Shown here in pieces: positions 1-64,000 of a DNA stretch of 64,000 nucleotides. Made by a program: the position numbers and the translations under genes. The notes under the pieces were generated by a model, which was not told the origin of the DNA, searched no databases, and saw only the letters and a program-made list of their open reading frames with translations. Origin of the DNA: an uncultured virus (IMG/VR IMGVR_UViG_3300025848_000037) (lineage: Duplodnaviria > Heunggongvirae > Uroviricota > Caudoviricetes). Position 1 is the first letter of the stretch. The number at the start of each line of letters is the position of its first letter. The stretch is taken from the IMG/VR virus record IMGVR_UViG_3300025848_000037. One strand, given 5' to 3'.

Positions 1-29
1 TCTTGCTGGTGGGGTCTCAACGAGAGCAT
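1..29 (-). CDS. N-terminus of probable SF2 (DEAD/DEAH-like) helicase, truncated by window edge
   Basis: AGGAGG RBS then ATG; MLSLRPHQQ resembles the LRPxQ Q-motif start of phage SF2 helicases; only 9 codons visible. Confidence 0.5.
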
Positions 30-64
30 GAAGTCCTCCTACCGGGAAAGCGCCCGGCTTCGCA

Positions 65-874
65 TCAAACAGTGGCTGCTTTTTCAGCCTTCTCAGCACG
101 CTTCTTCCAGTAGTTCACCTGCTTCACAGCCTCGGCAAACTTGTTCTGGAAGTCGTTTCTGGAGATGGTCACGGCTTTGAGCTGCATCTCCAGGTCTTTG
201 ACCTCCGCACGCAGGTCGTCAATCGTCGTCGTGACCTGGGCTTTGGCGGCATCATCGATGTCCATGTCCACAATGGCCAGCTGGTCCTTGAGCTTGGCGT
301 TCTCCTCGGCGATGGCCCTCATCTCTGTGGCCAGCTCTGCCATCCGATCCTCTTCGGTAACCTCCGCGGGCTGCTCAGGCTCGGGCGCTTTGGTGCTGGG
401 CTTGGCAGGCGGGGGCGGCGGGAGCTTCTGCTTCTTGTTGAGCTCCATGGCCTTGCGGATGCGGCCCACGGTCATGTGGGACACCTTGCAAATCTTGGCG
501 ATGTCCCGGTCAGAGCTGTCTGCGTACTCGATGTCTTCGAGGAGGGAGGCAACCACCAGGCGCTTCTCCTCGTTGGTGCGGGGCAGGCCGTGCTCCGAGT
601 TGGCACCGCGGGAATAGATGAACGCATCGCGCTTGGTGCCCGTGTGGACTTCGCACTCGATAGAGCGAATGGCAGCCCGCTTGTGGGCATGGTAGCGGTG
701 GAACCCATCAGCCAGCCAAAGATCCTTGCCGTCGTTGAAGACGACCACAGGAGGCATTTTCCCCCCGTCCAACAGCACCTCGGTGTACGCCGTGACAGTG
801 TCCTCGTAGACCTGCTTGCGTGATTGCGTACCGCCGTCGATGCGGATCTTGTTGATATCGATGGGTTTGCTCAT
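65..874 (-). CDS. ParB-like protein (ParB/Srx N-terminal domain, HTH, C-terminal coiled coil)
   Basis: PPVVVF...LADGFHRYHA (ParB/Srx GxxRxxA motif); SDRDIAKICKVSHMTVGRIRK HTH; heptad-rich C-terminus; AAGGAG RBS upstream of ATG 874. Confidence 0.8.
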   Translation of the reverse strand: MSKPIDINKIRIDGGTQSRKQVYEDTVTAYTEVLLDGGKMPPVVVFNDGKDLWLADGFHRYHAHKRAAIRSIECEVHTGTKRDAFIYSRGANSEHGLPRTNEEKRLVVASLLEDIEYADSSDRDIAKICKVSHMTVGRIRKAMELNKKQKLPPPPPAKPSTKAPEPEQPAEVTEEDRMAELATEMRAIAEENAKLKDQLAIVDMDIDDAAKAQVTTTIDDLRAEVKDLEMQLKAVTISRNDFQNKFAEAVKQVNYWKKRAEKAEKAATV

Positions 875-892
875 CCTCACTCCTTAAAAAAT

Positions 893-906
893 TGGAACTT
901 GTTCCA
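893..906. promoter_or_regulatory. Palindrome TGGAACTTGTTCCA copy, operator position for ParB-like gene
   Basis: Lies between the -10 box (930-935) and the RBS of the ParB-like gene; same 14-mer recurs across the window. Confidence 0.75.
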
Positions 907-929
907 CCCGTTTGGCTTGCACCACATAT

Positions 930-958
930 ATTGTACCAAATGCATCTGATGTGTGCAA
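930..958 (-). promoter_or_regulatory. Sigma70-type promoter for ParB-like/helicase operon
   Basis: TTGCAC-N17-TACAAT with TG extended -10 on minus strand. Confidence 0.65.
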
Positions 959-1340
959 GAGTCAAGCTACGCCGGGTGACTGGGGGGCCATCATCTTAGG
1001 CTTCTCAGTCACCGTGCCCGTCTAGGGGTTAGCCCTTAGACCAGCAGCCGACCATCACTGGGCGACCCACCATGGGTGGTTGAGTCATCGGGAAGGGTGC
1101 TTTGGCTGTCACGAGTCACCCCTGCCTGCGCGAGTCGCTCAACTACGCTCGCACGCACCGGTTGGTCTTGCCGGCACGATTGTCTTTTCTTCCGCGCCAC
1201 CGATTTCAAGTGCTTGCTGACGGGCGGAGTCCGGCTGGGTGTGGAGGGTGGGAACTGAACTGCTCGCATGAAGCAGCGTTCTGTGAAAGTTACGGAGACC
1301 AAGTCACGGAGCTAACCCGTTACCAGTCCAGTTCCCGAAA

Positions 1341-1457
1341 AGCAAAAAGCCGTTAAGACAGACCCCGGTGGAAACCCACCCTCTTTTGGAGGACGGCACC
1401 CCAGTCGGGGTCGGAGTCTGACTTAACGGCTTTCGTTGCTTAGGTTTCCACGCCTAG
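1341..1457 (-). ncRNA. Candidate structured regulatory RNA (C4/CI antisense-like architecture)
   Basis: Long stem AAGCCGTTAAG/CTTAACGGCTT with inner hairpins, upstream small hairpin with 9-nt complementarity to an inner segment, directly downstream of a consensus promoter. Confidence 0.45.
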
Positions 1458-1465
1458 CTGGGTGG

Positions 1466-1496
1466 ATTATACCAACACAGCTTCAACGCGTGTCAA
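1466..1496 (-). promoter_or_regulatory. Sigma70-type promoter
   Basis: TTGACA-N19-TATAAT with TG extended -10 on minus strand. Confidence 0.6.
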
Positions 1497-1580
1497 CTAT
1501 TTTTTTCCAACACGGCTGGGGACTCGTCGTGCGTCCTTCGATTAGCGTGGCGACACCGGCCACATCCCCATGCGTCTTGG

Positions 1581-1614
1581 AAAAAGTCCCCCCACCTTTC
1601 GGCGAGGGGGAACT
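1581..1614 (-). terminator. Intrinsic terminator after RuvC-like gene
   Basis: GC-rich stem, GAAA loop, followed by U run on minus strand. Confidence 0.65.
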
Positions 1615-1666
1615 CAACAAGAATCAACCATGATGCGGCAACTGCAATCACCGCGGCGCTACTGTA

Positions 1667-2143
1667 TCAGATCTGCTGGCGGCCGTACTCTGCAAGCAGC
1701 GCAGCCTCGGCCCGCCCGTCATCCTTCACCCGCTTGAACGACCCGGCAAACGCCGGCCACATCCCCATGGCCATGGACCGGCTCGCATCCTTGCCAGAAT
1801 CGAGCTGCAGCGCTTTTTTCCACTTGGCTGGGGTGACAGTACTGATCTTGATATTGTTGCCCGCCAGAGCCCCTTTGACGATGCCAAACGCCTCCCCGAA
1901 AGCGAACATCGAGCTGACCCCCTGGCCCGGCATCGCTGTAACTTGTTCCACCCAAGCGTGCGCCTCGCCGGAGTACCAGCTCAGGTCATAAGCCAGCAGC
2001 TCAGGACTGACCCTGGTCTTTACCGCCTTGCCAACCTGGACCTGGACCACCGGCATGTCCAGCAGCCGCACCAGGCTCCCGTTCATGTTCATGATGGCAA
2101 TGGCTCCATGAGCCCCCGGGTCAACCCCAATAATAAATTTCAT
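1667..2143 (-). CDS. RuvC-like Holliday junction resolvase
   Basis: IIGVDPG...VEQV...GVSSMFAFGEAFG...VTPAKWKK...DDGRAEAALLA; start placed at MKFIIG. Confidence 0.85.
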   Translation of the reverse strand: MKFIIGVDPGAHGAIAIMNMNGSLVRLLDMPVVQVQVGKAVKTRVSPELLAYDLSWYSGEAHAWVEQVTAMPGQGVSSMFAFGEAFGIVKGALAGNNIKISTVTPAKWKKALQLDSGKDASRSMAMGMWPAFAGSFKRVKDDGRAEAALLAEYGRQQI

Positions 2144-2151
2144 AAGAGTCC

Positions 2152-2181
2152 TTGCAACACATGAATTGGTGTGGGTATAAT
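2152..2181 (+). promoter_or_regulatory. Sigma70-type promoter for recombination operon
   Basis: TTGCAA-N18-TATAAT upstream of AAGGAG RBS and GTG 2211. Confidence 0.6.
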
Positions 2182-2210
2182 GTCCCCTCACTTTAACCCA
2201 AGGAGAACCT

Positions 2211-2405
2211 GTGAAGATAGTTTTTACCAAAGCCGAAGTCGAGGACATCATCCTCATGCACGTCCGGCGCAAGTTTGGCATTTCCATGGACCGCGTCGAT
2301 CTGTCCTCCTACATCGGTGACTTTTGCGTTGTCTCCCAAGTTGAGGAGCAGGTCAAGCTGGTGAAGGCCACCGACATTGAGGACACGTTCGGGGCCGCCG
2401 TATGA
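2211..2405 (+). CDS. Hypothetical protein
   Basis: AAGGAG RBS, ATGA overlap with next gene. Confidence 0.7.
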   Translation: MKIVFTKAEVEDIILMHVRRKFGISMDRVDLSSYIGDFCVVSQVEEQVKLVKATDIEDTFGAAV

Positions 2406-3310
2406 TCATCACCAACAAGTTCAACCTGCCTCAGACGTTCGTGAACGTCATGAAGCGCCCCACCTACAGCAAGGGCAGGGCCGCTCTGTCGGCCACCGAG
2501 CTGATCAACTCCCCCCGCATTGTGCAGCTTCGCAAGGCCCACGAGGCCGAGCTGGAATACGACGTGTCCGAGATGGTCTGGTCCATCTTTGGCACCGCGG
2601 TCCATGGCGTGCTCGAACACGGCAAGGACGAAAACCATATCGTCGAGGAGCGCCTGCACGCTGAGGTCGATGGCTGGTCAATCTCCGGCGCGATTGACCT
2701 GCAGCTGATTAACGAGGATGGCACCTACACCATCAACGACTACAAGACAACCGGCGCATGGGCGGTGATGAACGAGAAGGCCGACTGGGAGCACCAGCTC
2801 AACATCTACGCCTGGCTTGTCGAGAAGGTCAAGGGCGTGAAGGTTTCCAAGCTGGAGATCGTGGCCATCATCCGTGACTGGTCGCGCCGCGATGCCGCGG
2901 TCAAAGCCAACTACCCTGATGCCCCCATCAAGGTGATCCCGATCCAGCTTTGGACGCAGGAGTTCCGCGAGCAGTTCATCCGCGACCGCGTCACGCAGCA
3001 CTCGAACGCGATGCTGACCGCGGAGCTGGGTGAGACGCTGCCCTACTGCACGCCCGAGCAGATGTGGGAAAAGCCCCCTGTGTTTGCCATCATGAAAGAG
3101 GGCAACGTCCGCGCAAAGAGCGTCCACGCACTCGAGTCCGAGGCAACCGTGTCACTCGAGGATTTGAAGAAGACCGCAAAGAAAGGAGAAAACTTTTACC
3201 TCGAAGTCCGCAAGGGCGACCGCACCCGCTGCGAAAACTTTTGCCAGGTGAGCAAGTACTGCGACCAGCACCAGGCATATCTAGCTTCCAAAGAAGGAAA
3301 TCAACCATGA
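2402..3310 (+). CDS. PD-(D/E)XK (RecB/Cas4-like) exonuclease
   Basis: GTAVH, ISGAIDL...INDYKT, QLNIYAWL, C-terminal C-x3-C-x5-C cluster. Confidence 0.85.
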   Translation: MIITNKFNLPQTFVNVMKRPTYSKGRAALSATELINSPRIVQLRKAHEAELEYDVSEMVWSIFGTAVHGVLEHGKDENHIVEERLHAEVDGWSISGAIDLQLINEDGTYTINDYKTTGAWAVMNEKADWEHQLNIYAWLVEKVKGVKVSKLEIVAIIRDWSRRDAAVKANYPDAPIKVIPIQLWTQEFREQFIRDRVTQHSNAMLTAELGETLPYCTPEQMWEKPPVFAIMKEGNVRAKSVHALESEATVSLEDLKKTAKKGENFYLEVRKGDRTRCENFCQVSKYCDQHQAYLASKEGNQP

Positions 3311-3675
3311 AAGAACTGCAAGAGAAAGAGCTGAAGAAATTGATCACGTTCCTCGACGCGATCAAATGCCAGTACAAGATCATCACCGATGATGGCCAAA
3401 CCTTCATGCGGGGCAACGTCGTTCCCGAGCCGAGAAAGAAGCGCAACCTGTCGATGCCCTACGGGGCCATCGCAGCGCACTTCAAGCCGTTCATCAACGT
3501 CAACGCCAATGTCGGCGATGTGATTGAAATCCCCTACGCAAACATCAATCCCGCTGTCCTGCGTGGCGCCATCTGCAGCTACCTCGTGAAGCAGTGGGGC
3601 AAGAAAACCTACACGACGATGCTCGCCAAAGAAGGCGTGCAAATCATGCGTACTGAAATCCCGGAGCAGCAATGA
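3307..3675 (+). CDS. Hypothetical protein
   Basis: ATGA-coupled start MKELQEK; phage-like codon use. Confidence 0.7.
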   Translation: MKELQEKELKKLITFLDAIKCQYKIITDDGQTFMRGNVVPEPRKKRNLSMPYGAIAAHFKPFINVNANVGDVIEIPYANINPAVLRGAICSYLVKQWGKKTYTTMLAKEGVQIMRTEIPEQQ

Positions 3676-3932
3676 GCGAACAACCCAAAAGCGACATACC
3701 CTCTGTCGCCGCGCCTTTTGTGCTGAAGGATTCAGTCATGGTCGAAGGCGTGACCGAAAACTTTGTCTGGTACGAGGCGGAAGTCATCCTGCGCCAGATG
3801 GAACAAACGCAATCCCGGCTCAAGAAGCTGGTGTCGGTGATGGAAGCCCGCCACAAAGAGCACCTGCGAATCATCAACGGTTTGCTCGACGAATTGTCCC
3901 TACTCAAGAAAGAACTCAATGACCGTCCATAA
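3672..3932 (+). CDS. Hypothetical coiled-coil protein
   Basis: ATGA overlap; heptad C-terminus. Confidence 0.65.
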   Translation: MSEQPKSDIPSVAAPFVLKDSVMVEGVTENFVWYEAEVILRQMEQTQSRLKKLVSVMEARHKEHLRIINGLLDELSLLKKELNDRP

Positions 3933-4614
3933 GAAACTGATGGAAGCCCGCATCAAGCTGCAGGGCATGGAACTTCGCAAGTCTGGCGAGAACAAATTCG
4001 CCGGCTACAAGTACTTCGAGCTGGGCGACTTCCTGCCCCAGACCATGACTATCTTCCACTCGATTGGCCTGGCCAGCGTAGTGAGCTTTGATGCTGAGTT
4101 TGCCCGCCTGTGCATCGTTGATACCGAGGACGGCTCAAGCATCACCATCACCAGCCCGATGGCCGATGCCAACCTCAAGGGCGCTCACCCGATCCAGAAC
4201 CTGGGTGCGGTGGAGTCCTACCAGCGCCGCTACCTGTGGCTGGCCGCGATGGAGATCGTCGAGCACGACATCATTGATGCCTCTGCTGGAGCTGAGCCCC
4301 CGCCCAAGCCGGCACCCAAGCCCCTGCCTAAGCCCGAGCCCAAACCTGAGGCTAAGCCGGTCGAGAAGGTCACCGCCGGCACACCAGGCGAGTGGCAGAT
4401 CACCCTGCGCGAGCGCGAGGATGGTGACTGGGCGCAGGCTATCGTTGACGCTACCGACCTCGCCCTGCAGCTGGCCAAGTCCGAGGCCGACGTGCAGAAC
4501 ATCTTCAAGGTCAACCGCATCCACTTCAACCGCCTGAAGAACGAAACCCCGACCATGTATGACGAGGTCTTGGAAAAGTTCAAGCAGGTCAAATCCAAGT
4601 TTTCACAGGAGTAA
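3919..4614 (+). CDS. ERF-family single-strand annealing recombinase
   Basis: KSGENKFAGYKYFELGD...QNLGAVESYQRRY; position after exonuclease. Confidence 0.85.
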   Translation: MTVHKKLMEARIKLQGMELRKSGENKFAGYKYFELGDFLPQTMTIFHSIGLASVVSFDAEFARLCIVDTEDGSSITITSPMADANLKGAHPIQNLGAVESYQRRYLWLAAMEIVEHDIIDASAGAEPPPKPAPKPLPKPEPKPEAKPVEKVTAGTPGEWQITLREREDGDWAQAIVDATDLALQLAKSEADVQNIFKVNRIHFNRLKNETPTMYDEVLEKFKQVKSKFSQE

Positions 4615-4617
4615 GTA

Positions 4618-4893
4618 ATGGAATATCAAGACCAACCCAACACAGGCAAGCTCTTTACGTCCACGAAGCGCAACGAAAAAGCCCCCGACATGAACGGCAA
4701 GATCACCATCGAGAAAGACCTTCTCCTGGCCATGATCGAGGAAGCCCAGGGCGAGCCCACCATCACCATCAAACTCGATGGCTGGCGCAAGAAGGACAAG
4801 AACAACAACCCGATGGTGTCCCTGAAGGTCAACACCTGGAAGCCCGCTGCTGCAGCCCCGGTCCAGCAAGGAAAGGATCCCTGGGATGACTGA
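4618..4893 (+). CDS. Putative single-stranded DNA-binding protein
   Basis: GKLF..KRNEKAPDMNG, acidic/aromatic DPWDD tail, follows ERF. Confidence 0.6.
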   Translation: MEYQDQPNTGKLFTSTKRNEKAPDMNGKITIEKDLLLAMIEEAQGEPTITIKLDGWRKKDKNNNPMVSLKVNTWKPAAAAPVQQGKDPWDD

Positions 4894-5116
4894 GATCAAG
4901 AAGCGCCGCGGACGCCCGCCAAAGGCTCAGCAAACCCCCCCGGTGGTTGACTGGGAGGCGCTGTCCAAGCACCTGCAGAAAGCCCTCGAATCACAGATCG
5001 AGGAGAACAACGTCCTGATCAAAACCAACGAGCAGCTGTCCAAAGATAACCACAGCCTGTTTGCCATCGTGAGCTATTTGGAGTCACGCCTTGACCGAGC
5101 CAACAATCCAGTTTGA
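4886..5116 (+). CDS. Hypothetical protein with AT-hook (KRRGRPPK) and coiled coil
   Basis: AT-hook motif; overlap with neighbours. Confidence 0.65.
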   Translation: MTEIKKRRGRPPKAQQTPPVVDWEALSKHLQKALESQIEENNVLIKTNEQLSKDNHSLFAIVSYLESRLDRANNPV

Positions 5117-5516
5117 GGCAGTCAAGGCCGGGCTCAAGCAGTCCAAGGACGGGTACATCCTGACCATGGCTGTCCACCCGGACGAGATACCTGACGATCT
5201 GGTGCGTGACTTTGTCGGCTCCAGATACGTCGTGGTCATGGTGCGGCTCGATGAGCAAGAGCAACCTATGAACCGCGGCAACGAGTTCCCAGGCGACCAC
5301 GCAGTTAAGATGGCCGGCATCCTGTGCCGCGATCCTGACTTCTGGGAATGGCTGCACGCCAAGGAATGGCTGATGGAAAAGACCGAGGCAGCTTGCACCG
5401 AGTGGCTCACCTCGTACCTGAACATCGAATCACGCAAGGAGCTGAAGACTGACGCTGAAGCCCGAGAATTGTTTAGCCGCATGAAGGCGAGCTTTGATAG
5501 CTGGAGGAAATCGTGA
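5091..5516 (+). CDS. Hypothetical protein
   Basis: GGAG upstream of TTG; coding-like composition. Confidence 0.7.
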   Translation: MTEPTIQFEAVKAGLKQSKDGYILTMAVHPDEIPDDLVRDFVGSRYVVVMVRLDEQEQPMNRGNEFPGDHAVKMAGILCRDPDFWEWLHAKEWLMEKTEAACTEWLTSYLNIESRKELKTDAEARELFSRMKASFDSWRKS

Positions 5517-5785
5517 AGAACCTAGTTCCATACAGTGTGTACTTGCCTGTCGAGTACCACGACAAAATCAAGGAGCTTGCCAAGGAGCGCAAGGCATCGA
5601 GCACGGTGCGTGACGCTATCTGCATGATCCTCGACGGCGATGACAGCTACAAAGCTGGCTACAACAAAGCCATCAAGGACGCCATCAGGACTATCAAGGC
5701 GTGCAAGGACATCGAGATCATTGCCATCCGCGGCAAGTACCTCGACAACTACTTGGCCGAGCAGCTGGAGCAGCTGGAGCCATGA
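5513..5785 (+). CDS. Hypothetical protein, possible ribbon-helix-helix DNA binder
   Basis: GGAGG RBS; YSVYLPVEYHDKIKELAKERK..S..VRDAI pattern. Confidence 0.6.
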   Translation: MKNLVPYSVYLPVEYHDKIKELAKERKASSTVRDAICMILDGDDSYKAGYNKAIKDAIRTIKACKDIEIIAIRGKYLDNYLAEQLEQLEP

Positions 5786-5985
5786 GCGAGCACGACGAAA
5801 ACCTGCGTGATCTGGCCGCCATGTTTGCCATGGCTGGTCTGCTCATGCGCGGAGAGTTGGGGCCAGGCCTGACCGATATGGCCTACGACCATGCCGAGGA
5901 CTTCATGGCCACCAGGGCCAATCGCCCAGAACGTGGGATCGCCGCGATCAAACGTGGCCGCAAGAAGAAAGAAGCTGAAGAATGA
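5782..5985 (+). CDS. Hypothetical protein
   Basis: ATGA overlap; LRDLAAMFAMAGLL typical small phage protein. Confidence 0.65.
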   Translation: MSEHDENLRDLAAMFAMAGLLMRGELGPGLTDMAYDHAEDFMATRANRPERGIAAIKRGRKKKEAEE

Positions 5986-6272
5986 TGTACCGCAACCGTA
6001 AGCTGCTGGACGCGGCCAGAGAGCTGCCCTGCCAGCACTGCGGCGTGTCTGACGGCACGGTTGTGGCTGCTCATTCCAACCAGCTTCGAGACGGAAAGGG
6101 GCGGGGCATCAAGGCTCACGATTACCGCATCGCAAGCCTGTGCTACCGCTGCCATTCCGATCTGGACCAGGGCTCCAACATGTCAAAGCAGGAGCGCATT
6201 GATATGTGGGAGGAAGCCCATCGCAAAACGATAGGCCTCCTCTTCGAGCGCGGCATCATTGTGTTGCCGTAG
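5982..6272 (+). CDS. DUF1364/YbcO-like putative Zn-binding nuclease
   Basis: PCQHC...TVVAAH...GRGIKAHD..IASLCYRCH. Confidence 0.75.
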   Translation: MMYRNRKLLDAARELPCQHCGVSDGTVVAAHSNQLRDGKGRGIKAHDYRIASLCYRCHSDLDQGSNMSKQERIDMWEEAHRKTIGLLFERGIIVLP

Positions 6273-9200
6273 ACATATCCTCGTTGAACCGCGTCATCAT
6301 CCGGTTCTTCTGCTCCTTCAGCCGCTTGATCCGGTCTTTGGTGAAGTCGGTCTCAGGCTTATCCTGCAAGTCCTTGATGGTGCGGTTGAGCTGGCTGATC
6401 TGGTTTTCCAACCTGTTCGCCCGGTTAATCAGCCGCGTCTCAGGGTGATCCTGCTTGTACTCTTGCGGGCTGACCTTGTCCTCACGCATCCGCTTGATGG
6501 TGCCCTCGTGCTCCGCCAGCTTGGTCACGTTCTTGTAGAACTTGTCCGTCACCGCTGAAGGCGTGGTGGTCTCACCGTACAGCTTGCCAAGGATCGGCAC
6601 CTTGTACGGCGGAATCTCATCTTCACTGCCCAAAGAACCCAAGAACCTGGCCGCCCTCGAAACCTCACGGCCCACGCCACCCGTGTACTGAGCAATGAGG
6701 TAATCAATTTGGTCTGCCGTGGGGCTGGCCAAACCGATTCCATACGCACCGCCGCCAGACATGTAGTTAATTGCGTACGACATGCCCTGGCTAAAAGCCG
6801 ACGAGCTTTCCCGGCTGCGCTCATATCCAGGCGTCGGGCTGGTTGCCCTAGCTTCCTTCGAGATCGGGCGACCAAACGCGTCCTTGTTTTCGCCAAAAGC
6901 AGCTATGAATGGATCAATGATTGTCGGCGTAATTGTCTGTACCAAACCGCTCGACCCAAACGGGTTGAAAGAATCAGTGACGATCCCAAACAACTGGCCC
7001 ATCAGCTTGCCAGCGTCCTTGCGACTGGACATTGCAAACTCGGTCATCGTGCGGCCCACGTTGGGGAACACGTTCAGACCCAGGGGCATCGGGATGATCA
7101 GGTAGTTGCCGCTGCCAGTGAATAGATCAGGAATGATCAAGTTCTTGTTCTTCAGGAACTCTGGCGGCTCATCTTCATCAAACCCAGCCATGGCCAGCGC
7201 CAATGCCTGGAACACCCCGATAGCGATACCGCCAGCGATGATGCGCTTGCCGTGCTTGGACAGCTTGTAGCGGCCATCAGGCGTGCGATCCACCAGCAGC
7301 TTAGCCATCCGGGCAGAGCCTTGCACCGACGCGTTGAAGAACGCATACAGAGCGCCAATCCATGTGCCCGATTGACCCTTGCGGTTGAAGTTCACCGTCA
7401 GGTTCTTGGCCAGGCTGGCAGCCCGCTCTTCAGTCAAGCCCTCGTCCAGAGCCGCTTTGAATGCCGACAGGCGAACGGCGTTTTCCATGGCGTCGTTGTA
7501 GTCCGACAGCCAATCAAACACAGCCTTGGCTGCTTTGCGTGCGTTGCCAGCATCAAGATTCTTCAGCTCGCGCTGGATGATCGTTGCCTTCTCTTTGCTA
7601 CGGCTGAACTGCTCGCGGTACCCGGTCTGTCCGCCAGCTTTTTGGAAGCGCTCAAACAGGTCAATCCATTCCTGCATCTCAGGGGTTGTGGACCCCTTTT
7701 CACGGAGGTCACGGTAGATAGCCCGCAGTGCAGATAAAGAACCCCAGAACACTTGCAGTTTGCGCTTGGCAATTGGCGTACCGCTAAGGTTGATAGCGCC
7801 AGCCGTGGTATCGCGCACAAAGTTCCATGCACCAAACACCGGGTTGTACTGGGTGTTGAGCGCCGCATAGGTGCGGGTCAACTCAGCCACTTTCCCCATG
7901 ATCCCGGACAGCTGCTCCGCGTCCATGTTGGTCAATGCTTGGACCATCCGGAGGGCACGCGGGTCACCAGGGTTGAAGAAGACGAACCGGTCTTCCCCGT
8001 TGATGCGCACGGCAAACACGTTGTCCGAGTTGCGCATGTTTGGGTTGACTTCGTACGTAATCTGGCCGGTCTGCTTATCAAAGCGCGGCACCTTCGGCTC
8101 TTGAATAATGCTGTCTGCATCATCAGGAGTGAGCCCCAGGTTGATCAACTCCTGGACGAGCTTCTTCTTGCTCTTGATGGCCGACGGATTGACCGCCATC
8201 CAGAAGTCCGGGTTAGGACTGGCAATCGCCATGCCGTACAGTGCGCGGCCAACCCTGGCTTTCTCCGACCGAACAATGGCCCGCTCACGCTGCAGAGCAA
8301 TGTTGCCAAAGATGTCCACCACGGTTTTGAGAGAGCCGGTGGCAGTCTTTGTAAACCGACCGCGGGTGCTGAAGCCCCGGCCCATCCCGCTGGTGCTTGA
8401 CACAAAGTCCAGCTCATCCGGGTCACGGTTGAGCGGCACATACAGCGGCTGGGTGTCACGCCACTTCTGGATTACCTCCGGCTTCTCCAGCCCGGTATCA
8501 ACCAGCAAGTCCTGCGTGCCTTGGACAATTTTGTCGATGTCCAAAGCCAACGCCTCGAAGGAAGCCTTCTTCTCAGGGTCGAGTTTGGCCATATAGGCCG
8601 CAGCTTCATCATTGAAGATGCCAGAGCCGCCGTCGGGCATCTGCGCGTTGCGCGTGGCAATCAAAGCGTTGCGGTCAGGGGCCGCACGGTTTTGCAGATA
8701 CTCCTCGAACTCATCCAGCGTAACGCCAAGACCCTTCATGTCTTTGAGCAGCGGCTGGATTTCCTGCTTCAGGAAGTCCTGCGTCTGCTTGGCCACGCGC
8801 CCGTGGTACAGCTCCTCCTTCATGTACGTATCGAGGCCATCCTGGATGTCGCCGATCTCGTTTGAGACGGCTTCCTGCATCCGCTTGGTATCGACGTGCT
8901 TGTCCTGGTACTTGTAAATGAAGTTGTCCAGGCGAGACTCGTTGGGGGACGTCCAGGTGGCCAGTGGGGCCGGGCCGCCCTTGTAGTTGCGCCTGGTGTT
9001 GTCAATGTTAGCCAGGGGGATGGACACCATCCCAACGTAATCAGCCAGTACGCGCTTGGTAACGCGCTCCGCCCGAGCGTTCATGATGTCATCGAACGTG
9101 CGATGGATTACGTACTGGTTATCAAACCCGATCAGGGACTTGAGCCCCTCGTACATCTTCTTAATTGCCAGAACAAACCGATCCCAGGCGCTGCCGAGCT

Positions 9201-17692: not shown

Positions 17693-19315
17693 TTATGGCT
17701 GCACCTGAACCGTCCACCCAGGCGGAATTGTAGCTGGAGCTGGAGCTGGCGCAGGACGACCACCAAAGAATCCTGTCCTTGGTCTTGGAGGCAACGGCGC
17801 AACCGCCTCGGGTTTGGGCGGCAGCAAATGTTCAAACCCCGCAAAGTAGGCCTTCATCCTGTTGTAAATAGCCATTTCAATTTGGTGATACTCAGGGGTT
17901 GAAGGATCCAGGCCTTCCATGCTCTTTGACAACTGTCTGACGACTGGGTCTTGGGATACTCTCGCCAAAATGCGGTTGCGATTAATTTCATCAGCCGTAG
18001 GCTTAGATTCATCCTCCCGCTTTTCACGCGCTTCATTAGTCGCAGCATTGCGTTCGGAGACTGCAGCCATCCGCCTGTGATAGTCTGCGGATGACTCACC
18101 ATTACGGCGAGCTGTATCCGCTTGGAAGATATCAATCGGCATCTTGGCAGCAGTGGCTTCGGCCTGATAAATGTTTGCCGCCGTTGTGTAACGCCCTTGC
18201 TCCAACCGCTGGTAATCCATCTCCAGCTTGTCATAAGCAGCCTGGTCATCTTTTTGCTGCTTAAGCGCCGCAGTAATGCCATTAGCATCGCCGCGCCGAC
18301 GAGCATCGTCTTCCTTGGCCAGGTTACGGCGGAAGTCCAGATTAAGAGCGTCTTGCTTTTCGCGGATAGCGCGTTGCTCAGCCTCCAAACCCCGGGATGC
18401 TTTTGAGCTTGCCGCCGCTTGATAGCCAAACCCTTTGGTGGGATCAGCCGTAGCAAAGGCCTCAGCCTGGGCCATCAAGCGTTCGAGTGCATTGCCCTTG
18501 CGCTCTTCAGCCTGGCGCTCCTCGATGCCCTTTTGATATGCCCTTGCCTCGGCATATGGGTCTTCGGACACGCCGGCAACCCTTTGGATTTCCTTTTGCC
18601 GTGCCGCTGCCTGCTCAACAGTCATGTCTTCAGGACGGGTGGCTTGCGGACGCGGGATCGTAGGCAGGCCAGCAAAGATTTCCTCTTGGCTGCGCGGGCC
18701 TTGGATCGTTTGATTGCCCAGCTTGTATGTGGCCCGGGGCGGATATTTAATTGGGGGCTCTTTATCAGAGTCCGGCCTCATCATTTCCAGGTCGCGGCGG
18801 TACTCCCGCTCGGACTTCCTAAACTCATCGTTGGTGCTTCCGCCCCCATCAAACGCCACGATTCCGCCAGTAGCGTAGCTCTTGGCTTTGAACATGTTGT
18901 TGACAGGGATGGACATCAACCCACCGCTAGCCGCCTGCATCGGCGTCGCCGTTGGGTTCACCTGCTGGGGCGCTTGCGTGGGGTTAACCTGCTGAGGTGC
19001 CTGGGTAGGGTTAACCATCGGTGCCGCAGAAGCCAAGCTCGCGCCCTGTGCCGGCAACGTTGGGTTGGCTGGCTGGGGCTGTCCCCGACCCGTAAGCGCG
19101 GCGATGGTCTGGTCTTTTACCGACGCCTGCGGGCCATTGAAGTCTTGCGACGTTCTTTCAATTTGGCTACGTCGGCTCAGCTCCATGAGCGCAAGAAATG
19201 AAGGCACCGCCGGGTTGGACCCGTTGGCGTAGTTCATCAAATCCAGCGTTGAAACCCGAGTCGGGTTTTGCAGAAGCGACTGAATTTCAATCAGGTTTTG
19301 TGATGCTTCGCTCAT
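17693..19315 (-). CDS. Internal virion/ejection protein
   Basis: AASGGLMS and YATGGIVAF motifs, helical Ala/Gln-rich, position before giant gene. Confidence 0.6.
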   Translation of the reverse strand: MSEASQNLIEIQSLLQNPTRVSTLDLMNYANGSNPAVPSFLALMELSRRSQIERTSQDFNGPQASVKDQTIAALTGRGQPQPANPTLPAQGASLASAAPMVNPTQAPQQVNPTQAPQQVNPTATPMQAASGGLMSIPVNNMFKAKSYATGGIVAFDGGGSTNDEFRKSEREYRRDLEMMRPDSDKEPPIKYPPRATYKLGNQTIQGPRSQEEIFAGLPTIPRPQATRPEDMTVEQAAARQKEIQRVAGVSEDPYAEARAYQKGIEERQAEERKGNALERLMAQAEAFATADPTKGFGYQAAASSKASRGLEAEQRAIREKQDALNLDFRRNLAKEDDARRRGDANGITAALKQQKDDQAAYDKLEMDYQRLEQGRYTTAANIYQAEATAAKMPIDIFQADTARRNGESSADYHRRMAAVSERNAATNEAREKREDESKPTADEINRNRILARVSQDPVVRQLSKSMEGLDPSTPEYHQIEMAIYNRMKAYFAGFEHLLPPKPEAVAPLPPRPRTGFFGGRPAPAPAPATIPPGWTVQVQP

Positions 19316-20463
19316 TCTTCATCCCTCGAAGGAGTCCCGCCAATGTAATCAGGGAAATTTGCGTAATCTTCTGGAAGAACTGTATCGATCCCGCCACCAA
19401 TGTAATCAGGGAAATTTGCATAATCATCTGGATTAACTGTATCGGCTCCAGGAGTTCCTCCGATGTAATCCGGGAAATTTGCATAGTCGCTCGGGTTAGT
19501 ACTGTAGGTATCTCCAGAATTGAAATTAATACCCAACGACTTTAGCGTTTTTGCAATGACGTCCGGCGTTATGCCGGCTTCCTTCATGTTCTTGACAATC
19601 GATGCAACACCTGCCGACGAGCCAACCAGTTGCTGCAGCGTGCTGGGTTGGGCACTGTACGTGTTAACCGTTGTGCCTCCAGGCATGTTACGAATCAGAT
19701 CTGCCTGAGTCTTCAACATTTCGGGCGTGTACTTGAGCTGGCGCAGGAACTCGTTGTACTGAGCATTCAATCCAGCTTGCTCCTGTTCCTGCTGGGTCTT
19801 GCCTGCCGTGGACAGCGCCTGCAGGTTTTGCAACCCGTATTGAGCTTCCTGAGCCCCAACGTTGCCCTGCGCTTGGCTTCCTTGAATTCCAGTCGTGATC
19901 CCTTTAAGCCCCAGGTCAGACGCATACTGCGCCGCCTTCATGGCGTTGTCGTAGGCGTCTTTGTATCCCTGGCTCGTTACTTTGGATTGCTCTTGCAGCA
20001 AATTACGGTTGGCCTCGCTTCTCAAAATAGCTTCCCGGCCACCACCATAACCACCAGCTTGCGTTAGCTTGGCCAGATACGGCTGCAGGTTGATCTGCGA
20101 TTGCCGACGCAACTCCTCCAGCTGCGGGTTTAGCGCATTCTGGATGTACGGGTTCATGTACGTGGTGACCGTTGACGGATCAAATCGGTAGTTTGATGCC
20201 TGCTGGCTTAGGTCACCCAAGCGCGAACCGGATTCTTTCAACGAACTGGGTAGCGTCAGATTAGACAACCCTTGCCATGCTTGGTTCTGTAGGTCTGACG
20301 TACCCGCCGTCATCTTACCTGTGTACGCGGGGGTTCCAGCATCAATAAGCGCTTGCCCTTTTTGCAGTACATCCTGCGCGTAGGGCTGAACGTCAGGACT
20401 TGGCGTCGTCGTTACTGACGTCGTCGGCGTGGCGCTCGTCCCAGGAGAAGTCAAAAGTGCCAT
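19312..20463 (-). CDS. Internal virion/ejection protein with C-terminal DYANFPDYIGG repeats
   Basis: YMNPYIQNAL..., AGGYGGGR, Gln/Ala-rich pilot-like composition. Confidence 0.6.
   Translation of the reverse strand: MALLTSPGTSATPTTSVTTTPSPDVQPYAQDVLQKGQALIDAGTPAYTGKMTAGTSDLQNQAWQGLSNLTLPSSLKESGSRLGDLSQQASNYRFDPSTVTTYMNPYIQNALNPQLEELRRQSQINLQPYLAKLTQAGGYGGGREAILRSEANRNLLQEQSKVTSQGYKDAYDNAMKAAQYASDLGLKGITTGIQGSQAQGNVGAQEAQYGLQNLQALSTAGKTQQEQEQAGLNAQYNEFLRQLKYTPEMLKTQADLIRNMPGGTTVNTYSAQPSTLQQLVGSSAGVASIVKNMKEAGITPDVIAKTLKSLGINFNSGDTYSTNPSDYANFPDYIGGTPGADTVNPDDYANFPDYIGGGIDTVLPEDYANFPDYIGGTPSRDEE
19335..19490 (-). repeat. Three in-frame repeats encoding DYANFPDYIGG
   Basis: ATGTAATC(A/C)GGGAAATTTGC at about 19343, 19400, 19463 (periods 57 and 63 nt). 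Confidence 0.85.
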
Positions 20464-20472
20464 GATGCTTCC

Positions 20473-22824
20473 TTATTTTGGCATGAATTTTTGCGGCTTG
20501 ATCTGCTTGCCTTGCTTAGGATTGCCCGTCCTAGCCTTGCGAACCCGGTTCATCATTTCATACAGAACACGCGACCCAGCTTCCGTTGAACCATTCCCCA
20601 AATGTGACACCACATCTGCGGGAATAACAAACTCCCCATCAGCCAGCCGCGCCGGCTGCTTATTAGCAATCGATGCAGGGATGTTGTCAGACATGCCATC
20701 ACCCGGGCCGCGAAGCAATCTGCCGCCGTCCGAGTAGGAGCCAAGCATACCGCCACCGGCCAGAGACATCAAACCACCAGCCGCTGCTTTTACCTTCGTA
20801 AACTTCGGGTTCAAAAACTGCTGGCCATACGCAATCCCGCGCTGGACTGGTTGGACATTCTGCTGGTTCCAGTCCATTTTAAGGACGTCCCTGGCTACAG
20901 CCTGCTGCTGCGGCGTCCCACTTGTCAGCGAGTCAAGTGCCGATACTGCACCAGCAGTCAAAAGCCCAGCTGCCGCCGCATTGATTATGTTCTGACTAAT
21001 GTCCCCTTTGGGCGCGGTGCTGGTCGAGCCAGACGCTGCCATTGTCCCGCCAATCGTTGGTGCCGCAGGTTTCGGTGTCGTTGGCTTTGCCGGCGCAGGC
21101 GTTGTTGCCGGCTGATTATCGGTAGCCGGGGTTGTATAAATAATTTCGTTTTTCTCGTTAATAGTGACGGTGCTGCCGTCATCATTAACTATCGTGTTTG
21201 TGCCATCGCCGTTGGGCATCCACTGGGATGTCAGGCCGCCGTTGTCATAGATTTCCTTCAGCGTTTGCTGATAGGAATTTATATTCTGATCAGCAGGCAC
21301 CCCAAAGTTTTGCACCGGGTACTTTTCTGGATCATATCCAAATCTTTGAGCTACTGGATCTGACTGACCAACATCGCCCGGCACAATTGCCCCTGGCTCA
21401 GGAAATTCAGCCCGCGGCATTTCCGCTACTTCCGGCCTAACTGAAGCCGGCGCTACTGGCTCAACTGGAGCTGGTTCAACATTTTCTGTTGTGTTTTCCG
21501 TAACAGGCAAATCTGTGTTTGGCGAAATGTTAGAAAACATTTCATTGCTAGTTTGCAATTCTTTCAACGCTTTAACTATTTCAGGAGGAAGCCTGGCATA
21601 CAACTCTTCTTCGCTCTCCACTGCTGGAGCAGGCTGCTCCACGATTGATGGCAGCCCAGGTTCTTTCGTTTCCTCTGGAACTTGTTCCACTTTTACAGGC
21701 GCTGGCTCGACTGGCTTTTCGGTTCCAGCAATTGACGGCAACCCTGTTGCTTCGACTTCGGTCTGGGGCTGCACGGGCGCGGTTACCACGGGCTCTGGAG
21801 CAACCGCCGGAAGACCTTTTTTGTCAGACGCTTCCTGCATTGCACGCAATGCATAAAACGGTTCGTTGCCAAATCCATTTGCTTGTGCGTACTGCCGGGT
21901 TGCGTCGTCTGGCCATCCCAGACGTTTTGCTGTTTCATCTTTGTATGCAGCAATATCCCCGTTAAAAACTCGCCTGGTGTAATCGCCTGGCCAGCCTTCT
22001 TTTTGCGCTTCCAAATCAGCGGCTGACGGCTCAATCTGTTGCGGCTCGAATTCTGGAATTTCCGTGTCAGTTGCATCAGCCGTATATGTTGGCGCCTCCG
22101 CAACTTCGAATGTGTTGGGGTCAAAGGTTTGTGAGTCATCGACCTCAGTAGCGTTTACCAGCTGCTGCGGTATGCCTGCATCGGCAACGACGGGCGTTTC
22201 TTTGCTGGCAGTTGGCGTATCGTCTTTCAACGCCGATCTCAACGACGATATGCCTGACGAAACCAGCGCGTTAGTCGCGGCCTTGGCACCATCGCCGCCA
22301 GTAAGTTCTGAGGTGATACCAGCCTTTGCTGCTTGCTGGATAGGTTTGGGCAGCTCCTTAAAAGCATCAATTCCTTCAGCAGCTGCGTTTACTCCAGACG
22401 AAACTGCAGAGGTAAGGAATGCCTGAGCAGGATCCTGCCCTGTTACTTCAGCCACCACGGCTTTTGCTGTAGCTTTACCAGCAGCATCCGCCAGCGCAGT
22501 GCTCATCCCAAGGTCAGCAAACGCAGTAGTGGCAACACTTGCCACCTCAGCGCCAGCAACAGGAATGACCGCTGAAATAAGTGCCTTCTCAACATCCCCG
22601 CCATTAATTGCCGCGTTGACAATTGTGTTGCCAACAACAGTGGCTACGGCTCCACTGCCCAGTCCAAGCGCAGATCCAATTGCTGTTCCAACCCCGGGAG
22701 CAAAAACACTAATAGCTACTGCCGCCAGCAGTTTTGGATCCTCAACAACCTTTTCGACTGTTTGGACAACCGGTTGGATGATTGCATCATCCCACCTTGG
22801 ACCCATCTTTTTTAAGTATCCCAT
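20473..22824 (-). CDS. Internal virion protein
   Basis: Hydrophobic Gly/Ala N-terminus, acidic Pro-rich middle, C-terminal GPGDGMSDNIPA...ARLADGEFVIPADVV. Confidence 0.6.
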   Translation of the reverse strand: MGYLKKMGPRWDDAIIQPVVQTVEKVVEDPKLLAAVAISVFAPGVGTAIGSALGLGSGAVATVVGNTIVNAAINGGDVEKALISAVIPVAGAEVASVATTAFADLGMSTALADAAGKATAKAVVAEVTGQDPAQAFLTSAVSSGVNAAAEGIDAFKELPKPIQQAAKAGITSELTGGDGAKAATNALVSSGISSLRSALKDDTPTASKETPVVADAGIPQQLVNATEVDDSQTFDPNTFEVAEAPTYTADATDTEIPEFEPQQIEPSAADLEAQKEGWPGDYTRRVFNGDIAAYKDETAKRLGWPDDATRQYAQANGFGNEPFYALRAMQEASDKKGLPAVAPEPVVTAPVQPQTEVEATGLPSIAGTEKPVEPAPVKVEQVPEETKEPGLPSIVEQPAPAVESEEELYARLPPEIVKALKELQTSNEMFSNISPNTDLPVTENTTENVEPAPVEPVAPASVRPEVAEMPRAEFPEPGAIVPGDVGQSDPVAQRFGYDPEKYPVQNFGVPADQNINSYQQTLKEIYDNGGLTSQWMPNGDGTNTIVNDDGSTVTINEKNEIIYTTPATDNQPATTPAPAKPTTPKPAAPTIGGTMAASGSTSTAPKGDISQNIINAAAAGLLTAGAVSALDSLTSGTPQQQAVARDVLKMDWNQQNVQPVQRGIAYGQQFLNPKFTKVKAAAGGLMSLAGGGMLGSYSDGGRLLRGPGDGMSDNIPASIANKQPARLADGEFVIPADVVSHLGNGSTEAGSRVLYEMMNRVRKARTGNPKQGKQIKPQKFMPK
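21676..21689. repeat. Palindrome TGGAACTTGTTCCA copy
   Basis: Exact match inside CDS. Confidence 0.8.
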
Positions 22825-23207
22825 TACAGCCTCACTTTGGCGACGTAGCGGCCATCTTTTTTGTCAATTTTGACTTCATGTTTTGGAGCAATAAATGCTT
22901 TGAACAGGTCTGAAATTTTGGCGTTTTCGTAGGGAGTTGATGCTGTTTTGTAGCCAAGTTTTTGCAGCATCTCAAAAAACTTGAGCACATTTTTGGCCAG
23001 GTTTTCAGGGGTGTCTGCATTAAAGCAGTGGAATTCAGCGTTCCCTACACCGCCGGCGTTACCAAACAAAATCAACGTATTGCCCTGCTGAACCAATTTA
23101 CTATTCCCGCGTAGCTCTTCATTGATGATTGCCATCAAGTTACCAGCCTTGGTTCCGGGCGGGTGGTTGCGCTTAGCGTCAACTTCAAGGATTTCAGCAG
23201 GTGTCAT
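22824..23207 (-). CDS. Hypothetical protein
   Basis: TAATG coupling to next gene. Confidence 0.7.
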   Translation of the reverse strand: MTPAEILEVDAKRNHPPGTKAGNLMAIINEELRGNSKLVQQGNTLILFGNAGGVGNAEFHCFNADTPENLAKNVLKFFEMLQKLGYKTASTPYENAKISDLFKAFIAPKHEVKIDKKDGRYVAKVRL

Positions 23208-23224
23208 GATTGGCAGGGTTTAGC

Positions 23225-23238
23225 TGGAACTTGTTCCA
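23225..23238. repeat. Palindrome TGGAACTTGTTCCA copy (intergenic)
   Basis: Exact match in the 31-bp gap directly after the stop codon at 23239. Confidence 0.8.
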
Positions 23239-24615
23239 TTATGCGGTGAGATCCCAGAAGGATAAAGAGCCAACCGCGTCACCCGTGGTCGCGCCAGAAA
23301 CAGTCCTAATCTGGATTGAAATGATGTCGCTTACCCCGGCAAGCGAAACCCCGGGCTGGAGCGCCCAGTTGTAACCAGCCGGGTCAACCAACGGAACCGT
23401 GCCGCCAGCGCCACTGGACGACACATAATCTGTCTGAACAATTGTTCCGCCAGTGATGGCCGTGGCGGAAACGTCATACTCCACGTTTGAGTCCGTTGGC
23501 ATCGTGACCCACGACGCGCCCGTCAAGGTTGCATTTTTTACCAATGCCACTTCGTAGTTCTGGCTGGTTGTTGGCAGAACCTGGATTCGTCCAGGAACAA
23601 TCACCGCTCCAGGCGATGTGGATGCCAGTCTTATAGAAACAATCGGTTTGAATGTAGAGCCAATTGTTGTAACCGTTGTTGTGCGCCGCGCAATATGACC
23701 CGGCGAATACTGCTCATAACCGCCCTCCGAAACGACGGATGAGCAAATCTGCTTCAAACTTGAGGACGATGCCGTCGCTGCAGTATTAGTAATTTCGTAT
23801 CTTACTGGCAGCGTGGCAGTGGTCATGTACACGTTCTGGATGTCGTTAGCATTTTGGAACGTGTGGCAAACAATGTATTGGCCATCAATAATGAAGCCGC
23901 ACCGTACCGAGCCTACGCCCAGCCACTCAAAATCCATCCACAGAATCTGTGCCTTGGAAGTGTCCAGCGTCAACCCAGACGCGCCGGTGCCATCGAGCTT
24001 GTCGCCGTTCCAGTCTGATTGATTGACCGTCCTGGCATCAGACACAGAACCCGTTACATAGGACCGCAACACAAACGACTTGGTGCTGTCGGCCTGTTGG
24101 AAGAACACGCCGTTCTGGGTATTGAAGTAGCCAACCCGTTGACGCAGCCCCGTCTTGGCTGTGTTCATTACAAACGTTGCCAAACAAAGCAGCCCTTTCC
24201 CAGGCTGATACGGGAAGCTGCGGAACGTCTGGCGCACCACCTCAGAACCAGACGACGTAGTCACGTTCATGCGCAACGTGGACTCGTTCGACAGGTATGT
24301 TGTCGAACCGCCAGTAGCTGTGCTGGTATCAAACTGGGTGTCCGCCGCATATCGGTTCTGGCTGTCAAACAACGTGTAAGGCTGGCTTACACGTAGCCGT
24401 CCAAACGCATCGGTATTGGTACCATCAATTGATACGGGAAGAGTTGATGTGTTGGCCACAAGCTGCCCCACGATTTTGTTGAGCTGGTTAAAGTACAGGC
24501 GCAGGACATTGTTGAACTGCTCGTGATACCGCGAGTCATACTGAGTTGGTGCCAATGGCAGGTTTGGCGGAGCTACCCGCAGCAGCTCGTTTTCGGTGGT
24601 GACGATCAACGTCAT
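23239..24615 (-). CDS. Virion structural protein (tail-associated, beta-rich)
   Basis: PNLPLAPTQY..QFNNVLRLYF N-terminus; DAFGRLRVSQPYTLFD beta-rich domain. Confidence 0.6.
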   Translation of the reverse strand: MTLIVTTENELLRVAPPNLPLAPTQYDSRYHEQFNNVLRLYFNQLNKIVGQLVANTSTLPVSIDGTNTDAFGRLRVSQPYTLFDSQNRYAADTQFDTSTATGGSTTYLSNESTLRMNVTTSSGSEVVRQTFRSFPYQPGKGLLCLATFVMNTAKTGLRQRVGYFNTQNGVFFQQADSTKSFVLRSYVTGSVSDARTVNQSDWNGDKLDGTGASGLTLDTSKAQILWMDFEWLGVGSVRCGFIIDGQYIVCHTFQNANDIQNVYMTTATLPVRYEITNTAATASSSSLKQICSSVVSEGGYEQYSPGHIARRTTTVTTIGSTFKPIVSIRLASTSPGAVIVPGRIQVLPTTSQNYEVALVKNATLTGASWVTMPTDSNVEYDVSATAITGGTIVQTDYVSSSGAGGTVPLVDPAGYNWALQPGVSLAGVSDIISIQIRTVSGATTGDAVGSLSFWDLTA

Positions 24616-26726
24616 GTGTTACCTCTGCGGCCATCCGGGCGGATGTCGATTCGAGGTGAGCCCATCTGCCAGGTGCATCCCAGCTGGTCAGACTCCATCT
24701 GAATAATCATCTGGCGGCCTCGAACCCGAACGTAAACCTGGCCGGTGAACTGCTCGATGGGAACCGTGGCAGTCCTCACCACAGTAGCATTGTCGCTTCC
24801 GGCAACCGACGTCGGATTGTTATACCCTGAGCCCGAGTTCTGCATCGGGATCAATGTCAGCGTAGCCTGCGGGCTGGTGGCCGTCGATCCGCGGAACGTA
24901 ACGTCAGGCAGCATCCGCCACACAAAGCCAAACCGATCCCCATCATCGATGTCAAATTCCGATGAGCTAATCAGGGCATAGATCGATGCTGGGATTGCCG
25001 TGGCAGCATCATCAACACCATACTCATGGTTCACGATGTTGTTGATATACGTAGCAGCTATAGGGTAATCCCTTAGCCCAGAGTCCAGCCAAGCCGACCT
25101 GGCCATGTTCCCGTAGTACCAAACCCCTTCGCCGTTGTTTTCGAAGTAGTTGTAAACCACGTAGCGGTCAACCGTGTTTGAGTTGGCGCTGCAGTAGAAG
25201 AACCAAACCTCGTTGAATCCTTCATTGGTGCTGGCAAAAATCTGGTCAGCCTGCTGAAGGTTGATGTCGCCGTAGATGAATTGGCGAAGGTCACAACGCA
25301 GGGTCTGGATGCGGCCATCGTATTTGTAGAACTTGTCCACACCCATCCAGTACACGGCGCCAGACGCAACAGCTGCGGCGTTAGGGCTAGCAATCGAGAT
25401 GTTGTCCCCCAGCAGCTGGGTTTGCCACACCGCGGGAGCGCCTACATACTGAAACGAATACAGCGTCGAATCCGTCCACACCACAATTTCCTGGCGGGTT
25501 TGCAGGCATGTTACAACCGTAGATCCATGCGAAAGCAAAACACTGCCGGCCTGGTTGGTAGCCGCAGGCGTCCAATCAGTCAGGGATTCCTGATCAGACC
25601 AGCGAACCAGCATCTTTGACTGAACGGTACTTCCATAATCGTTAGTGCCAAATGCAAAAATAAACCGGTTTGTATCCGATACAAAAATGAATTCCTGAAT
25701 GATAGGAACATCACTTCCTCCGCTGAGGCTGGTCAACGGAATCCCTCTGGCAGAGATTGAATGAACCCCAGATTGCGTGCCACTAGTATTAATTGCCGTT
25801 CCGCCAGAAGTTGCAGCAACGTTGAATGTCACGCCAGCCGTGTTTACAACATAGTACGTCGTGCCCACCAAAAGGCCCGTGGGCAATGCACCCGTGGTTT
25901 GGAAAATAATTGGCGTGTTGTTGGCCAGAGCAATTGTTCCCGTAACAACGCACGGCGATGCAATCGTCATCGTGACGGTTGATGCCTGGTATCCAATCGT
26001 GGAACTCCAGTAATAGATCTGGCCGCCGCGGGGTGCGTATAGCAAGTCAGAGCCAAAGTTTGTCTGGCTCCAAATGCGGATAGCTTCGGCGGAACTTGTT
26101 CCAATACCCCATGCTCCAGAGCCCCAGAAGCCAGCGCCCCAGCCCGTGATTGGCGCAACCAACTCTGGGCCAGTATTGATTTGATAGACGGCATACACAG
26201 TACCGCCACCAGTTGTGCTGGAAGACGCTGTTCCAGAAACCAAAATGGTGTAGGTTGTTGTTGATGTTTTGGTGATCTGGTATTCGCCGTTAACGGTTAC
26301 CCCGCCAACAGCTGTGCCACCAGTAAATGTGACAAAGTCATTGTTCAGGTATCCACCGCCAGCATCAGTCACCGTCACCGTTGTGTATCCACCAGAGTTG
26401 GTGGCGGTGTTGGTTGTGAATGGATTTAACAATGTCACTACCGGCATTGTTGGGGTGATGTCGTAATACGCCCCGCCATTTTCAATGTAAAACTTGAGGT
26501 TCGTTCCAAGCCCCAGCAGGTTGGCGCCACCAAGCGTTACCCAGTTCCACAGTGACCGGCAAATGCCAAGGAACGTATTGGCCGAGATCCGCGCCCAGCC
26601 GCCAATCTTTTCAGGCGTACCCTGGCGAAAACGCACTTTGTCACTCTCGTACCAACCGTTTTCGTTGGTGTATCGAGTGTTCTCCCGATTGACCCCGGCT
26701 TTGAGTGTGAGCTTCTTTAGCGGCAT
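24612..26726 (-). CDS. Tail hub / DNA stabilisation protein (P22 gp10-like)
   Basis: KVRFRQGTPEKIGGW, VRWSDQES..DW, beta-propeller-like repeats, podovirus gene order. Confidence 0.65.
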   Translation of the reverse strand: MPLKKLTLKAGVNRENTRYTNENGWYESDKVRFRQGTPEKIGGWARISANTFLGICRSLWNWVTLGGANLLGLGTNLKFYIENGGAYYDITPTMPVVTLLNPFTTNTATNSGGYTTVTVTDAGGGYLNNDFVTFTGGTAVGGVTVNGEYQITKTSTTTYTILVSGTASSSTTGGGTVYAVYQINTGPELVAPITGWGAGFWGSGAWGIGTSSAEAIRIWSQTNFGSDLLYAPRGGQIYYWSSTIGYQASTVTMTIASPCVVTGTIALANNTPIIFQTTGALPTGLLVGTTYYVVNTAGVTFNVAATSGGTAINTSGTQSGVHSISARGIPLTSLSGGSDVPIIQEFIFVSDTNRFIFAFGTNDYGSTVQSKMLVRWSDQESLTDWTPAATNQAGSVLLSHGSTVVTCLQTRQEIVVWTDSTLYSFQYVGAPAVWQTQLLGDNISIASPNAAAVASGAVYWMGVDKFYKYDGRIQTLRCDLRQFIYGDINLQQADQIFASTNEGFNEVWFFYCSANSNTVDRYVVYNYFENNGEGVWYYGNMARSAWLDSGLRDYPIAATYINNIVNHEYGVDDAATAIPASIYALISSSEFDIDDGDRFGFVWRMLPDVTFRGSTATSPQATLTLIPMQNSGSGYNNPTSVAGSDNATVVRTATVPIEQFTGQVYVRVRGRQMIIQMESDQLGCTWQMGSPRIDIRPDGRRGNT

Positions 26727-26834
26727 GGCTATCCAATCAAGCGCGTTCAGCAGTGCAATGTTTAACTAGGCAGAGCAACATTTGCCAGCCCCGCGTGACC
26801 ACCCAGAATGCCGCCACTAAAGAGTTCAACCATG

Positions 26835-27116
26835 TTAGTAAGCTCCTTCAGCAAACACGTTTACGAACACGGTTCCATCTTCCAGCGCTTCAATCTCATG
26901 CCACTCACCAGCCACCAAATTCACAGGCTGGGTATCCTTGGTCATCTCCAACTGCCTACCTTCCTTGCGGACGATGCAACGCCCTGACGTGCAGATGGTT
27001 AGGTGGGAATACTCGTGGGAGTGCTGCGGCAACCCCTGCCCAGTATCGGCATGGTAGATGGCAAGCGTTGTCCCGTTCTGTGTAACGGTGAAACGCGGAT
27101 TGACAGCCTGTGTCAT
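26835..27116 (-). CDS. Cupin-domain protein
   Basis: PQHSHEYSH...WHEIEALED. Confidence 0.8.
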   Translation of the reverse strand: MTQAVNPRFTVTQNGTTLAIYHADTGQGLPQHSHEYSHLTICTSGRCIVRKEGRQLEMTKDTQPVNLVAGEWHEIEALEDGTVFVNVFAEGAY

Positions 27117-27340
27117 AGCGTCTGCGCCCCTTCAACCGTGGGCTGGACAGGAGCTGCTTCTGTCATCGGCTTGAACTGCTGGTCAGATGGGTCGTACCAA
27201 TACTGATCTGCTTGCACATAGTCGGGGCAGGCAGTCCAAAACAGCGTGTCAGCCACAGGAAAAGTCTCCCCATCGGGGACAACCTGCGCCACACGGTAGC
27301 CAGTTTTGCGGGGGTCCAAAGTGTCAATAAGTGCTTGCAT
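27113..27340 (-). CDS. Hypothetical tail-fibre-associated protein
   Basis: Follows fibre gene; ATGA overlap. Confidence 0.65.
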   Translation of the reverse strand: MQALIDTLDPRKTGYRVAQVVPDGETFPVADTLFWTACPDYVQADQYWYDPSDQQFKPMTEAAPVQPTVEGAQTL

Positions 27341-27345
27341 GAAGA

Positions 27346-28683
27346 TCACCATTCAATAAAAACAACACCAACACCGCCACGCCAAGCCGTCGCACCTGAT
27401 GATCCAAAATTGCCAACAGTAATACTTAACGTGTTCCCCGGAGTGAGGCCGGTAAGCCATTTAATTGCTGCGCCGCCTGAAGCGCCCGCGTTACCTGAAC
27501 CACTTTGCCCCCCCGCCCCCAAAAGCGCTCCAGAAGCCGACGTCTGCGATAGCAATGATCCATATACACCTCCTCGGCTATTAATGTCTCCATTGCTTCC
27601 CAAACCACCAATTGATGCTGCAGTTCCGCTTGCCGGCCCCCCCGCGCCACCGGTTGCAGATATGGTCGTAATAGTTTGAGTTCCAGAAGCAACAGATGAA
27701 GTACCTCCAGAGCCTCCTGCAACTTGAGTGCAACTGCATGGGCCGGTAGCATAAGCAGCCCCACCGCCCCCGCCTACCACCGTCACTTTAAGTTTGGTAA
27801 TTCCTGTGGGGATAGTGAAAGTAGAAGAGCCTGCGGTGGTGTAGACCTGAGCGGTTGGGCCGACATATGCAGAAGAAGAGGTGATGGTTACAGCACCCGT
27901 AGCCCCACTGAGAGAGATGCCAGTACCAGCCGTCAGGCTGGTCACGCCAGAGTTGGTGAATGTCACTGCGCCAGTAGCGCCGCTAACACTAATGCCCGTC
28001 CCGGCAACAGCGCTTGTCACGCCAGAGTTGGTCACGGTAACCGCGCCGGTAGAAGCGCTGACGCTTATCCCCGTGCCAGCCGTTAGGCTTGTCACGCCCG
28101 TAGCAGCTGCAGCAACAAACGCCGTTGTGGCTACAGTGGTGTTATTGGTTCCAGGAGCCTGCGTTGTTGCAGTGGTGGTCGATGCAATAGTTCCAGTTAG
28201 CGTGCCAGCTACGTTTCCAGTCACGTTGCCCGTAACATCCCCAACTACCGTGCCGATCACATGGCTGTTTTGCACCAAAAAGTCGGTGCCATTGGACCAA
28301 ACCGTCATGGTCTTGCCCGCAGGAATAGCTACCCCAGCGCCAGCAGCCGTCGTATTCCCAGCCACTGTTGAGTTGTAAATCGTGGCTGTGTACGAGGTAC
28401 TGTTTTGAATAACGTACGTTTTTGAATTTGGCGGAGCATAAACAGCAAATGGCGCAGCTGTTGTCGTCGTAAATTTCAAAGACGCGTTTCTTGCTTGATT
28501 TGAAGTCAGCGCCGTATATGTTAAGGCCTGGTTAGCTGACGTAACACTAATCGTTGAAAGCCCAGCAACTGCCGAATCCACCAGCGACGTAATGCTGTTG
28601 TTGACGGTATCACCCCAGGTGCCGTCCAACTCGCCCGTTACTGGCAGTGCTAGGCCAAGAAGTGGTGTTGAAGAGGTTGGCAT
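27346..28683 (-). CDS. Tail fibre protein (Gly-rich C-terminal domain)
   Basis: GVTSLTAGTGISVS repeats; FTIPTGITKLKVTVVGGGGG; ends VVFIEW. Confidence 0.75.
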   Translation of the reverse strand: MPTSSTPLLGLALPVTGELDGTWGDTVNNSITSLVDSAVAGLSTISVTSANQALTYTALTSNQARNASLKFTTTTAAPFAVYAPPNSKTYVIQNSTSYTATIYNSTVAGNTTAAGAGVAIPAGKTMTVWSNGTDFLVQNSHVIGTVVGDVTGNVTGNVAGTLTGTIASTTTATTQAPGTNNTTVATTAFVAAAATGVTSLTAGTGISVSASTGAVTVTNSGVTSAVAGTGISVSGATGAVTFTNSGVTSLTAGTGISLSGATGAVTITSSSAYVGPTAQVYTTAGSSTFTIPTGITKLKVTVVGGGGGAAYATGPCSCTQVAGGSGGTSSVASGTQTITTISATGGAGGPASGTAASIGGLGSNGDINSRGGVYGSLLSQTSASGALLGAGGQSGSGNAGASGGAAIKWLTGLTPGNTLSITVGNFGSSGATAWRGGVGVVFIEW

Positions 28684-28694
28684 TGGATTTCCTT

Positions 28695-29294
28695 TTAAGC
28701 CATCAGCGTATTTAACGCTAGTTGAGTATGGTGGATACGGTCGTCTAGCCCTATTGTCCCACCGTTAATCTTTTTAGTCAGCCCCACCCAGTTACTGGCC
28801 GCGGCCAACGCATTGCAGTTATGGGTTGACCAGAACCAGCCCGCCGTCAGAGCTGCATACTGGGGCGTGGCAACCAGATCGGGCTCCATCACAAAGTCCA
28901 CCCCCAGAGCCTTGCCGGCGTGGTGGTAGTTGGTATGCCCTGTAAGCTGGATACAACCCCGCCCACGGAACCGATAGCCATCCCCGGACGCCTCGTCCCG
29001 GTTGCCCATCCGGTTAGCATAGACCATGTTGGCAATCTTCTTGGGGTTGCCAGCGTACTGGTTGGCAACCTCCAAAGTGGGGAACCGCCTGGGCCAGAGC
29101 CGCATCAATGTTGCAGCGCGGTAGTTTAGGTTCTCCTCCAGGACTTTGAAGTGCCCGCATTCGTGGCCGCACTGCCCGATAAACGCACCCTGCTGCTCTG
29201 GCGTGGCGATACCAAACCGATCAAAGGTGCTGTTGAGCGCGTCAACCCATTGGGGGCCGATCCCCAGCTTTTTGAGTTGTTCAGCGTTGACCAT
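28695..29294 (-). CDS. Endolysin, glycoside hydrolase family 19
   Basis: FIGQCGHECG..LEENLNY, FRGRGCIQLTG, INGGTIGLDDR. Confidence 0.9.
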   Translation of the reverse strand: MVNAEQLKKLGIGPQWVDALNSTFDRFGIATPEQQGAFIGQCGHECGHFKVLEENLNYRAATLMRLWPRRFPTLEVANQYAGNPKKIANMVYANRMGNRDEASGDGYRFRGRGCIQLTGHTNYHHAGKALGVDFVMEPDLVATPQYAALTAGWFWSTHNCNALAAASNWVGLTKKINGGTIGLDDRIHHTQLALNTLMA

Positions 29295-29382
29295 GGCTTA
29301 AGCTCCTATAATGGCGCAACGGCCCGGTGCTACCAACACCGAGCCGCCACTTCTCAGACCATTGCAAAAGGGGAGCAACAGC

Positions 29383-29862
29383 ATGAGCGAGATTGATTTT
29401 AGCGGACTGGAGTACCAGCGTGCCACGGGTTTGTTTTTTCGCGCCAAACGACCGGGCCAAGCCATCACTACAACAAGTAAGGATGGATACATCGTCATCC
29501 GGGTTAGCAGGAAACTTCACTATGCGCATCGGCTTGCTTGGCAAATTGTCTATGGAGTAAAGCCGGATGGAGTCATTGACCACATTAACGGCACTAAAAC
29601 GGACAACCGAATTGAAAACTTGCGTCTTGTTGACCATCGCATCAACAGCCACAATAAAAAATTCGCGAACTGCCAAAATAAATCGTGTGGCTTGCTGGGC
29701 GTAACCAAACCGAAGCAAACCAAAAAGTGGTGTGCGGCCATCACCGTAGATCGTCGGCGCATCCATCTTGGGTACTTCAACACCGCAGAAGAAGCCCATG
29801 CCGCGTATGTTGCAGCCAAGGCGGTTCATCACCCTAGCGCCCCCCATTTATTTGTTTTCTGA
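29383..29862 (+). CDS. HNH homing endonuclease with AP2 domain
   Basis: YAHRLAW...IDHING.KTDNRIENL; WCAAITV..RIHLGYFNTAEEAHAAY. Confidence 0.9.
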   Translation: MSEIDFSGLEYQRATGLFFRAKRPGQAITTTSKDGYIVIRVSRKLHYAHRLAWQIVYGVKPDGVIDHINGTKTDNRIENLRLVDHRINSHNKKFANCQNKSCGLLGVTKPKQTKKWCAAITVDRRRIHLGYFNTAEEAHAAYVAAKAVHHPSAPHLFVF

Positions 29863-30310
29863 CGGCTTCGTAGGCGTCGATGCAGGCGTTTGCTTTGGCG
29901 GCTGCGCGGTCGCCGTCGGCTGCGATGGCGATAAGAGCTTCGATAGTCTGTCGCTCAATGTCACTGGCTCTTTCTCCGCTATCTCCGCTGGGAGCGGGGG
30001 CATCTGGGGCGGCTGGTAGGGTGGGACAGGCTTGCGTAGGGAGCCGCAGCCGACCAGCAGCATTGGCAGCAGACAGAGCACCAGTCTTTTGAGCAATTTC
30101 ATTGTTGGCCTTTTTGAGTTGTTCAGCTTGTTTGTTCAACTTCTCGTTCATGAACTTTTCGACGTTGCGGGCCGTTTCGTTGGCGGCTGCAATTTCCAGC
30201 TTTACTTCGTCATCCCGGGACGTCCATCCGACATGGTGCCCGTAGGTAAACACGGCGGCCAACGCCGAAATCAGTCCAACAATAACCCACGGGTTAAACA
30301 GCATCATCAT
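29834..30310 (-). CDS. i-spanin (Rz-like)
   Basis: N-terminal TM, coiled coil, GRLRL, C-terminal ACIDAY; nested lipoprotein gene. Confidence 0.8.
   Translation of the reverse strand: MMMLFNPWVIVGLISALAAVFTYGHHVGWTSRDDEVKLEIAAANETARNVEKFMNEKLNKQAEQLKKANNEIAQKTGALSAANAAGRLRLPTQACPTLPAAPDAPAPSGDSGERASDIERQTIEALIAIAADGDRAAAKANACIDAYEAVRKQINGGR
29848..30102 (-). CDS. o-spanin (Rz1-like lipoprotein) nested in i-spanin
   Basis: Lipobox LLVGC, Pro-rich, alternative frame. Confidence 0.8.
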   Translation of the reverse strand: MKLLKRLVLCLLPMLLVGCGSLRKPVPPYQPPQMPPLPAEIAEKEPVTLSDRLSKLLSPSQPTATAQPPKQTPASTPTKPSENK

Positions 30311-30792
30311 GCCGCTCCTTTTGCTGCCGCCCGCTCTTGGGCAATCTCCTCAGCTTCTGGCGGGATGTAGTCCGGCGCCGTCGTAGGCGGTGGGGGCGGC
30401 ACCCAGGTTTCGTCTAGCTGCGGGTTAACAAACCCCATCCAGTTGAAGTTAGGCAGGGGGTCGATGGGGGCAGTCGGAGCAGGGCCGGATGCGGTCGGTG
30501 CCGGGGGCTTTGGGGGTTCTGGGGAGACTGCGTTAGCAACCGCCCTGGCCGCTCGCTTGGTCATCACGCCACCGATGCCGCCCACAATGAGCAGCACGAT
30601 ATCGTTAAGCATCTTCGTGTACGCCTGGTCGATAGGCGCCATGGCCTTGATCGGCTGAGTCACGAACGTCACGCTGTAGAGCAGCATGATGACGATGAAG
30701 CCAAGAATTAGCGTGACTGTGACGACAACAAAAGCCCAGATGCGGACTTCAATTTCGTCACCGCTTAGGCGCGGAGGCTGGTTGTTCGGCAT
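30307..30792 (-). CDS. Two-TM membrane protein, holin candidate
   Basis: Two hydrophobic helices, Pro-rich tail, lysis cassette position. Confidence 0.55.
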   Translation of the reverse strand: MPNNQPPRLSGDEIEVRIWAFVVVTVTLILGFIVIMLLYSVTFVTQPIKAMAPIDQAYTKMLNDIVLLIVGGIGGVMTKRAARAVANAVSPEPPKPPAPTASGPAPTAPIDPLPNFNWMGFVNPQLDETWVPPPPPTTAPDYIPPEAEEIAQERAAAKGAA

Positions 30793-30967
30793 TTATTTGT
30801 TTCTCCAACACAGGGGCAACCATGTACTCGGGGCACATTTGGGTGAACAGGCACTTGGGTTTCTGGCACTCAAGTTTCTGGAAGTTATCCGGGTTTTGGC
30901 ACGGGTAACGGTACTGATCTTCGCATCCAGCGAGGAGCAGCATGACAGCAAGGAGCGTGTACTTCAT
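30758..30967 (-). CDS. Small Cys-rich lipoprotein
   Basis: Lipobox LLAGC; YPCQNP..ECQKPKC....CPE. Confidence 0.7.
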   Translation of the reverse strand: MKYTLLAVMLLLAGCEDQYRYPCQNPDNFQKLECQKPKCLFTQMCPEYMVAPVLEKQINAEQPASAPKR

Positions 30968-31137
30968 ATGCCTAGCTTTTGAAAGATCATGGCAAAAATC
31001 CTGTTCGCGATGTCCGGTGGCAGGGTGATGATGAAGTCAAAAGCGTAATTGATAAATATGAGGTAGCAGATGACTTTGATCCACTTCTCCATTGCGTCGA
31101 TAAGGACCAAGTGAATGTCAACGGGTTTGCGTGGCAT
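30964..31137 (-). CDS. Small membrane protein (57 aa, not in ORF track)
   Basis: Hand translation MPRKPVDIHL...KLGI; fills the gap; ATGA overlap with lipoprotein gene. Confidence 0.6.
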   Translation of the reverse strand: MPRKPVDIHLVLIDAMEKWIKVICYLIFINYAFDFIITLPPDIANRIFAMIFQKLGI

Positions 31138-31144
31138 GTCATGG

Positions 31145-31615
31145 TTAGAACATTATCTTGATCATTAACCAACCCAACCCACCCAGCAAGATTGCGGAAA
31201 TAACAACCGCAAGCCCAAGCTCCTTCATGTCCTGCATCTCGCGCTTACGCTTGATCTCGGCAATCTTCTCCCTCTCCGCTTCCGCCTTGTCCTCGGCATT
31301 TAACTCGGCTTCCCTTTTTTTAATTTGGTGCCAGATGTCCATGTTGTTGCTGGAGAAGAATAGCCCCTGCACTTCCCGTTCGAAGTCCGCCTGCGCTTTG
31401 AGCGCCATCTCAATTTGCATCGCGGCCCCTAAATTGGAGCCGCCTTTCTTCTTTGCTTGCCTGGCCGCTTTTGTTGCTGTGGCCTTGGCATCAAAATAAT
31501 TTCCCAATAGCGGACCCAGCTGCGCAACATCATTGGCAGTTTTGCTGGCCATCTTCACCATCTTCACCGCTTTGTTAACGGCTTCGAGGGCGGCTATTGG
31601 ATCAATCATTATCAT
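31145..31615 (-). CDS. Hypothetical protein with C-terminal TM
   Basis: MIDPIAAL..., helical, hydrophobic C-terminus. Confidence 0.7.
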   Translation of the reverse strand: MIMIDPIAALEAVNKAVKMVKMASKTANDVAQLGPLLGNYFDAKATATKAARQAKKKGGSNLGAAMQIEMALKAQADFEREVQGLFFSSNNMDIWHQIKKREAELNAEDKAEAEREKIAEIKRKREMQDMKELGLAVVISAILLGGLGWLMIKIMF

Positions 31616-31637
31616 GATCTACGTATTTGACAACTAA

Positions 31638-34600
31638 CTAATTTAATGTCGGGATATTTACCCAGTCCGGGTCTTCGTCGTCGTCAATGTTGTTCCATGT
31701 CCCGGATTGAGCGTTGCCCGTGTTCCCCCACCCGGCGGTCTGGCTGGCGTTTACAGCGTTCCAGCCATCAGGCTGCTCATTTACCACATTTTGCCAGTTA
31801 ACGCTCTGGGAGTCATCTACGGCGTTCCAAGTTCCAGTTTGGGAGGTCTGCGCGTCTTGCCAGCCCGGGGCCTGAGCAGAGTCTGCGTTACCCCATGAGG
31901 TAGCCTGCGCACTATCAACTTCCCCCCAGCCCGCAGTCTGGCTGGCATTTATGGCGCTCCAAGTAACAGACTGTGCGTCCAGCACGTTCTGCCAGCTTTC
32001 CGGCTGGGAGTCGTCAATCAGGTTCCACAGGAACGCCCCGATCACGCTGTCGGACAGTGTGGCGCTCTCGGGGATAGTGACGTTGTAGATGCTGCCCGGG
32101 GCGTTTAAATTGTCTAGGGCTGTGGCAGAGGCAACCGCGATGGCGTTGAAGATGGACGGAGCAACCAGCACTGAGTCTGCGGCTGCGGAGGTCTCGAAAA
32201 TGCTGGCGGCAAACGCTTGAAGAGCGCTCGCTGCGTCCGTGATCGTGGCCGTCTCCGTGATTGTTGCCAACGGGATGAACGCCGCGCTGTTGGTCTCGGT
32301 GCCGGTGGCGGTCTCGGCCAGAGAAGCCGGGAAGATGGCCTGCGCGGTGATTGCGTCCTGCGCCTGTGCAAGCTCCTGCATCAGGATGTTGTAGGTCGAG
32401 CCAGGGGCGTTTACAGCATCTTGAACCGTGGCAGCCTCTTGGAGCAGCCCGATAAACACCGCCCGGGCGGACAGGCTGTCTGTGACCGTGGCCGTCTCAG
32501 CAACCGCCGCAGCCAACGCACGCAAGGCACTGACCTGATCCGTACCCGTGGCAAGCTCGCTGACCTGAGCGGCAGCGGTGAAGAACGCCCGGACAATCTC
32601 AACGACTGATGAGTACTCGGCAATATCTGATTTAAACGTGGCCCGAGCGGTGATGGCCTCGGTGCCGGTTGCGGTCTCGGAGATGATCCCTGCGGCAGAC
32701 AGTCTGGCTGCGTCTGTATCAGAGCCGGTGGCCGTCTCTGCGATGAATGGGTTGGTGATGTACCGGGCGGCAACAGTCTCAGTACCCGTGGCGGACTCTG
32801 CAATAACGCCTATGAAGCGCAGGCCACCAACGATGATGTCCGACCCGGAGGCAGACTCAAAGATGCTGGGCAGGGCGATGTACCGGGCAGCCACTGCGTC
32901 AGTGATGGACGCAGACTCCACGATGCTGGGATTGGCGATATAGCGCGGGCTGACGGTCTCAGTACCGGTAGCAGACTCGGCAACGCTGGGGTTGGTGCTG
33001 TAGAGGGTAGAGACAGTTTCAGTACCGGTAGCGGACTCAGCAATGCTGGGCCGGGTGATGTACTGGGCGGAGTCAGTATCCGTCCCGGTTGCGGTCTCGG
33101 AAATCGTCGTGGGGAAACTGATGAATCCGACGTTGGCGTCGGTGATGGCGGCAGTCTCGGAGACGCTGGGCAGGGTGGTGTACTTGGCAGAGAAGGTGTC
33201 CGTGCCAGTAGCGCTCTCAAGGATGGCAACGAAGTACCCTTTAATTGCGGAGATCAGGTCTGTGATCGTGCCGGACTCAGCAACCGCAGCAAGGAAAATC
33301 GCCCGGGCAGAAACAGCATCCGTACCCGTGGCAGTCTCAGAGATCGCAGGATTAACAGTCAGGCTGGCAGCGTCGGTATCGGAGCCAGAGGCTGTTTCAC
33401 TGATGACCGTAGGGAAGCTGATGCGTCCAACATTCGCGTCGGTGATTGTGGCGGTCTCTGCCAGCGTAGCGCGGGCGATCAGCCGGGCAAGGTTAGTGTC
33501 GGCAATGGTTGCGGACTCAAGGATCGCAGTACCAAACGCAGACCGTGCGGAGATGGTGTCGGTGCCTGTACCAGACTCAGCCAGCGATGCCCGGAAGATA
33601 GCCCGAGCCAGAACAGCGTCAGAGCCAGTGGCAAGCTCTTCAATAGTGCCAAGGTAGGTGATCCCACCAAGAGCAGCGCTGATGGAGTCCGTGCCGGTGC
33701 CGGTCTCGGAGATGATGCTGTTGAAGATTGCCCGGGCAAGGATAGAGTCGGAGCCAGTACCCGTCTCAGTAATGGTCGCAGCGTAGACCGTGCCGCCTGC
33801 GGCGACGAAGTACCAGCCTAGAGTTCCGCCGTTGGTGGAGTTGGCCCCTGCGTACCATTCATCAACAAGTGGGTAAGCGCGGACGCTAGAGATGGACAAG
33901 TAATCAACCGTGCTTGCGGCTACTCCTGCGCCGGTGTAAACAAGGTTGGCCTGAGACCCACTAACAGTCAGAACTCTACCCGCCGCGCCCGTGGCAGTCC
34001 AAGGATCGGTTAGCGTTGTGGTAGTGCTGCCAAGCGCGATTGACGTAGCGCCCGTGGCGCTGTACGTGTTGGTGATTGTCTTGAAGGTGTTGTTGCCAGT
34101 GATGGTCAACGCGCCCGCGCCGCCTTGGTTCAGGGTGATGCCGGAGTAGGAGATGCCGCCGCCTGCAAATGTCTTGGCAGCGGCACCCGTTGCATTTACT
34201 GTCGCGGTTCCTGTAACGGTTAAATTTGTAGTAGAAGTTATAGAAACAGGCGAGCCTCCAACCGTCCACGTTCCACTACCAAATGCAAGGGTTCTGGTTG
34301 ATGTTGTTGAAGATACAACTGCGTTATAGCTTGCGGTACTGACAAATGTGACGTTGTAAGTTGCGGCGTCAAAGGTTCCGGAATTTAGTGTAATTTGACC
34401 TGTGACGTTACTATTTATAGACAGCGCATCTTGCAGCGTTACCGACCCGCCGGGTGTACTAATTGCAAAAAGCTGTGTAAATGTCCTCCCCGCGCTAGTA
34501 AGCTGCTGGCTGCCCCGTCCCGCAAATGTCAGCGTCTGCGTACCCGACAGCGTCGTCCCCGTCCCGTTGATCCAGTTGCCATAGATCGTCGGTGTTGTCG

Positions 34601-37600
34601 TGCCCGTTGCCAACGTAACCAGCGCACTGCCGTTACGGTTGCTCATCTCTACCGTGCCAATGTTGTAGTTGGCGTTGACCGTGATGGTGCTGCCGCTGGT
34701 GGGCGTGGCAAACGGGATGTAGGCGGTGTCTTGGGGGAGGGGGAACTGAGTAGCAACTGCGGGGTTCCCAGACACATCCGTCCAAGAACCATTACCTGTT
34801 GCGCCCCAGTTGGCGGAGTTCACCGCCCAGTAGACCGTCTTCGCTGCCGGGAACGTAATGCCGGAGTTGCCCTTCGCATCGCCAAGTCGTGTGCCTGAAA
34901 TCGGGGCCGCTGCGCCAGCGATAGTGATGTCTCGGAAATCAAAATCCGCAGCGCCAGCGGTCAATGTTCCAACTGTCAATGTGCGGGCTGTTCCTAGCGT
35001 ATCAGACGCTAGAAATGCGCGATAAGCCGAGGCGGTACCCGCGTTGAGAGCCAGTGTTGTAATTGTCTGATTTCCACCAAGTGAATAAGGTTTTATGCCG
35101 GGGTTAAATGGATTGTTGATAGTCAGATTATTAAATACATTTGACCCACTAAAACCGCACGATTGGAATGGCGTGCCACCAACCCATGTTAAATTCCAGT
35201 ACGTATTACTACCCAAAACAAATTGGTTTGATCCATTCATAAGAATAGTAGAAGTATTTGCATTAAATATTCTATTATTGCTTATAAATGAAAGATTTCC
35301 TCCCCCCAATGTTACAGTACTAGAGCCAAGCGATATAGTATAAATGTTTGACCCGCTATCACCAAACCCTACAACTCCAAGAGCAAAATTGTTTGTTGAA
35401 AATGTGCCGCATACCATTACAAATTGTACTTGGCTAAGAGCACTGCCAAGCGTCCAAGCCGCAAACGGCCCGTTTACAGTAAAGATGGTTGCACTTGCAA
35501 ATCCAACACCATTGGTTGTAAATGTATAAGTGCTATTGCCCGCTAAAGTCATCGCTCCTGTGTACGTCCGGGTAATGCCTGTTGCAGCAAAGCTCACGTT
35601 GCCGTGGAAGGCAATACCCACAGTACCGGCAAACGTCACGTTGCCTGCGGCAGGGCCAGCCATGGTAAACGATGCGCACCGGGCAATCGTCACACCTGCG
35701 TCAACGGTGGCTGTGTAGGCTGTGGCGTTGGATGCGGAGTTGAAGATAACTGCATCTAGAGATGTCGGGATGGCCGCACCCGAACCACCACCAGAGGATG
35801 TTGACCACCGTGCCGTATCAGACCAGTTGCCCGTGCCGCCTACCCAGTAGAGAGTGCGAGGGGCAGGGGTGGCCGTGAATATAACCCGTGTGTTGCCAGC
35901 GGTGTTGGTGCTGTTTACACCGACATAGAACTCCCCGGGGCTGGTGGTGGAGACTGCGCAGTAGCTGATCGACAGGTAGTCGATGCCGGTGTTAGCAGGG
36001 CCAGCTATGGAAAGTGTGTACGTGGTGGCGGCAGTGGATGGGGCTAGCGTAACTACGTTGCCTGCCGTACCCGTGATGGACCACTTGCCAACCGTCGTTG
36101 TTGTATTAGACGGCATCGTGATGGTGTGCGCTACTGTTTTGGTAGACGCCAACTCGCCAAAAATGCTTGCCCCAGTAAGGGTTAACGTGGATGTGCCCGT
36201 GGCCCCGCCAATCGTTAGCTTGTTGTAATACAGGGCGCCACTAGCAAAAGTCCTTGCCGTCGTAGAGGTGTCCGAAAGAACAATGGTGGATGTACCGGCA
36301 ATCAGAATTGGCGCACCATTGGATAAGTTCCAAACTATCCCTGTGCCTGACAATGTCCATGTGCCAGACCCCATTTTTGTGGTACCGCCAGTTAATGCCA
36401 CAGAATAGGAGCCTGCCGTTACGTTGTATGTAACAGCATCAAACGTGGCTCCGCTACCTACGGCTAACTGTCTAGCGGAGTTTAGAGATATTGCGTCAGC
36501 AAGTTGGACGGTAACTGAGGGATGGAGGGCTGTAACGGGACAGCCAAACTGAACACCATTGCTGGTGATGGTTTGAGTGCCATTTTTGCTAAAAACCAAC
36601 GTGCCCGTGGTGCTGGAAGATGTCACCCCCGTACCAAACTTCCAATCTCCGTAGACCACCGGGTTGTTAGTGCTGGTACTCAGCGTCATTGCGCTGGTAC
36701 GGTTTGATGCGTCGAACGTGCCGATGTTCCAGTTTTGGTCGATAGTAATCGTCCCCGTCACACTCCCCGTGTTATCAAACACTGCCGTGTCTTGTGCCAA
36801 CGGAAAGTTGTTGACTGCCGGGGAGCCCCCGGATGATGTGGCCCATCCCGTAGCGCTCCAGTTCTGCGCCCCGGCAAGGTTCCAATACACTGTCTTGGCT
36901 GCGGGAAATGTGATGCCTGTGTTGTTGCCACAGTCTCCAGCGCGTGTGGGAGAAGAGCCCGCCGCAGCCCCGGCAAGGTTAATATCTTGAAAATCGCAGT
37001 CTGTGGCAGATAGGCTATTGACTGTTAAAGTGCGCTGACTACCCAATGTATTTGAATATAAAAAAATACGGCGTGTTGGGGTTGCTCCGGCGCAAGTTAA
37101 AGTTCCATTGATTGTTTGATTATTAAAGAAATAAAAGAATCTAATAGCATCTGTTGCTCTTGGGGAAATTGATAAATTATTAAATGTATTTTGATCAGAA
37201 ATATAAGGGACGGTTCCAGAGGCGCCAGTAAATGTTACTGATACATTATAAAATGTAAGTCCGCCCCCCACCATTGTTGGAGCTCCCGTAAGTAGTATTT
37301 GTGACGTTCCGGCATTAAATGTAAAGTTAGTCCCAGTAAAGTTTATGGATGTTCCGTTTGTACTTAGCGTTACAGTACTTGAGCCAAGATTTACCGTTCG
37401 GACGTTGGTGTTATTGGATGAAAATGCCGCAGCAGTTACCGCATAGTTCGCTGTAGTAAAAGTGCCATTGTTAATTGTTATGTTTTGCGCATTAATGCTC
37501 AACGCATCAGCAAGCTGTACCGTTCCACCAAACGTGTTGATAGTGATGGGGCAAGAAAATGTTCTGCCAGCGCTGGTAATAGTCTGGGTGCCACCGCCCT

Positions 37601-38924
37601 GAAAACTAAGTGTGCCTGTTCCGGTAAAAGAAACTCCAGAACCGTTGGTCCAATTGCCATAAACAGCATTGGCATTAACTGCCACAGTCATAACTGTTGT
37701 TCTTGCCGACATATCAACCGTAGGCAGCCAACCAATAGCAGTATCCAAAGTCAGCGACAATCCCGCACTGCTGTTATTAACTACAGCGGTGTCTTGCGGC
37801 AATGGAAAATTATTGGTGTTTGGAGTCCCGCCCGAACTGGATGCCCATGCGTTGCCCGACCAACTGCCGCTTGATAAATTTAGATACACCGTCTTGGGCG
37901 CATCGAACGTGATGTTCCTACACTCGCCACGGTTGCCGATGCGCGTGCCGCTGATGGGGGCCGATGTGCCCCTGACATAGAGCCCCCGGAAGTCTGCGTC
38001 TGTCAGGCTGGGAGCGGAGTTGACTACGAGGTCAACAGAGATGCCGTAGGTTTCTGACGAAAAAAATACGCGCCGGTTGCCCGCCGTGCCAGTGGTGGAC
38101 AGGGTGCCGTTGATGGTTTGCTGAGAGTCAAAGGTGATTGTTTTTACCCCTGCGGCAGATGGTGCAGGGATAGTAATGTTATTAAATGTATTTGCGCCCC
38201 TTATTGACCACGTAGTTGAACTTGTGGTCGTAAAAGACAGGTTGTAATATGTAAATCCACCTCCAATAAAAAATGAAGATATTTGATTTGAGGTTATTAA
38301 AGAAGTTCCGGCATTGATGGTTAAATTAGTCCCAGATATGGTCCATATGCCGCTACTAACTCCTACACCAAATGTGATTGTGGATGCGTTAAAATTTATG
38401 GCTCTAACAGAGGAACCAGTGGAACTAAATGTCCCGCATGATATGTTGTAGTTTCCGGATGAGGATGTGTCAAAAGTGCCCGCAGCAACGGTTATTCCAA
38501 AGTTGCCGGTAGCTAATGTTAAAGCGCTCCCGAGTGTCCACCCGCCTCCGACACCGTTAAAGGTTATTGAAGTGCCAATGACGGTTCCGTTAGTTGTTAT
38601 CGTTCTACCAGTAGTGGTTGAACTAAACGTAATTCCACCCGTAGAACTCCACACCGTCCCGGCCAACAAGGACATGGAGCCACGAATGTTTAGCGTGGGA
38701 GATGTGCCCGTGGCAAAGGTAACAGTGCCTGCGGAGACGGTGATGTCCAGACACGCCAAAGCGCCCGTCATCGTGACGGTGTAGGTGCCTGCCTGATCAA
38801 AGAAGACGTTGTCCGCTACGGTAGGGACAGATGCGCCACTAGCTCCGCCAGAGGAAGCGGACCAGTTTGTTGTGCTGGTGGTGTTCCACGTCCCCGTGCC
38901 ACCTACCCAGTAACGGTTAGCCAT
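31638..38924 (-). CDS. 2428-aa repetitive fibre/adhesin-like virion protein
   Basis: Five ~340-aa Thr/Gly-rich modules starting YW/YL..W; ~20-aa E(S/T)ATGT(D/E) repeats; 11-aa Trp repeats at C-terminus. Confidence 0.75.
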   Translation of the reverse strand: MANRYWVGGTGTWNTTSTTNWSASSGGASGASVPTVADNVFFDQAGTYTVTMTGALACLDITVSAGTVTFATGTSPTLNIRGSMSLLAGTVWSSTGGITFSSTTTGRTITTNGTVIGTSITFNGVGGGWTLGSALTLATGNFGITVAAGTFDTSSSGNYNISCGTFSSTGSSVRAINFNASTITFGVGVSSGIWTISGTNLTINAGTSLITSNQISSFFIGGGFTYYNLSFTTTSSTTWSIRGANTFNNITIPAPSAAGVKTITFDSQQTINGTLSTTGTAGNRRVFFSSETYGISVDLVVNSAPSLTDADFRGLYVRGTSAPISGTRIGNRGECRNITFDAPKTVYLNLSSGSWSGNAWASSSGGTPNTNNFPLPQDTAVVNNSSAGLSLTLDTAIGWLPTVDMSARTTVMTVAVNANAVYGNWTNGSGVSFTGTGTLSFQGGGTQTITSAGRTFSCPITINTFGGTVQLADALSINAQNITINNGTFTTANYAVTAAAFSSNNTNVRTVNLGSSTVTLSTNGTSINFTGTNFTFNAGTSQILLTGAPTMVGGGLTFYNVSVTFTGASGTVPYISDQNTFNNLSISPRATDAIRFFYFFNNQTINGTLTCAGATPTRRIFLYSNTLGSQRTLTVNSLSATDCDFQDINLAGAAAGSSPTRAGDCGNNTGITFPAAKTVYWNLAGAQNWSATGWATSSGGSPAVNNFPLAQDTAVFDNTGSVTGTITIDQNWNIGTFDASNRTSAMTLSTSTNNPVVYGDWKFGTGVTSSSTTGTLVFSKNGTQTITSNGVQFGCPVTALHPSVTVQLADAISLNSARQLAVGSGATFDAVTYNVTAGSYSVALTGGTTKMGSGTWTLSGTGIVWNLSNGAPILIAGTSTIVLSDTSTTARTFASGALYYNKLTIGGATGTSTLTLTGASIFGELASTKTVAHTITMPSNTTTTVGKWSITGTAGNVVTLAPSTAATTYTLSIAGPANTGIDYLSISYCAVSTTSPGEFYVGVNSTNTAGNTRVIFTATPAPRTLYWVGGTGNWSDTARWSTSSGGGSGAAIPTSLDAVIFNSASNATAYTATVDAGVTIARCASFTMAGPAAGNVTFAGTVGIAFHGNVSFAATGITRTYTGAMTLAGNSTYTFTTNGVGFASATIFTVNGPFAAWTLGSALSQVQFVMVCGTFSTNNFALGVVGFGDSGSNIYTISLGSSTVTLGGGNLSFISNNRIFNANTSTILMNGSNQFVLGSNTYWNLTWVGGTPFQSCGFSGSNVFNNLTINNPFNPGIKPYSLGGNQTITTLALNAGTASAYRAFLASDTLGTARTLTVGTLTAGAADFDFRDITIAGAAAPISGTRLGDAKGNSGITFPAAKTVYWAVNSANWGATGNGSWTDVSGNPAVATQFPLPQDTAYIPFATPTSGSTITVNANYNIGTVEMSNRNGSALVTLATGTTTPTIYGNWINGTGTTLSGTQTLTFAGRGSQQLTSAGRTFTQLFAISTPGGSVTLQDALSINSNVTGQITLNSGTFDAATYNVTFVSTASYNAVVSSTTSTRTLAFGSGTWTVGGSPVSITSTTNLTVTGTATVNATGAAAKTFAGGGISYSGITLNQGGAGALTITGNNTFKTITNTYSATGATSIALGSTTTTLTDPWTATGAAGRVLTVSGSQANLVYTGAGVAASTVDYLSISSVRAYPLVDEWYAGANSTNGGTLGWYFVAAGGTVYAATITETGTGSDSILARAIFNSIISETGTGTDSISAALGGITYLGTIEELATGSDAVLARAIFRASLAESGTGTDTISARSAFGTAILESATIADTNLARLIARATLAETATITDANVGRISFPTVISETASGSDTDAASLTVNPAISETATGTDAVSARAIFLAAVAESGTITDLISAIKGYFVAILESATGTDTFSAKYTTLPSVSETAAITDANVGFISFPTTISETATGTDTDSAQYITRPSIAESATGTETVSTLYSTNPSVAESATGTETVSPRYIANPSIVESASITDAVAARYIALPSIFESASGSDIIVGGLRFIGVIAESATGTETVAARYITNPFIAETATGSDTDAARLSAAGIISETATGTEAITARATFKSDIAEYSSVVEIVRAFFTAAAQVSELATGTDQVSALRALAAAVAETATVTDSLSARAVFIGLLQEAATVQDAVNAPGSTYNILMQELAQAQDAITAQAIFPASLAETATGTETNSAAFIPLATITETATITDAASALQAFAASIFETSAAADSVLVAPSIFNAIAVASATALDNLNAPGSIYNVTIPESATLSDSVIGAFLWNLIDDSQPESWQNVLDAQSVTWSAINASQTAGWGEVDSAQATSWGNADSAQAPGWQDAQTSQTGTWNAVDDSQSVNWQNVVNEQPDGWNAVNASQTAGWGNTGNAQSGTWNNIDDDEDPDWVNIPTLN

Positions 38925-39104
38925 TTACACCCCCGGTTCAGGGGGCGATTCTACGGGGTTAACGATGGCGAGCCAGTTGTCGAAGCGCTGCTGTTTCAGC
39001 GCCTGAATCTCAGCGTCACTCAGCCCGTGATCCTTGGGCAAGTGAAGGGCGTCCCGAAAGACGCCGTACTGGGAGTCAAACTCGAAGTCGATCTTGACAG
39101 TCAT
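38925..39104 (-). CDS. Hypothetical protein (59 aa, not in ORF track)
   Basis: MTVKIDFEFDSQYGVFRDAL...; ATGA overlap upstream, abuts fibre start. Confidence 0.7.
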   Translation of the reverse strand: MTVKIDFEFDSQYGVFRDALHLPKDHGLSDAEIQALKQQRFDNWLAIVNPVESPPEPGV

Positions 39105-39658
39105 ACTAGTACATCCCTAAACGTTCGACCGTGGATGATGTTAAGCACGGTCTTCTTGCTAACCCCCAGTTTAGCCGCGAGGACGGTAGATGTCAGCATC
39201 GGGTAGTTCTCTTTCACGTACGCGGCATCTTCTGCGGTTAGCTTGGAGTTTGGACGCTCCGCAATTGGCGTGGTAACAGCCTGTTCCTCAGACATCCCGG
39301 ACTTGATCCTGTACAGAATGTTACTGGGGTTGCAGCCTAGCTCCTTTGCCCACTGCGCCAACGTCTGGGTCTTGCCGTTTGCCGTGATCCAGCGGTTATT
39401 GCGCTTGTTCCCGGCCTGCTCGCTGCGGGTGGCCCACTTGCAGTTCTCTGGAGAGTATGGACCGTGGTTGTTGATCCTCTCCAACGTCCCGCCTTCCGGG
39501 CGGGGGCCCATGTCTGCCAAGAATTGCCTGTACCCGGCAGAACCATGCCACCGTTGATCTACATAAATTCCACGTGCGCCATAGTTTGCATACGACTTCA
39601 CGTTTTTGTTATAGCAACGGTTATGCACGGCCCGCCACACATTTAAGACCAAGTCCAT
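39101..39658 (-). CDS. HNH-type homing endonuclease-like protein
   Basis: RC...SYANYGARGI, FLADMGPRP, LERINNHGPYSPENCKWA; GGAGG RBS. Confidence 0.85.
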   Translation of the reverse strand: MDLVLNVWRAVHNRCYNKNVKSYANYGARGIYVDQRWHGSAGYRQFLADMGPRPEGGTLERINNHGPYSPENCKWATRSEQAGNKRNNRWITANGKTQTLAQWAKELGCNPSNILYRIKSGMSEEQAVTTPIAERPNSKLTAEDAAYVKENYPMLTSTVLAAKLGVSKKTVLNIIHGRTFRDVLV

Positions 39659-39697
39659 AAAACACCTCCATTTAATTGAAGGTGTATTCTACATCAA

Positions 39698-40273
39698 TTA
39701 GCCTGCAAGTGAAAACGAGTACGTGACATTAAGTGTATCACCGGAGACTACACTTCTATCGCCGGGGGACTGGAAGTCAGCGGCAGAGAACAGAGTACCC
39801 GTCGAGCCACCAGCGGTGCTGTTGCTCACCAAGAAGGCTCCGCCCACAGTCTGCGTGGCGTTGATGGAGAACGAGGCCGGGGAGGCGCTGTTGGTCACCA
39901 CCGAGGGGTTGGCGTTGGTGGCCGCAGCAAAGGTAGCCGTGGGACGCGCACCAGCGTACGGGGTGACTTCAGTCCAGCCACCGTGAGAAGACATGGTGTC
40001 GCTAGCATTCGGCGTATTGGAAGCACCTGCGCCGTACAGGCCGATGTACCAAGTGGTGATTTGGGCAGTGCTGGTCAGGGCAGTGCCAGCCATGTACTGA
40101 AGACCGACGTTCACAACGAGGTTGCTCTCTTCGGCGGACCACTTGAGTAGGCCGTCCTTGTCGTAGCATTCCATCAGGAACCGGCCCGTGGCCTTGGCAG
40201 TTTCAGTGTGACGGGTACCAGCAACCAGGCCGCCAGCAACGGCGTCGGAGGCTTTAGCAATTTCGTGAGACAT
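39698..40273 (-). CDS. Virion structural protein
   Basis: NLVVNVG...WYIGL...GDTLNVTY; AAGGA RBS. Confidence 0.65.
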   Translation of the reverse strand: MSHEIAKASDAVAGGLVAGTRHTETAKATGRFLMECYDKDGLLKWSAEESNLVVNVGLQYMAGTALTSTAQITTWYIGLYGAGASNTPNASDTMSSHGGWTEVTPYAGARPTATFAAATNANPSVVTNSASPASFSINATQTVGGAFLVSNSTAGGSTGTLFSAADFQSPGDRSVVSGDTLNVTYSFSLAG

Positions 40274-40282
40274 GATGGTTCC

Positions 40283-40693
40283 TTACGATGTACGAATAAG
40301 CGCGGTGGTCGGCGAGTTTGCAGGCATTGTAATTTTAAAACTGGTCGATGTTTTATCGGACCCAAAGTCCAATACAGCAACCGACCTATTAGCTTTGCTA
40401 GCGTTGTAAATCAACGCGCACCTGGCCGTCACTGCAGCCCCAAAGTTGGCGTCATTGAAGTTTACGTATGCAGTGTATCCGCTGGAGTTGACCGTGACCC
40501 CAGTGAGCTGGATGCCGCCCGCGGTGTACCCAGTACCAACGACTTCGTTGGTCGTGCTGTAGGCCAGGGTATCGGCGTTCAAATTTGCGTTGGCCGTGAA
40601 CAGCGCAATCTTGATCGTGTCCACGAGCAAGTTGTGGATGCCCTGGTACAGCTCCGCCTTGAAGCTGGTGGTCTGAGTCTGGACAATGCTCAT
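40283..40693 (-). CDS. Virion structural protein
   Basis: TSFKAEL..., GYTAGG, AVLDFGSDK. Confidence 0.65.
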   Translation of the reverse strand: MSIVQTQTTSFKAELYQGIHNLLVDTIKIALFTANANLNADTLAYSTTNEVVGTGYTAGGIQLTGVTVNSSGYTAYVNFNDANFGAAVTARCALIYNASKANRSVAVLDFGSDKTSTSFKITMPANSPTTALIRTS

Positions 40694-41367
40694 ATGACGG
40701 GATTCCTAACCTGCCCATCGCGGTAGGCATCCATGCGCTGTTTGCCGTCACCTAGGTTCTTCAGCAGCATCATCGACTTGGCGTATTCCTCTTGATAAAG
40801 CTTCACCAGGTCAGGCTCACCCTTCATAAATCGAATGGCCTCGACCAGCGTGCCGTTAAGCAGCGCCGACTCAAAGTTTTCGCCCAACCAAGTTGTATAC
40901 CCGCTAGCCGGATCGGTGATTGAAGTTGGGTAGTAGTAGAAGTGAAGCTCTACTTCATACGCAATATCTGGCGTCGGCCCAAGAATGAACGACAGCTCAT
41001 TCGTGATAGTCGCGCCATTGGTTGTCGGGCCAAAGATGGCGTAATGCACGGGCTTTCCCGTATCAGTCGTTGGGTTTGGATATGCCTCTCGAATGAAGTT
41101 CACGTCCTTGTTTATCAGGTACGTGTACGAACCATCCGTGTCAATCACCGCCAACGAATACACCGATAGGAAATCGCCTGGCGATGACAGGTACTTATTC
41201 CCCGCAGACAACGTGCCAGTCATGTTCCGACGCAGGTTTGCCAGCTGAACAGAGTTGTAAATGTTCTGTTCGGCAACCCTGATCATCGTGTTCATGTCTG
41301 TTGTGGGAAACGTGTTCTCACAATAGTCCTGAACAGCAGTGACAAGTTGACTGTAGGTCAGTGCCAT
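40690..41367 (-). CDS. Head-tail adaptor-like protein
   Basis: TYSQLVTAVQDY..., LGPTPD..YEVELHFY. Confidence 0.6.
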   Translation of the reverse strand: MALTYSQLVTAVQDYCENTFPTTDMNTMIRVAEQNIYNSVQLANLRRNMTGTLSAGNKYLSSPGDFLSVYSLAVIDTDGSYTYLINKDVNFIREAYPNPTTDTGKPVHYAIFGPTTNGATITNELSFILGPTPDIAYEVELHFYYYPTSITDPASGYTTWLGENFESALLNGTLVEAIRFMKGEPDLVKLYQEEYAKSMMLLKNLGDGKQRMDAYRDGQVRNPVI

Positions 41368-41377
41368 GGCTATACCC

Positions 41378-41650
41378 TCACGCCATCGGGCCGCGAGACA
41401 TCACGCCTTTAGTGGCCGCGCCAGTGCCGCGCATCTTGATACCCGACGTTTTTACTTCACGGCCAAGTCCATACGCAACGCCAGTGGGAACTGGATCAGT
41501 AATGTCGGCATCTTTGACTGATTTTTCATTGACGTACGGCTTTTTCGGGGTTTGCCCAGAAACCGGCTTGCCAGTCATGGTGTGCGGCGGGGCGTACACA
41601 ACGGCAGCGCCAACCTCTTTGCCCATCATCTTGTGACTATATTTGGCCAT
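41378..41650 (-). CDS. Small basic protein
   Basis: K/G/M-rich; RGTGAATKG motif. Confidence 0.7.
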   Translation of the reverse strand: MAKYSHKMMGKEVGAAVVYAPPHTMTGKPVSGQTPKKPYVNEKSVKDADITDPVPTGVAYGLGREVKTSGIKMRGTGAATKGVMSRGPMA

Positions 41651-41652
41651 AA

Positions 41653-41841
41653 TTAGCCTCGCTTTTGGTTGTTGGCGCGGGCCATATTGCGACCAACCGC
41701 CTTCATGGCTTTGTTCAGGTTGGAACTGTGGCCGCCCTTACCTTCGGTTTTAGGCGTTACGTTCTTACCGTCATTGGCCATGACATCGACATGCGTCTTG
41801 CCACGTTTGGCCACGCCGTCAGCGCCAGATTTATAACCCAT
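41653..41841 (-). CDS. Small basic protein
   Basis: AGGAG RBS; ADGVAKRGKT. Confidence 0.7.
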   Translation of the reverse strand: MGYKSGADGVAKRGKTHVDVMANDGKNVTPKTEGKGGHSSNLNKAMKAVGRNMARANNQKRG

Positions 41842-41853
41842 GATGAACTCCTT

Positions 41854-42237
41854 TTACGATACTGTAACTGTACCAACTTCTGCTGCGCCGACCAAATAAT
41901 TTGGAGTCAGTGCAACATCAAACTGCTGTGCCCCGCCAACCGGGTTCCAGCCCCATTGCGTGTCCCTGGAGCCCCCCGTTGGCACTCCTGCGGTATTCAC
42001 CCCAGCCGTCACGTACGACACGTCTGGACGCGGCTCTCGCACCGCCTGGGGGTCTTGCACCGGGTACAACCCCAACGAAAGCTGCGGTTGATCAGGATCC
42101 CAGCAAGTCGGGCAAACCTTGATCTGGTACAGCTTCGTTTTGATGATCTCTTTTTTGAGTTCGCTGAGCTTGTACCGCTGACCACACCGGTCGCATTCCG
42201 CGATTGCGTATTTGCCAGATGCAAACTGGGTGGCCAT
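41854..42237 (-). CDS. Zn-finger virion-associated protein
   Basis: CDRC...CPTC, DPQAVREPRPD. Confidence 0.7.
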   Translation of the reverse strand: MATQFASGKYAIAECDRCGQRYKLSELKKEIIKTKLYQIKVCPTCWDPDQPQLSLGLYPVQDPQAVREPRPDVSYVTAGVNTAGVPTGGSRDTQWGWNPVGGAQQFDVALTPNYLVGAAEVGTVTVS

Positions 42238-42239
42238 GA

Positions 42240-43154
42240 TTAATAGAACATCTGCCGCGGCGCCAGGCGCAGCGAGGCTTTTTCACGGTCCTCAGACGAT
42301 GCGTATTCCCACTGCTCATCGTAAACCTGCTTGAGCATTGGAACCCGATTAACCGCCTCAGGAATCTTCATTGATAGATGGTAGGCCAGGCCAGAGGTCA
42401 GCGCCGGCACCAGTCGGAACGGCACGTCTTGAGTCTGTACACCGTTGCCAGCATCTTGCAGCCGGCGCATCCGCCAGTACACAAATGTGTAGCCGCCACC
42501 AGCGTTAGCCGTTGGCCAGACATTGATGTTGGGAATGTAGGTCACATACACCTGAGCGCCCGCGGAATGACCTGCAGCCGTGGTGTTTGACTGGCCTCGA
42601 ACGCAGTTCTGCAGCACGTTACCAAGTACGTTGGTATATCCAATAATTTCAGTGCCAATCTTGACGTACCCGGAAGACGCCAGATTAGCTGTACTCGTAA
42701 CCGTGATCGTGGTATCCGTGGACAGCGCCGTTACCGCAACCGTTGTTGTCGGTGTTCTGTTGGTGTTCCCTGACTGGCGATTTACCCAAACTTGGATCGG
42801 GCGTCCCTGAGCTAGCTTGTTTGGAATCTGCGAATACGTGGTCTCAGAAATCCGGGTAATGTTGATGTCAATCTGGTTCGTTCCCGTGCCCGTGCGCACG
42901 ACATGATCCAGTAGATCAATCGTGTCCAGCGGCAGGGTGTACGAAACCTGGCCCGTGTTCATCGGGATTTCTCCCTGCTCGATGGTCCACAGGTTAATCC
43001 CCCGGTTGGCCCATTCAATCGTTAGCAGGTTCAGGCTGCGTCGGGCGGTGCGCAACTGGTAACCAGTACGCATTTCGACGCCGCAACGCTCATACGCCTC
43101 CTCGGCGATTTCCTGGAACTGCAGATCAAATGCGGTCGTCCCGGAGGTTGTCAT
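42240..43154 (-). CDS. Head-tail connector / tail tubular-like protein
   Basis: IAEEAYERCG..ARRSLNLL..EWANRG; podovirus position. Confidence 0.6.
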   Translation of the reverse strand: MTTSGTTAFDLQFQEIAEEAYERCGVEMRTGYQLRTARRSLNLLTIEWANRGINLWTIEQGEIPMNTGQVSYTLPLDTIDLLDHVVRTGTGTNQIDINITRISETTYSQIPNKLAQGRPIQVWVNRQSGNTNRTPTTTVAVTALSTDTTITVTSTANLASSGYVKIGTEIIGYTNVLGNVLQNCVRGQSNTTAAGHSAGAQVYVTYIPNINVWPTANAGGGYTFVYWRMRRLQDAGNGVQTQDVPFRLVPALTSGLAYHLSMKIPEAVNRVPMLKQVYDEQWEYASSEDREKASLRLAPRQMFY

Positions 43155-43156
43155 CT

Positions 43157-43351
43157 TTAGGCCTCGCTGGGTTGCTCAGCAGCTTCTTCTGGAACTTGTT
43201 CCACAGGCTCAGCAATCACCACTGGAACTTGTTCCACCGGGATGGTCAGCTCATCAATCAAATCAAGAATGGCGGGGTTGACTTGCCCCAAGCCAGCCAA
43301 TTGCTGGGCAGCAGCCATTTGGGCGCACATCAGTACGGTATCGAGGTTCAT
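43157..43351 (-). CDS. Small acidic protein containing two palindrome copies
   Basis: AAGGA RBS; PVEQVP twice. Confidence 0.55.
   Translation of the reverse strand: MNLDTVLMCAQMAAAQQLAGLGQVNPAILDLIDELTIPVEQVPVVIAEPVEQVPEEAAEQPSEA
43190..43236. repeat. Two palindrome copies (43190-43203, 43223-43236)
   Basis: Exact matches with starts 33 bp apart. Confidence 0.8.
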
Positions 43352-43370
43352 TTTGGTTCCTTAGGTTTCG

Positions 43371-43619
43371 TCACTTTTTGGCGGTTTTTGCCGACTGAAT
43401 AAAAGCATCAGCCGTTGGCGCCCCTTTGCTGCCAGGCTTGCGCATTTTTTCACCAGACCCTGCAGCGATTCTTTTACGCTTTGCATTGATGTTGGCATAC
43501 AGACCTACCTCTCCGCCTTCGGCGTATTGAGTGAAATCGGTGTTGTCCCGGCGAGCTTTGCGTTTCCCGCTTGGCATTTTGCTGGGCATGATTGCCCCCA
43601 TTCCACGGCTGGCCATCAT
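43371..43619 (-). CDS. Small basic protein
   Basis: YAEGG, GLYANINAKRKRI. Confidence 0.7.
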   Translation of the reverse strand: MMASRGMGAIMPSKMPSGKRKARRDNTDFTQYAEGGEVGLYANINAKRKRIAAGSGEKMRKPGSKGAPTADAFIQSAKTAKK

Positions 43620-43621
43620 GG

Positions 43622-44212
43622 TTACACCATCTTTCCACGAGTTTTGCCACGCGAGGCAATACCGTCCGCACGCTTGGATGCGGAGTTTACTTTGCCGCCC
43701 TTTTTGTACGAGGGCGAAGGACCACCACGATATTCTGGTTCAGGCTCATCCCTCTTGGCTGCTTTTTCAGATGCAATTTGCGCATCAACTCTACGCCCAA
43801 TTGAGATGTCGTCTTCGTCTTTCAGCATCCGCTCGACGGCCCGTTCACGCGGGGAGTTCCGGCTTGCAGCATCAACCATTTTGTCGCTGATGCCATAACG
43901 TTTGTTAAGTTTATCGCCAGCCAACATGCCAAGCCCCAGTGCAACATCAGCACCACCAGCTCGAATCCCTGTCCGAATCATTGATCGGCCACCAGCATCT
44001 CGGGTTGATAGATTTCCGCGAGGCGAATTGCGCCGTGCTTCTGTTTGAGCAGGGGTTTCGTCTGTCGAGAACGCCCTGCCAATACGCCGCATATCAGCGC
44101 CTTGCGATGCCATGACATCTTCCCGCAAATTGGGCATCAAGTCATTGGCATTGGTTTGCCCGGGTGACCGATAGTCGTATCCAGGTTTGGCAGGTCTGTT
44201 CAAACGTCCCAT
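43622..44212 (-). CDS. Basic protein
   Basis: AAGGAG RBS; YKKGG...RADGIASRGKTRGKMV. Confidence 0.75.
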   Translation of the reverse strand: MGRLNRPAKPGYDYRSPGQTNANDLMPNLREDVMASQGADMRRIGRAFSTDETPAQTEARRNSPRGNLSTRDAGGRSMIRTGIRAGGADVALGLGMLAGDKLNKRYGISDKMVDAASRNSPRERAVERMLKDEDDISIGRRVDAQIASEKAAKRDEPEPEYRGGPSPSYKKGGKVNSASKRADGIASRGKTRGKMV

Positions 44213-44222
44213 GATCTGCTCC

Positions 44223-44423
44223 TTACATCATTTTGCCGCGGGTCTTTCCCCGCTGGGCACAGCCGTCAGCGGCGCGAACATAACCACCCTTGGCCATAGG
44301 CTTGGGCTTGCGAGGTGCAGAGCCGCCGTCAATATCCTGCGGTGGCGGGAGGCCAGAATCCTCCGTATAGATGCCGCCTTTGATACCCCGTGGTTTCTTT
44401 TTTGCTTGAGATTCGCCGTACAT
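44223..44423 (-). CDS. Small basic protein
   Basis: MAKGG...AADGCAQRGKTRGKMM. Confidence 0.7.
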   Translation of the reverse strand: MYGESQAKKKPRGIKGGIYTEDSGLPPPQDIDGGSAPRKPKPMAKGGYVRAADGCAQRGKTRGKMM

Positions 44424-44432
44424 GATAGTTCC

Positions 44433-44852
44433 TTAGCACATTCCGCCGCGCATCATTTTGACCATAGTGCCTTTGGTTTTGCCCTTGGAAGCAACACCAT
44501 CTGCAGCTTTAACGTAACCGCCACCCTTCATCCCGGCATGAGCCTTGGATGCAGGCATAGCTGCATGAGCCTTGAGCGAGGTGGCAACGCCGCCTTTTTT
44601 GTAACCCTTGGCTTCTGCCATTTCATGTTTGATCATGGACTTAGGAGCACCAGCTTTTTTCATAAAGCTGACCTCCTTTTTCATCATTGCTTTGGACTCT
44701 TTCATATCGCCACCTTTTGCAAATGTGCGGCCCTTGTCCGCGTTGATAAAGTCTTTGCCCACGCTGGTGGGAACCCCGGCCTTCTTCGCAAACTCGGGGT
44801 TGTTAGCCACCGCGGCCATAAAGTTGTGCTGTTTTTTGGATGTACTTGGCAT
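44433..44852 (-). CDS. Small basic protein
   Basis: Start at MPSTSKKQ; FAKGG, YKKGG, AADGVASKGKTKG. Confidence 0.75.
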   Translation of the reverse strand: MPSTSKKQHNFMAAVANNPEFAKKAGVPTSVGKDFINADKGRTFAKGGDMKESKAMMKKEVSFMKKAGAPKSMIKHEMAEAKGYKKGGVATSLKAHAAMPASKAHAGMKGGGYVKAADGVASKGKTKGTMVKMMRGGMC

Positions 44853-44853
44853 A

Positions 44854-45042
44854 TCAGGTCTTGATGATCCAGCCTTTACCAAACACATAGCCAACCACCA
44901 GCATGCCGATCCAGATCAGGATCTTCTCTACGATGGTCTTGCCCACCTTTTTGTAGAACTCCCCGGAGAGTTCTTCAAGGGCGAGCTTGGCCGCTTCCTT
45001 GGCAATCAGGCGTTCGCGGTCAGTCAGTTCAATGTCTGCCAT
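44854..45042 (-). CDS. Small membrane protein
   Basis: C-terminal TM. Confidence 0.65.
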   Translation of the reverse strand: MADIELTDRERLIAKEAAKLALEELSGEFYKKVGKTIVEKILIWIGMLVVGYVFGKGWIIKT

Positions 45043-45043
45043 G

Positions 45044-45289
45044 TCAGCACTTCCAAGCTCGCAGGCTTTTATTGATCCGGCTATTGGGGTCGTTCGCGGT
45101 CTTTTCCGACGTTAGCTTTTTCTTCATGCCAGTCATCCTGGCGCAAAAAGAGTCGCGGCGTTTGCCGCCTTCGGGCTGGGGCGGTTTCAAGTTCATGCCT
45201 TGGGCCTTCGCAGAGGCGCGACCCTTGGCGTTCAAGCCACCCTTTTCCGACTTGCCCTCTTTCCTTTGCCATGCTGGTGACTTAGCCAT
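45044..45289 (-). CDS. Small basic protein
   Basis: AWQRKEGK..GGLNAKG...RRDSFCARM...SLRAWKC. Confidence 0.75.
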   Translation of the reverse strand: MAKSPAWQRKEGKSEKGGLNAKGRASAKAQGMNLKPPQPEGGKRRDSFCARMTGMKKKLTSEKTANDPNSRINKSLRAWKC

Positions 45290-45572
45290 AAAACACCGTG
45301 ACACTAGCAATGTTCGTCAGCGATGCATAGATGTTTGTAGTGCAAAGCACACCTTCACCAGGAACTGACACATAGAAGGAGTTTGGGTTGGAGTTGGATG
45401 GAATATCAATTTCAATTGCTGTTGCCCCACTTGCTCCGCCATCTCTTAGCACAAGCGTGCCATTCACGCTGGCCGTTGCGCAAATAGAAAACCCCTTGAT
45501 GCGTGCTCTATCGGCAAAAACCACCCCCGAGGCGTTTAAGTGCTTTGCTTTAACGTCTGTTTGCATACCCAT
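45282..45572 (-). CDS. Virion structural protein (small beta protein)
   Basis: AGGAG RBS; VPGEGVL...VTVFYG. Confidence 0.7.
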   Translation of the reverse strand: MGMQTDVKAKHLNASGVVFADRARIKGFSICATASVNGTLVLRDGGASGATAIEIDIPSNSNPNSFYVSVPGEGVLCTTNIYASLTNIASVTVFYG

Positions 45573-45585
45573 AATAGGCTCCTAT

Positions 45586-45609
45586 CAAAGAAGGGGGCCG
45601 AAGCCCCCG
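45586..45609 (-). terminator. Intrinsic terminator
   Basis: GGGGGC-TTCG-GCCCCC then TTCTTT. Confidence 0.7.
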
Positions 45610-45613
45610 TTAC

Positions 45614-46291
45614 TTAATCAAAGTTACCGTACGGATACGTAGTCGTATTGCCAATGTTGGTATCGGGGATGCTGTAGCGCAGGGCAATGTTGAAAGTGCC
45701 AGCGCTCAGGGTGGTCATGCTGGAGCCAGCAATTGCCAGCGTCACAACCACTTGGGACACGTTCGGCTGGTTAGCCGGCTGAATAATGTCAGCAGACGTT
45801 GCCTGCTGATTGCCCATTTGTGCTGCAGTAAACGTAGACAGCGCAGCGCGGCCAACAGCGGTCAACGAACCAGTTGAAAAATAATTTGCCGTAGACGTTT
45901 CAAACTCGTTGGAAACATAGGCCGTCACACCCGTAACGCTACCAGCTGCGGTGGTCGGCACAACCTGCATGTCAATCAGGACATCTTGCAGCTCCGAGCC
46001 AACGGGCACATAAAAAACAGCGCCGCGATAAATCAGCGAAGTGGTATCAGCGGTAATTGACTGAGCGGCGTAGGTCGATGTGCCAGGCGTGTAAACCACG
46101 GCAGGCGAGTTGGGGATGTTGTTGGAGTCAACAAAAACACCAGAGGAACCACCATAGCCCGCAGTGTTAGGCGTAGTGTTGGTGAGCACCATCGAAATGG
46201 TCTGGCACATGACGGTGTAACCCACGTTGCGCAGGTTGCCAAACCGAATGTCACCGACCAGAACTGGCCCTTCAAAAGTCGAACGTCCCAT
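45614..46291 (-). CDS. Capsid decoration/fibre-like protein
   Basis: STFEGPV N-terminus, Thr-rich beta protein directly after MCP. Confidence 0.55.
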   Translation of the reverse strand: MGRSTFEGPVLVGDIRFGNLRNVGYTVMCQTISMVLTNTTPNTAGYGGSSGVFVDSNNIPNSPAVVYTPGTSTYAAQSITADTTSLIYRGAVFYVPVGSELQDVLIDMQVVPTTAAGSVTGVTAYVSNEFETSTANYFSTGSLTAVGRAALSTFTAAQMGNQQATSADIIQPANQPNVSQVVVTLAIAGSSMTTLSAGTFNIALRYSIPDTNIGNTTTYPYGNFD

Positions 46292-46395
46292 GATAAATGT
46301 CCTTATGCAAAAGTGCTTCTACCGTCGTTGCATCGTCTGCTGGGGCAGTCGATAGAAGTGATCACCCAGATACTCAAATATACATCAAATGCAGA

Positions 46396-46421
46396 TAAAG
46401 AAAAGGGGGCTTGCGCCCCCT
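46396..46421 (-). terminator. Intrinsic terminator after major capsid gene
   Basis: AGGGGGC-GCAA-GCCCCCT then T-rich tail. Confidence 0.75.
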
Positions 46422-46436
46422 CTTCCCTTTTGATTA

Positions 46437-47348
46437 TCAGAACGAGCCTGACGAACCAAAGATACCCAGCGGGTCAGACCAGCCGAACGAATAACGCTCG
46501 CGGGCCTTGTAGCGCACGTTACCGGTGTCAAAGTCACCGTCCATGCTGTTTTGCAGGGGCATACGCACAAAGTGCTTCATGCCGTTAGGAACGTCAGTGG
46601 TCAGGAACCAGGCGTTCGTATCGGTCAGGAAGTGGTTCTGGGTGTAGCCTTCCGGGATCGAGCCATTGTTCTTGATGGCGTTGATGTCGTTGTTGTTGGT
46701 GCCAACGCGCAGCTCGGTTTGGAGCAGGCGGGTAGCAACGAACTGCAACGCCGGGGGAACAATCAGCTTGCGGGGCTTGGCAGCGATCAGCAGGCCACGC
46801 TCGTCCGTCCAAGCAGCAATCTGAATCACGGCGTTTTCCAACGACGTTTCGTTCAGGTCAGCCTGGGTAGACGGGGTGTTGCTGTTGGTGCCGCCGTTGA
46901 CCAGCGGGTGAGCGGTGCTGAACAGAGCAACGCCGTCGCCGCCAGTGAACTGGGCGGAGAAACCGTTGTTCAAAACAGCAGCAGCTTTGACCTGCTTGGT
47001 GTACGCCATGGCACGAGCCAGACCCTTGGTGTAACGAGCAGACAGGCTGTCGTACAGGTTGTCTTCGATGGCCTCTTCGGTCAGCGAGAAACCCAGGGCG
47101 ATGGTTTCGTGGTTGTAGCGAGCAGTCCACGCTTCCTGCGCGTTGTCGTAGCTGATGGCAGAACCTTCAGCCTTGACCGGCGCGGCAGAGAAACCAGAGA
47201 GCTTCGTTTCTTCTTCGAAGGAACGCTCGGAGGTTTCGGTTTCGTAGATCTCCTTGTGCTCTTCGCCGTAGCGTTGATACTCCAGACCAAACAGCGCGTT
47301 CAGACCGGGAAGGAGTTCTTTCAGTAGTTGGGCACGAGAAATAGCCAT
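46437..47348 (-). CDS. Major capsid protein
   Basis: MAISRAQLLKELLPGL..., KPRKLIVPPAL, DFDTGNVRYKARERYSFG; strongest codon bias; AAGGAG RBS; terminator. Confidence 0.9.
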   Translation of the reverse strand: MAISRAQLLKELLPGLNALFGLEYQRYGEEHKEIYETETSERSFEEETKLSGFSAAPVKAEGSAISYDNAQEAWTARYNHETIALGFSLTEEAIEDNLYDSLSARYTKGLARAMAYTKQVKAAAVLNNGFSAQFTGGDGVALFSTAHPLVNGGTNSNTPSTQADLNETSLENAVIQIAAWTDERGLLIAAKPRKLIVPPALQFVATRLLQTELRVGTNNNDINAIKNNGSIPEGYTQNHFLTDTNAWFLTTDVPNGMKHFVRMPLQNSMDGDFDTGNVRYKARERYSFGWSDPLGIFGSSGSF

Positions 47349-47361
47349 GGTGAATTACTCC

Positions 47362-48213
47362 TTAGGCGGTGGTGGAGCTGTAGTAGCCATGCACCAACAG
47401 GTTCATCTTCACCAGAATTTCTGGGTACTGGGTGAACACAATGGTGGAAGCTGCCGGGATGTCAGTGCCGGAACCAAGCACGTTCGGCTGGGCGTTGATG
47501 GTCACCGAGGTGGCGCCAGCAGAAGCAGCAGCAGTAACAAACGAACCGGTTTCGATCAACTGACCGTTGGAAGCAAGGTACGCCACATCAGTACCAATCG
47601 GAATGGCGGAGGGAAGACCCGTGCCAGTCAGGGTAATGGTGGTGGTAGACGAACTGCCAGTAGCCGACGTAGTGATGGCGGTATCACCAACAACACCAAC
47701 GCAACGAACCGGGAGGATCGAAGTGACGGGGGTGGCGGTGGGAGCCAAAACAGCGTTAGCCGAGTTGCCGGTGCTCAGACTGGACGCCACAGCGGCGTTG
47801 TTGACCATCGACAGGTTGGTACCAACCAGAGCCAGGGCGCCCGAAGCAACAACGGTCGTGGCCGAGCAAACAACCGCTTTGAACACGGTGTCAGGATCGT
47901 CACAAACCACAGCCTGCGCATCGCCAGCCAGCGTGGAAGCGGGCCAGTATTGCGAGAATTGCTTCTGCTTGGTCAGGGGGTTGGTATAGGTCACTCCCAA
48001 GAAAACACCAGTAACTTGGTTGCTACCGGTACCGGTGGTCACAGCTGCGCGGGTAATGAAACCACGCGACAGAACCACGAAGTCACCATAAAAGATGTTT
48101 GTGGCGTAACCGTACTGAATGGGCAGGCTGCGGGTAGAACCAGCAAAGACCTGACCACCGATCAAATTGATCGGCTTTAGCCCGTAAGGGGCCGGGATCT
48201 GCGGATAAGGCAT
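47362..48213 (-). CDS. Minor capsid / decoration protein
   Basis: APYGLKP..., strong codon bias, directly upstream of MCP. Confidence 0.65.
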   Translation of the reverse strand: MPYPQIPAPYGLKPINLIGGQVFAGSTRSLPIQYGYATNIFYGDFVVLSRGFITRAAVTTGTGSNQVTGVFLGVTYTNPLTKQKQFSQYWPASTLAGDAQAVVCDDPDTVFKAVVCSATTVVASGALALVGTNLSMVNNAAVASSLSTGNSANAVLAPTATPVTSILPVRCVGVVGDTAITTSATGSSSTTTITLTGTGLPSAIPIGTDVAYLASNGQLIETGSFVTAAASAGATSVTINAQPNVLGSGTDIPAASTIVFTQYPEILVKMNLLVHGYYSSTTA

Positions 48214-48233
48214 TTACATGCTCCTAAAAATGT

Positions 48234-48683
48234 TTAAGCACCTTTGCCAAAGCTCGTCGAAGACTTGCGTTCATTGAACAGCGGCATCCTCGGGTCACTC
48301 TGGCGCATGAGACTGTTGTCCACCGCGTCCGCTTGAGCTTTGGTCATCTTCTCGAAGTGCTCGATCCGACCCTTCATAAACTCAGTTGGCGCCTTGCAGA
48401 GCAGCAGCCCGCCGATCTCGATGTTGTGCTTGAAGCGACTTTCGGGATCAACTAGCAGTTGCATGTCCGGTTGCTCTTCGATTGCCACCGGCTCCCACCC
48501 TTCACGGCGCATGCCAGTGATATTGCGGGGGTCAGCTTTGTCGAGAATCGAAACACGAATCCATCGGTACGCATAACCTGGCAGCTTTTCAGGCTCAGGC
48601 AGAAGCTCAGCTCGCGCCCACTGCTTGGGACGCTCTTGAGTTTCACGACTTTCCAGCTCACGCGTTGTACGAGTTTGTGCCAT
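48234..48683 (-). CDS. Head morphogenesis hypothetical protein
   Basis: GYAYRWIR...REGWEPV...GGLLLCK. Confidence 0.7.
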   Translation of the reverse strand: MAQTRTTRELESRETQERPKQWARAELLPEPEKLPGYAYRWIRVSILDKADPRNITGMRREGWEPVAIEEQPDMQLLVDPESRFKHNIEIGGLLLCKAPTEFMKGRIEHFEKMTKAQADAVDNSLMRQSDPRMPLFNERKSSTSFGKGA

Positions 48684-48685
48684 TT

Positions 48686-49615
48686 TTAGGCCTCCAATTT
48701 CAGTTTTGCCACAGCATATTGTTCATCGGTCAACCCCAGCTTTTTGGCCAGAGTCCTCTGACTTTCGGTCAGTCGAACACGTTTTGACTGTGTCGTTCGT
48801 GTAGCCGGCGCAACCACCGTGCTTGCTTTTGTAGCCTTTGCAGGCTTTTCGTCGTCTTCCGTTTGGTCCTCAAACCTTTCTGGAAAACGTTTGCGCATCG
48901 TATTATCAATGCGCCGGTAATATTCTTGCGAAGATACCACAACCCCTTCTTCCTTCAACTGTTCGTGAAGGGCCAGGGCCATGCCGGTCATCAACTTATC
49001 TTCGCCAAACCAGGGATTTTCCTTTTTCCATGCTTCTGCGCTTGGATCAGTTTTAATCCGCTGGACTTGTTGCGCCGGTTGTACTTCAAACTTTTCCTCT
49101 TGTAAAGGGGCCGGTTTGAAATTGGAAACTTTGTCGATCTTAATCGACATTTGATTAAGTTTCTTCTGGGCCTCCAGCACTTTCTCAGAATCGCCAGATT
49201 CATAGGCCTCACGGTATTCCCGCTCCGCCTGCTGCATTTCCATCTCCACCGCCTTTTTAGCGGTTTCAATGACGTTCTTTTGGCTGCTGTTAATCGTCGA
49301 TTTGAGTTTGTTGTTTTCCTCAATCAACCGTTTGGCCAGAGCAACAGCTTCTGCCTGCTCACGCATGACAGATTCCTTTTCCCGGCGCTCGTCATGAGCC
49401 AGCTTCTTGAGCTGCAGGAGCTTCTTTTTGACTTTGCTGGAATAGTCCTCCAGCTCATCGTTATATAGCTCCTCTGCTACCTCCTTGGGAAGCGGCTTTT
49501 TATTGCGGTCTTCCTCCGGGGTATCGTCCTCGATTTCAATTTCGAGTTTGTCGTCGTCTTTCGTATCCTCGATTTCATCGGGGAACTTAAATTCTTCATC
49601 GCCAAATTTGGACAT
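48686..49615 (-). CDS. Capsid scaffolding protein
   Basis: Acidic N-terminus, long coiled coil, WKKENPWFG, LAKKLGLT..QY C-terminus; GGAGG RBS. Confidence 0.7.
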   Translation of the reverse strand: MSKFGDEEFKFPDEIEDTKDDDKLEIEIEDDTPEEDRNKKPLPKEVAEELYNDELEDYSSKVKKKLLQLKKLAHDERREKESVMREQAEAVALAKRLIEENNKLKSTINSSQKNVIETAKKAVEMEMQQAEREYREAYESGDSEKVLEAQKKLNQMSIKIDKVSNFKPAPLQEEKFEVQPAQQVQRIKTDPSAEAWKKENPWFGEDKLMTGMALALHEQLKEEGVVVSSQEYYRRIDNTMRKRFPERFEDQTEDDEKPAKATKASTVVAPATRTTQSKRVRLTESQRTLAKKLGLTDEQYAVAKLKLEA

Positions 49616-49626
49616 GTGAACCTCCT

Positions 49627-50037
49627 TCACTTACGCCGGATGCCGCGAGGATCGTCCACAGTACCGTCAACCGTATCATCATTGATCATACGGAACTCAC
49701 GGCCATGGATAACCAGGCGCTGACCAGCATTGGGTCGAACAAGAACAAAATCACCCTCCTTGCACCACGGGCCACTGGGGAACCGCTTGGGATCCTTGTA
49801 GCAGTCCGGTCCCAGTGCAACCACGAACAAAACCGTGGCCAGGGTTTCTTCAATCATGATCGTTTCGTCGGCCTTCAACAGGCCTTGCTCAAACTCCTTA
49901 TCCACCTCGGGCAGGGCACACAAAATTTTGTAGCCAGCCGGTTTGGGGAGTTGTTTCCCTTTTTCTTCGGGAGTTGTGGAACTTGTTCCAATAATTACCG
50001 GATTGTCTGGATTAGTCGCCAGTAGGATCTCACTCAT
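49627..50037 (-). CDS. groES: GroES-like co-chaperonin
   Basis: PKPAGYKIL...VVALGPD...KEGDFVL...GQRL...FRMINDD. Confidence 0.8.
   Translation of the reverse strand: MSEILLATNPDNPVIIGTSSTTPEEKGKQLPKPAGYKILCALPEVDKEFEQGLLKADETIMIEETLATVLFVVALGPDCYKDPKRFPSGPWCKEGDFVLVRPNAGQRLVIHGREFRMINDDTVDGTVDDPRGIRRK
49977..49990. repeat. Palindrome TGGAACTTGTTCCA copy
   Basis: Exact match; read as GTSS in GroES N-terminal extension. Confidence 0.8.
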
Positions 50038-50236
50038 CTTGGGTTTCAAGCCTTCGCTGTAGGTCTGTGATGTAGAGACGTGCAGTGAGCAGACCTTTAA
50101 CCTCTCCGCACATCTTTTTGTACTCCGCAAAATCCTTGGCGTTATCGTCCGCCAATGCTTCTTGGAGTTGTTGAACCTTGCTGTCGATTTGCGACCTCAA
50201 ATGTTCGAACGCTTTGTCAATGAATTGATCATTCAC
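50030..50236 (-). CDS. Hypothetical protein
   Basis: DFAEYKKMCGEVKGL; overlaps both neighbours. Confidence 0.7.
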   Translation of the reverse strand: MNDQFIDKAFEHLRSQIDSKVQQLQEALADDNAKDFAEYKKMCGEVKGLLTARLYITDLQRRLETQDE

Positions 50237-52692
50237 TGTTTGGCCTTTTCAGGTTTATTTTGGTTTGCCCGGATCTGGGCAGTTGTCTTGGCTACATCTA
50301 CGCCCAGGCGCATGCGGTCAAGTTCTTTTTGAGCAGTGTGCTTTTCGCTGCTTTGCTCAGCTTGGGCACGAATACGCGCAAATTCAATCTCGCGCTGTGA
50401 CTCGATACGAGCCTGTTCCGTTTTGATTTGCGCCGACTTGGCCTGCGCATCAATCTGGATTTTTTGCTGCTTGAGCTGCAGCTCGCCTTCCTTGAGCTTG
50501 AGCTCCTGCTGCTGCATCTGGATGAGCGGATCCTGAGCCATCTGCTCGGCTTGCTGCTGCGCCGCAATAGCCTTGTTCTTGTTGAGCAACTGGCCCGATG
50601 CCTGGGCAATCAGCTTGGCCAACTCAGCCTCAATCTCCGGCGGCAGCTTGTCCTCCGGCGACGGCAACGTAACGCCCATCTGCTCTTCCATTTGCTTGCG
50701 GTAGTGGAAGCCCAGGTGCTCGGCAATGTGCGCCTGCAGGGCTGCGTTGATCGCGTTCACCTGGGGGTTTTGCGCAATCTGCTTGGCCATCAGCGGGTCT
50801 TGCATAAACATCGTGTGAGCCGCGATGTGTGCATCGTGATCCTGGAAGATGAACGCCTTCATGGGCTTACCACGCAGTGCATTCATGTTCTCGGTAATCG
50901 GGTCCGTCGGCTGCTCGTCATCTTCCAGCGGCACCAGCTTCTGGGCATTCTTGATACCCAAAACATCCAGCATCTGGCGGTGCAGTTGGGGCAGGTCATA
51001 GATCTGCGGCGCCATCTGGGCCAGCTGGATCACCGCCTGGTACTGGACAACCTTCTGCGCCATCGTGGCCGCATTGGGGTCCGACACCGGGATCACATCG
51101 ACCATGTCGTAGTCGGAGCGCTTTGCCTTGCGGCCGCCCTGCTCGGGCTCGTAGCTGTACTCGTCCGGGGTGTAGTCGCGGATGATGTCGCGCAGAAGTT
51201 TCAGCTCTTGCTTGAACGAGTAATGGATCCGCGCCTGGACCGCGGACATCACCTTGAGTTGCCGCTCCAGCAGCGCCAGCGTCGTACCAACAGGGGAGTT
51301 GGCAGACATATCCGCCACCTTCATGTCAGCAGCAGACGCAAACCGGCGGCCTTCGTCAACGATCTTGTCCATCAGCCCCGCAAGAACCTGGCTCGGCTCT
51401 TTGTAGGGCAGCGCCATGATGTTGTCTTTGATCGTGCCGCTGGGAACGTCAACATCACGCCACTCCGCCGGGGCAATCGGGGTATCGTCACCCTTGACGC
51501 GCAGACCACGGGTTTTGAAACCACCCGGCAGGTTGCTCAGCGACCCCGCATCAACCAATTGGCGCAGGATCGAGGTGCCGGCCTTGGCAAACGCCCCGAT
51601 CAGGTGGATCAGGCCAAAGCAGTAAAAGCCAAAGCCCGGGACGTATCCATAGTGGACGTAGTGCTGGCGCTTGGTGTGCTTTTTGTCGCCCGGCTTCCAG
51701 TTTCGGCGAATAGCCAGGCACTTATTACTGCCCTTTTCAATCGTCACGATGTACGGCAGGGCAATGCCCGTCATTTCGCCGCTCTCGTCCTTGTGCTCGT
51801 ACCCGGGCAGGTCCAGGTTAACGTTCATCTCCAGCAATTTGTACCGGTCATCGCTGGTAGCGCGGAAACCCATCTTCTCCGCAATCTTTTTCTCCACATC
51901 ATCGAGTTCGTTGCTCGGCTCGCCCAGGTCAATATCGAGGTAGAACCCGGCAACCTGCAGTTTGCGCAGGTCGTTCTCGGTCTTCCTCATCACATGGGTC
52001 ACGCGCTCGGCGGTTTCGATATCACTGGCCCCGTACGGAACCACAATATCGTCAGCCGGCACGTAAATCGACGTCTGGCGCTCAAGGTTGGGGTCGTAAT
52101 AGACCTTTTTGAACGCGTTACCCGCCAGCCCCAGACCCCAAACCATCCTCTCGTGCTCAGGACGGAACTCAGTCATCACGTCCGTGAGCTGGTAGTTCAT
52201 GTCGTCCGCAACGTTGGTCGCGGCTTCGCGTTTTTCGGGAGTTTCTTTCCCAATAATCTGGGTTTTGACAGGCCCCGCAGCGGGGAACGTGGACATAACC
52301 GTCTCAGCCTGGAACTTAACCAGCGCTTCTGACAAAAGTGGGTGGTAAACCCCGCACGCGCCAGGCCAAGGATCCGTTCTTTCCTCGATTTTCAGGCCCA
52401 GCAGCTGCAAACCGTCCACATAGGTCTGCATCCAGTCCCGGCGAGACGAAACATCGTCTTCATAATCACTTACCAAATCACCAACGATGGTCGCAATCGC
52501 GCTGTCGTCCAGATATTCAGCCAAGTTGGCGTCGAAATCGTCTTCAACCCCACCGTCCAGGCTGATTTCCACACCATCCATCTCGATATTGACCTCTTCA
52601 GGATCAACAATTTCGATCTCAATCTCTGGTTCTTCGCCCGTCGCCAAAGATTCCAAGCCCTCTGGCGCTTCGTATAGTGATTTATCGATCAT
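50233..52692 (-). CDS. Portal protein
   Basis: 819 aa after TerL; P22-like with Gln-rich barrel C-terminus. Confidence 0.85.
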   Translation of the reverse strand: MIDKSLYEAPEGLESLATGEEPEIEIEIVDPEEVNIEMDGVEISLDGGVEDDFDANLAEYLDDSAIATIVGDLVSDYEDDVSSRRDWMQTYVDGLQLLGLKIEERTDPWPGACGVYHPLLSEALVKFQAETVMSTFPAAGPVKTQIIGKETPEKREAATNVADDMNYQLTDVMTEFRPEHERMVWGLGLAGNAFKKVYYDPNLERQTSIYVPADDIVVPYGASDIETAERVTHVMRKTENDLRKLQVAGFYLDIDLGEPSNELDDVEKKIAEKMGFRATSDDRYKLLEMNVNLDLPGYEHKDESGEMTGIALPYIVTIEKGSNKCLAIRRNWKPGDKKHTKRQHYVHYGYVPGFGFYCFGLIHLIGAFAKAGTSILRQLVDAGSLSNLPGGFKTRGLRVKGDDTPIAPAEWRDVDVPSGTIKDNIMALPYKEPSQVLAGLMDKIVDEGRRFASAADMKVADMSANSPVGTTLALLERQLKVMSAVQARIHYSFKQELKLLRDIIRDYTPDEYSYEPEQGGRKAKRSDYDMVDVIPVSDPNAATMAQKVVQYQAVIQLAQMAPQIYDLPQLHRQMLDVLGIKNAQKLVPLEDDEQPTDPITENMNALRGKPMKAFIFQDHDAHIAAHTMFMQDPLMAKQIAQNPQVNAINAALQAHIAEHLGFHYRKQMEEQMGVTLPSPEDKLPPEIEAELAKLIAQASGQLLNKNKAIAAQQQAEQMAQDPLIQMQQQELKLKEGELQLKQQKIQIDAQAKSAQIKTEQARIESQREIEFARIRAQAEQSSEKHTAQKELDRMRLGVDVAKTTAQIRANQNKPEKAKQ

Positions 52693-52700
52693 GCTGGCCC

Positions 52701-54197
52701 TTAATAATAGGAAACCCGACGTTTGAATGATACTGGCTCATCAGGCTCGTCAGTTTGAAGGCGGATAAACCCACCCTTTCGGAAACGAATCAGCGCTTGC
52801 GTCGTCGAGTCCACAAGGTCATCGTGATCTGAATACGGGAATGCCGCCATCTCTTCAATTAACTCGTCCGCCCACCTTGTTTCCGGCGCCCATACCTTGC
52901 CACTGGCAAACAAATCGGCCACAGAGTTAATACGGACCATCTTATCATTGCCCCTGCTGGGTGTAAATTCACTTACAGGGATACCCATCGCCCTCAGCTC
53001 ATAGATAAGTGGCGCCCCGGAAGCCTTCGCTTCCACGATAAACGCGTCCGGCTCCCACTCCTTATAGTGGTTAAACGCCTTCTCCTTCAACTCCGGGAAC
53101 TCCATTCGGCGCTTGAACGCATCGAGCAAAATAATGTGGGCGTCGTTTTCGTTCTCGTTCATGTAGAACACCCCCCACGTCGTACACGCCGAATAGTCCG
53201 CCCTCTCACTCTTCGTAAACGCCGTGTCCCAGCTCTGGATCACAAACTGACACTGGGGCGGCCTCTCCTGCTTCCACGCCTTCCACCACTCCCTCTTAAT
53301 AATCGCGCCCTCTTCGGACGTCGGCTCCTGCTGGTACTGGGCGTTCCACTTGCTCACCGGCAGTTCAAGCTTCAGAGCTTCGAGCTCCTCCAGGCTCCAG
53401 AACTCCGGCCAAAGTGGCTTTCCACTCGGCAATATCGCAGGGAAGTTAATCACCTCCCAGTGCTCCCCATCCTTATCGATCATCGACTGCAACACCCGGC
53501 CCGTCAGGTCTTTCTTCGACCACCGGGTCATCACGATCACAATCGACCCACCCGGCTGCAGACGCTGCCGCGGGCCAGACGTGTACCACTCATACACCTG
53601 GTCAAACACCTCCGGGTTACTTTGCGCCAACTTGGCTTCCTGCTCGGAATGGGGGTCGTCAATGATGAGTAGATCCGCGCCCTTACCCGTCACCGTACCG
53701 CCCACACCAATAGCGAAATACTCCCCGTTCCCGTTCGTCGCCCAGCGACCCGCCGCCTTGGAGTCAGCCCTCAAGCTCACATTCGGGAAGATCTCCCCGT
53801 ACGGCTGGCTGTCCACCAAGTTCCGCACCTTCCGGCCAAAGCCCACCGCCAGTTCACTCGTGTTCGAGCACTGGATCACCTTCTTATTCGGGTACTTCCC
53901 CAAAAACCAGCTCGGCAGCATGAACGACGCAAACTCACTCTTCGTGTGCCGCGGCGGCATATTAATAATCAACCTCTTCAGCTTCCCCTGGGCAATCTCC
54001 TCAAACTTCGCTGCCATCACTTTATGGTGCCGCCCGTCAATAAACCCAGGCCACATCGCACGGACAAACTTCCCAAACGACCCCTGCGCCTCCTCCCGGC
54101 GTTTGGCCATCCTCAACTCATGAAGATCCTCAAACACCTGCTCCTGCACATTCAACGGCAACTTCTCTATCGCCCGGGCAATTTCATCTACGTTCAC
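52701..54197 (-). CDS. terL: Terminase large subunit
   Basis: INMPPRHTKS, LLIIDDP, VMTRW, QSWDTA, HDDLVDS. Confidence 0.95.
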   Translation of the reverse strand: MNVDEIARAIEKLPLNVQEQVFEDLHELRMAKRREEAQGSFGKFVRAMWPGFIDGRHHKVMAAKFEEIAQGKLKRLIINMPPRHTKSEFASFMLPSWFLGKYPNKKVIQCSNTSELAVGFGRKVRNLVDSQPYGEIFPNVSLRADSKAAGRWATNGNGEYFAIGVGGTVTGKGADLLIIDDPHSEQEAKLAQSNPEVFDQVYEWYTSGPRQRLQPGGSIVIVMTRWSKKDLTGRVLQSMIDKDGEHWEVINFPAILPSGKPLWPEFWSLEELEALKLELPVSKWNAQYQQEPTSEEGAIIKREWWKAWKQERPPQCQFVIQSWDTAFTKSERADYSACTTWGVFYMNENENDAHIILLDAFKRRMEFPELKEKAFNHYKEWEPDAFIVEAKASGAPLIYELRAMGIPVSEFTPSRGNDKMVRINSVADLFASGKVWAPETRWADELIEEMAAFPYSDHDDLVDSTTQALIRFRKGGFIRLQTDEPDEPVSFKRRVSYY

Positions 54198-54460
54198 TCA
54201 ATCCTCCGAAAATTTATATACACAGGCCGTATCGACCTCGCGCTCCCAGGCAACCTCTTACACACCCCCAAATCACACAGCTTCCTCATCACCCTATTCA
54301 CATTCCCCCGCCCCCTATCCCCCGTCAACCTCATGATGTCATCCACCGACGGCCCATACCCAAACTTCTTCCACCACTCATCAATACACAAAAACACCAC
54401 CTTCTGCTTCGGCGTCATAAGCCTCTCCATCCCACTCTCAACATCCCTTACTCGCTCCAT
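54194..54460 (-). CDS. LexA DNA-binding-domain-like winged HTH protein (start uncertain, 54418-54460)
   Basis: MTPKQKVVF..I...GYGPSVDDI...L..LG...ARSI; no peptidase domain. Confidence 0.7.
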   Translation of the reverse strand: MERVRDVESGMERLMTPKQKVVFLCIDEWWKKFGYGPSVDDIMRLTGDRGRGNVNRVMRKLCDLGVCKRLPGSARSIRPVYINFRRIE

Positions 54461-54717
54461 TCCCCATCCTCCCACGACCGATCCCACTCCCACACCACCA
54501 CCGGAGTCCTCGGCCCCACATACGCCCCCTCCACATTGAAATCAATAAACTCCAACGCCTCCTCATCACTCATCCCATCCCTCTCCATCAACACCTTCAC
54601 TATCCCCTCCCCCGAATACACCAACCTCTCCACCCTCCCATCATCCATCCACACACTAGCCGTCCCCAATATCGCATCGTCATACCCATCAAACCGAATC
54701 AGCCCCTCCATCTCCAT
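54448..54717 (-). CDS. Hypothetical protein
   Basis: AAGGAG RBS; DGYDDAILG...EALEFIDFNVEGAYVGP.TP. Confidence 0.75.
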   Translation of the reverse strand: MEMEGLIRFDGYDDAILGTASVWMDDGRVERLVYSGEGIVKVLMERDGMSDEEALEFIDFNVEGAYVGPRTPVVVWEWDRSWEDGEWSE

Positions 54718-54802
54718 CTCCTTTATCTGTACTTATCTTTGTAATTGATAAGTATGTTGCACAAATTTATTCCGCCAATTACTAACCCTAATTTTCTATA
54801 AA

Positions 54803-54816
54803 TGGAACAAGTTCCA
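54803..54816. repeat. Palindrome copy in inverted orientation (TGGAACAAGTTCCA)
   Basis: Exact reverse complement, in AT-rich intergenic gap. Confidence 0.8.
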
Positions 54817-54843
54817 CTCTCAGGATTGGATCAATTTTTATTT

Positions 54844-55587
54844 TTATACCCCCCCATCGGTTTTTTCTAGCGATTCTTTGAGTGGAATACTATGCGAAGG
54901 TGCGCCCCCCGTGGCCGGGCCGGAATGGGCGGGTGGGGGGGCCGTGGGGTCGGCTGGCTGGCCATCGTCGTGGGATGTGCCTGCATCTGTGCGTGCTTGG
55001 GCCAGCTCGGTGAGCAGGTCTAGCCCGGCGTCTGCCTCGACTACCTGTGCGTCCGTGACATCCTTGAGTGTCTCGAGGAGACGCGCCCGGATCTCCCCGC
55101 TGCGCTGGATGGTCGTGATCTCCTTGCGTTCGACGAAAGCCCCGACCTCGAACAGGTTGCCCAACAGCTTCAGGCAGGCCACGCGTTGGGCAGGCGGGAA
55201 CTCGGGATCGAGGGAGTGCTGGACGAGTTGCTGGACGAGCAGGGACTTGAGCTGAGCAGGGGTTCGATGTTTCTCTGCCTCGATTGCCAGCTTGTAGGCC
55301 TCGACCTCTTGCTGGATCCTTGCGTCGGCTGCGAGCTTGTACGGCTGACAGACGATTGTGGACGGAGCTGGTGTTCCCTCTCTACTGTCCCTGTATGCCT
55401 GAGCCTTCGTCTTCCCTAGTGCAAGCTGCCGGGCGAATTCCCTCTGTTTCGTCGTGAGCTGAGCCTTCTTCCCCGGGCCGGACGACAGTAGGTGTTCTAC
55501 CGGGAACTGCGTGAGCCCCTCTGCGATCTGCTGCCGGGTCAGCTTCTGTGGTGTCTTCACCTTGCGTGCTGGAGTGCCTGTGTCCAT
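54844..55587 (-). CDS. Terminase small subunit (putative)
   Basis: LTTKQREFARQLALGKTKAQAYR HTH; RVACLKLLG; upstream of TerL. Confidence 0.65.
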   Translation of the reverse strand: MDTGTPARKVKTPQKLTRQQIAEGLTQFPVEHLLSSGPGKKAQLTTKQREFARQLALGKTKAQAYRDSREGTPAPSTIVCQPYKLAADARIQQEVEAYKLAIEAEKHRTPAQLKSLLVQQLVQHSLDPEFPPAQRVACLKLLGNLFEVGAFVERKEITTIQRSGEIRARLLETLKDVTDAQVVEADAGLDLLTELAQARTDAGTSHDDGQPADPTAPPPAHSGPATGGAPSHSIPLKESLEKTDGGV

Positions 55588-55673
55588 CGTGTCCTACTAG
55601 GTACGGAGTGAGTATCGGGCCAGATGATACCGCGGCCTTCACCCAGGTCAACCGCGGCGTGCCATCCTGACCT

Positions 55674-55691
55674 AGTGGAACTTGTTCCACT
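55674..55691. promoter_or_regulatory. Extended palindrome AGTGGAACTTGTTCCACT between divergent late and early units
   Basis: 18-bp inverted repeat 18 bp upstream of the early -35 box. Confidence 0.75.
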
Positions 55692-55709
55692 CGACTTCAA
55701 AAAAAATGC

Positions 55710-55737
55710 TTGACGAGGTACTTGCAACCCCTACAAT
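55710..55737 (+). promoter_or_regulatory. Early sigma70-type promoter
   Basis: A-tract, TTGACG-N16-TACAAT. Confidence 0.6.
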
Positions 55738-55791
55738 ATCAGACATGGCAGCAGCCGCTGTCATGTGTCGCAACCTACTGGAGACCTACCC

Positions 55792-55962
55792 ATGAGTGAC
55801 CAATCCCTGAAGACGGCCTGCGTGCTGTCCGTCATGTTCGCTGTTCTGACTGTCGTCGTCGGACTGATCCTCGATGCTCTGTCGGTTGCGGACGCTGTCG
55901 TCTGCCTCACCTGCGTCGCTGTCCCCGCTGTCGCCCTGATCCTCGAAGGAGCACAAGCATGA
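55792..55962 (+). CDS. Small two-TM membrane protein
   Basis: GGAG RBS; hydrophobic. Confidence 0.6.
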   Translation: MSDQSLKTACVLSVMFAVLTVVVGLILDALSVADAVVCLTCVAVPAVALILEGAQA

Positions 55963-56198
55963 CCAAACTGAAAGCCCTCAAGACTGATCCAGTTGCTCTC
56001 AATGCCGCCCTGCGCCGGTTGCTGTCTCTGCTGGACACCACGGACGCCGAATTCCCGGACGCCTGCTGGCGCGTTGCATCCTCGACCGGCGTTGACTATG
56101 TCGCCCTAGCGGATGCGTACGACACTTACTGCGCCGCGCGCGACGATGTGACGCACGCTGACTGGTACGAGCGCGTGTCCCACGCCTGCGACCGCTGA
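55959..56198 (+). CDS. Hypothetical early protein
   Basis: AAGGAG RBS, ATGA overlap. Confidence 0.7.
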   Translation: MTKLKALKTDPVALNAALRRLLSLLDTTDAEFPDACWRVASSTGVDYVALADAYDTYCAARDDVTHADWYERVSHACDR

Positions 56199-56266
56199 GA
56201 GTGCAGCCTGATGACCGGGGCCGCCCGGTCATTGGAGTGCAATCCCGCACGACTACGGAGAACATC

Positions 56267-56515
56267 ATGCCCGACTACTACCGACTCACGACGATGACCC
56301 ACTACGGCGCGATCACAGAGACTACCGAGATGCTGGTCACCGACGAGGATATGCTGGCCGCCGCGCAAGCAATGGACAGATCCGGCGGAGGGTTCGCGGA
56401 AGCAATTGCGGCGGCATGGTTTCGCGCTGATTCTGGCAACCGCGAACGGCTGGCGGATGCCTTTGGTGACCTGTTCGGGCGCTTCGTCAAGCAGGCCTAC
56501 GCCGACAAGACTTGA
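56267..56515 (+). CDS. Hypothetical early protein
   Basis: GGAG RBS; GGGFAEAIAAAWFRADSGNRERL. Confidence 0.7.
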   Translation: MPDYYRLTTMTHYGAITETTEMLVTDEDMLAAAQAMDRSGGGFAEAIAAAWFRADSGNRERLADAFGDLFGRFVKQAYADKT

Positions 56516-56577
56516 TCCTGATGCCCCGCGTGCCGGGGCATTAGGATGGGGTTTTCCCATCGTCAACGGAGATCATC

Positions 56578-56832
56578 ATGCGAATCACTTACCTACAGGA
56601 TCCCGGTCATGGCTGGCTGGTCGTGCCTGCCGCCCTTGTCCGCAGCCTCGGCTGCCGCCCCTCTGACTACAGCTACCACGACCGCGCCGCTGATGTGGCG
56701 TACTTGGAGGAGGATTGCGACGCTGGGGCATTCATGCAGGCGCTGAAGGCTAGCGGTGTCGTGCCGCAGATCATCGACCACCACACCAACGATGACGCGT
56801 ACTGCCGCAGCCTACCGCGTTGGAGGGGCTGA
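56578..56832 (+). CDS. Hypothetical early protein
   Basis: GGAG RBS; DPGHGWL...YLEEDCDA. Confidence 0.75.
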   Translation: MRITYLQDPGHGWLVVPAALVRSLGCRPSDYSYHDRAADVAYLEEDCDAGAFMQALKASGVVPQIIDHHTNDDAYCRSLPRWRG

Positions 56833-56917
56833 TGACCACCAGACTCGCTGCCCTGATTGCTCAGGCCCGACTCTGGGCCATCCTCGCTGAAATGAAAGCC
56901 GCACAAAGGAGCCGCAA

Positions 56918-57085
56918 ATGAGACATCACGCCCAACACCCATTCGATCAAGAGATCCGCCGCCGCCTGTTCCAAGACCGCCGCGAGGCACGCGTGCAGGC
57001 CGCATGGGAGTTCCTGCTTACCCTTGTCGTGTCCACAGCAATCGTCGGTGTCATCACGCTGATTGTCGTAACCCTCACGGAGTGA
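56918..57085 (+). CDS. Small protein with C-terminal TM (not in ORF track)
   Basis: MRHHAQHPFDQ...; GGGAG RBS. Confidence 0.55.
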   Translation: MRHHAQHPFDQEIRRRLFQDRREARVQAAWEFLLTLVVSTAIVGVITLIVVTLTE

Positions 57086-57087
57086 CC

Positions 57088-57255
57088 ATGAATCTTTATA
57101 AATTTACCTGTTCTGTGTGGGTGCGGGGCGAAAGCCTTGAAGCTGCCCTGCAGGAGCTGCACGAGGAAGTTGACTACCACTTTGGCCTCGACAACAACCT
57201 GATTGCGCTGGAAAGCGACGAGGGTGTGTTGGCTGAAGAAGGAGAAAGCAAATGA
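57088..57255 (+). CDS. Hypothetical early protein
   Basis: GGAG RBS; start MNLYKF. Confidence 0.6.
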   Translation: MNLYKFTCSVWVRGESLEAALQELHEEVDYHFGLDNNLIALESDEGVLAEEGESK

Positions 57256-57467
57256 ACGCACCGATCATTAAAGACGGATGGGCACTAATCCACGAGCGCA
57301 CCGGAAAGTTGGTCAGTGAGCGCGATGTGGTGCTGGACTTCAGGGGCGAGGCCGACACCATCATGGGAGGCAATCCCCCGCACAAACCCAGCTCAACGGG
57401 GCGTGTCTGGGTGGAGCGCGGCGAGTTCTTCCCTTCCGTTTTCAACCTTAAATGGGTACGCAACTAG
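57252..57467 (+). CDS. Hypothetical early protein
   Basis: AAGGAG RBS; PPHKPSSTGRV. Confidence 0.7.
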   Translation: MNAPIIKDGWALIHERTGKLVSERDVVLDFRGEADTIMGGNPPHKPSSTGRVWVERGEFFPSVFNLKWVRN

Positions 57468-57544
57468 GACGGAATCCACAACATCCCCTGTAGCCCCGCG
57501 TGCGAGGCTATGGGGGGGCGTTGTGCCCTCTAACGGAGATCAAC

Positions 57545-57733
57545 ATGGATATTCACAAGCTGGATTTTTGGCTGCTCGATGCGTACGCATTGGGCTACTA
57601 CGATGGACGCCACCACGGGAGCGAAGACACCCCCGAAGAGTACGACGATGACCGCCGCTACCTGTACAAGGTCGGCTACCAACGCGGCGTGACTGACTAC
57701 TGCCACGACAAACACCCGGAGACTCAATCATGA
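57545..57733 (+). CDS. Hypothetical early protein
   Basis: GGAG RBS; AYALGYYDG...YKVGYQRG. Confidence 0.65.
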   Translation: MDIHKLDFWLLDAYALGYYDGRHHGSEDTPEEYDDDRRYLYKVGYQRGVTDYCHDKHPETQS

Positions 57734-57930
57734 AACGACCTGAAAACATCCACGACGCACTTCGTCACCTGCACGATCTGACAATGGCTATCGCCAACGA
57801 CATGAACAATTACATGGATAACCCACAAGACCACAAACCGGAGTACTTTGAGGCTGTCCATGCGGCAGCGCTTGATGCTCACCTGCTGGTCACATGGGTG
57901 AGGGACAACCTAGCGGAAATGCAGAAATGA
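57730..57930 (+). CDS. Hypothetical early protein
   Basis: GGAG RBS, ATGA overlaps. Confidence 0.65.
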   Translation: MKRPENIHDALRHLHDLTMAIANDMNNYMDNPQDHKPEYFEAVHAAALDAHLLVTWVRDNLAEMQK

Positions 57931-58607
57931 AATACACATTCGTCCGCAAGAGTGGCAACCGCAAAACCGGGCCAATCCCACAGACCTACAACTCGCGCTC
58001 GACCTGCCCTCCAAGCTGCGCCCACTATCGAACAAGCTGCTACGCTGAAGACTTCTACACCCGCATGGCATGGCACAAAGTAGACCGCACCGGGATGGAT
58101 ATCACCGGGCTAGTGCGTGAGATAGCCCGGCTGCCAGACGGACAGCTTTGGCGCTACTCCGTCGCTGGTGACCTACCCGGCGCGGGGGAACTGGTTGACG
58201 CGTACGAGCTAGGCCAAATCGTTTCCGCAAACCGAGGCAAACGAGGGTTCACCTACACCCACAAAAAATCCGCCGCCGCAATCAAGTGGGCGCGGCACGC
58301 AATCGAGTGGGGTTTTACTGTGAACCTATCCGCCGATGATGCAGGAGAGGCAGACCGCCTGCACCGCCACGGCCTGCCGATTGTCGTGACTGTGCCAATG
58401 GACACCCCGCGCCAATCGTTCACCCCAGCAGGACACCCGATCATTGTCTGCCCCGCACAGACAACCGATCATGTGACTTGCGAAACCTGCGGCCTGTGTC
58501 AAAACGCTACCCGCAGATCCATCGTCGGTTTCCGCGCCCACGGGTCAAAGGCACGCGTTGCCGACCAACGAGCACGCAAAGTTATCCCGATTCGGAGCAC
58601 GCAATGA
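57927..58607 (+). CDS. Cys-rich hypothetical protein (possible metal or Fe-S binding)
   Basis: SGNRKTG, TCPPSC.....SCYA, RYSVAGD, CPAQ....TCETCGLC, GFRAHG. Confidence 0.7.
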   Translation: MKYTFVRKSGNRKTGPIPQTYNSRSTCPPSCAHYRTSCYAEDFYTRMAWHKVDRTGMDITGLVREIARLPDGQLWRYSVAGDLPGAGELVDAYELGQIVSANRGKRGFTYTHKKSAAAIKWARHAIEWGFTVNLSADDAGEADRLHRHGLPIVVTVPMDTPRQSFTPAGHPIIVCPAQTTDHVTCETCGLCQNATRRSIVGFRAHGSKARVADQRARKVIPIRSTQ

Positions 58608-58915
58608 ACGCCGAGCAAATACTGAAACGATTGATTGCACCGCAGAACAGGCCTGCCGGGATGTATCTGCGTCTTTACCACGGACGCCCATCACCCAAAC
58701 ACGAAATGGAGGGCTGGGGGCCAGATGGCCCGGTTTTCGGGCCTCTGAAGTATTGCCACATCACCTACATGAGCACGATCAATATTTGTGGCATGGACGA
58801 TGAGGATACCGGGCCAATGAGCGGGGATGATCCGATACATTTTGTTGACGATTTGATTTTTTACGATGGCTGGTACTACGGGGACTGGGCCTTTGAATAT
58901 GAGGATGGAAAATGA
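58604..58915 (+). CDS. Hypothetical early protein
   Basis: GGAG RBS; ATGA overlap. Confidence 0.65.
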   Translation: MNAEQILKRLIAPQNRPAGMYLRLYHGRPSPKHEMEGWGPDGPVFGPLKYCHITYMSTINICGMDDEDTGPMSGDDPIHFVDDLIFYDGWYYGDWAFEYEDGK

Positions 58916-59094
58916 CTGACTGCCAAATGCACACGAAAACCGATGGAAGCTGGTGGGAGCACGATGGGCAGGGCATCCCCCTTTGCCGCGTGTGCTCCAA
59001 CTGCCGCGACGAAAAGCTACGCCGCTATCGGCCTGAGATTTTGGCCTACTACACACAGGCCGACATCGACGAGCAGATCGAGGAGGATTACTGA
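58912..59094 (+). CDS. Small Zn-finger-like protein
   Basis: GIPLCRVCSNC. Confidence 0.65.
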   Translation: MTDCQMHTKTDGSWWEHDGQGIPLCRVCSNCRDEKLRRYRPEILAYYTQADIDEQIEEDY

Positions 59095-59095
59095 A

Positions 59096-59308
59096 ATGAT
59101 GCTGGACACACCCGAACAGATCGCTGGAGCACGAATGCTTACCCTGTTTGCAGGCCTGAAGCTGGAGGTACTGGGGATGCGGAAATCAGGCCGCAGTTGC
59201 TACCAGATCGTTAAGCAGGAATTTGGACTGAAGGGCACGCGCCGACAAGTGCTCGACGCGTATCAGGAACTGCTGTACGAACGAGGGCTAAAGCAACGGC
59301 CTCAGTAA
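59096..59308 (+). CDS. Hypothetical early protein
   Basis: GAGGAGG RBS; GLKLEVLGMRKSGRS. Confidence 0.65.
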   Translation: MMLDTPEQIAGARMLTLFAGLKLEVLGMRKSGRSCYQIVKQEFGLKGTRRQVLDAYQELLYERGLKQRPQ

Positions 59309-60082
59309 CGCCGCCGCCGCCTCTGTGCCGAGCCTAGCCTCGGCATCATTGAAATCCTCCCCTAGCTGGCCTAGCCAGATTCGGGAGGATACTTTTTTGG
59401 CGGCACGCTGGCCTGCGCCGCTGGCATCATGGTCTGCCACCACCAACGGGTTCCGCAGCCGCTGGCCTATCTCGACCATGTTCTGGGCCGAGAAGCAGAC
59501 ATGGATGCGATACCGCTGCCGGGCGTGTTTCAGCGCACGCCGCACCGACAGGCCGGTGGCGAAGCCTTCGACGAGGATGTCCTGGCCCTTGTTGTCGATC
59601 ACGAGGCTAGCGCCCTTTGTCAGCTGGCCGGCCAGGAACCGCTTCGTGCCGTCCGCGGCTATGAGCTGGCAGCCAACTAATTTGTCGCCCACCCGCATCG
59701 GTAGCACGAGGCTACCCTCCCAGACATACCCTTCGAGTTCAGGGAATCCCTTCTTCGCTAGGTATGGGTGCGTGGCTTTCGGTGCCGAGTTGAGAATCCA
59801 CGCCGCCCGATGTGCCGCACGCTCCTGCCTAGCACGACGCTCTTTGTCTGCCTTCTCGCGCCTGGCCTTGGCCTCGGGGTCTGGCCTGTAGGCTTCGTCG
59901 GACTTGTACGGGATGTGCTTGTCATGCACCGCGAAGTTGATGAGCGCACCCATCCTGCCATCGAAGATGTAGGCGCCGTTGGCCTTCTTCGGGTGGTCAA
60001 TGGTGGGCACGCGCATCCAGCGGTCGAGCACGAGGCTGCGGATGATGAGTCCGTGCATCTCCGCAAACTGTTCAAAGGTCAC
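59288..60082 (-). CDS. Toprim-domain primase-like protein
   Basis: HPYLAKKG, LVLPM...GCQLI, VEGFATG, VADHD..GAGQ, EDFND. Confidence 0.85.
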   Translation of the reverse strand: MTFEQFAEMHGLIIRSLVLDRWMRVPTIDHPKKANGAYIFDGRMGALINFAVHDKHIPYKSDEAYRPDPEAKARREKADKERRARQERAAHRAAWILNSAPKATHPYLAKKGFPELEGYVWEGSLVLPMRVGDKLVGCQLIAADGTKRFLAGQLTKGASLVIDNKGQDILVEGFATGLSVRRALKHARQRYRIHVCFSAQNMVEIGQRLRNPLVVADHDASGAGQRAAKKVSSRIWLGQLGEDFNDAEARLGTEAAAALLRPLL

Positions 60083-60276
60083 TTCGCGCTGGGCCTGTTG
60101 TTGTGACGCTCTTCCATCACTTTGATGGCGCCAATAACTTCACCAATCTGGGCCAGGGCGTAAAGAGCGCACTTGTTTGCATCTTCAAACCGGTTCTCAA
60201 GCATGAATTTATGAAGATCTTTGAGCGCTGCGTCGGCCATCATGGCCGGGAAAGAGTAATCAACTAGTTTGGTCAT
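60079..60276 (-). CDS. Hypothetical protein
   Basis: Coupled overlaps. Confidence 0.6.
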   Translation of the reverse strand: MTKLVDYSFPAMMADAALKDLHKFMLENRFEDANKCALYALAQIGEVIGAIKVMEERHNNRPSAK

Positions 60277-60533
60277 TTTGTTTGCTTATATTTCTTGCGC
60301 CATGCCCGGACGGACTTGGGGTCTACGTTGTAGTAGTTGGCTACGTCTTGGATGGTTCCTTCTGCCATAGCCACTTCCCGCTGTTTATCTTCCTGCTCCT
60401 TCCTTTTGTCATCGTGGGTGTGGACAAGAACCTCTTCGGTTGTGAAGCGATGTAAATTGCCACACTCCCGAACACGCCTTGGCATCCGGGTCGTGACAAC
60501 CCGGCTCCATGCGTTGCACGTAGGGCAGTTCAT
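60273..60533 (-). CDS. Zn-ribbon (NrdR N-terminal-like) plus HTH protein
   Basis: MNCPTC...RRVRECGNLHRFTTEE; IQDVANYYNVDPKSVRAW. Confidence 0.7.
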   Translation of the reverse strand: MNCPTCNAWSRVVTTRMPRRVRECGNLHRFTTEEVLVHTHDDKRKEQEDKQREVAMAEGTIQDVANYYNVDPKSVRAWRKKYKQTK

Positions 60534-60784
60534 TTAGGAATGGCTCTGGAATAGACAGAGAACTGCCTGACGCTAATGGTGCTCTGCACCGACTTGTTAG
60601 ACAGGTTGGGAATGGTGCCAAGGGAGATGCCCATAGCCCGGCTACGCTCCACCACCTGAGTCTGGCTCTGCGACATAGTTGCACCATGCCCCCGGAAGTG
60701 AGCGTCTTGCAAGAACACAGACGGGCTGTGGTCATGCTTCCAGTGGAAGGGGCTATCTACCGGGCAATTGCATTTAAATTTCAT
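60530..60784 (-). CDS. Hypothetical protein
   Basis: ATGA overlaps. Confidence 0.55.
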   Translation of the reverse strand: MKFKCNCPVDSPFHWKHDHSPSVFLQDAHFRGHGATMSQSQTQVVERSRAMGISLGTIPNLSNKSVQSTISVRQFSVYSRAIPK

Positions 60785-60978
60785 GATGGCTTTCTTATTC
60801 CTGTTTCAAAGTCTTCTCGTTTATCTGCGCTGTTGTGTGTGGCAACCATGTGTTCCATGTCAAGGCCGGGGCAGCACCAGCAGTGGGGGCTAAGGATATG
60901 CTCGTATAAATCCTCGTCTGGCACAACGTGGGTAACGTAGTGCCCGTCGTTAGACCACCCCGATATGGTTACCCACAT
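60781..60978 (-). CDS. Hypothetical His/Cys-rich protein
   Basis: HVVP.EDL.EH....CWCCP...HNSADKRE. Confidence 0.65.
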   Translation of the reverse strand: MWVTISGWSNDGHYVTHVVPDEDLYEHILSPHCWCCPGLDMEHMVATHNSADKREDFETGIRKPS

Positions 60979-61646
60979 GGTTGTTCAAACTTGTAGTCAT
61001 GGAATACTGCGCCACGGGATTTATCCCCAACCTCGCAATTCCTGACCCACACTCGCTTGCCTGTTTTCTTCATGGTTCTCCAATGGCCTCTGCGCTCGTG
61101 CCACCTTGGTGGCGCATGGGTTCCCCCTTGAGGGTCTTGCTTGGGCTTGGATGGCTCTATGGTTATCGTTGTCCAATCATAGGTTGGCATTTTTCCTTGA
61201 CGGATTTTCTTGTCCCAGTTGGCCCTCTTAATGATTTGATGCCCGGTCACGGGCTTGGTGTCCAATGACTCACAAAACGCTGCAATGAACGCTAGGACAC
61301 CAGTTGCATAGCTTGTTCGGTAGTCAAAGCGTGTGCCGTCCTTGTGGCGAACCTTGATGCCCTCATCATCAATTATAAAAAAAAAGGTTGATATTGTTCG
61401 CGTTGATTTTTTGTCCCATTGCAAACCTGTAACCCCGGTAATTTCTCCAACGCGAGTTACAAAAATAACAACCTTCTTATTGTCATACTCGCAAGCAAGG
61501 GCAGTACGTGGGTATGGCAAGGGGCGGGAAAGAATTTCAGGACTTACTTTTTGTTCCTTGCGGTACACCGCACTCATATCAAACCAATGATGTTCAACTG
61601 CCTTTTCTGGATTTATAGCCACAAGCTCTTGAATTAGTGGCGTCAT
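60969..61646 (-). CDS. Hypothetical protein
   Basis: GGTHAPPRWHERRGHWR C-terminal motif; AT-richer than neighbours. Confidence 0.75.
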   Translation of the reverse strand: MTPLIQELVAINPEKAVEHHWFDMSAVYRKEQKVSPEILSRPLPYPRTALACEYDNKKVVIFVTRVGEITGVTGLQWDKKSTRTISTFFFIIDDEGIKVRHKDGTRFDYRTSYATGVLAFIAAFCESLDTKPVTGHQIIKRANWDKKIRQGKMPTYDWTTITIEPSKPKQDPQGGTHAPPRWHERRGHWRTMKKTGKRVWVRNCEVGDKSRGAVFHDYKFEQPCG

Positions 61647-61780
61647 GTGTTCTTCCCCTTAATTAGCGTTCCACAAATTTGACAATGCTGGTACTCACCT
61701 TCGCTTTTTTCCGGGTACTTGGCGCGAATCAAATGTCCCGTTTTTTCGCATAACCAGAATAACCAGATAAAAACCCTCAT
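61643..61780 (-). CDS. Small hypothetical protein (45 aa)
   Basis: AAGGAG RBS; ATGA overlaps both sides. Confidence 0.5.
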   Translation of the reverse strand: MRVFIWLFWLCEKTGHLIRAKYPEKSEGEYQHCQICGTLIKGKNT

Positions 61781-62019
61781 GTGTTCTTCTCCTTTAGTTT
61801 GGCTTCAATGGCGCGGGCAAATCGCACATCTTCTTCGGATTCGCACAGTGTCAAATCCTCATCCGTCAACCCCACCCATCTACGCCTGACTCCAGACAAA
61901 TCCAAATCAGCCTTCAAAAGATCGTCCATCACTCGCTGATCGTCTTCGTTCCAATTCTCTGGATACGCCTGCTTGAACGAATCAAGCGCATCCCATGCGC
62001 GACGCAGTAGGTCAACCAT
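61777..62019 (-). CDS. Accessory protein
   Basis: WVGLTDED...FARAIEAKLKEKNT. Confidence 0.65.
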   Translation of the reverse strand: MVDLLRRAWDALDSFKQAYPENWNEDDQRVMDDLLKADLDLSGVRRRWVGLTDEDLTLCESEEDVRFARAIEAKLKEKNT

Positions 62020-62263
62020 GGTTCTTCTCCCGCAGCTTGGCCTCCACGGCGCGGGCAAATCGCACATTCCAGTCTGGTGATTCGTGGAAATGCGTTGCAT
62101 TGTCGGCGGCTTCAATCTCCTCTTTTGTTAACGACACCCACTCACGCTCGGGCTTGAGCTTGGCCTTCACAGCGTCGATGAGCATCGCCCGGTCAAACGC
62201 ATCGTTAGGGCTGTCTTCGATCCATCGCAGGCACAGCGCCAGCAGTTCTTTTTCAGTCGGCAT
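62012..62263 (-). CDS. Accessory protein
   Basis: WVSLTKEE...FARAVEAKLREKN. Confidence 0.65.
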   Translation of the reverse strand: MPTEKELLALCLRWIEDSPNDAFDRAMLIDAVKAKLKPEREWVSLTKEEIEAADNATHFHESPDWNVRFARAVEAKLREKNHG

Positions 62264-62420
62264 CAATCATCTCCTTTAGTTCTTCCATGCACTCGGCCCA
62301 GCCCAGCAGCATGTACCACACGTAGTCATTGCGCGGGGTACGTTCAAAACAGAAATGCGCCATAGCTAGGTAGTTGTCGGCTGCGGCCCACCAGCGGCTG
62401 CGTTCGTAGTCAGGATGCAT
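62253..62420 (-). CDS. Small hypothetical protein (55 aa)
   Basis: GGGAG RBS; fills gap. Confidence 0.5.
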   Translation of the reverse strand: MHPDYERSRWWAAADNYLAMAHFCFERTPRNDYVWYMLLGWAECMEELKEMIDAD

Positions 62421-62742
62421 TGCTCCCCCTTGCGCGGATGGCGGCGGCTACGCGGTCTTTAGCTTGCATAGTGATGTCGTCCTGCTCGCCAGATACAGGC
62501 GTCTCAGCAATAACTGCACACGCCTCGCGCTCGGCCTCCACCGCCCGCCGAGTCTGCACACAGGCAAACCGCTGGCAATCAGCATGGCATGAGTGAATCT
62601 CGGTGGAGAGCAGGTAATCGCGGTGAAGTTCAACAAAACGACCAGCCTTTTCCATTGTTGGATGCCAACCCAGAACCCCGGGCGATTCCTCTTTCAACAT
62701 TTCTGCTTTCTCTAACAAGTCAATCAATTGTCCCGGGGTCAT
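62410..62742 (-). CDS. Accessory protein
   Basis: AAGGAG RBS; AEREACA...AAAIRARG. Confidence 0.65.
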   Translation of the reverse strand: MTPGQLIDLLEKAEMLKEESPGVLGWHPTMEKAGRFVELHRDYLLSTEIHSCHADCQRFACVQTRRAVEAEREACAVIAETPVSGEQDDITMQAKDRVAAAIRARGSNAS

Positions 62743-62900
62743 TCCATCTCCTTTATTTTTTCTGCCAGCACCCTGATGTACTCGCGTGCTTGTTCGACAG
62801 GAACTTCGGCGTGGTAGAAAATTAGCGCCGCTTCCACAAGTTTCGGGCTTTGTGGGGTGCTGGCGAACACCGCCCACAGATACTCTCGTTTTGCGCTCAT
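62739..62900 (-). CDS. Small hypothetical protein
   Basis: GGAGG RBS; ATGA overlaps. Confidence 0.55.
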   Translation of the reverse strand: MSAKREYLWAVFASTPQSPKLVEAALIFYHAEVPVEQAREYIRVLAEKIKEME

Positions 62901-63127
62901 TTCAAACCTCCATACATTGACCACTCTCTGGCCTTCTCCACCATGAACAGCCCCTCGGCCCGGGTCATTTTGGATGAGCGCACAAACAGTTCGCCTTCCC
63001 AGTCGAAAGCAATGATCATCACATCGGTCAGGCCACCATCCTCACACATATCCAGCGCGGACTTGAGCGCCTGCTCTGGGGTGTAGTTCACGCTTGCGGG
63101 TAGGCTGATTACTTTTTCGTTGTTCAT
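62897..63127 (-). CDS. Hypothetical protein
   Basis: TGATG coupling; YTPEQALKSAL. Confidence 0.6.
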   Translation of the reverse strand: MNNEKVISLPASVNYTPEQALKSALDMCEDGGLTDVMIIAFDWEGELFVRSSKMTRAEGLFMVEKAREWSMYGGLK

Positions 63128-63264
63128 CAGTACCCCCACCGGATTCGAAAGCACACCAGATAGAGGTGCAGGACAAACTCATTGCCGCCGCTGAAAAACC
63201 CCACGGCAAAGCACGGCCATAGGCGCGGGAAAAACTCGGTGGTCAAATGCAAACTTTTTCTCAT
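63127..63264 (-). CDS. Small hydrophobic protein (45 aa)
   Basis: AAGGAG RBS; coupled overlaps. Confidence 0.5.
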   Translation of the reverse strand: MRKSLHLTTEFFPRLWPCFAVGFFSGGNEFVLHLYLVCFRIRWGY

Positions 63265-63599
63265 GATTTCTCCTTTGCTGCGGCGATGGCGGCGATTCGC
63301 TTCGCCTCTGCTTGTGCGCCAAGCATGGAGCCACTTGCCGGAATTAACTCCAGCGCCTCCAGCAGTTGCTCGTTTACACGCTCCAACTCGGCCAGCTTCT
63401 TGTCTAGCTCGGTGTTCTGGTCGCGCAAGCTCTCGTTGAGTTCGTGCAGGCGGCGCAGTTCGGCGGCGGCTTTGTGTTTGAAGTCCATTGGGCCATTGCT
63501 GGCACCGTCCAGTTCATCAGCCAGATGCTTTACGTTTTCACGCTCGCAGCCGCTACGTTTGCAAAACCCCCCGCACGATGAGCATTGACGTTCAGTCAT
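63261..63599 (-). CDS. Accessory protein
   Basis: CSSCGGFC; AAAELRRLH...LLEALE. Confidence 0.65.
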   Translation of the reverse strand: MTERQCSSCGGFCKRSGCERENVKHLADELDGASNGPMDFKHKAAAELRRLHELNESLRDQNTELDKKLAELERVNEQLLEALELIPASGSMLGAQAEAKRIAAIAAAKEKS

Positions 63600-64000
63600 T
63601 CCCCACCCCCGATCCCGTGCTTGCGCTCGATGGCGCGGCAAAGCTCTCGCACATAAACACCGAGCGGCTTGCCCTTCTCTCTAGTGCGGCAGTAAACGCG
63701 GTTTTCGATCTTGTCGAACTCTTCCTCCGTCAGCGGCTGGCGCTGGGGCGGGGTTGACAGAAGCTCCTCATTGCCTTCGCTGTCAATGCTCCATGACGCG
63801 CCGCAAACGCACAGCAGTTCGTGAGGCTGGCGCTGGGGCGGGGCGGTGTAGAGCATCGTGCCGATTGGAATTGCATCAACATCTTCTTGCTGGTAATCGA
63901 TGGCGTGTTTCTCGTCAGACAAGCTTCCTTCGCAAACCCACGCCACCGGCTCCTGCTTTTCGGCCTGCTCAATGGCGGTGCGGAGAGCGGCGATGGCGTT
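63596..64000 (-). CDS. Accessory protein, 5' truncated by window edge
   Basis: QEPVAW...LYTAPPQRQP...RAIERKHGI; frame open to the edge. Confidence 0.65.
   Translation of the reverse strand, partial: NAIAALRTAIEQAEKQEPVAWVCEGSLSDEKHAIDYQQEDVDAIPIGTMLYTAPPQRQPHELLCVCGASWSIDSEGNEELLSTPPQRQPLTEEEFDKIENRVYCRTREKGKPLGVYVRELCRAIERKHGIGGGE

Follow-up and report, generated by a model that had tools for sequence, protein, structure and literature searches.

Genome context of the ParB-like gene

The window, by which we mean the whole 64,000-nt stretch of DNA that was analysed, forms together with a 2,068-bp gap a circular phage genome of roughly 66 kb, seen in freshwater metagenomes; the sequence of the gap was taken from the near-identical record G001. 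The gap encodes a RadD-like SF2 helicase and small ORFs. In all relatives examined, the genes for a ParB-like protein, the helicase and a primase stand side by side and point in the same direction, with a 36 nt spacing and a stop codon separating parB from the helicase gene.

No ParA-like family was matched among the ORFs scanned, gap included (46 with Pfam, 83 with PHROGs and 33 further ORFs), which upholds the remark of an earlier note on this DNA that no ParA is visible in the window. Neither an integrase nor a partition gene was recognised among the ORFs scanned, nor was a dioxygenase among those of the window. For many small ORFs no family was matched. An ORF at 60273-60533, upstream of the primase gene, encodes an 86-aa Zn-ribbon protein whose match to an HTH is weak (Pfam E about 0.003), within a block of about 4 kb that is found in the window lineage only and is absent from relatives having the palindromes described below.

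Table 1. Palindrome copies, promoter-like elements and the ParB-like gene in the window. For exact copies, the strand is the one on which TGGAACTTGTTCCA is read
Feature	Position	Strand	Context
ParB-like gene	65..880	-	Probable ATG at 874; residues are numbered on the 271-aa ORF; putative palindrome reader
Exact palindrome	893..906	+	Intergenic, 18 nt before the likely parB ATG
Sigma-70-like promoter match	930..957	-	TGCACA-16-TACAAT, TG before the -10; in front of parB
One-mismatch hybrid TGTAACTTGTTCCA	1937..1950		Within RuvC-like gene, codes VEQVT
Exact copy	16273..16286	+	In gene for 3808-aa polyvalent protein, VEQVP at aa 466, linker-like stretch
Exact copy	21676..21689	+	In 783-aa virion-module gene, VEQVP at aa 379
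Exact copy	23225..23238	+	Intergenic, directly 3' of the TAA stop of a 458-aa gene
One-mismatch copy CGGAACTTGTTCCA	26090..26103		In 704-aa gene, codes GTSS
Exact copy	43190..43203	+	In 64-aa ORF 43157-43351, VEQVP; first of pair
Exact copy	43223..43236	+	In 64-aa ORF 43157-43351, VEQVP; second of pair
Exact copy	49977..49990	+	N-terminal part of GroES-like gene 49627-50130, codes GTSS
Exact copy, sole opposite orientation	54803..54816	-	Intergenic, between the 247-aa TerS-like gene and the p89-wHTH-TerL late operon
Sigma-70-like promoter match	55624..55651	-	TTGACC-16-TATCAT; faces 247-aa gene
Exact copy	55676..55689	+	Intergenic, between two divergent sigma-70-like promoter matches
Sigma-70-like promoter match	55710..55737	+	TTGACG-16-TACAAT; rightward early genes

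A repeated palindrome under selection

An exact motif scan of both strands found nine exact copies of TGGAACTTGTTCCA in the window, and two copies with one mismatch (TGTAAC.. at 1937 and CGGAAC.. at 26090) bring the total to 11 places (Table 1). No exact copy occurred in 100 dinucleotide-preserving shuffles. With up to two mismatches allowed, the scan returned 20 rows, all nine exact copies recurring on the opposite strand with two mismatches; these rows represent 11 distinct places. The shuffles gave a mean of 0.48 and a maximum of 3. Four copies are intergenic and seven lie in coding sequences, within E/P/Q/A-rich linker-like stretches, where five encode VEQV followed by P or T and two encode GTSS. 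All five VEQV peptides of the ORF set are encoded by GTGGAACAAGTT. Synonymous-codon shuffling gave a mean of 0.049 exact copies in coding sequences; across 1000 shuffles the count never exceeded 1, against the five observed. Selection thus acts on the palindrome DNA, as the earlier note had argued, and the copies, their enrichment and their placement that it described were all recovered.

The TT/AA centre is unchanged in all 11 copies and 10 share one orientation, again as first described, but a functional meaning for the fixed orientation is not borne out. Seven of the ten co-oriented copies are inside genes of one strand, where the reverse orientation would turn VEQVP into VELVP and GTSS into GTCS, and the four intergenic copies split 3:1; the bias therefore reflects coding constraints on the copies within genes. 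The same constraints weaken the suggestion that the palindrome works as a single strand, folding into an RNA or ssDNA hairpin for processing, attenuation, termination or priming. That reading could draw on the co-orientation of 10 of the 11 copies on the strand that codes most genes, and on the symmetric changes between lineages described below, which would also preserve base pairing. However, the copies in coding sequences fold weakly (-3.5 kcal/mol, z -0.07 to -1.2), their folding is equalled by 26 to 85 of 200 shuffles, and hairpins of the TGTAAC variants would be even less stable. The copies are not followed by a T-run, a search around them gave no terminator-like sites, and copies within a genome share one sequence, beyond mere pairing ability. 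We consider a hairpin function very improbable.

By position, three copies are by promoter-like sites, one is between virion genes and seven are in coding sequences. Counted from the start predicted for the parB promoter-like site, the copy at 893 lies about 17-31 nt downstream. The copy at 55676 lies 20 bp upstream of the -35 element of the rightward promoter match and 24 bp upstream of that of the leftward one. The copies at 43190 and 43223 are 33 bp apart, and the next ATG comes 17 nt past the copy at 23225.

Equivalent palindromes in related phages

In relatives, homologous sites are found at the same positions. They take the form of lineage-specific palindromes, including TGTAAC-NN-GTTACA, TGGTAAC-GTTACCA, TGGCAAC-GTTGCCA and ATTAACA-N-TGTTAAT among others, and the arms at homologous positions include TGTAAC, TGTCAC, TTAACA, TGGCAAC and others. 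At the late junction, after the 247-aa gene and before the late operon, such a palindrome is found in 28 of the 39 relatives' loci that have at least 120 nt there. Complete or large relatives have two to six copies each, and the places that recur are the terminase/late-operon junction, the vicinity of RuvC, the inside or front of parB, and the early region. The palindrome lies inside parB in G003, L012, L013, G017 and G016, and a hybrid site stands about 50 nt before parB in L181.

Across relatives the 16-bp core is retained or altered symmetrically while its flanks diverge. The window copy at 55676 forms an island of identity with G012 amid otherwise diverged DNA, and its counterpart in G004 is GTGTAACTTGTTACAC. 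The hybrid copy at 1937 is kept in G001, G002 and G012, and the flank TAGAAAATTAG of the copy at 54803 is conserved with G003, G004 and G012.

The earlier note had read the arms as chromosomal parS half-sites in everted order. If the parS consensus is as quoted there, the arms do stand in the opposite order and the site does not match that consensus. Because sites at the same positions in relatives have other arms, the resemblance to parS is peculiar to one lineage, and the proposed relationship is not supported.

The constant presence of a palindrome between the 247-aa gene and the wHTH-TerL genes raises the alternative of a pac-like packaging signal read by a small terminase, for which the 247-aa TerS-like protein and the 99-aa wHTH protein are the candidates, with the two inverted copies that flank the 247-aa gene in the window (54803 and 55676) analogous to pacL and pacR. 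The 247-aa family has a TerS-like N-terminal motif and a weak PDB match to the small terminase 3zqp (E 0.053), and one homologue is named 'Terminase small subunit' by UniRef. Eleven dispersed sites, some of them inside parB and RuvC, would nevertheless be odd for pac, and both candidate readers keep their HTH while the palindromes of the lineages differ. We consider the packaging reading very improbable.

Candidate readers of the site

Three core HTH proteins were compared across lineages, namely the ParB-like protein, the 247-aa protein (p247) and the LexA-like wHTH99, with site classes assigned from the palindromes at one conserved junction. In p247, the motif LTTKQREFAR..A.GKTKAQAYRDS hardly varies among classes A, A2, A3, B, B2 and F. 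A and L048 (A3) have the same wHTH99 helix, and so do C, F, L067 (A3) and G005 among themselves. As the recognition helices of p247 and wHTH99 are constant across site classes, these proteins are unlikely readers, and in neither did we find a TerS recognition element covarying with the site. The LexA-like protein, put forward earlier as the alternative binder, is disfavoured on the same grounds, its recognition region being identical in lineages with different palindromes.

A blind column test was applied to the proteins that have enough orthologues. Column 135, alone of the 271 columns of the ParB-like protein, separates TGG sites from the rest, with His in six TGG-site sources versus A, N, S or V in 11 others. 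The same test gave no separating column in p247, wHTH99, primase, portal or Erf, one in TerL and two in the exonuclease. In the structural model, the predicted recognition helix opens with His135. His and TGG occur together in two separate clades of the ParB tree, one of them nested among TGT-site lineages; about two independent evolutionary events underlie the covariation. Lys135 in G005 and Gly135 in G006, both with CCCAGCACGCTGGG, count against it if CCCAGCACGCTGGG is the equivalent site. The C lineage and L133 both have Ser135 and different sites, so other residues must also matter. No TGG palindrome was found in the 16 kb of the His lineage L191, a stretch without the late junction.

In the lineages compared, then, the site covaries with one residue of the predicted ParB-like HTH, and the co-variation for which the earlier note proposed a test is seen at that one column. 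Its proposal that the phage ParB-like protein uses these sites is sustained in part: the His135/TGG covariation, the ParB/Noc/KorB-like fold and the presence of sites at parB make this protein the best candidate binder of the palindrome, while the use it makes of the sites can be framed only as a model.

A different dimeric DNA-binding protein of phage or host, for example a small fast-evolving regulator, might instead read the palindrome, the ParB-like protein being a bystander. Candidates could come from the many small ORFs without a family match, or from the 86-aa Zn-ribbon protein with its weak HTH match. Yet the block that holds the 86-aa gene is missing from relatives with the site system, no other core HTH protein covaries, and the sole separating column of the ParB-like protein falls at the start of its recognition helix; we think a different reader unlikely.

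Predicted fold and dimerization of the ParB-like protein

The ParB-like protein starts with a ParB/Srx N-domain (residues 1-93), followed by HTH helices at 124-131 and 135-150 in the AF2 model, a Pro-rich linker and finally a coiled coil at the C-terminus (176-270). Residues 7-142 match the ParB-like PHROG phrog_1033 (3.5e-20). Profile comparison with the PDB gave ParB 7o0n (5e-5), Spo0J 1vz0 (1.2e-3) and sulfiredoxin 6ky4 (8.8e-5), sulfiredoxin matching nearly as well as ParB does. The Pfam ParB_N match (17.2 bits, E 0.0055) is under the cut-off of 26.3, and HTH_23 matches weakly at residues 103-144. The best Foldseek matches of the model were B. subtilis ParB-CDP 6sdk (9e-8), Noc (7ng0/7nfu), C. 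crescentus ParB (6t1f) and KorB (8qa8/8qa9), over about 145-156 columns with the HTH included; the alignments to ParB and Noc chains span 143-156 columns (7nfu_A, rmsd 3.8 over 149 columns). An N-terminal ParB/Srx fold with a central HTH directly following it characterizes ParB/Noc/KorB-type proteins, and the predicted structure has both, giving it a ParB/Noc/KorB-like fold.

Modelling also supports a homodimer, with an ipSAE of 0.56 versus 0.00 for the best control; 20 of 30 solved homodimers attained that mark, as did 1 of 23 monomers. The runs had at least 77% of contacts in common, with pLDDT of at least 67. The modelled interface is an in-register parallel coiled coil (residues 187-269) and not the canonical ParB C-domain.

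Canonical Box II is GERRxRA. The phage protein has DGFHRYHA, in which G59, F60, H61 and R62 are invariant in 37 homologues; GFHR aligns to sulfiredoxin GCHRYEAH and differs from GERR. A CTP clamp is thus not implied by Box II and the sulfiredoxin-like profile, which lend no support to the CTP-dependent loading envisaged earlier. In the available text of a survey of ParB-CTPase-fold proteins, nucleotide specificity is described as unpredictable from sequence, and the ParA-binding motif is given as LG-R/K-GL (PMC12704722). That motif is absent from the phage protein, whose sequence starts directly with the ParB fold, so that neither the partner nor the binding motif of a ParABS system was found.

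A KorB-like model and its relation to known systems

Our preferred reading, to which we give about an even chance, is that the palindromes are KorB/OB-like dsDNA docking sites of the phage's own orphan ParB-fold protein, acting without ParA. A ParB-fold dimer, held by its parallel C-terminal coiled coil, would set the HTH recognition helix of each subunit, beginning at His135, on one TGGAAC arm. Copies adjacent to promoters would act as operators. The copy just downstream of the parB promoter suggests autoregulation, which would extend to the parB-helicase-primase gene string; another operator would lie between the divergent early promoters and a third just ahead of the terminase/structural operon. 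This late junction gave no sigma-70-like promoter match, so an operator role there is a guess. The late-gene copies, in tolerant linker codons, may serve as additional loading points from where the protein would influence nearby DNA, much as KorB does from remote OB sites on plasmid RK2. Operator binding and altered transcription are putative, extrapolated from the His135-TGG covariation, and the dimer geometry on DNA, any nucleotide-driven clamping or sliding, and the regulatory outcome are likewise conjectural.

The same binder might, alternatively, mark phage DNA for the neighbouring replication and recombination genes rather than control transcription, by recruiting the RadD-like SF2 helicase and primase, by defining origin-like or restart sites, or by organising or condensing the genome. 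The invariable co-directional adjacency of parB, helicase and primase genes, with the 36-nt gap, is compatible with this, as is the location of seven of the 11 window copies in genes, far from promoters. Origins may sit inside initiator genes, as in lambda O, which the site inside parB in some lineages recalls. Marking is harder to square with intergenic junctions at operon starts being the positions most conserved across lineages, and parB and the helicase gene are not fused, a stop codon lying between them. We judge such a role unlikely.

On the IncP-1 plasmid RK2, copies of a short palindrome, OB, are spread over the replicon, both at promoters and at remote positions. The docking-site model finds its closest parallel here: in the phage, too, one short palindrome recurs at promoter-like sites, at remote places and at the putative regulator's own gene, and both proteins have a ParB-fold N-domain followed by an HTH. 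KorB is described as a ParB-family CTPase clamp that acts on promoters up to 1.5 kb from OB sites, in the available text of PMC11790492. Unlike KorB, the phage protein has no recognised ParA/IncC or KorA-like partner, its Box II is GFHR and not GERR, and its C-terminus is predicted to be a long parallel coiled coil in place of the KorB dimerization domain; it belongs to a phage of roughly 66 kb, which has many of its sites within coding sequence. The ParB-parS and Noc-NBS systems are the closest structural matches, and they likewise pair a palindrome with an HTH dimer (predicted here) and often have sites in or near parB, but the phage protein is without ParA and without a ParA-binding motif, and the homologous sites of its relatives change their arms freely.

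Roles outside segregation are known for phage ParB homologues. The available text of PMC13229309 describes thymine dioxygenase activators that lack an obvious DNA-binding domain and partner a 5mYOX enzyme, whereas the protein studied here does have an HTH, and the scan of the window recognised no dioxygenase. Orphan ParB-CTPase-fold proteins on mobile elements are, according to the survey text cited above, common, nucleotide-diverse (CTP, ATP or GTP) and mostly of unknown function (PMC12704722). The phage protein is one such orphan. That text assigns no DNA targets to HTH-bearing orphans of phages, whereas for this phage orphan ParB we predict both a target site and a residue that recognises it.

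A dispersed palindrome under selection on DNA

The palindrome TGGAACTTGTTCCA occurs exactly nine times in the 64-kb window, at every one of the positions listed in the earlier note, and 0 times in 100 dinucleotide-preserving shuffles. A scan allowing up to two mismatches returned 20 rows at 11 distinct places (shuffle mean 0.48), each of the nine exact copies being counted on both strands because the strands differ at the TT/AA centre only; the two remaining places hold one-mismatch copies. Of the 11 copies, four are intergenic; the seven within ORFs encode VEQV(P/T) (five copies) or GTSS (two copies) and fall in E/P/Q/A-rich, linker-like stretches. Five exact copies lie within coding sequences, whereas 1000 synonymous within-gene codon shuffles gave 0.049 on average and never more than one; each of the five VEQV peptides of the ORF set is encoded by GTGGAACAAGTT. 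It is thus the DNA that is under selection, as the earlier note had claimed, and the VEQV peptide seems to be a side effect of the motif.

The near-uniform orientation of the copies has a simple source: seven of the ten co-oriented copies lie in same-strand genes, and flipped copies there would code for Leu or Cys within hydrophilic linkers. Among the intergenic copies the ratio of orientations is 3:1 (n=4). The centre of the site is limited to A/T steps, namely TT/AA in the window and TA, TT or AA in lineages with TGTAAC arms. A reading of the motif as an RNA hairpin was rejected, the folds at in-gene copies being weak and no better than those of shuffles. Searches around the copies gave no terminator-like sites.

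Equivalent sites in related phages

The exact motif is kept in the close relatives G001, G002 and G012, whose ParB-like proteins are 96-100% identical to that of the window; in G012, the sequence flanking the motif is diverged, and the distance from the pre-parB copy to the start of the gene is changed by 8 nt. No TGGAAC copy is present in G003 and G004 (ParB-like proteins 70-74% identical), which carry TGTAAC-NN-GTTACA three times and twice, respectively, with the 6-2-6 build of the window site and a symmetric G-to-T change in both arms. Farther out, the palindromes are lineage-specific: TGTCAC-NN-GTGACA; ATAAC-TA-GTTAT; (ACA)TTAACA-N0-2-TGTTAA(TGT); GTGGTAAC-GTTACCAC along with TGGAAAC-GTTTCCA; TGGCAAC-(C)-GTTGCCA; CGTTAAA-TTTAACG types; CTATCTTTAAAC-GTTTAAAGATAG; and CCCAGC-AC-GCTGGG in G005 and G006. 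The suggestion that the site represents chromosomal parS half-sites in everted order fails against these palindromes.

The places of the sites recur. At the late junction, one, at times two, palindromes stand directly after the gene for the 247-aa protein, ahead of the operon for an 89-aa product, a 99-aa LexA-like winged-HTH (wHTH) protein and TerL. A palindrome could be classed in 28 of the 39 loci with at least 120 nt at this junction, the other 11 having no classable one; the site classes were assigned by us, and classes E and F are uncertain. Other recurring places are by RuvC, before or within parB, and in the early region. Complete relatives hold four copies (G017, 61 kb) or five (G018, 65 kb). 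The lineage of the window, with 11, is an expanded case, and all of its extra copies are in late genes. A metagenome scan for further ParB lineages met contigs of mostly 1.4-4.7 kb and added only the loci L181 and L191. Unrelated to the TGTAAC sites is another family of longer palindromes, CGACAACATCATGATGTTGTCG, with two to three copies in G003:C1 (L096/L097).

Which protein reads the site

Three core HTH proteins, the ParB-like protein, the 247-aa protein and the wHTH protein, are all present in 14 of the 14 relatives compared, and therefore presence or absence cannot pick the reader. Of the two lines of evidence proposed in the earlier note, co-occurrence was thus uninformative, parB being found in all 14 relatives, and covariation gave a positive result: His135 of the ParB-like protein goes with TGG arms.

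The 247-aa protein is probably a small terminase, as judged from a weak profile match to 3zqp (E 0.053) and from one homologue named TerS by UniRef; its gene is set apart from that of TerL by the two small genes for the 89-aa and wHTH products. Its TerS-like N-terminal motif LTTKQREFAR..A.GKTKAQAYRDS is nearly constant across lineages with quite different palindromes. L048 (TGTCAC) and the TGGAAC lineage have identical wHTH recognition regions; lineages whose site is TTAACA, TGTCAC or CCCAGC, or that have no classed site, have another version in common. With recognition parts so nearly constant, neither protein is likely to set the specificity, and the LexA-like protein is accordingly disfavoured as the alternative binder. 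A further candidate reader was the 86-aa Zn-ribbon/weak-HTH ORF; the block in which it lies occurs in the window lineage alone, and relatives with the site system lack it.

The HTH of the ParB-like protein, in contrast, differs among nearly all site classes seen. In a blind test, in which an alignment column counted if every TGG-arm source had the same residue there and no other source had it, one of 271 columns of the ParB-like protein separated the sources (His135 in six, A/N/S/V in 11). No separating column was found in the 247-aa protein, the wHTH protein, the primase, the portal or Erf; TerL had one in 498, and the exonuclease two in 302, with only four versus six sources. In the AlphaFold model (pLDDT 84.3), the second HTH helix (135-150) begins with residue 135. 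In a tree of 27 ParB-like sequences, His with TGG falls in two separate, well-supported clades: the window lineage, nested in a clade whose other members have Ala or Ser at 135 and carry TGTAAC, and a distant clade of G016, L153, L154, L155 and L157. The covariation amounts to about two independent events.

The rule has exceptions. Ser135 is found both in L133 (TGTAAC) and in the C lineage (TTAACA), so other residues must contribute, and G005 (Lys135) and G006 (Gly135) have one palindrome in common. L191 has His135 and no TGG palindrome in its 16-kb piece, which lies outside the late junction; L181 (His135; ParB-like protein 84% identical) carries a hybrid, TGGAACAAGTTACA, about 50 nt before parB.

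The ParB-like protein

The N-domain has the ParB/Srx fold (PHROG 3.5e-20; profiles against PDB, ParB 5e-5 and sulfiredoxin 8.8e-5). The best structural matches of the model are Bacillus subtilis ParB-CDP, Noc, the ParB proteins of Myxococcus xanthus and Caulobacter crescentus, PadC and KorB, with the N-domain and HTH aligned; past the HTH, the model shows a Pro-rich linker and then two long helices. A two-copy prediction supports a homodimer formed via an in-register parallel coiled coil, with an ipSAE of 0.56 against 0.00 for the best control (among solved structures, 20 of 30 homodimers and one of 23 monomers reach this mark), runs agreeing in at least 77% of contacts and a pLDDT of at least 67. 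Such a predicted dimer fits a palindromic site.

The Box II motif of canonical ParB proteins is GERR. Here it is GFHR, invariant in 37 homologues, and aligns with the sulfiredoxin GCHR. According to PMC12704722, the nucleotide bound (CTP, ATP or none) is not readable from the sequence of a ParB fold. An apparent ParB-helicase fusion in the C lineage was discarded, a TAA stop between the two making them separate ORFs.

Proposed function of the sites

Several intergenic copies stand at points of potential control. The copy at 893-906 is downstream of a promoter-like sequence and 18 nt before the parB ATG, the classic layout of a putative autoregulatory site. The copy at 55676, an identity island within diverged DNA, lies between divergent promoter-like sites, with rightward early genes on one side and the leftward gene for the 247-aa protein on the other. 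The copy at 54803 marks the entry to the long minus-strand string of late genes and is followed after 4-5 nt by the 11-nt element TAGAAAATTAG, conserved in G012, G003 and G004. No sigma-70-like promoter was found at the late junction. The element recurs in G003 by a second palindrome upstream of RuvC.

From their places beside promoter-like sites and at the entry to the late operon, the promoter-proximal copies may be read as operators. The in-gene copies would then be extra loading sites, by comparison with KorB, a clamp of the ParB family able to reach promoters from OB sites at a distance (PMC11790492). We infer that the ParB-like protein binds the palindromes and behaves as a clamp, and likewise infer the sign of the regulation.

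A broader proposal, which we offer tentatively and rate as somewhat doubtful, is that ParA-less ParB-fold HTH proteins and their genome-wide palindrome arrays constitute a widespread, fast co-evolving layer of control in phages that show no sign of lysogeny. The ‘address’ would be particular to each lineage, changed by single recognition-helix substitutions (His135 for TGG) and written even into coding linkers; nucleotide-driven clamp loading at these sites would then time or silence the late unit of about 49 kb, or pass DNA to the helicase-primase genes. The same binder could have another job, serving the adjacent helicase and primase genes or organizing the genome. The helicase gene begins 36 nt past the parB stop and the parB-helicase(-primase) order is common to all relatives. 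We rate this second role as less likely than the first.

Orphan ParB-fold proteins are described as common on phages and mobile elements, with largely unknown DNA targets and roles (PMC12704722), and one phage ParB has been reported as the activator of a thymine dioxygenase (PMC13229309). No paper in the open-access literature that we searched describes an array of dispersed sites for a phage ParB lacking ParA. In this phage family a target site is predicted, recognition would follow a one-residue rule, and natural variants in specificity stand at fixed positions of the genome. If these predictions hold, plasmid-style KorB/OB control would be at work in phages without partition genes too, and a set of orthogonal protein-site pairs would be at hand.

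Genome context and other features

The gene content found in family scans (large terminase, portal, Mu-gpT-like capsid, SU10-type adaptor, ejection proteins, endolysin and spanin) marks the window as phage; a recombination set of Erf, PD-(D/E)XK exonuclease and RuvC is also present, as is a Toprim primase. No ParA-like protein was matched among the 46 + 83 + 33 ORFs scanned, in agreement with the earlier note. TerL is 55-57% identical to that of Pelagibacter phages HTVC027P and HTVC023P and of certain uncultured phages. An 8.5-kb query gave no near DNA match among named phages, and tblastn with the ParB-like protein matched three uncultured records only. The sequence is contained in 24 sequencing runs, available as contigs and labelled as freshwater or aquatic metagenomes; the four runs compared with the window (X9, X10, X12 and X16) showed no molecule ends. 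The IMG/VR record G001 is 99.97-100% identical to the window and spans both of its ends; the genome is therefore circularly permuted, at about 66,068 bp, and the part outside the window adds no further motif copy.

Coordinates of the features discussed (window positions unless another record is named)
Feature	Position	Strand	Remarks
ParB-like gene	65-880	-	
Palindrome, exact copies	893, 16273, 21676, 23225, 43190, 43223, 49977, 55676		54803 inverted
Palindrome, one-mismatch copies	1937, 26090		TGTAAC..., CGGAAC...
Promoter-like TGCACA-16-TACAAT	957-930		
HNH endonuclease gene, first	5982-6272	+	
Polyvalent protein, 3808 aa	6256-17682	-	Sbno-like helicase (AAA_34, Helicase_C_4), LPD38; virion/ejection module
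2428-aa ORF	31638-38924	-	no Pfam or PHROG match
HNH endonuclease gene, second	39101-39658	-	
64-aa ORF	43157-43351	-	two motif copies 33 bp apart (PVEQVP...PVEQVP)
Stretch with the 11-nt element TAGAAAATTAG	54780-54802		minus-strand reading
247-aa protein gene	54844-55587	-	
Small-ORF block, ~4 kb	60079-63946	-	between helicase and primase genes
86-aa Zn-ribbon/weak-HTH ORF	60273-60533		
2,068 bp outside window	G001:C1:13667-15734		492-aa RadD-like SF2 helicase gene and small ORFs

The 3808-aa protein is 47-65% identical in relatives, except for a 24% fragment match in G016, and no family was matched by its first ~1400 residues. A reading of the window as an N4-like phage with hairpin promoters was dropped, this protein being a polyvalent Sbno-like helicase protein and no virion RNA polymerase. 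The 2428-aa ORF has weak partial similarity (31-37%) in three relatives, and the 64-aa ORF is matched, among the compared records, in G001 only. Of the two HNH genes, the first belongs to the conserved core (65-85% identity in relatives), and the second is unmatched in all relatives that cover its region. The small-ORF block is found in the window lineage only; in most relatives, which have no such block, the helicase gene abuts the primase gene. Two relatives (G008 and G009) have upstream of the primase a 411-418-aa ORF, absent from the window, that resembles by eye a C5 cytosine DNA methyltransferase. Lastly, a 29-kb metagenome contig (L179) represents a mosaic form of this phage, with identical parB and recombination genes and a small-ORF block that diverges past the part matching window position 62253.
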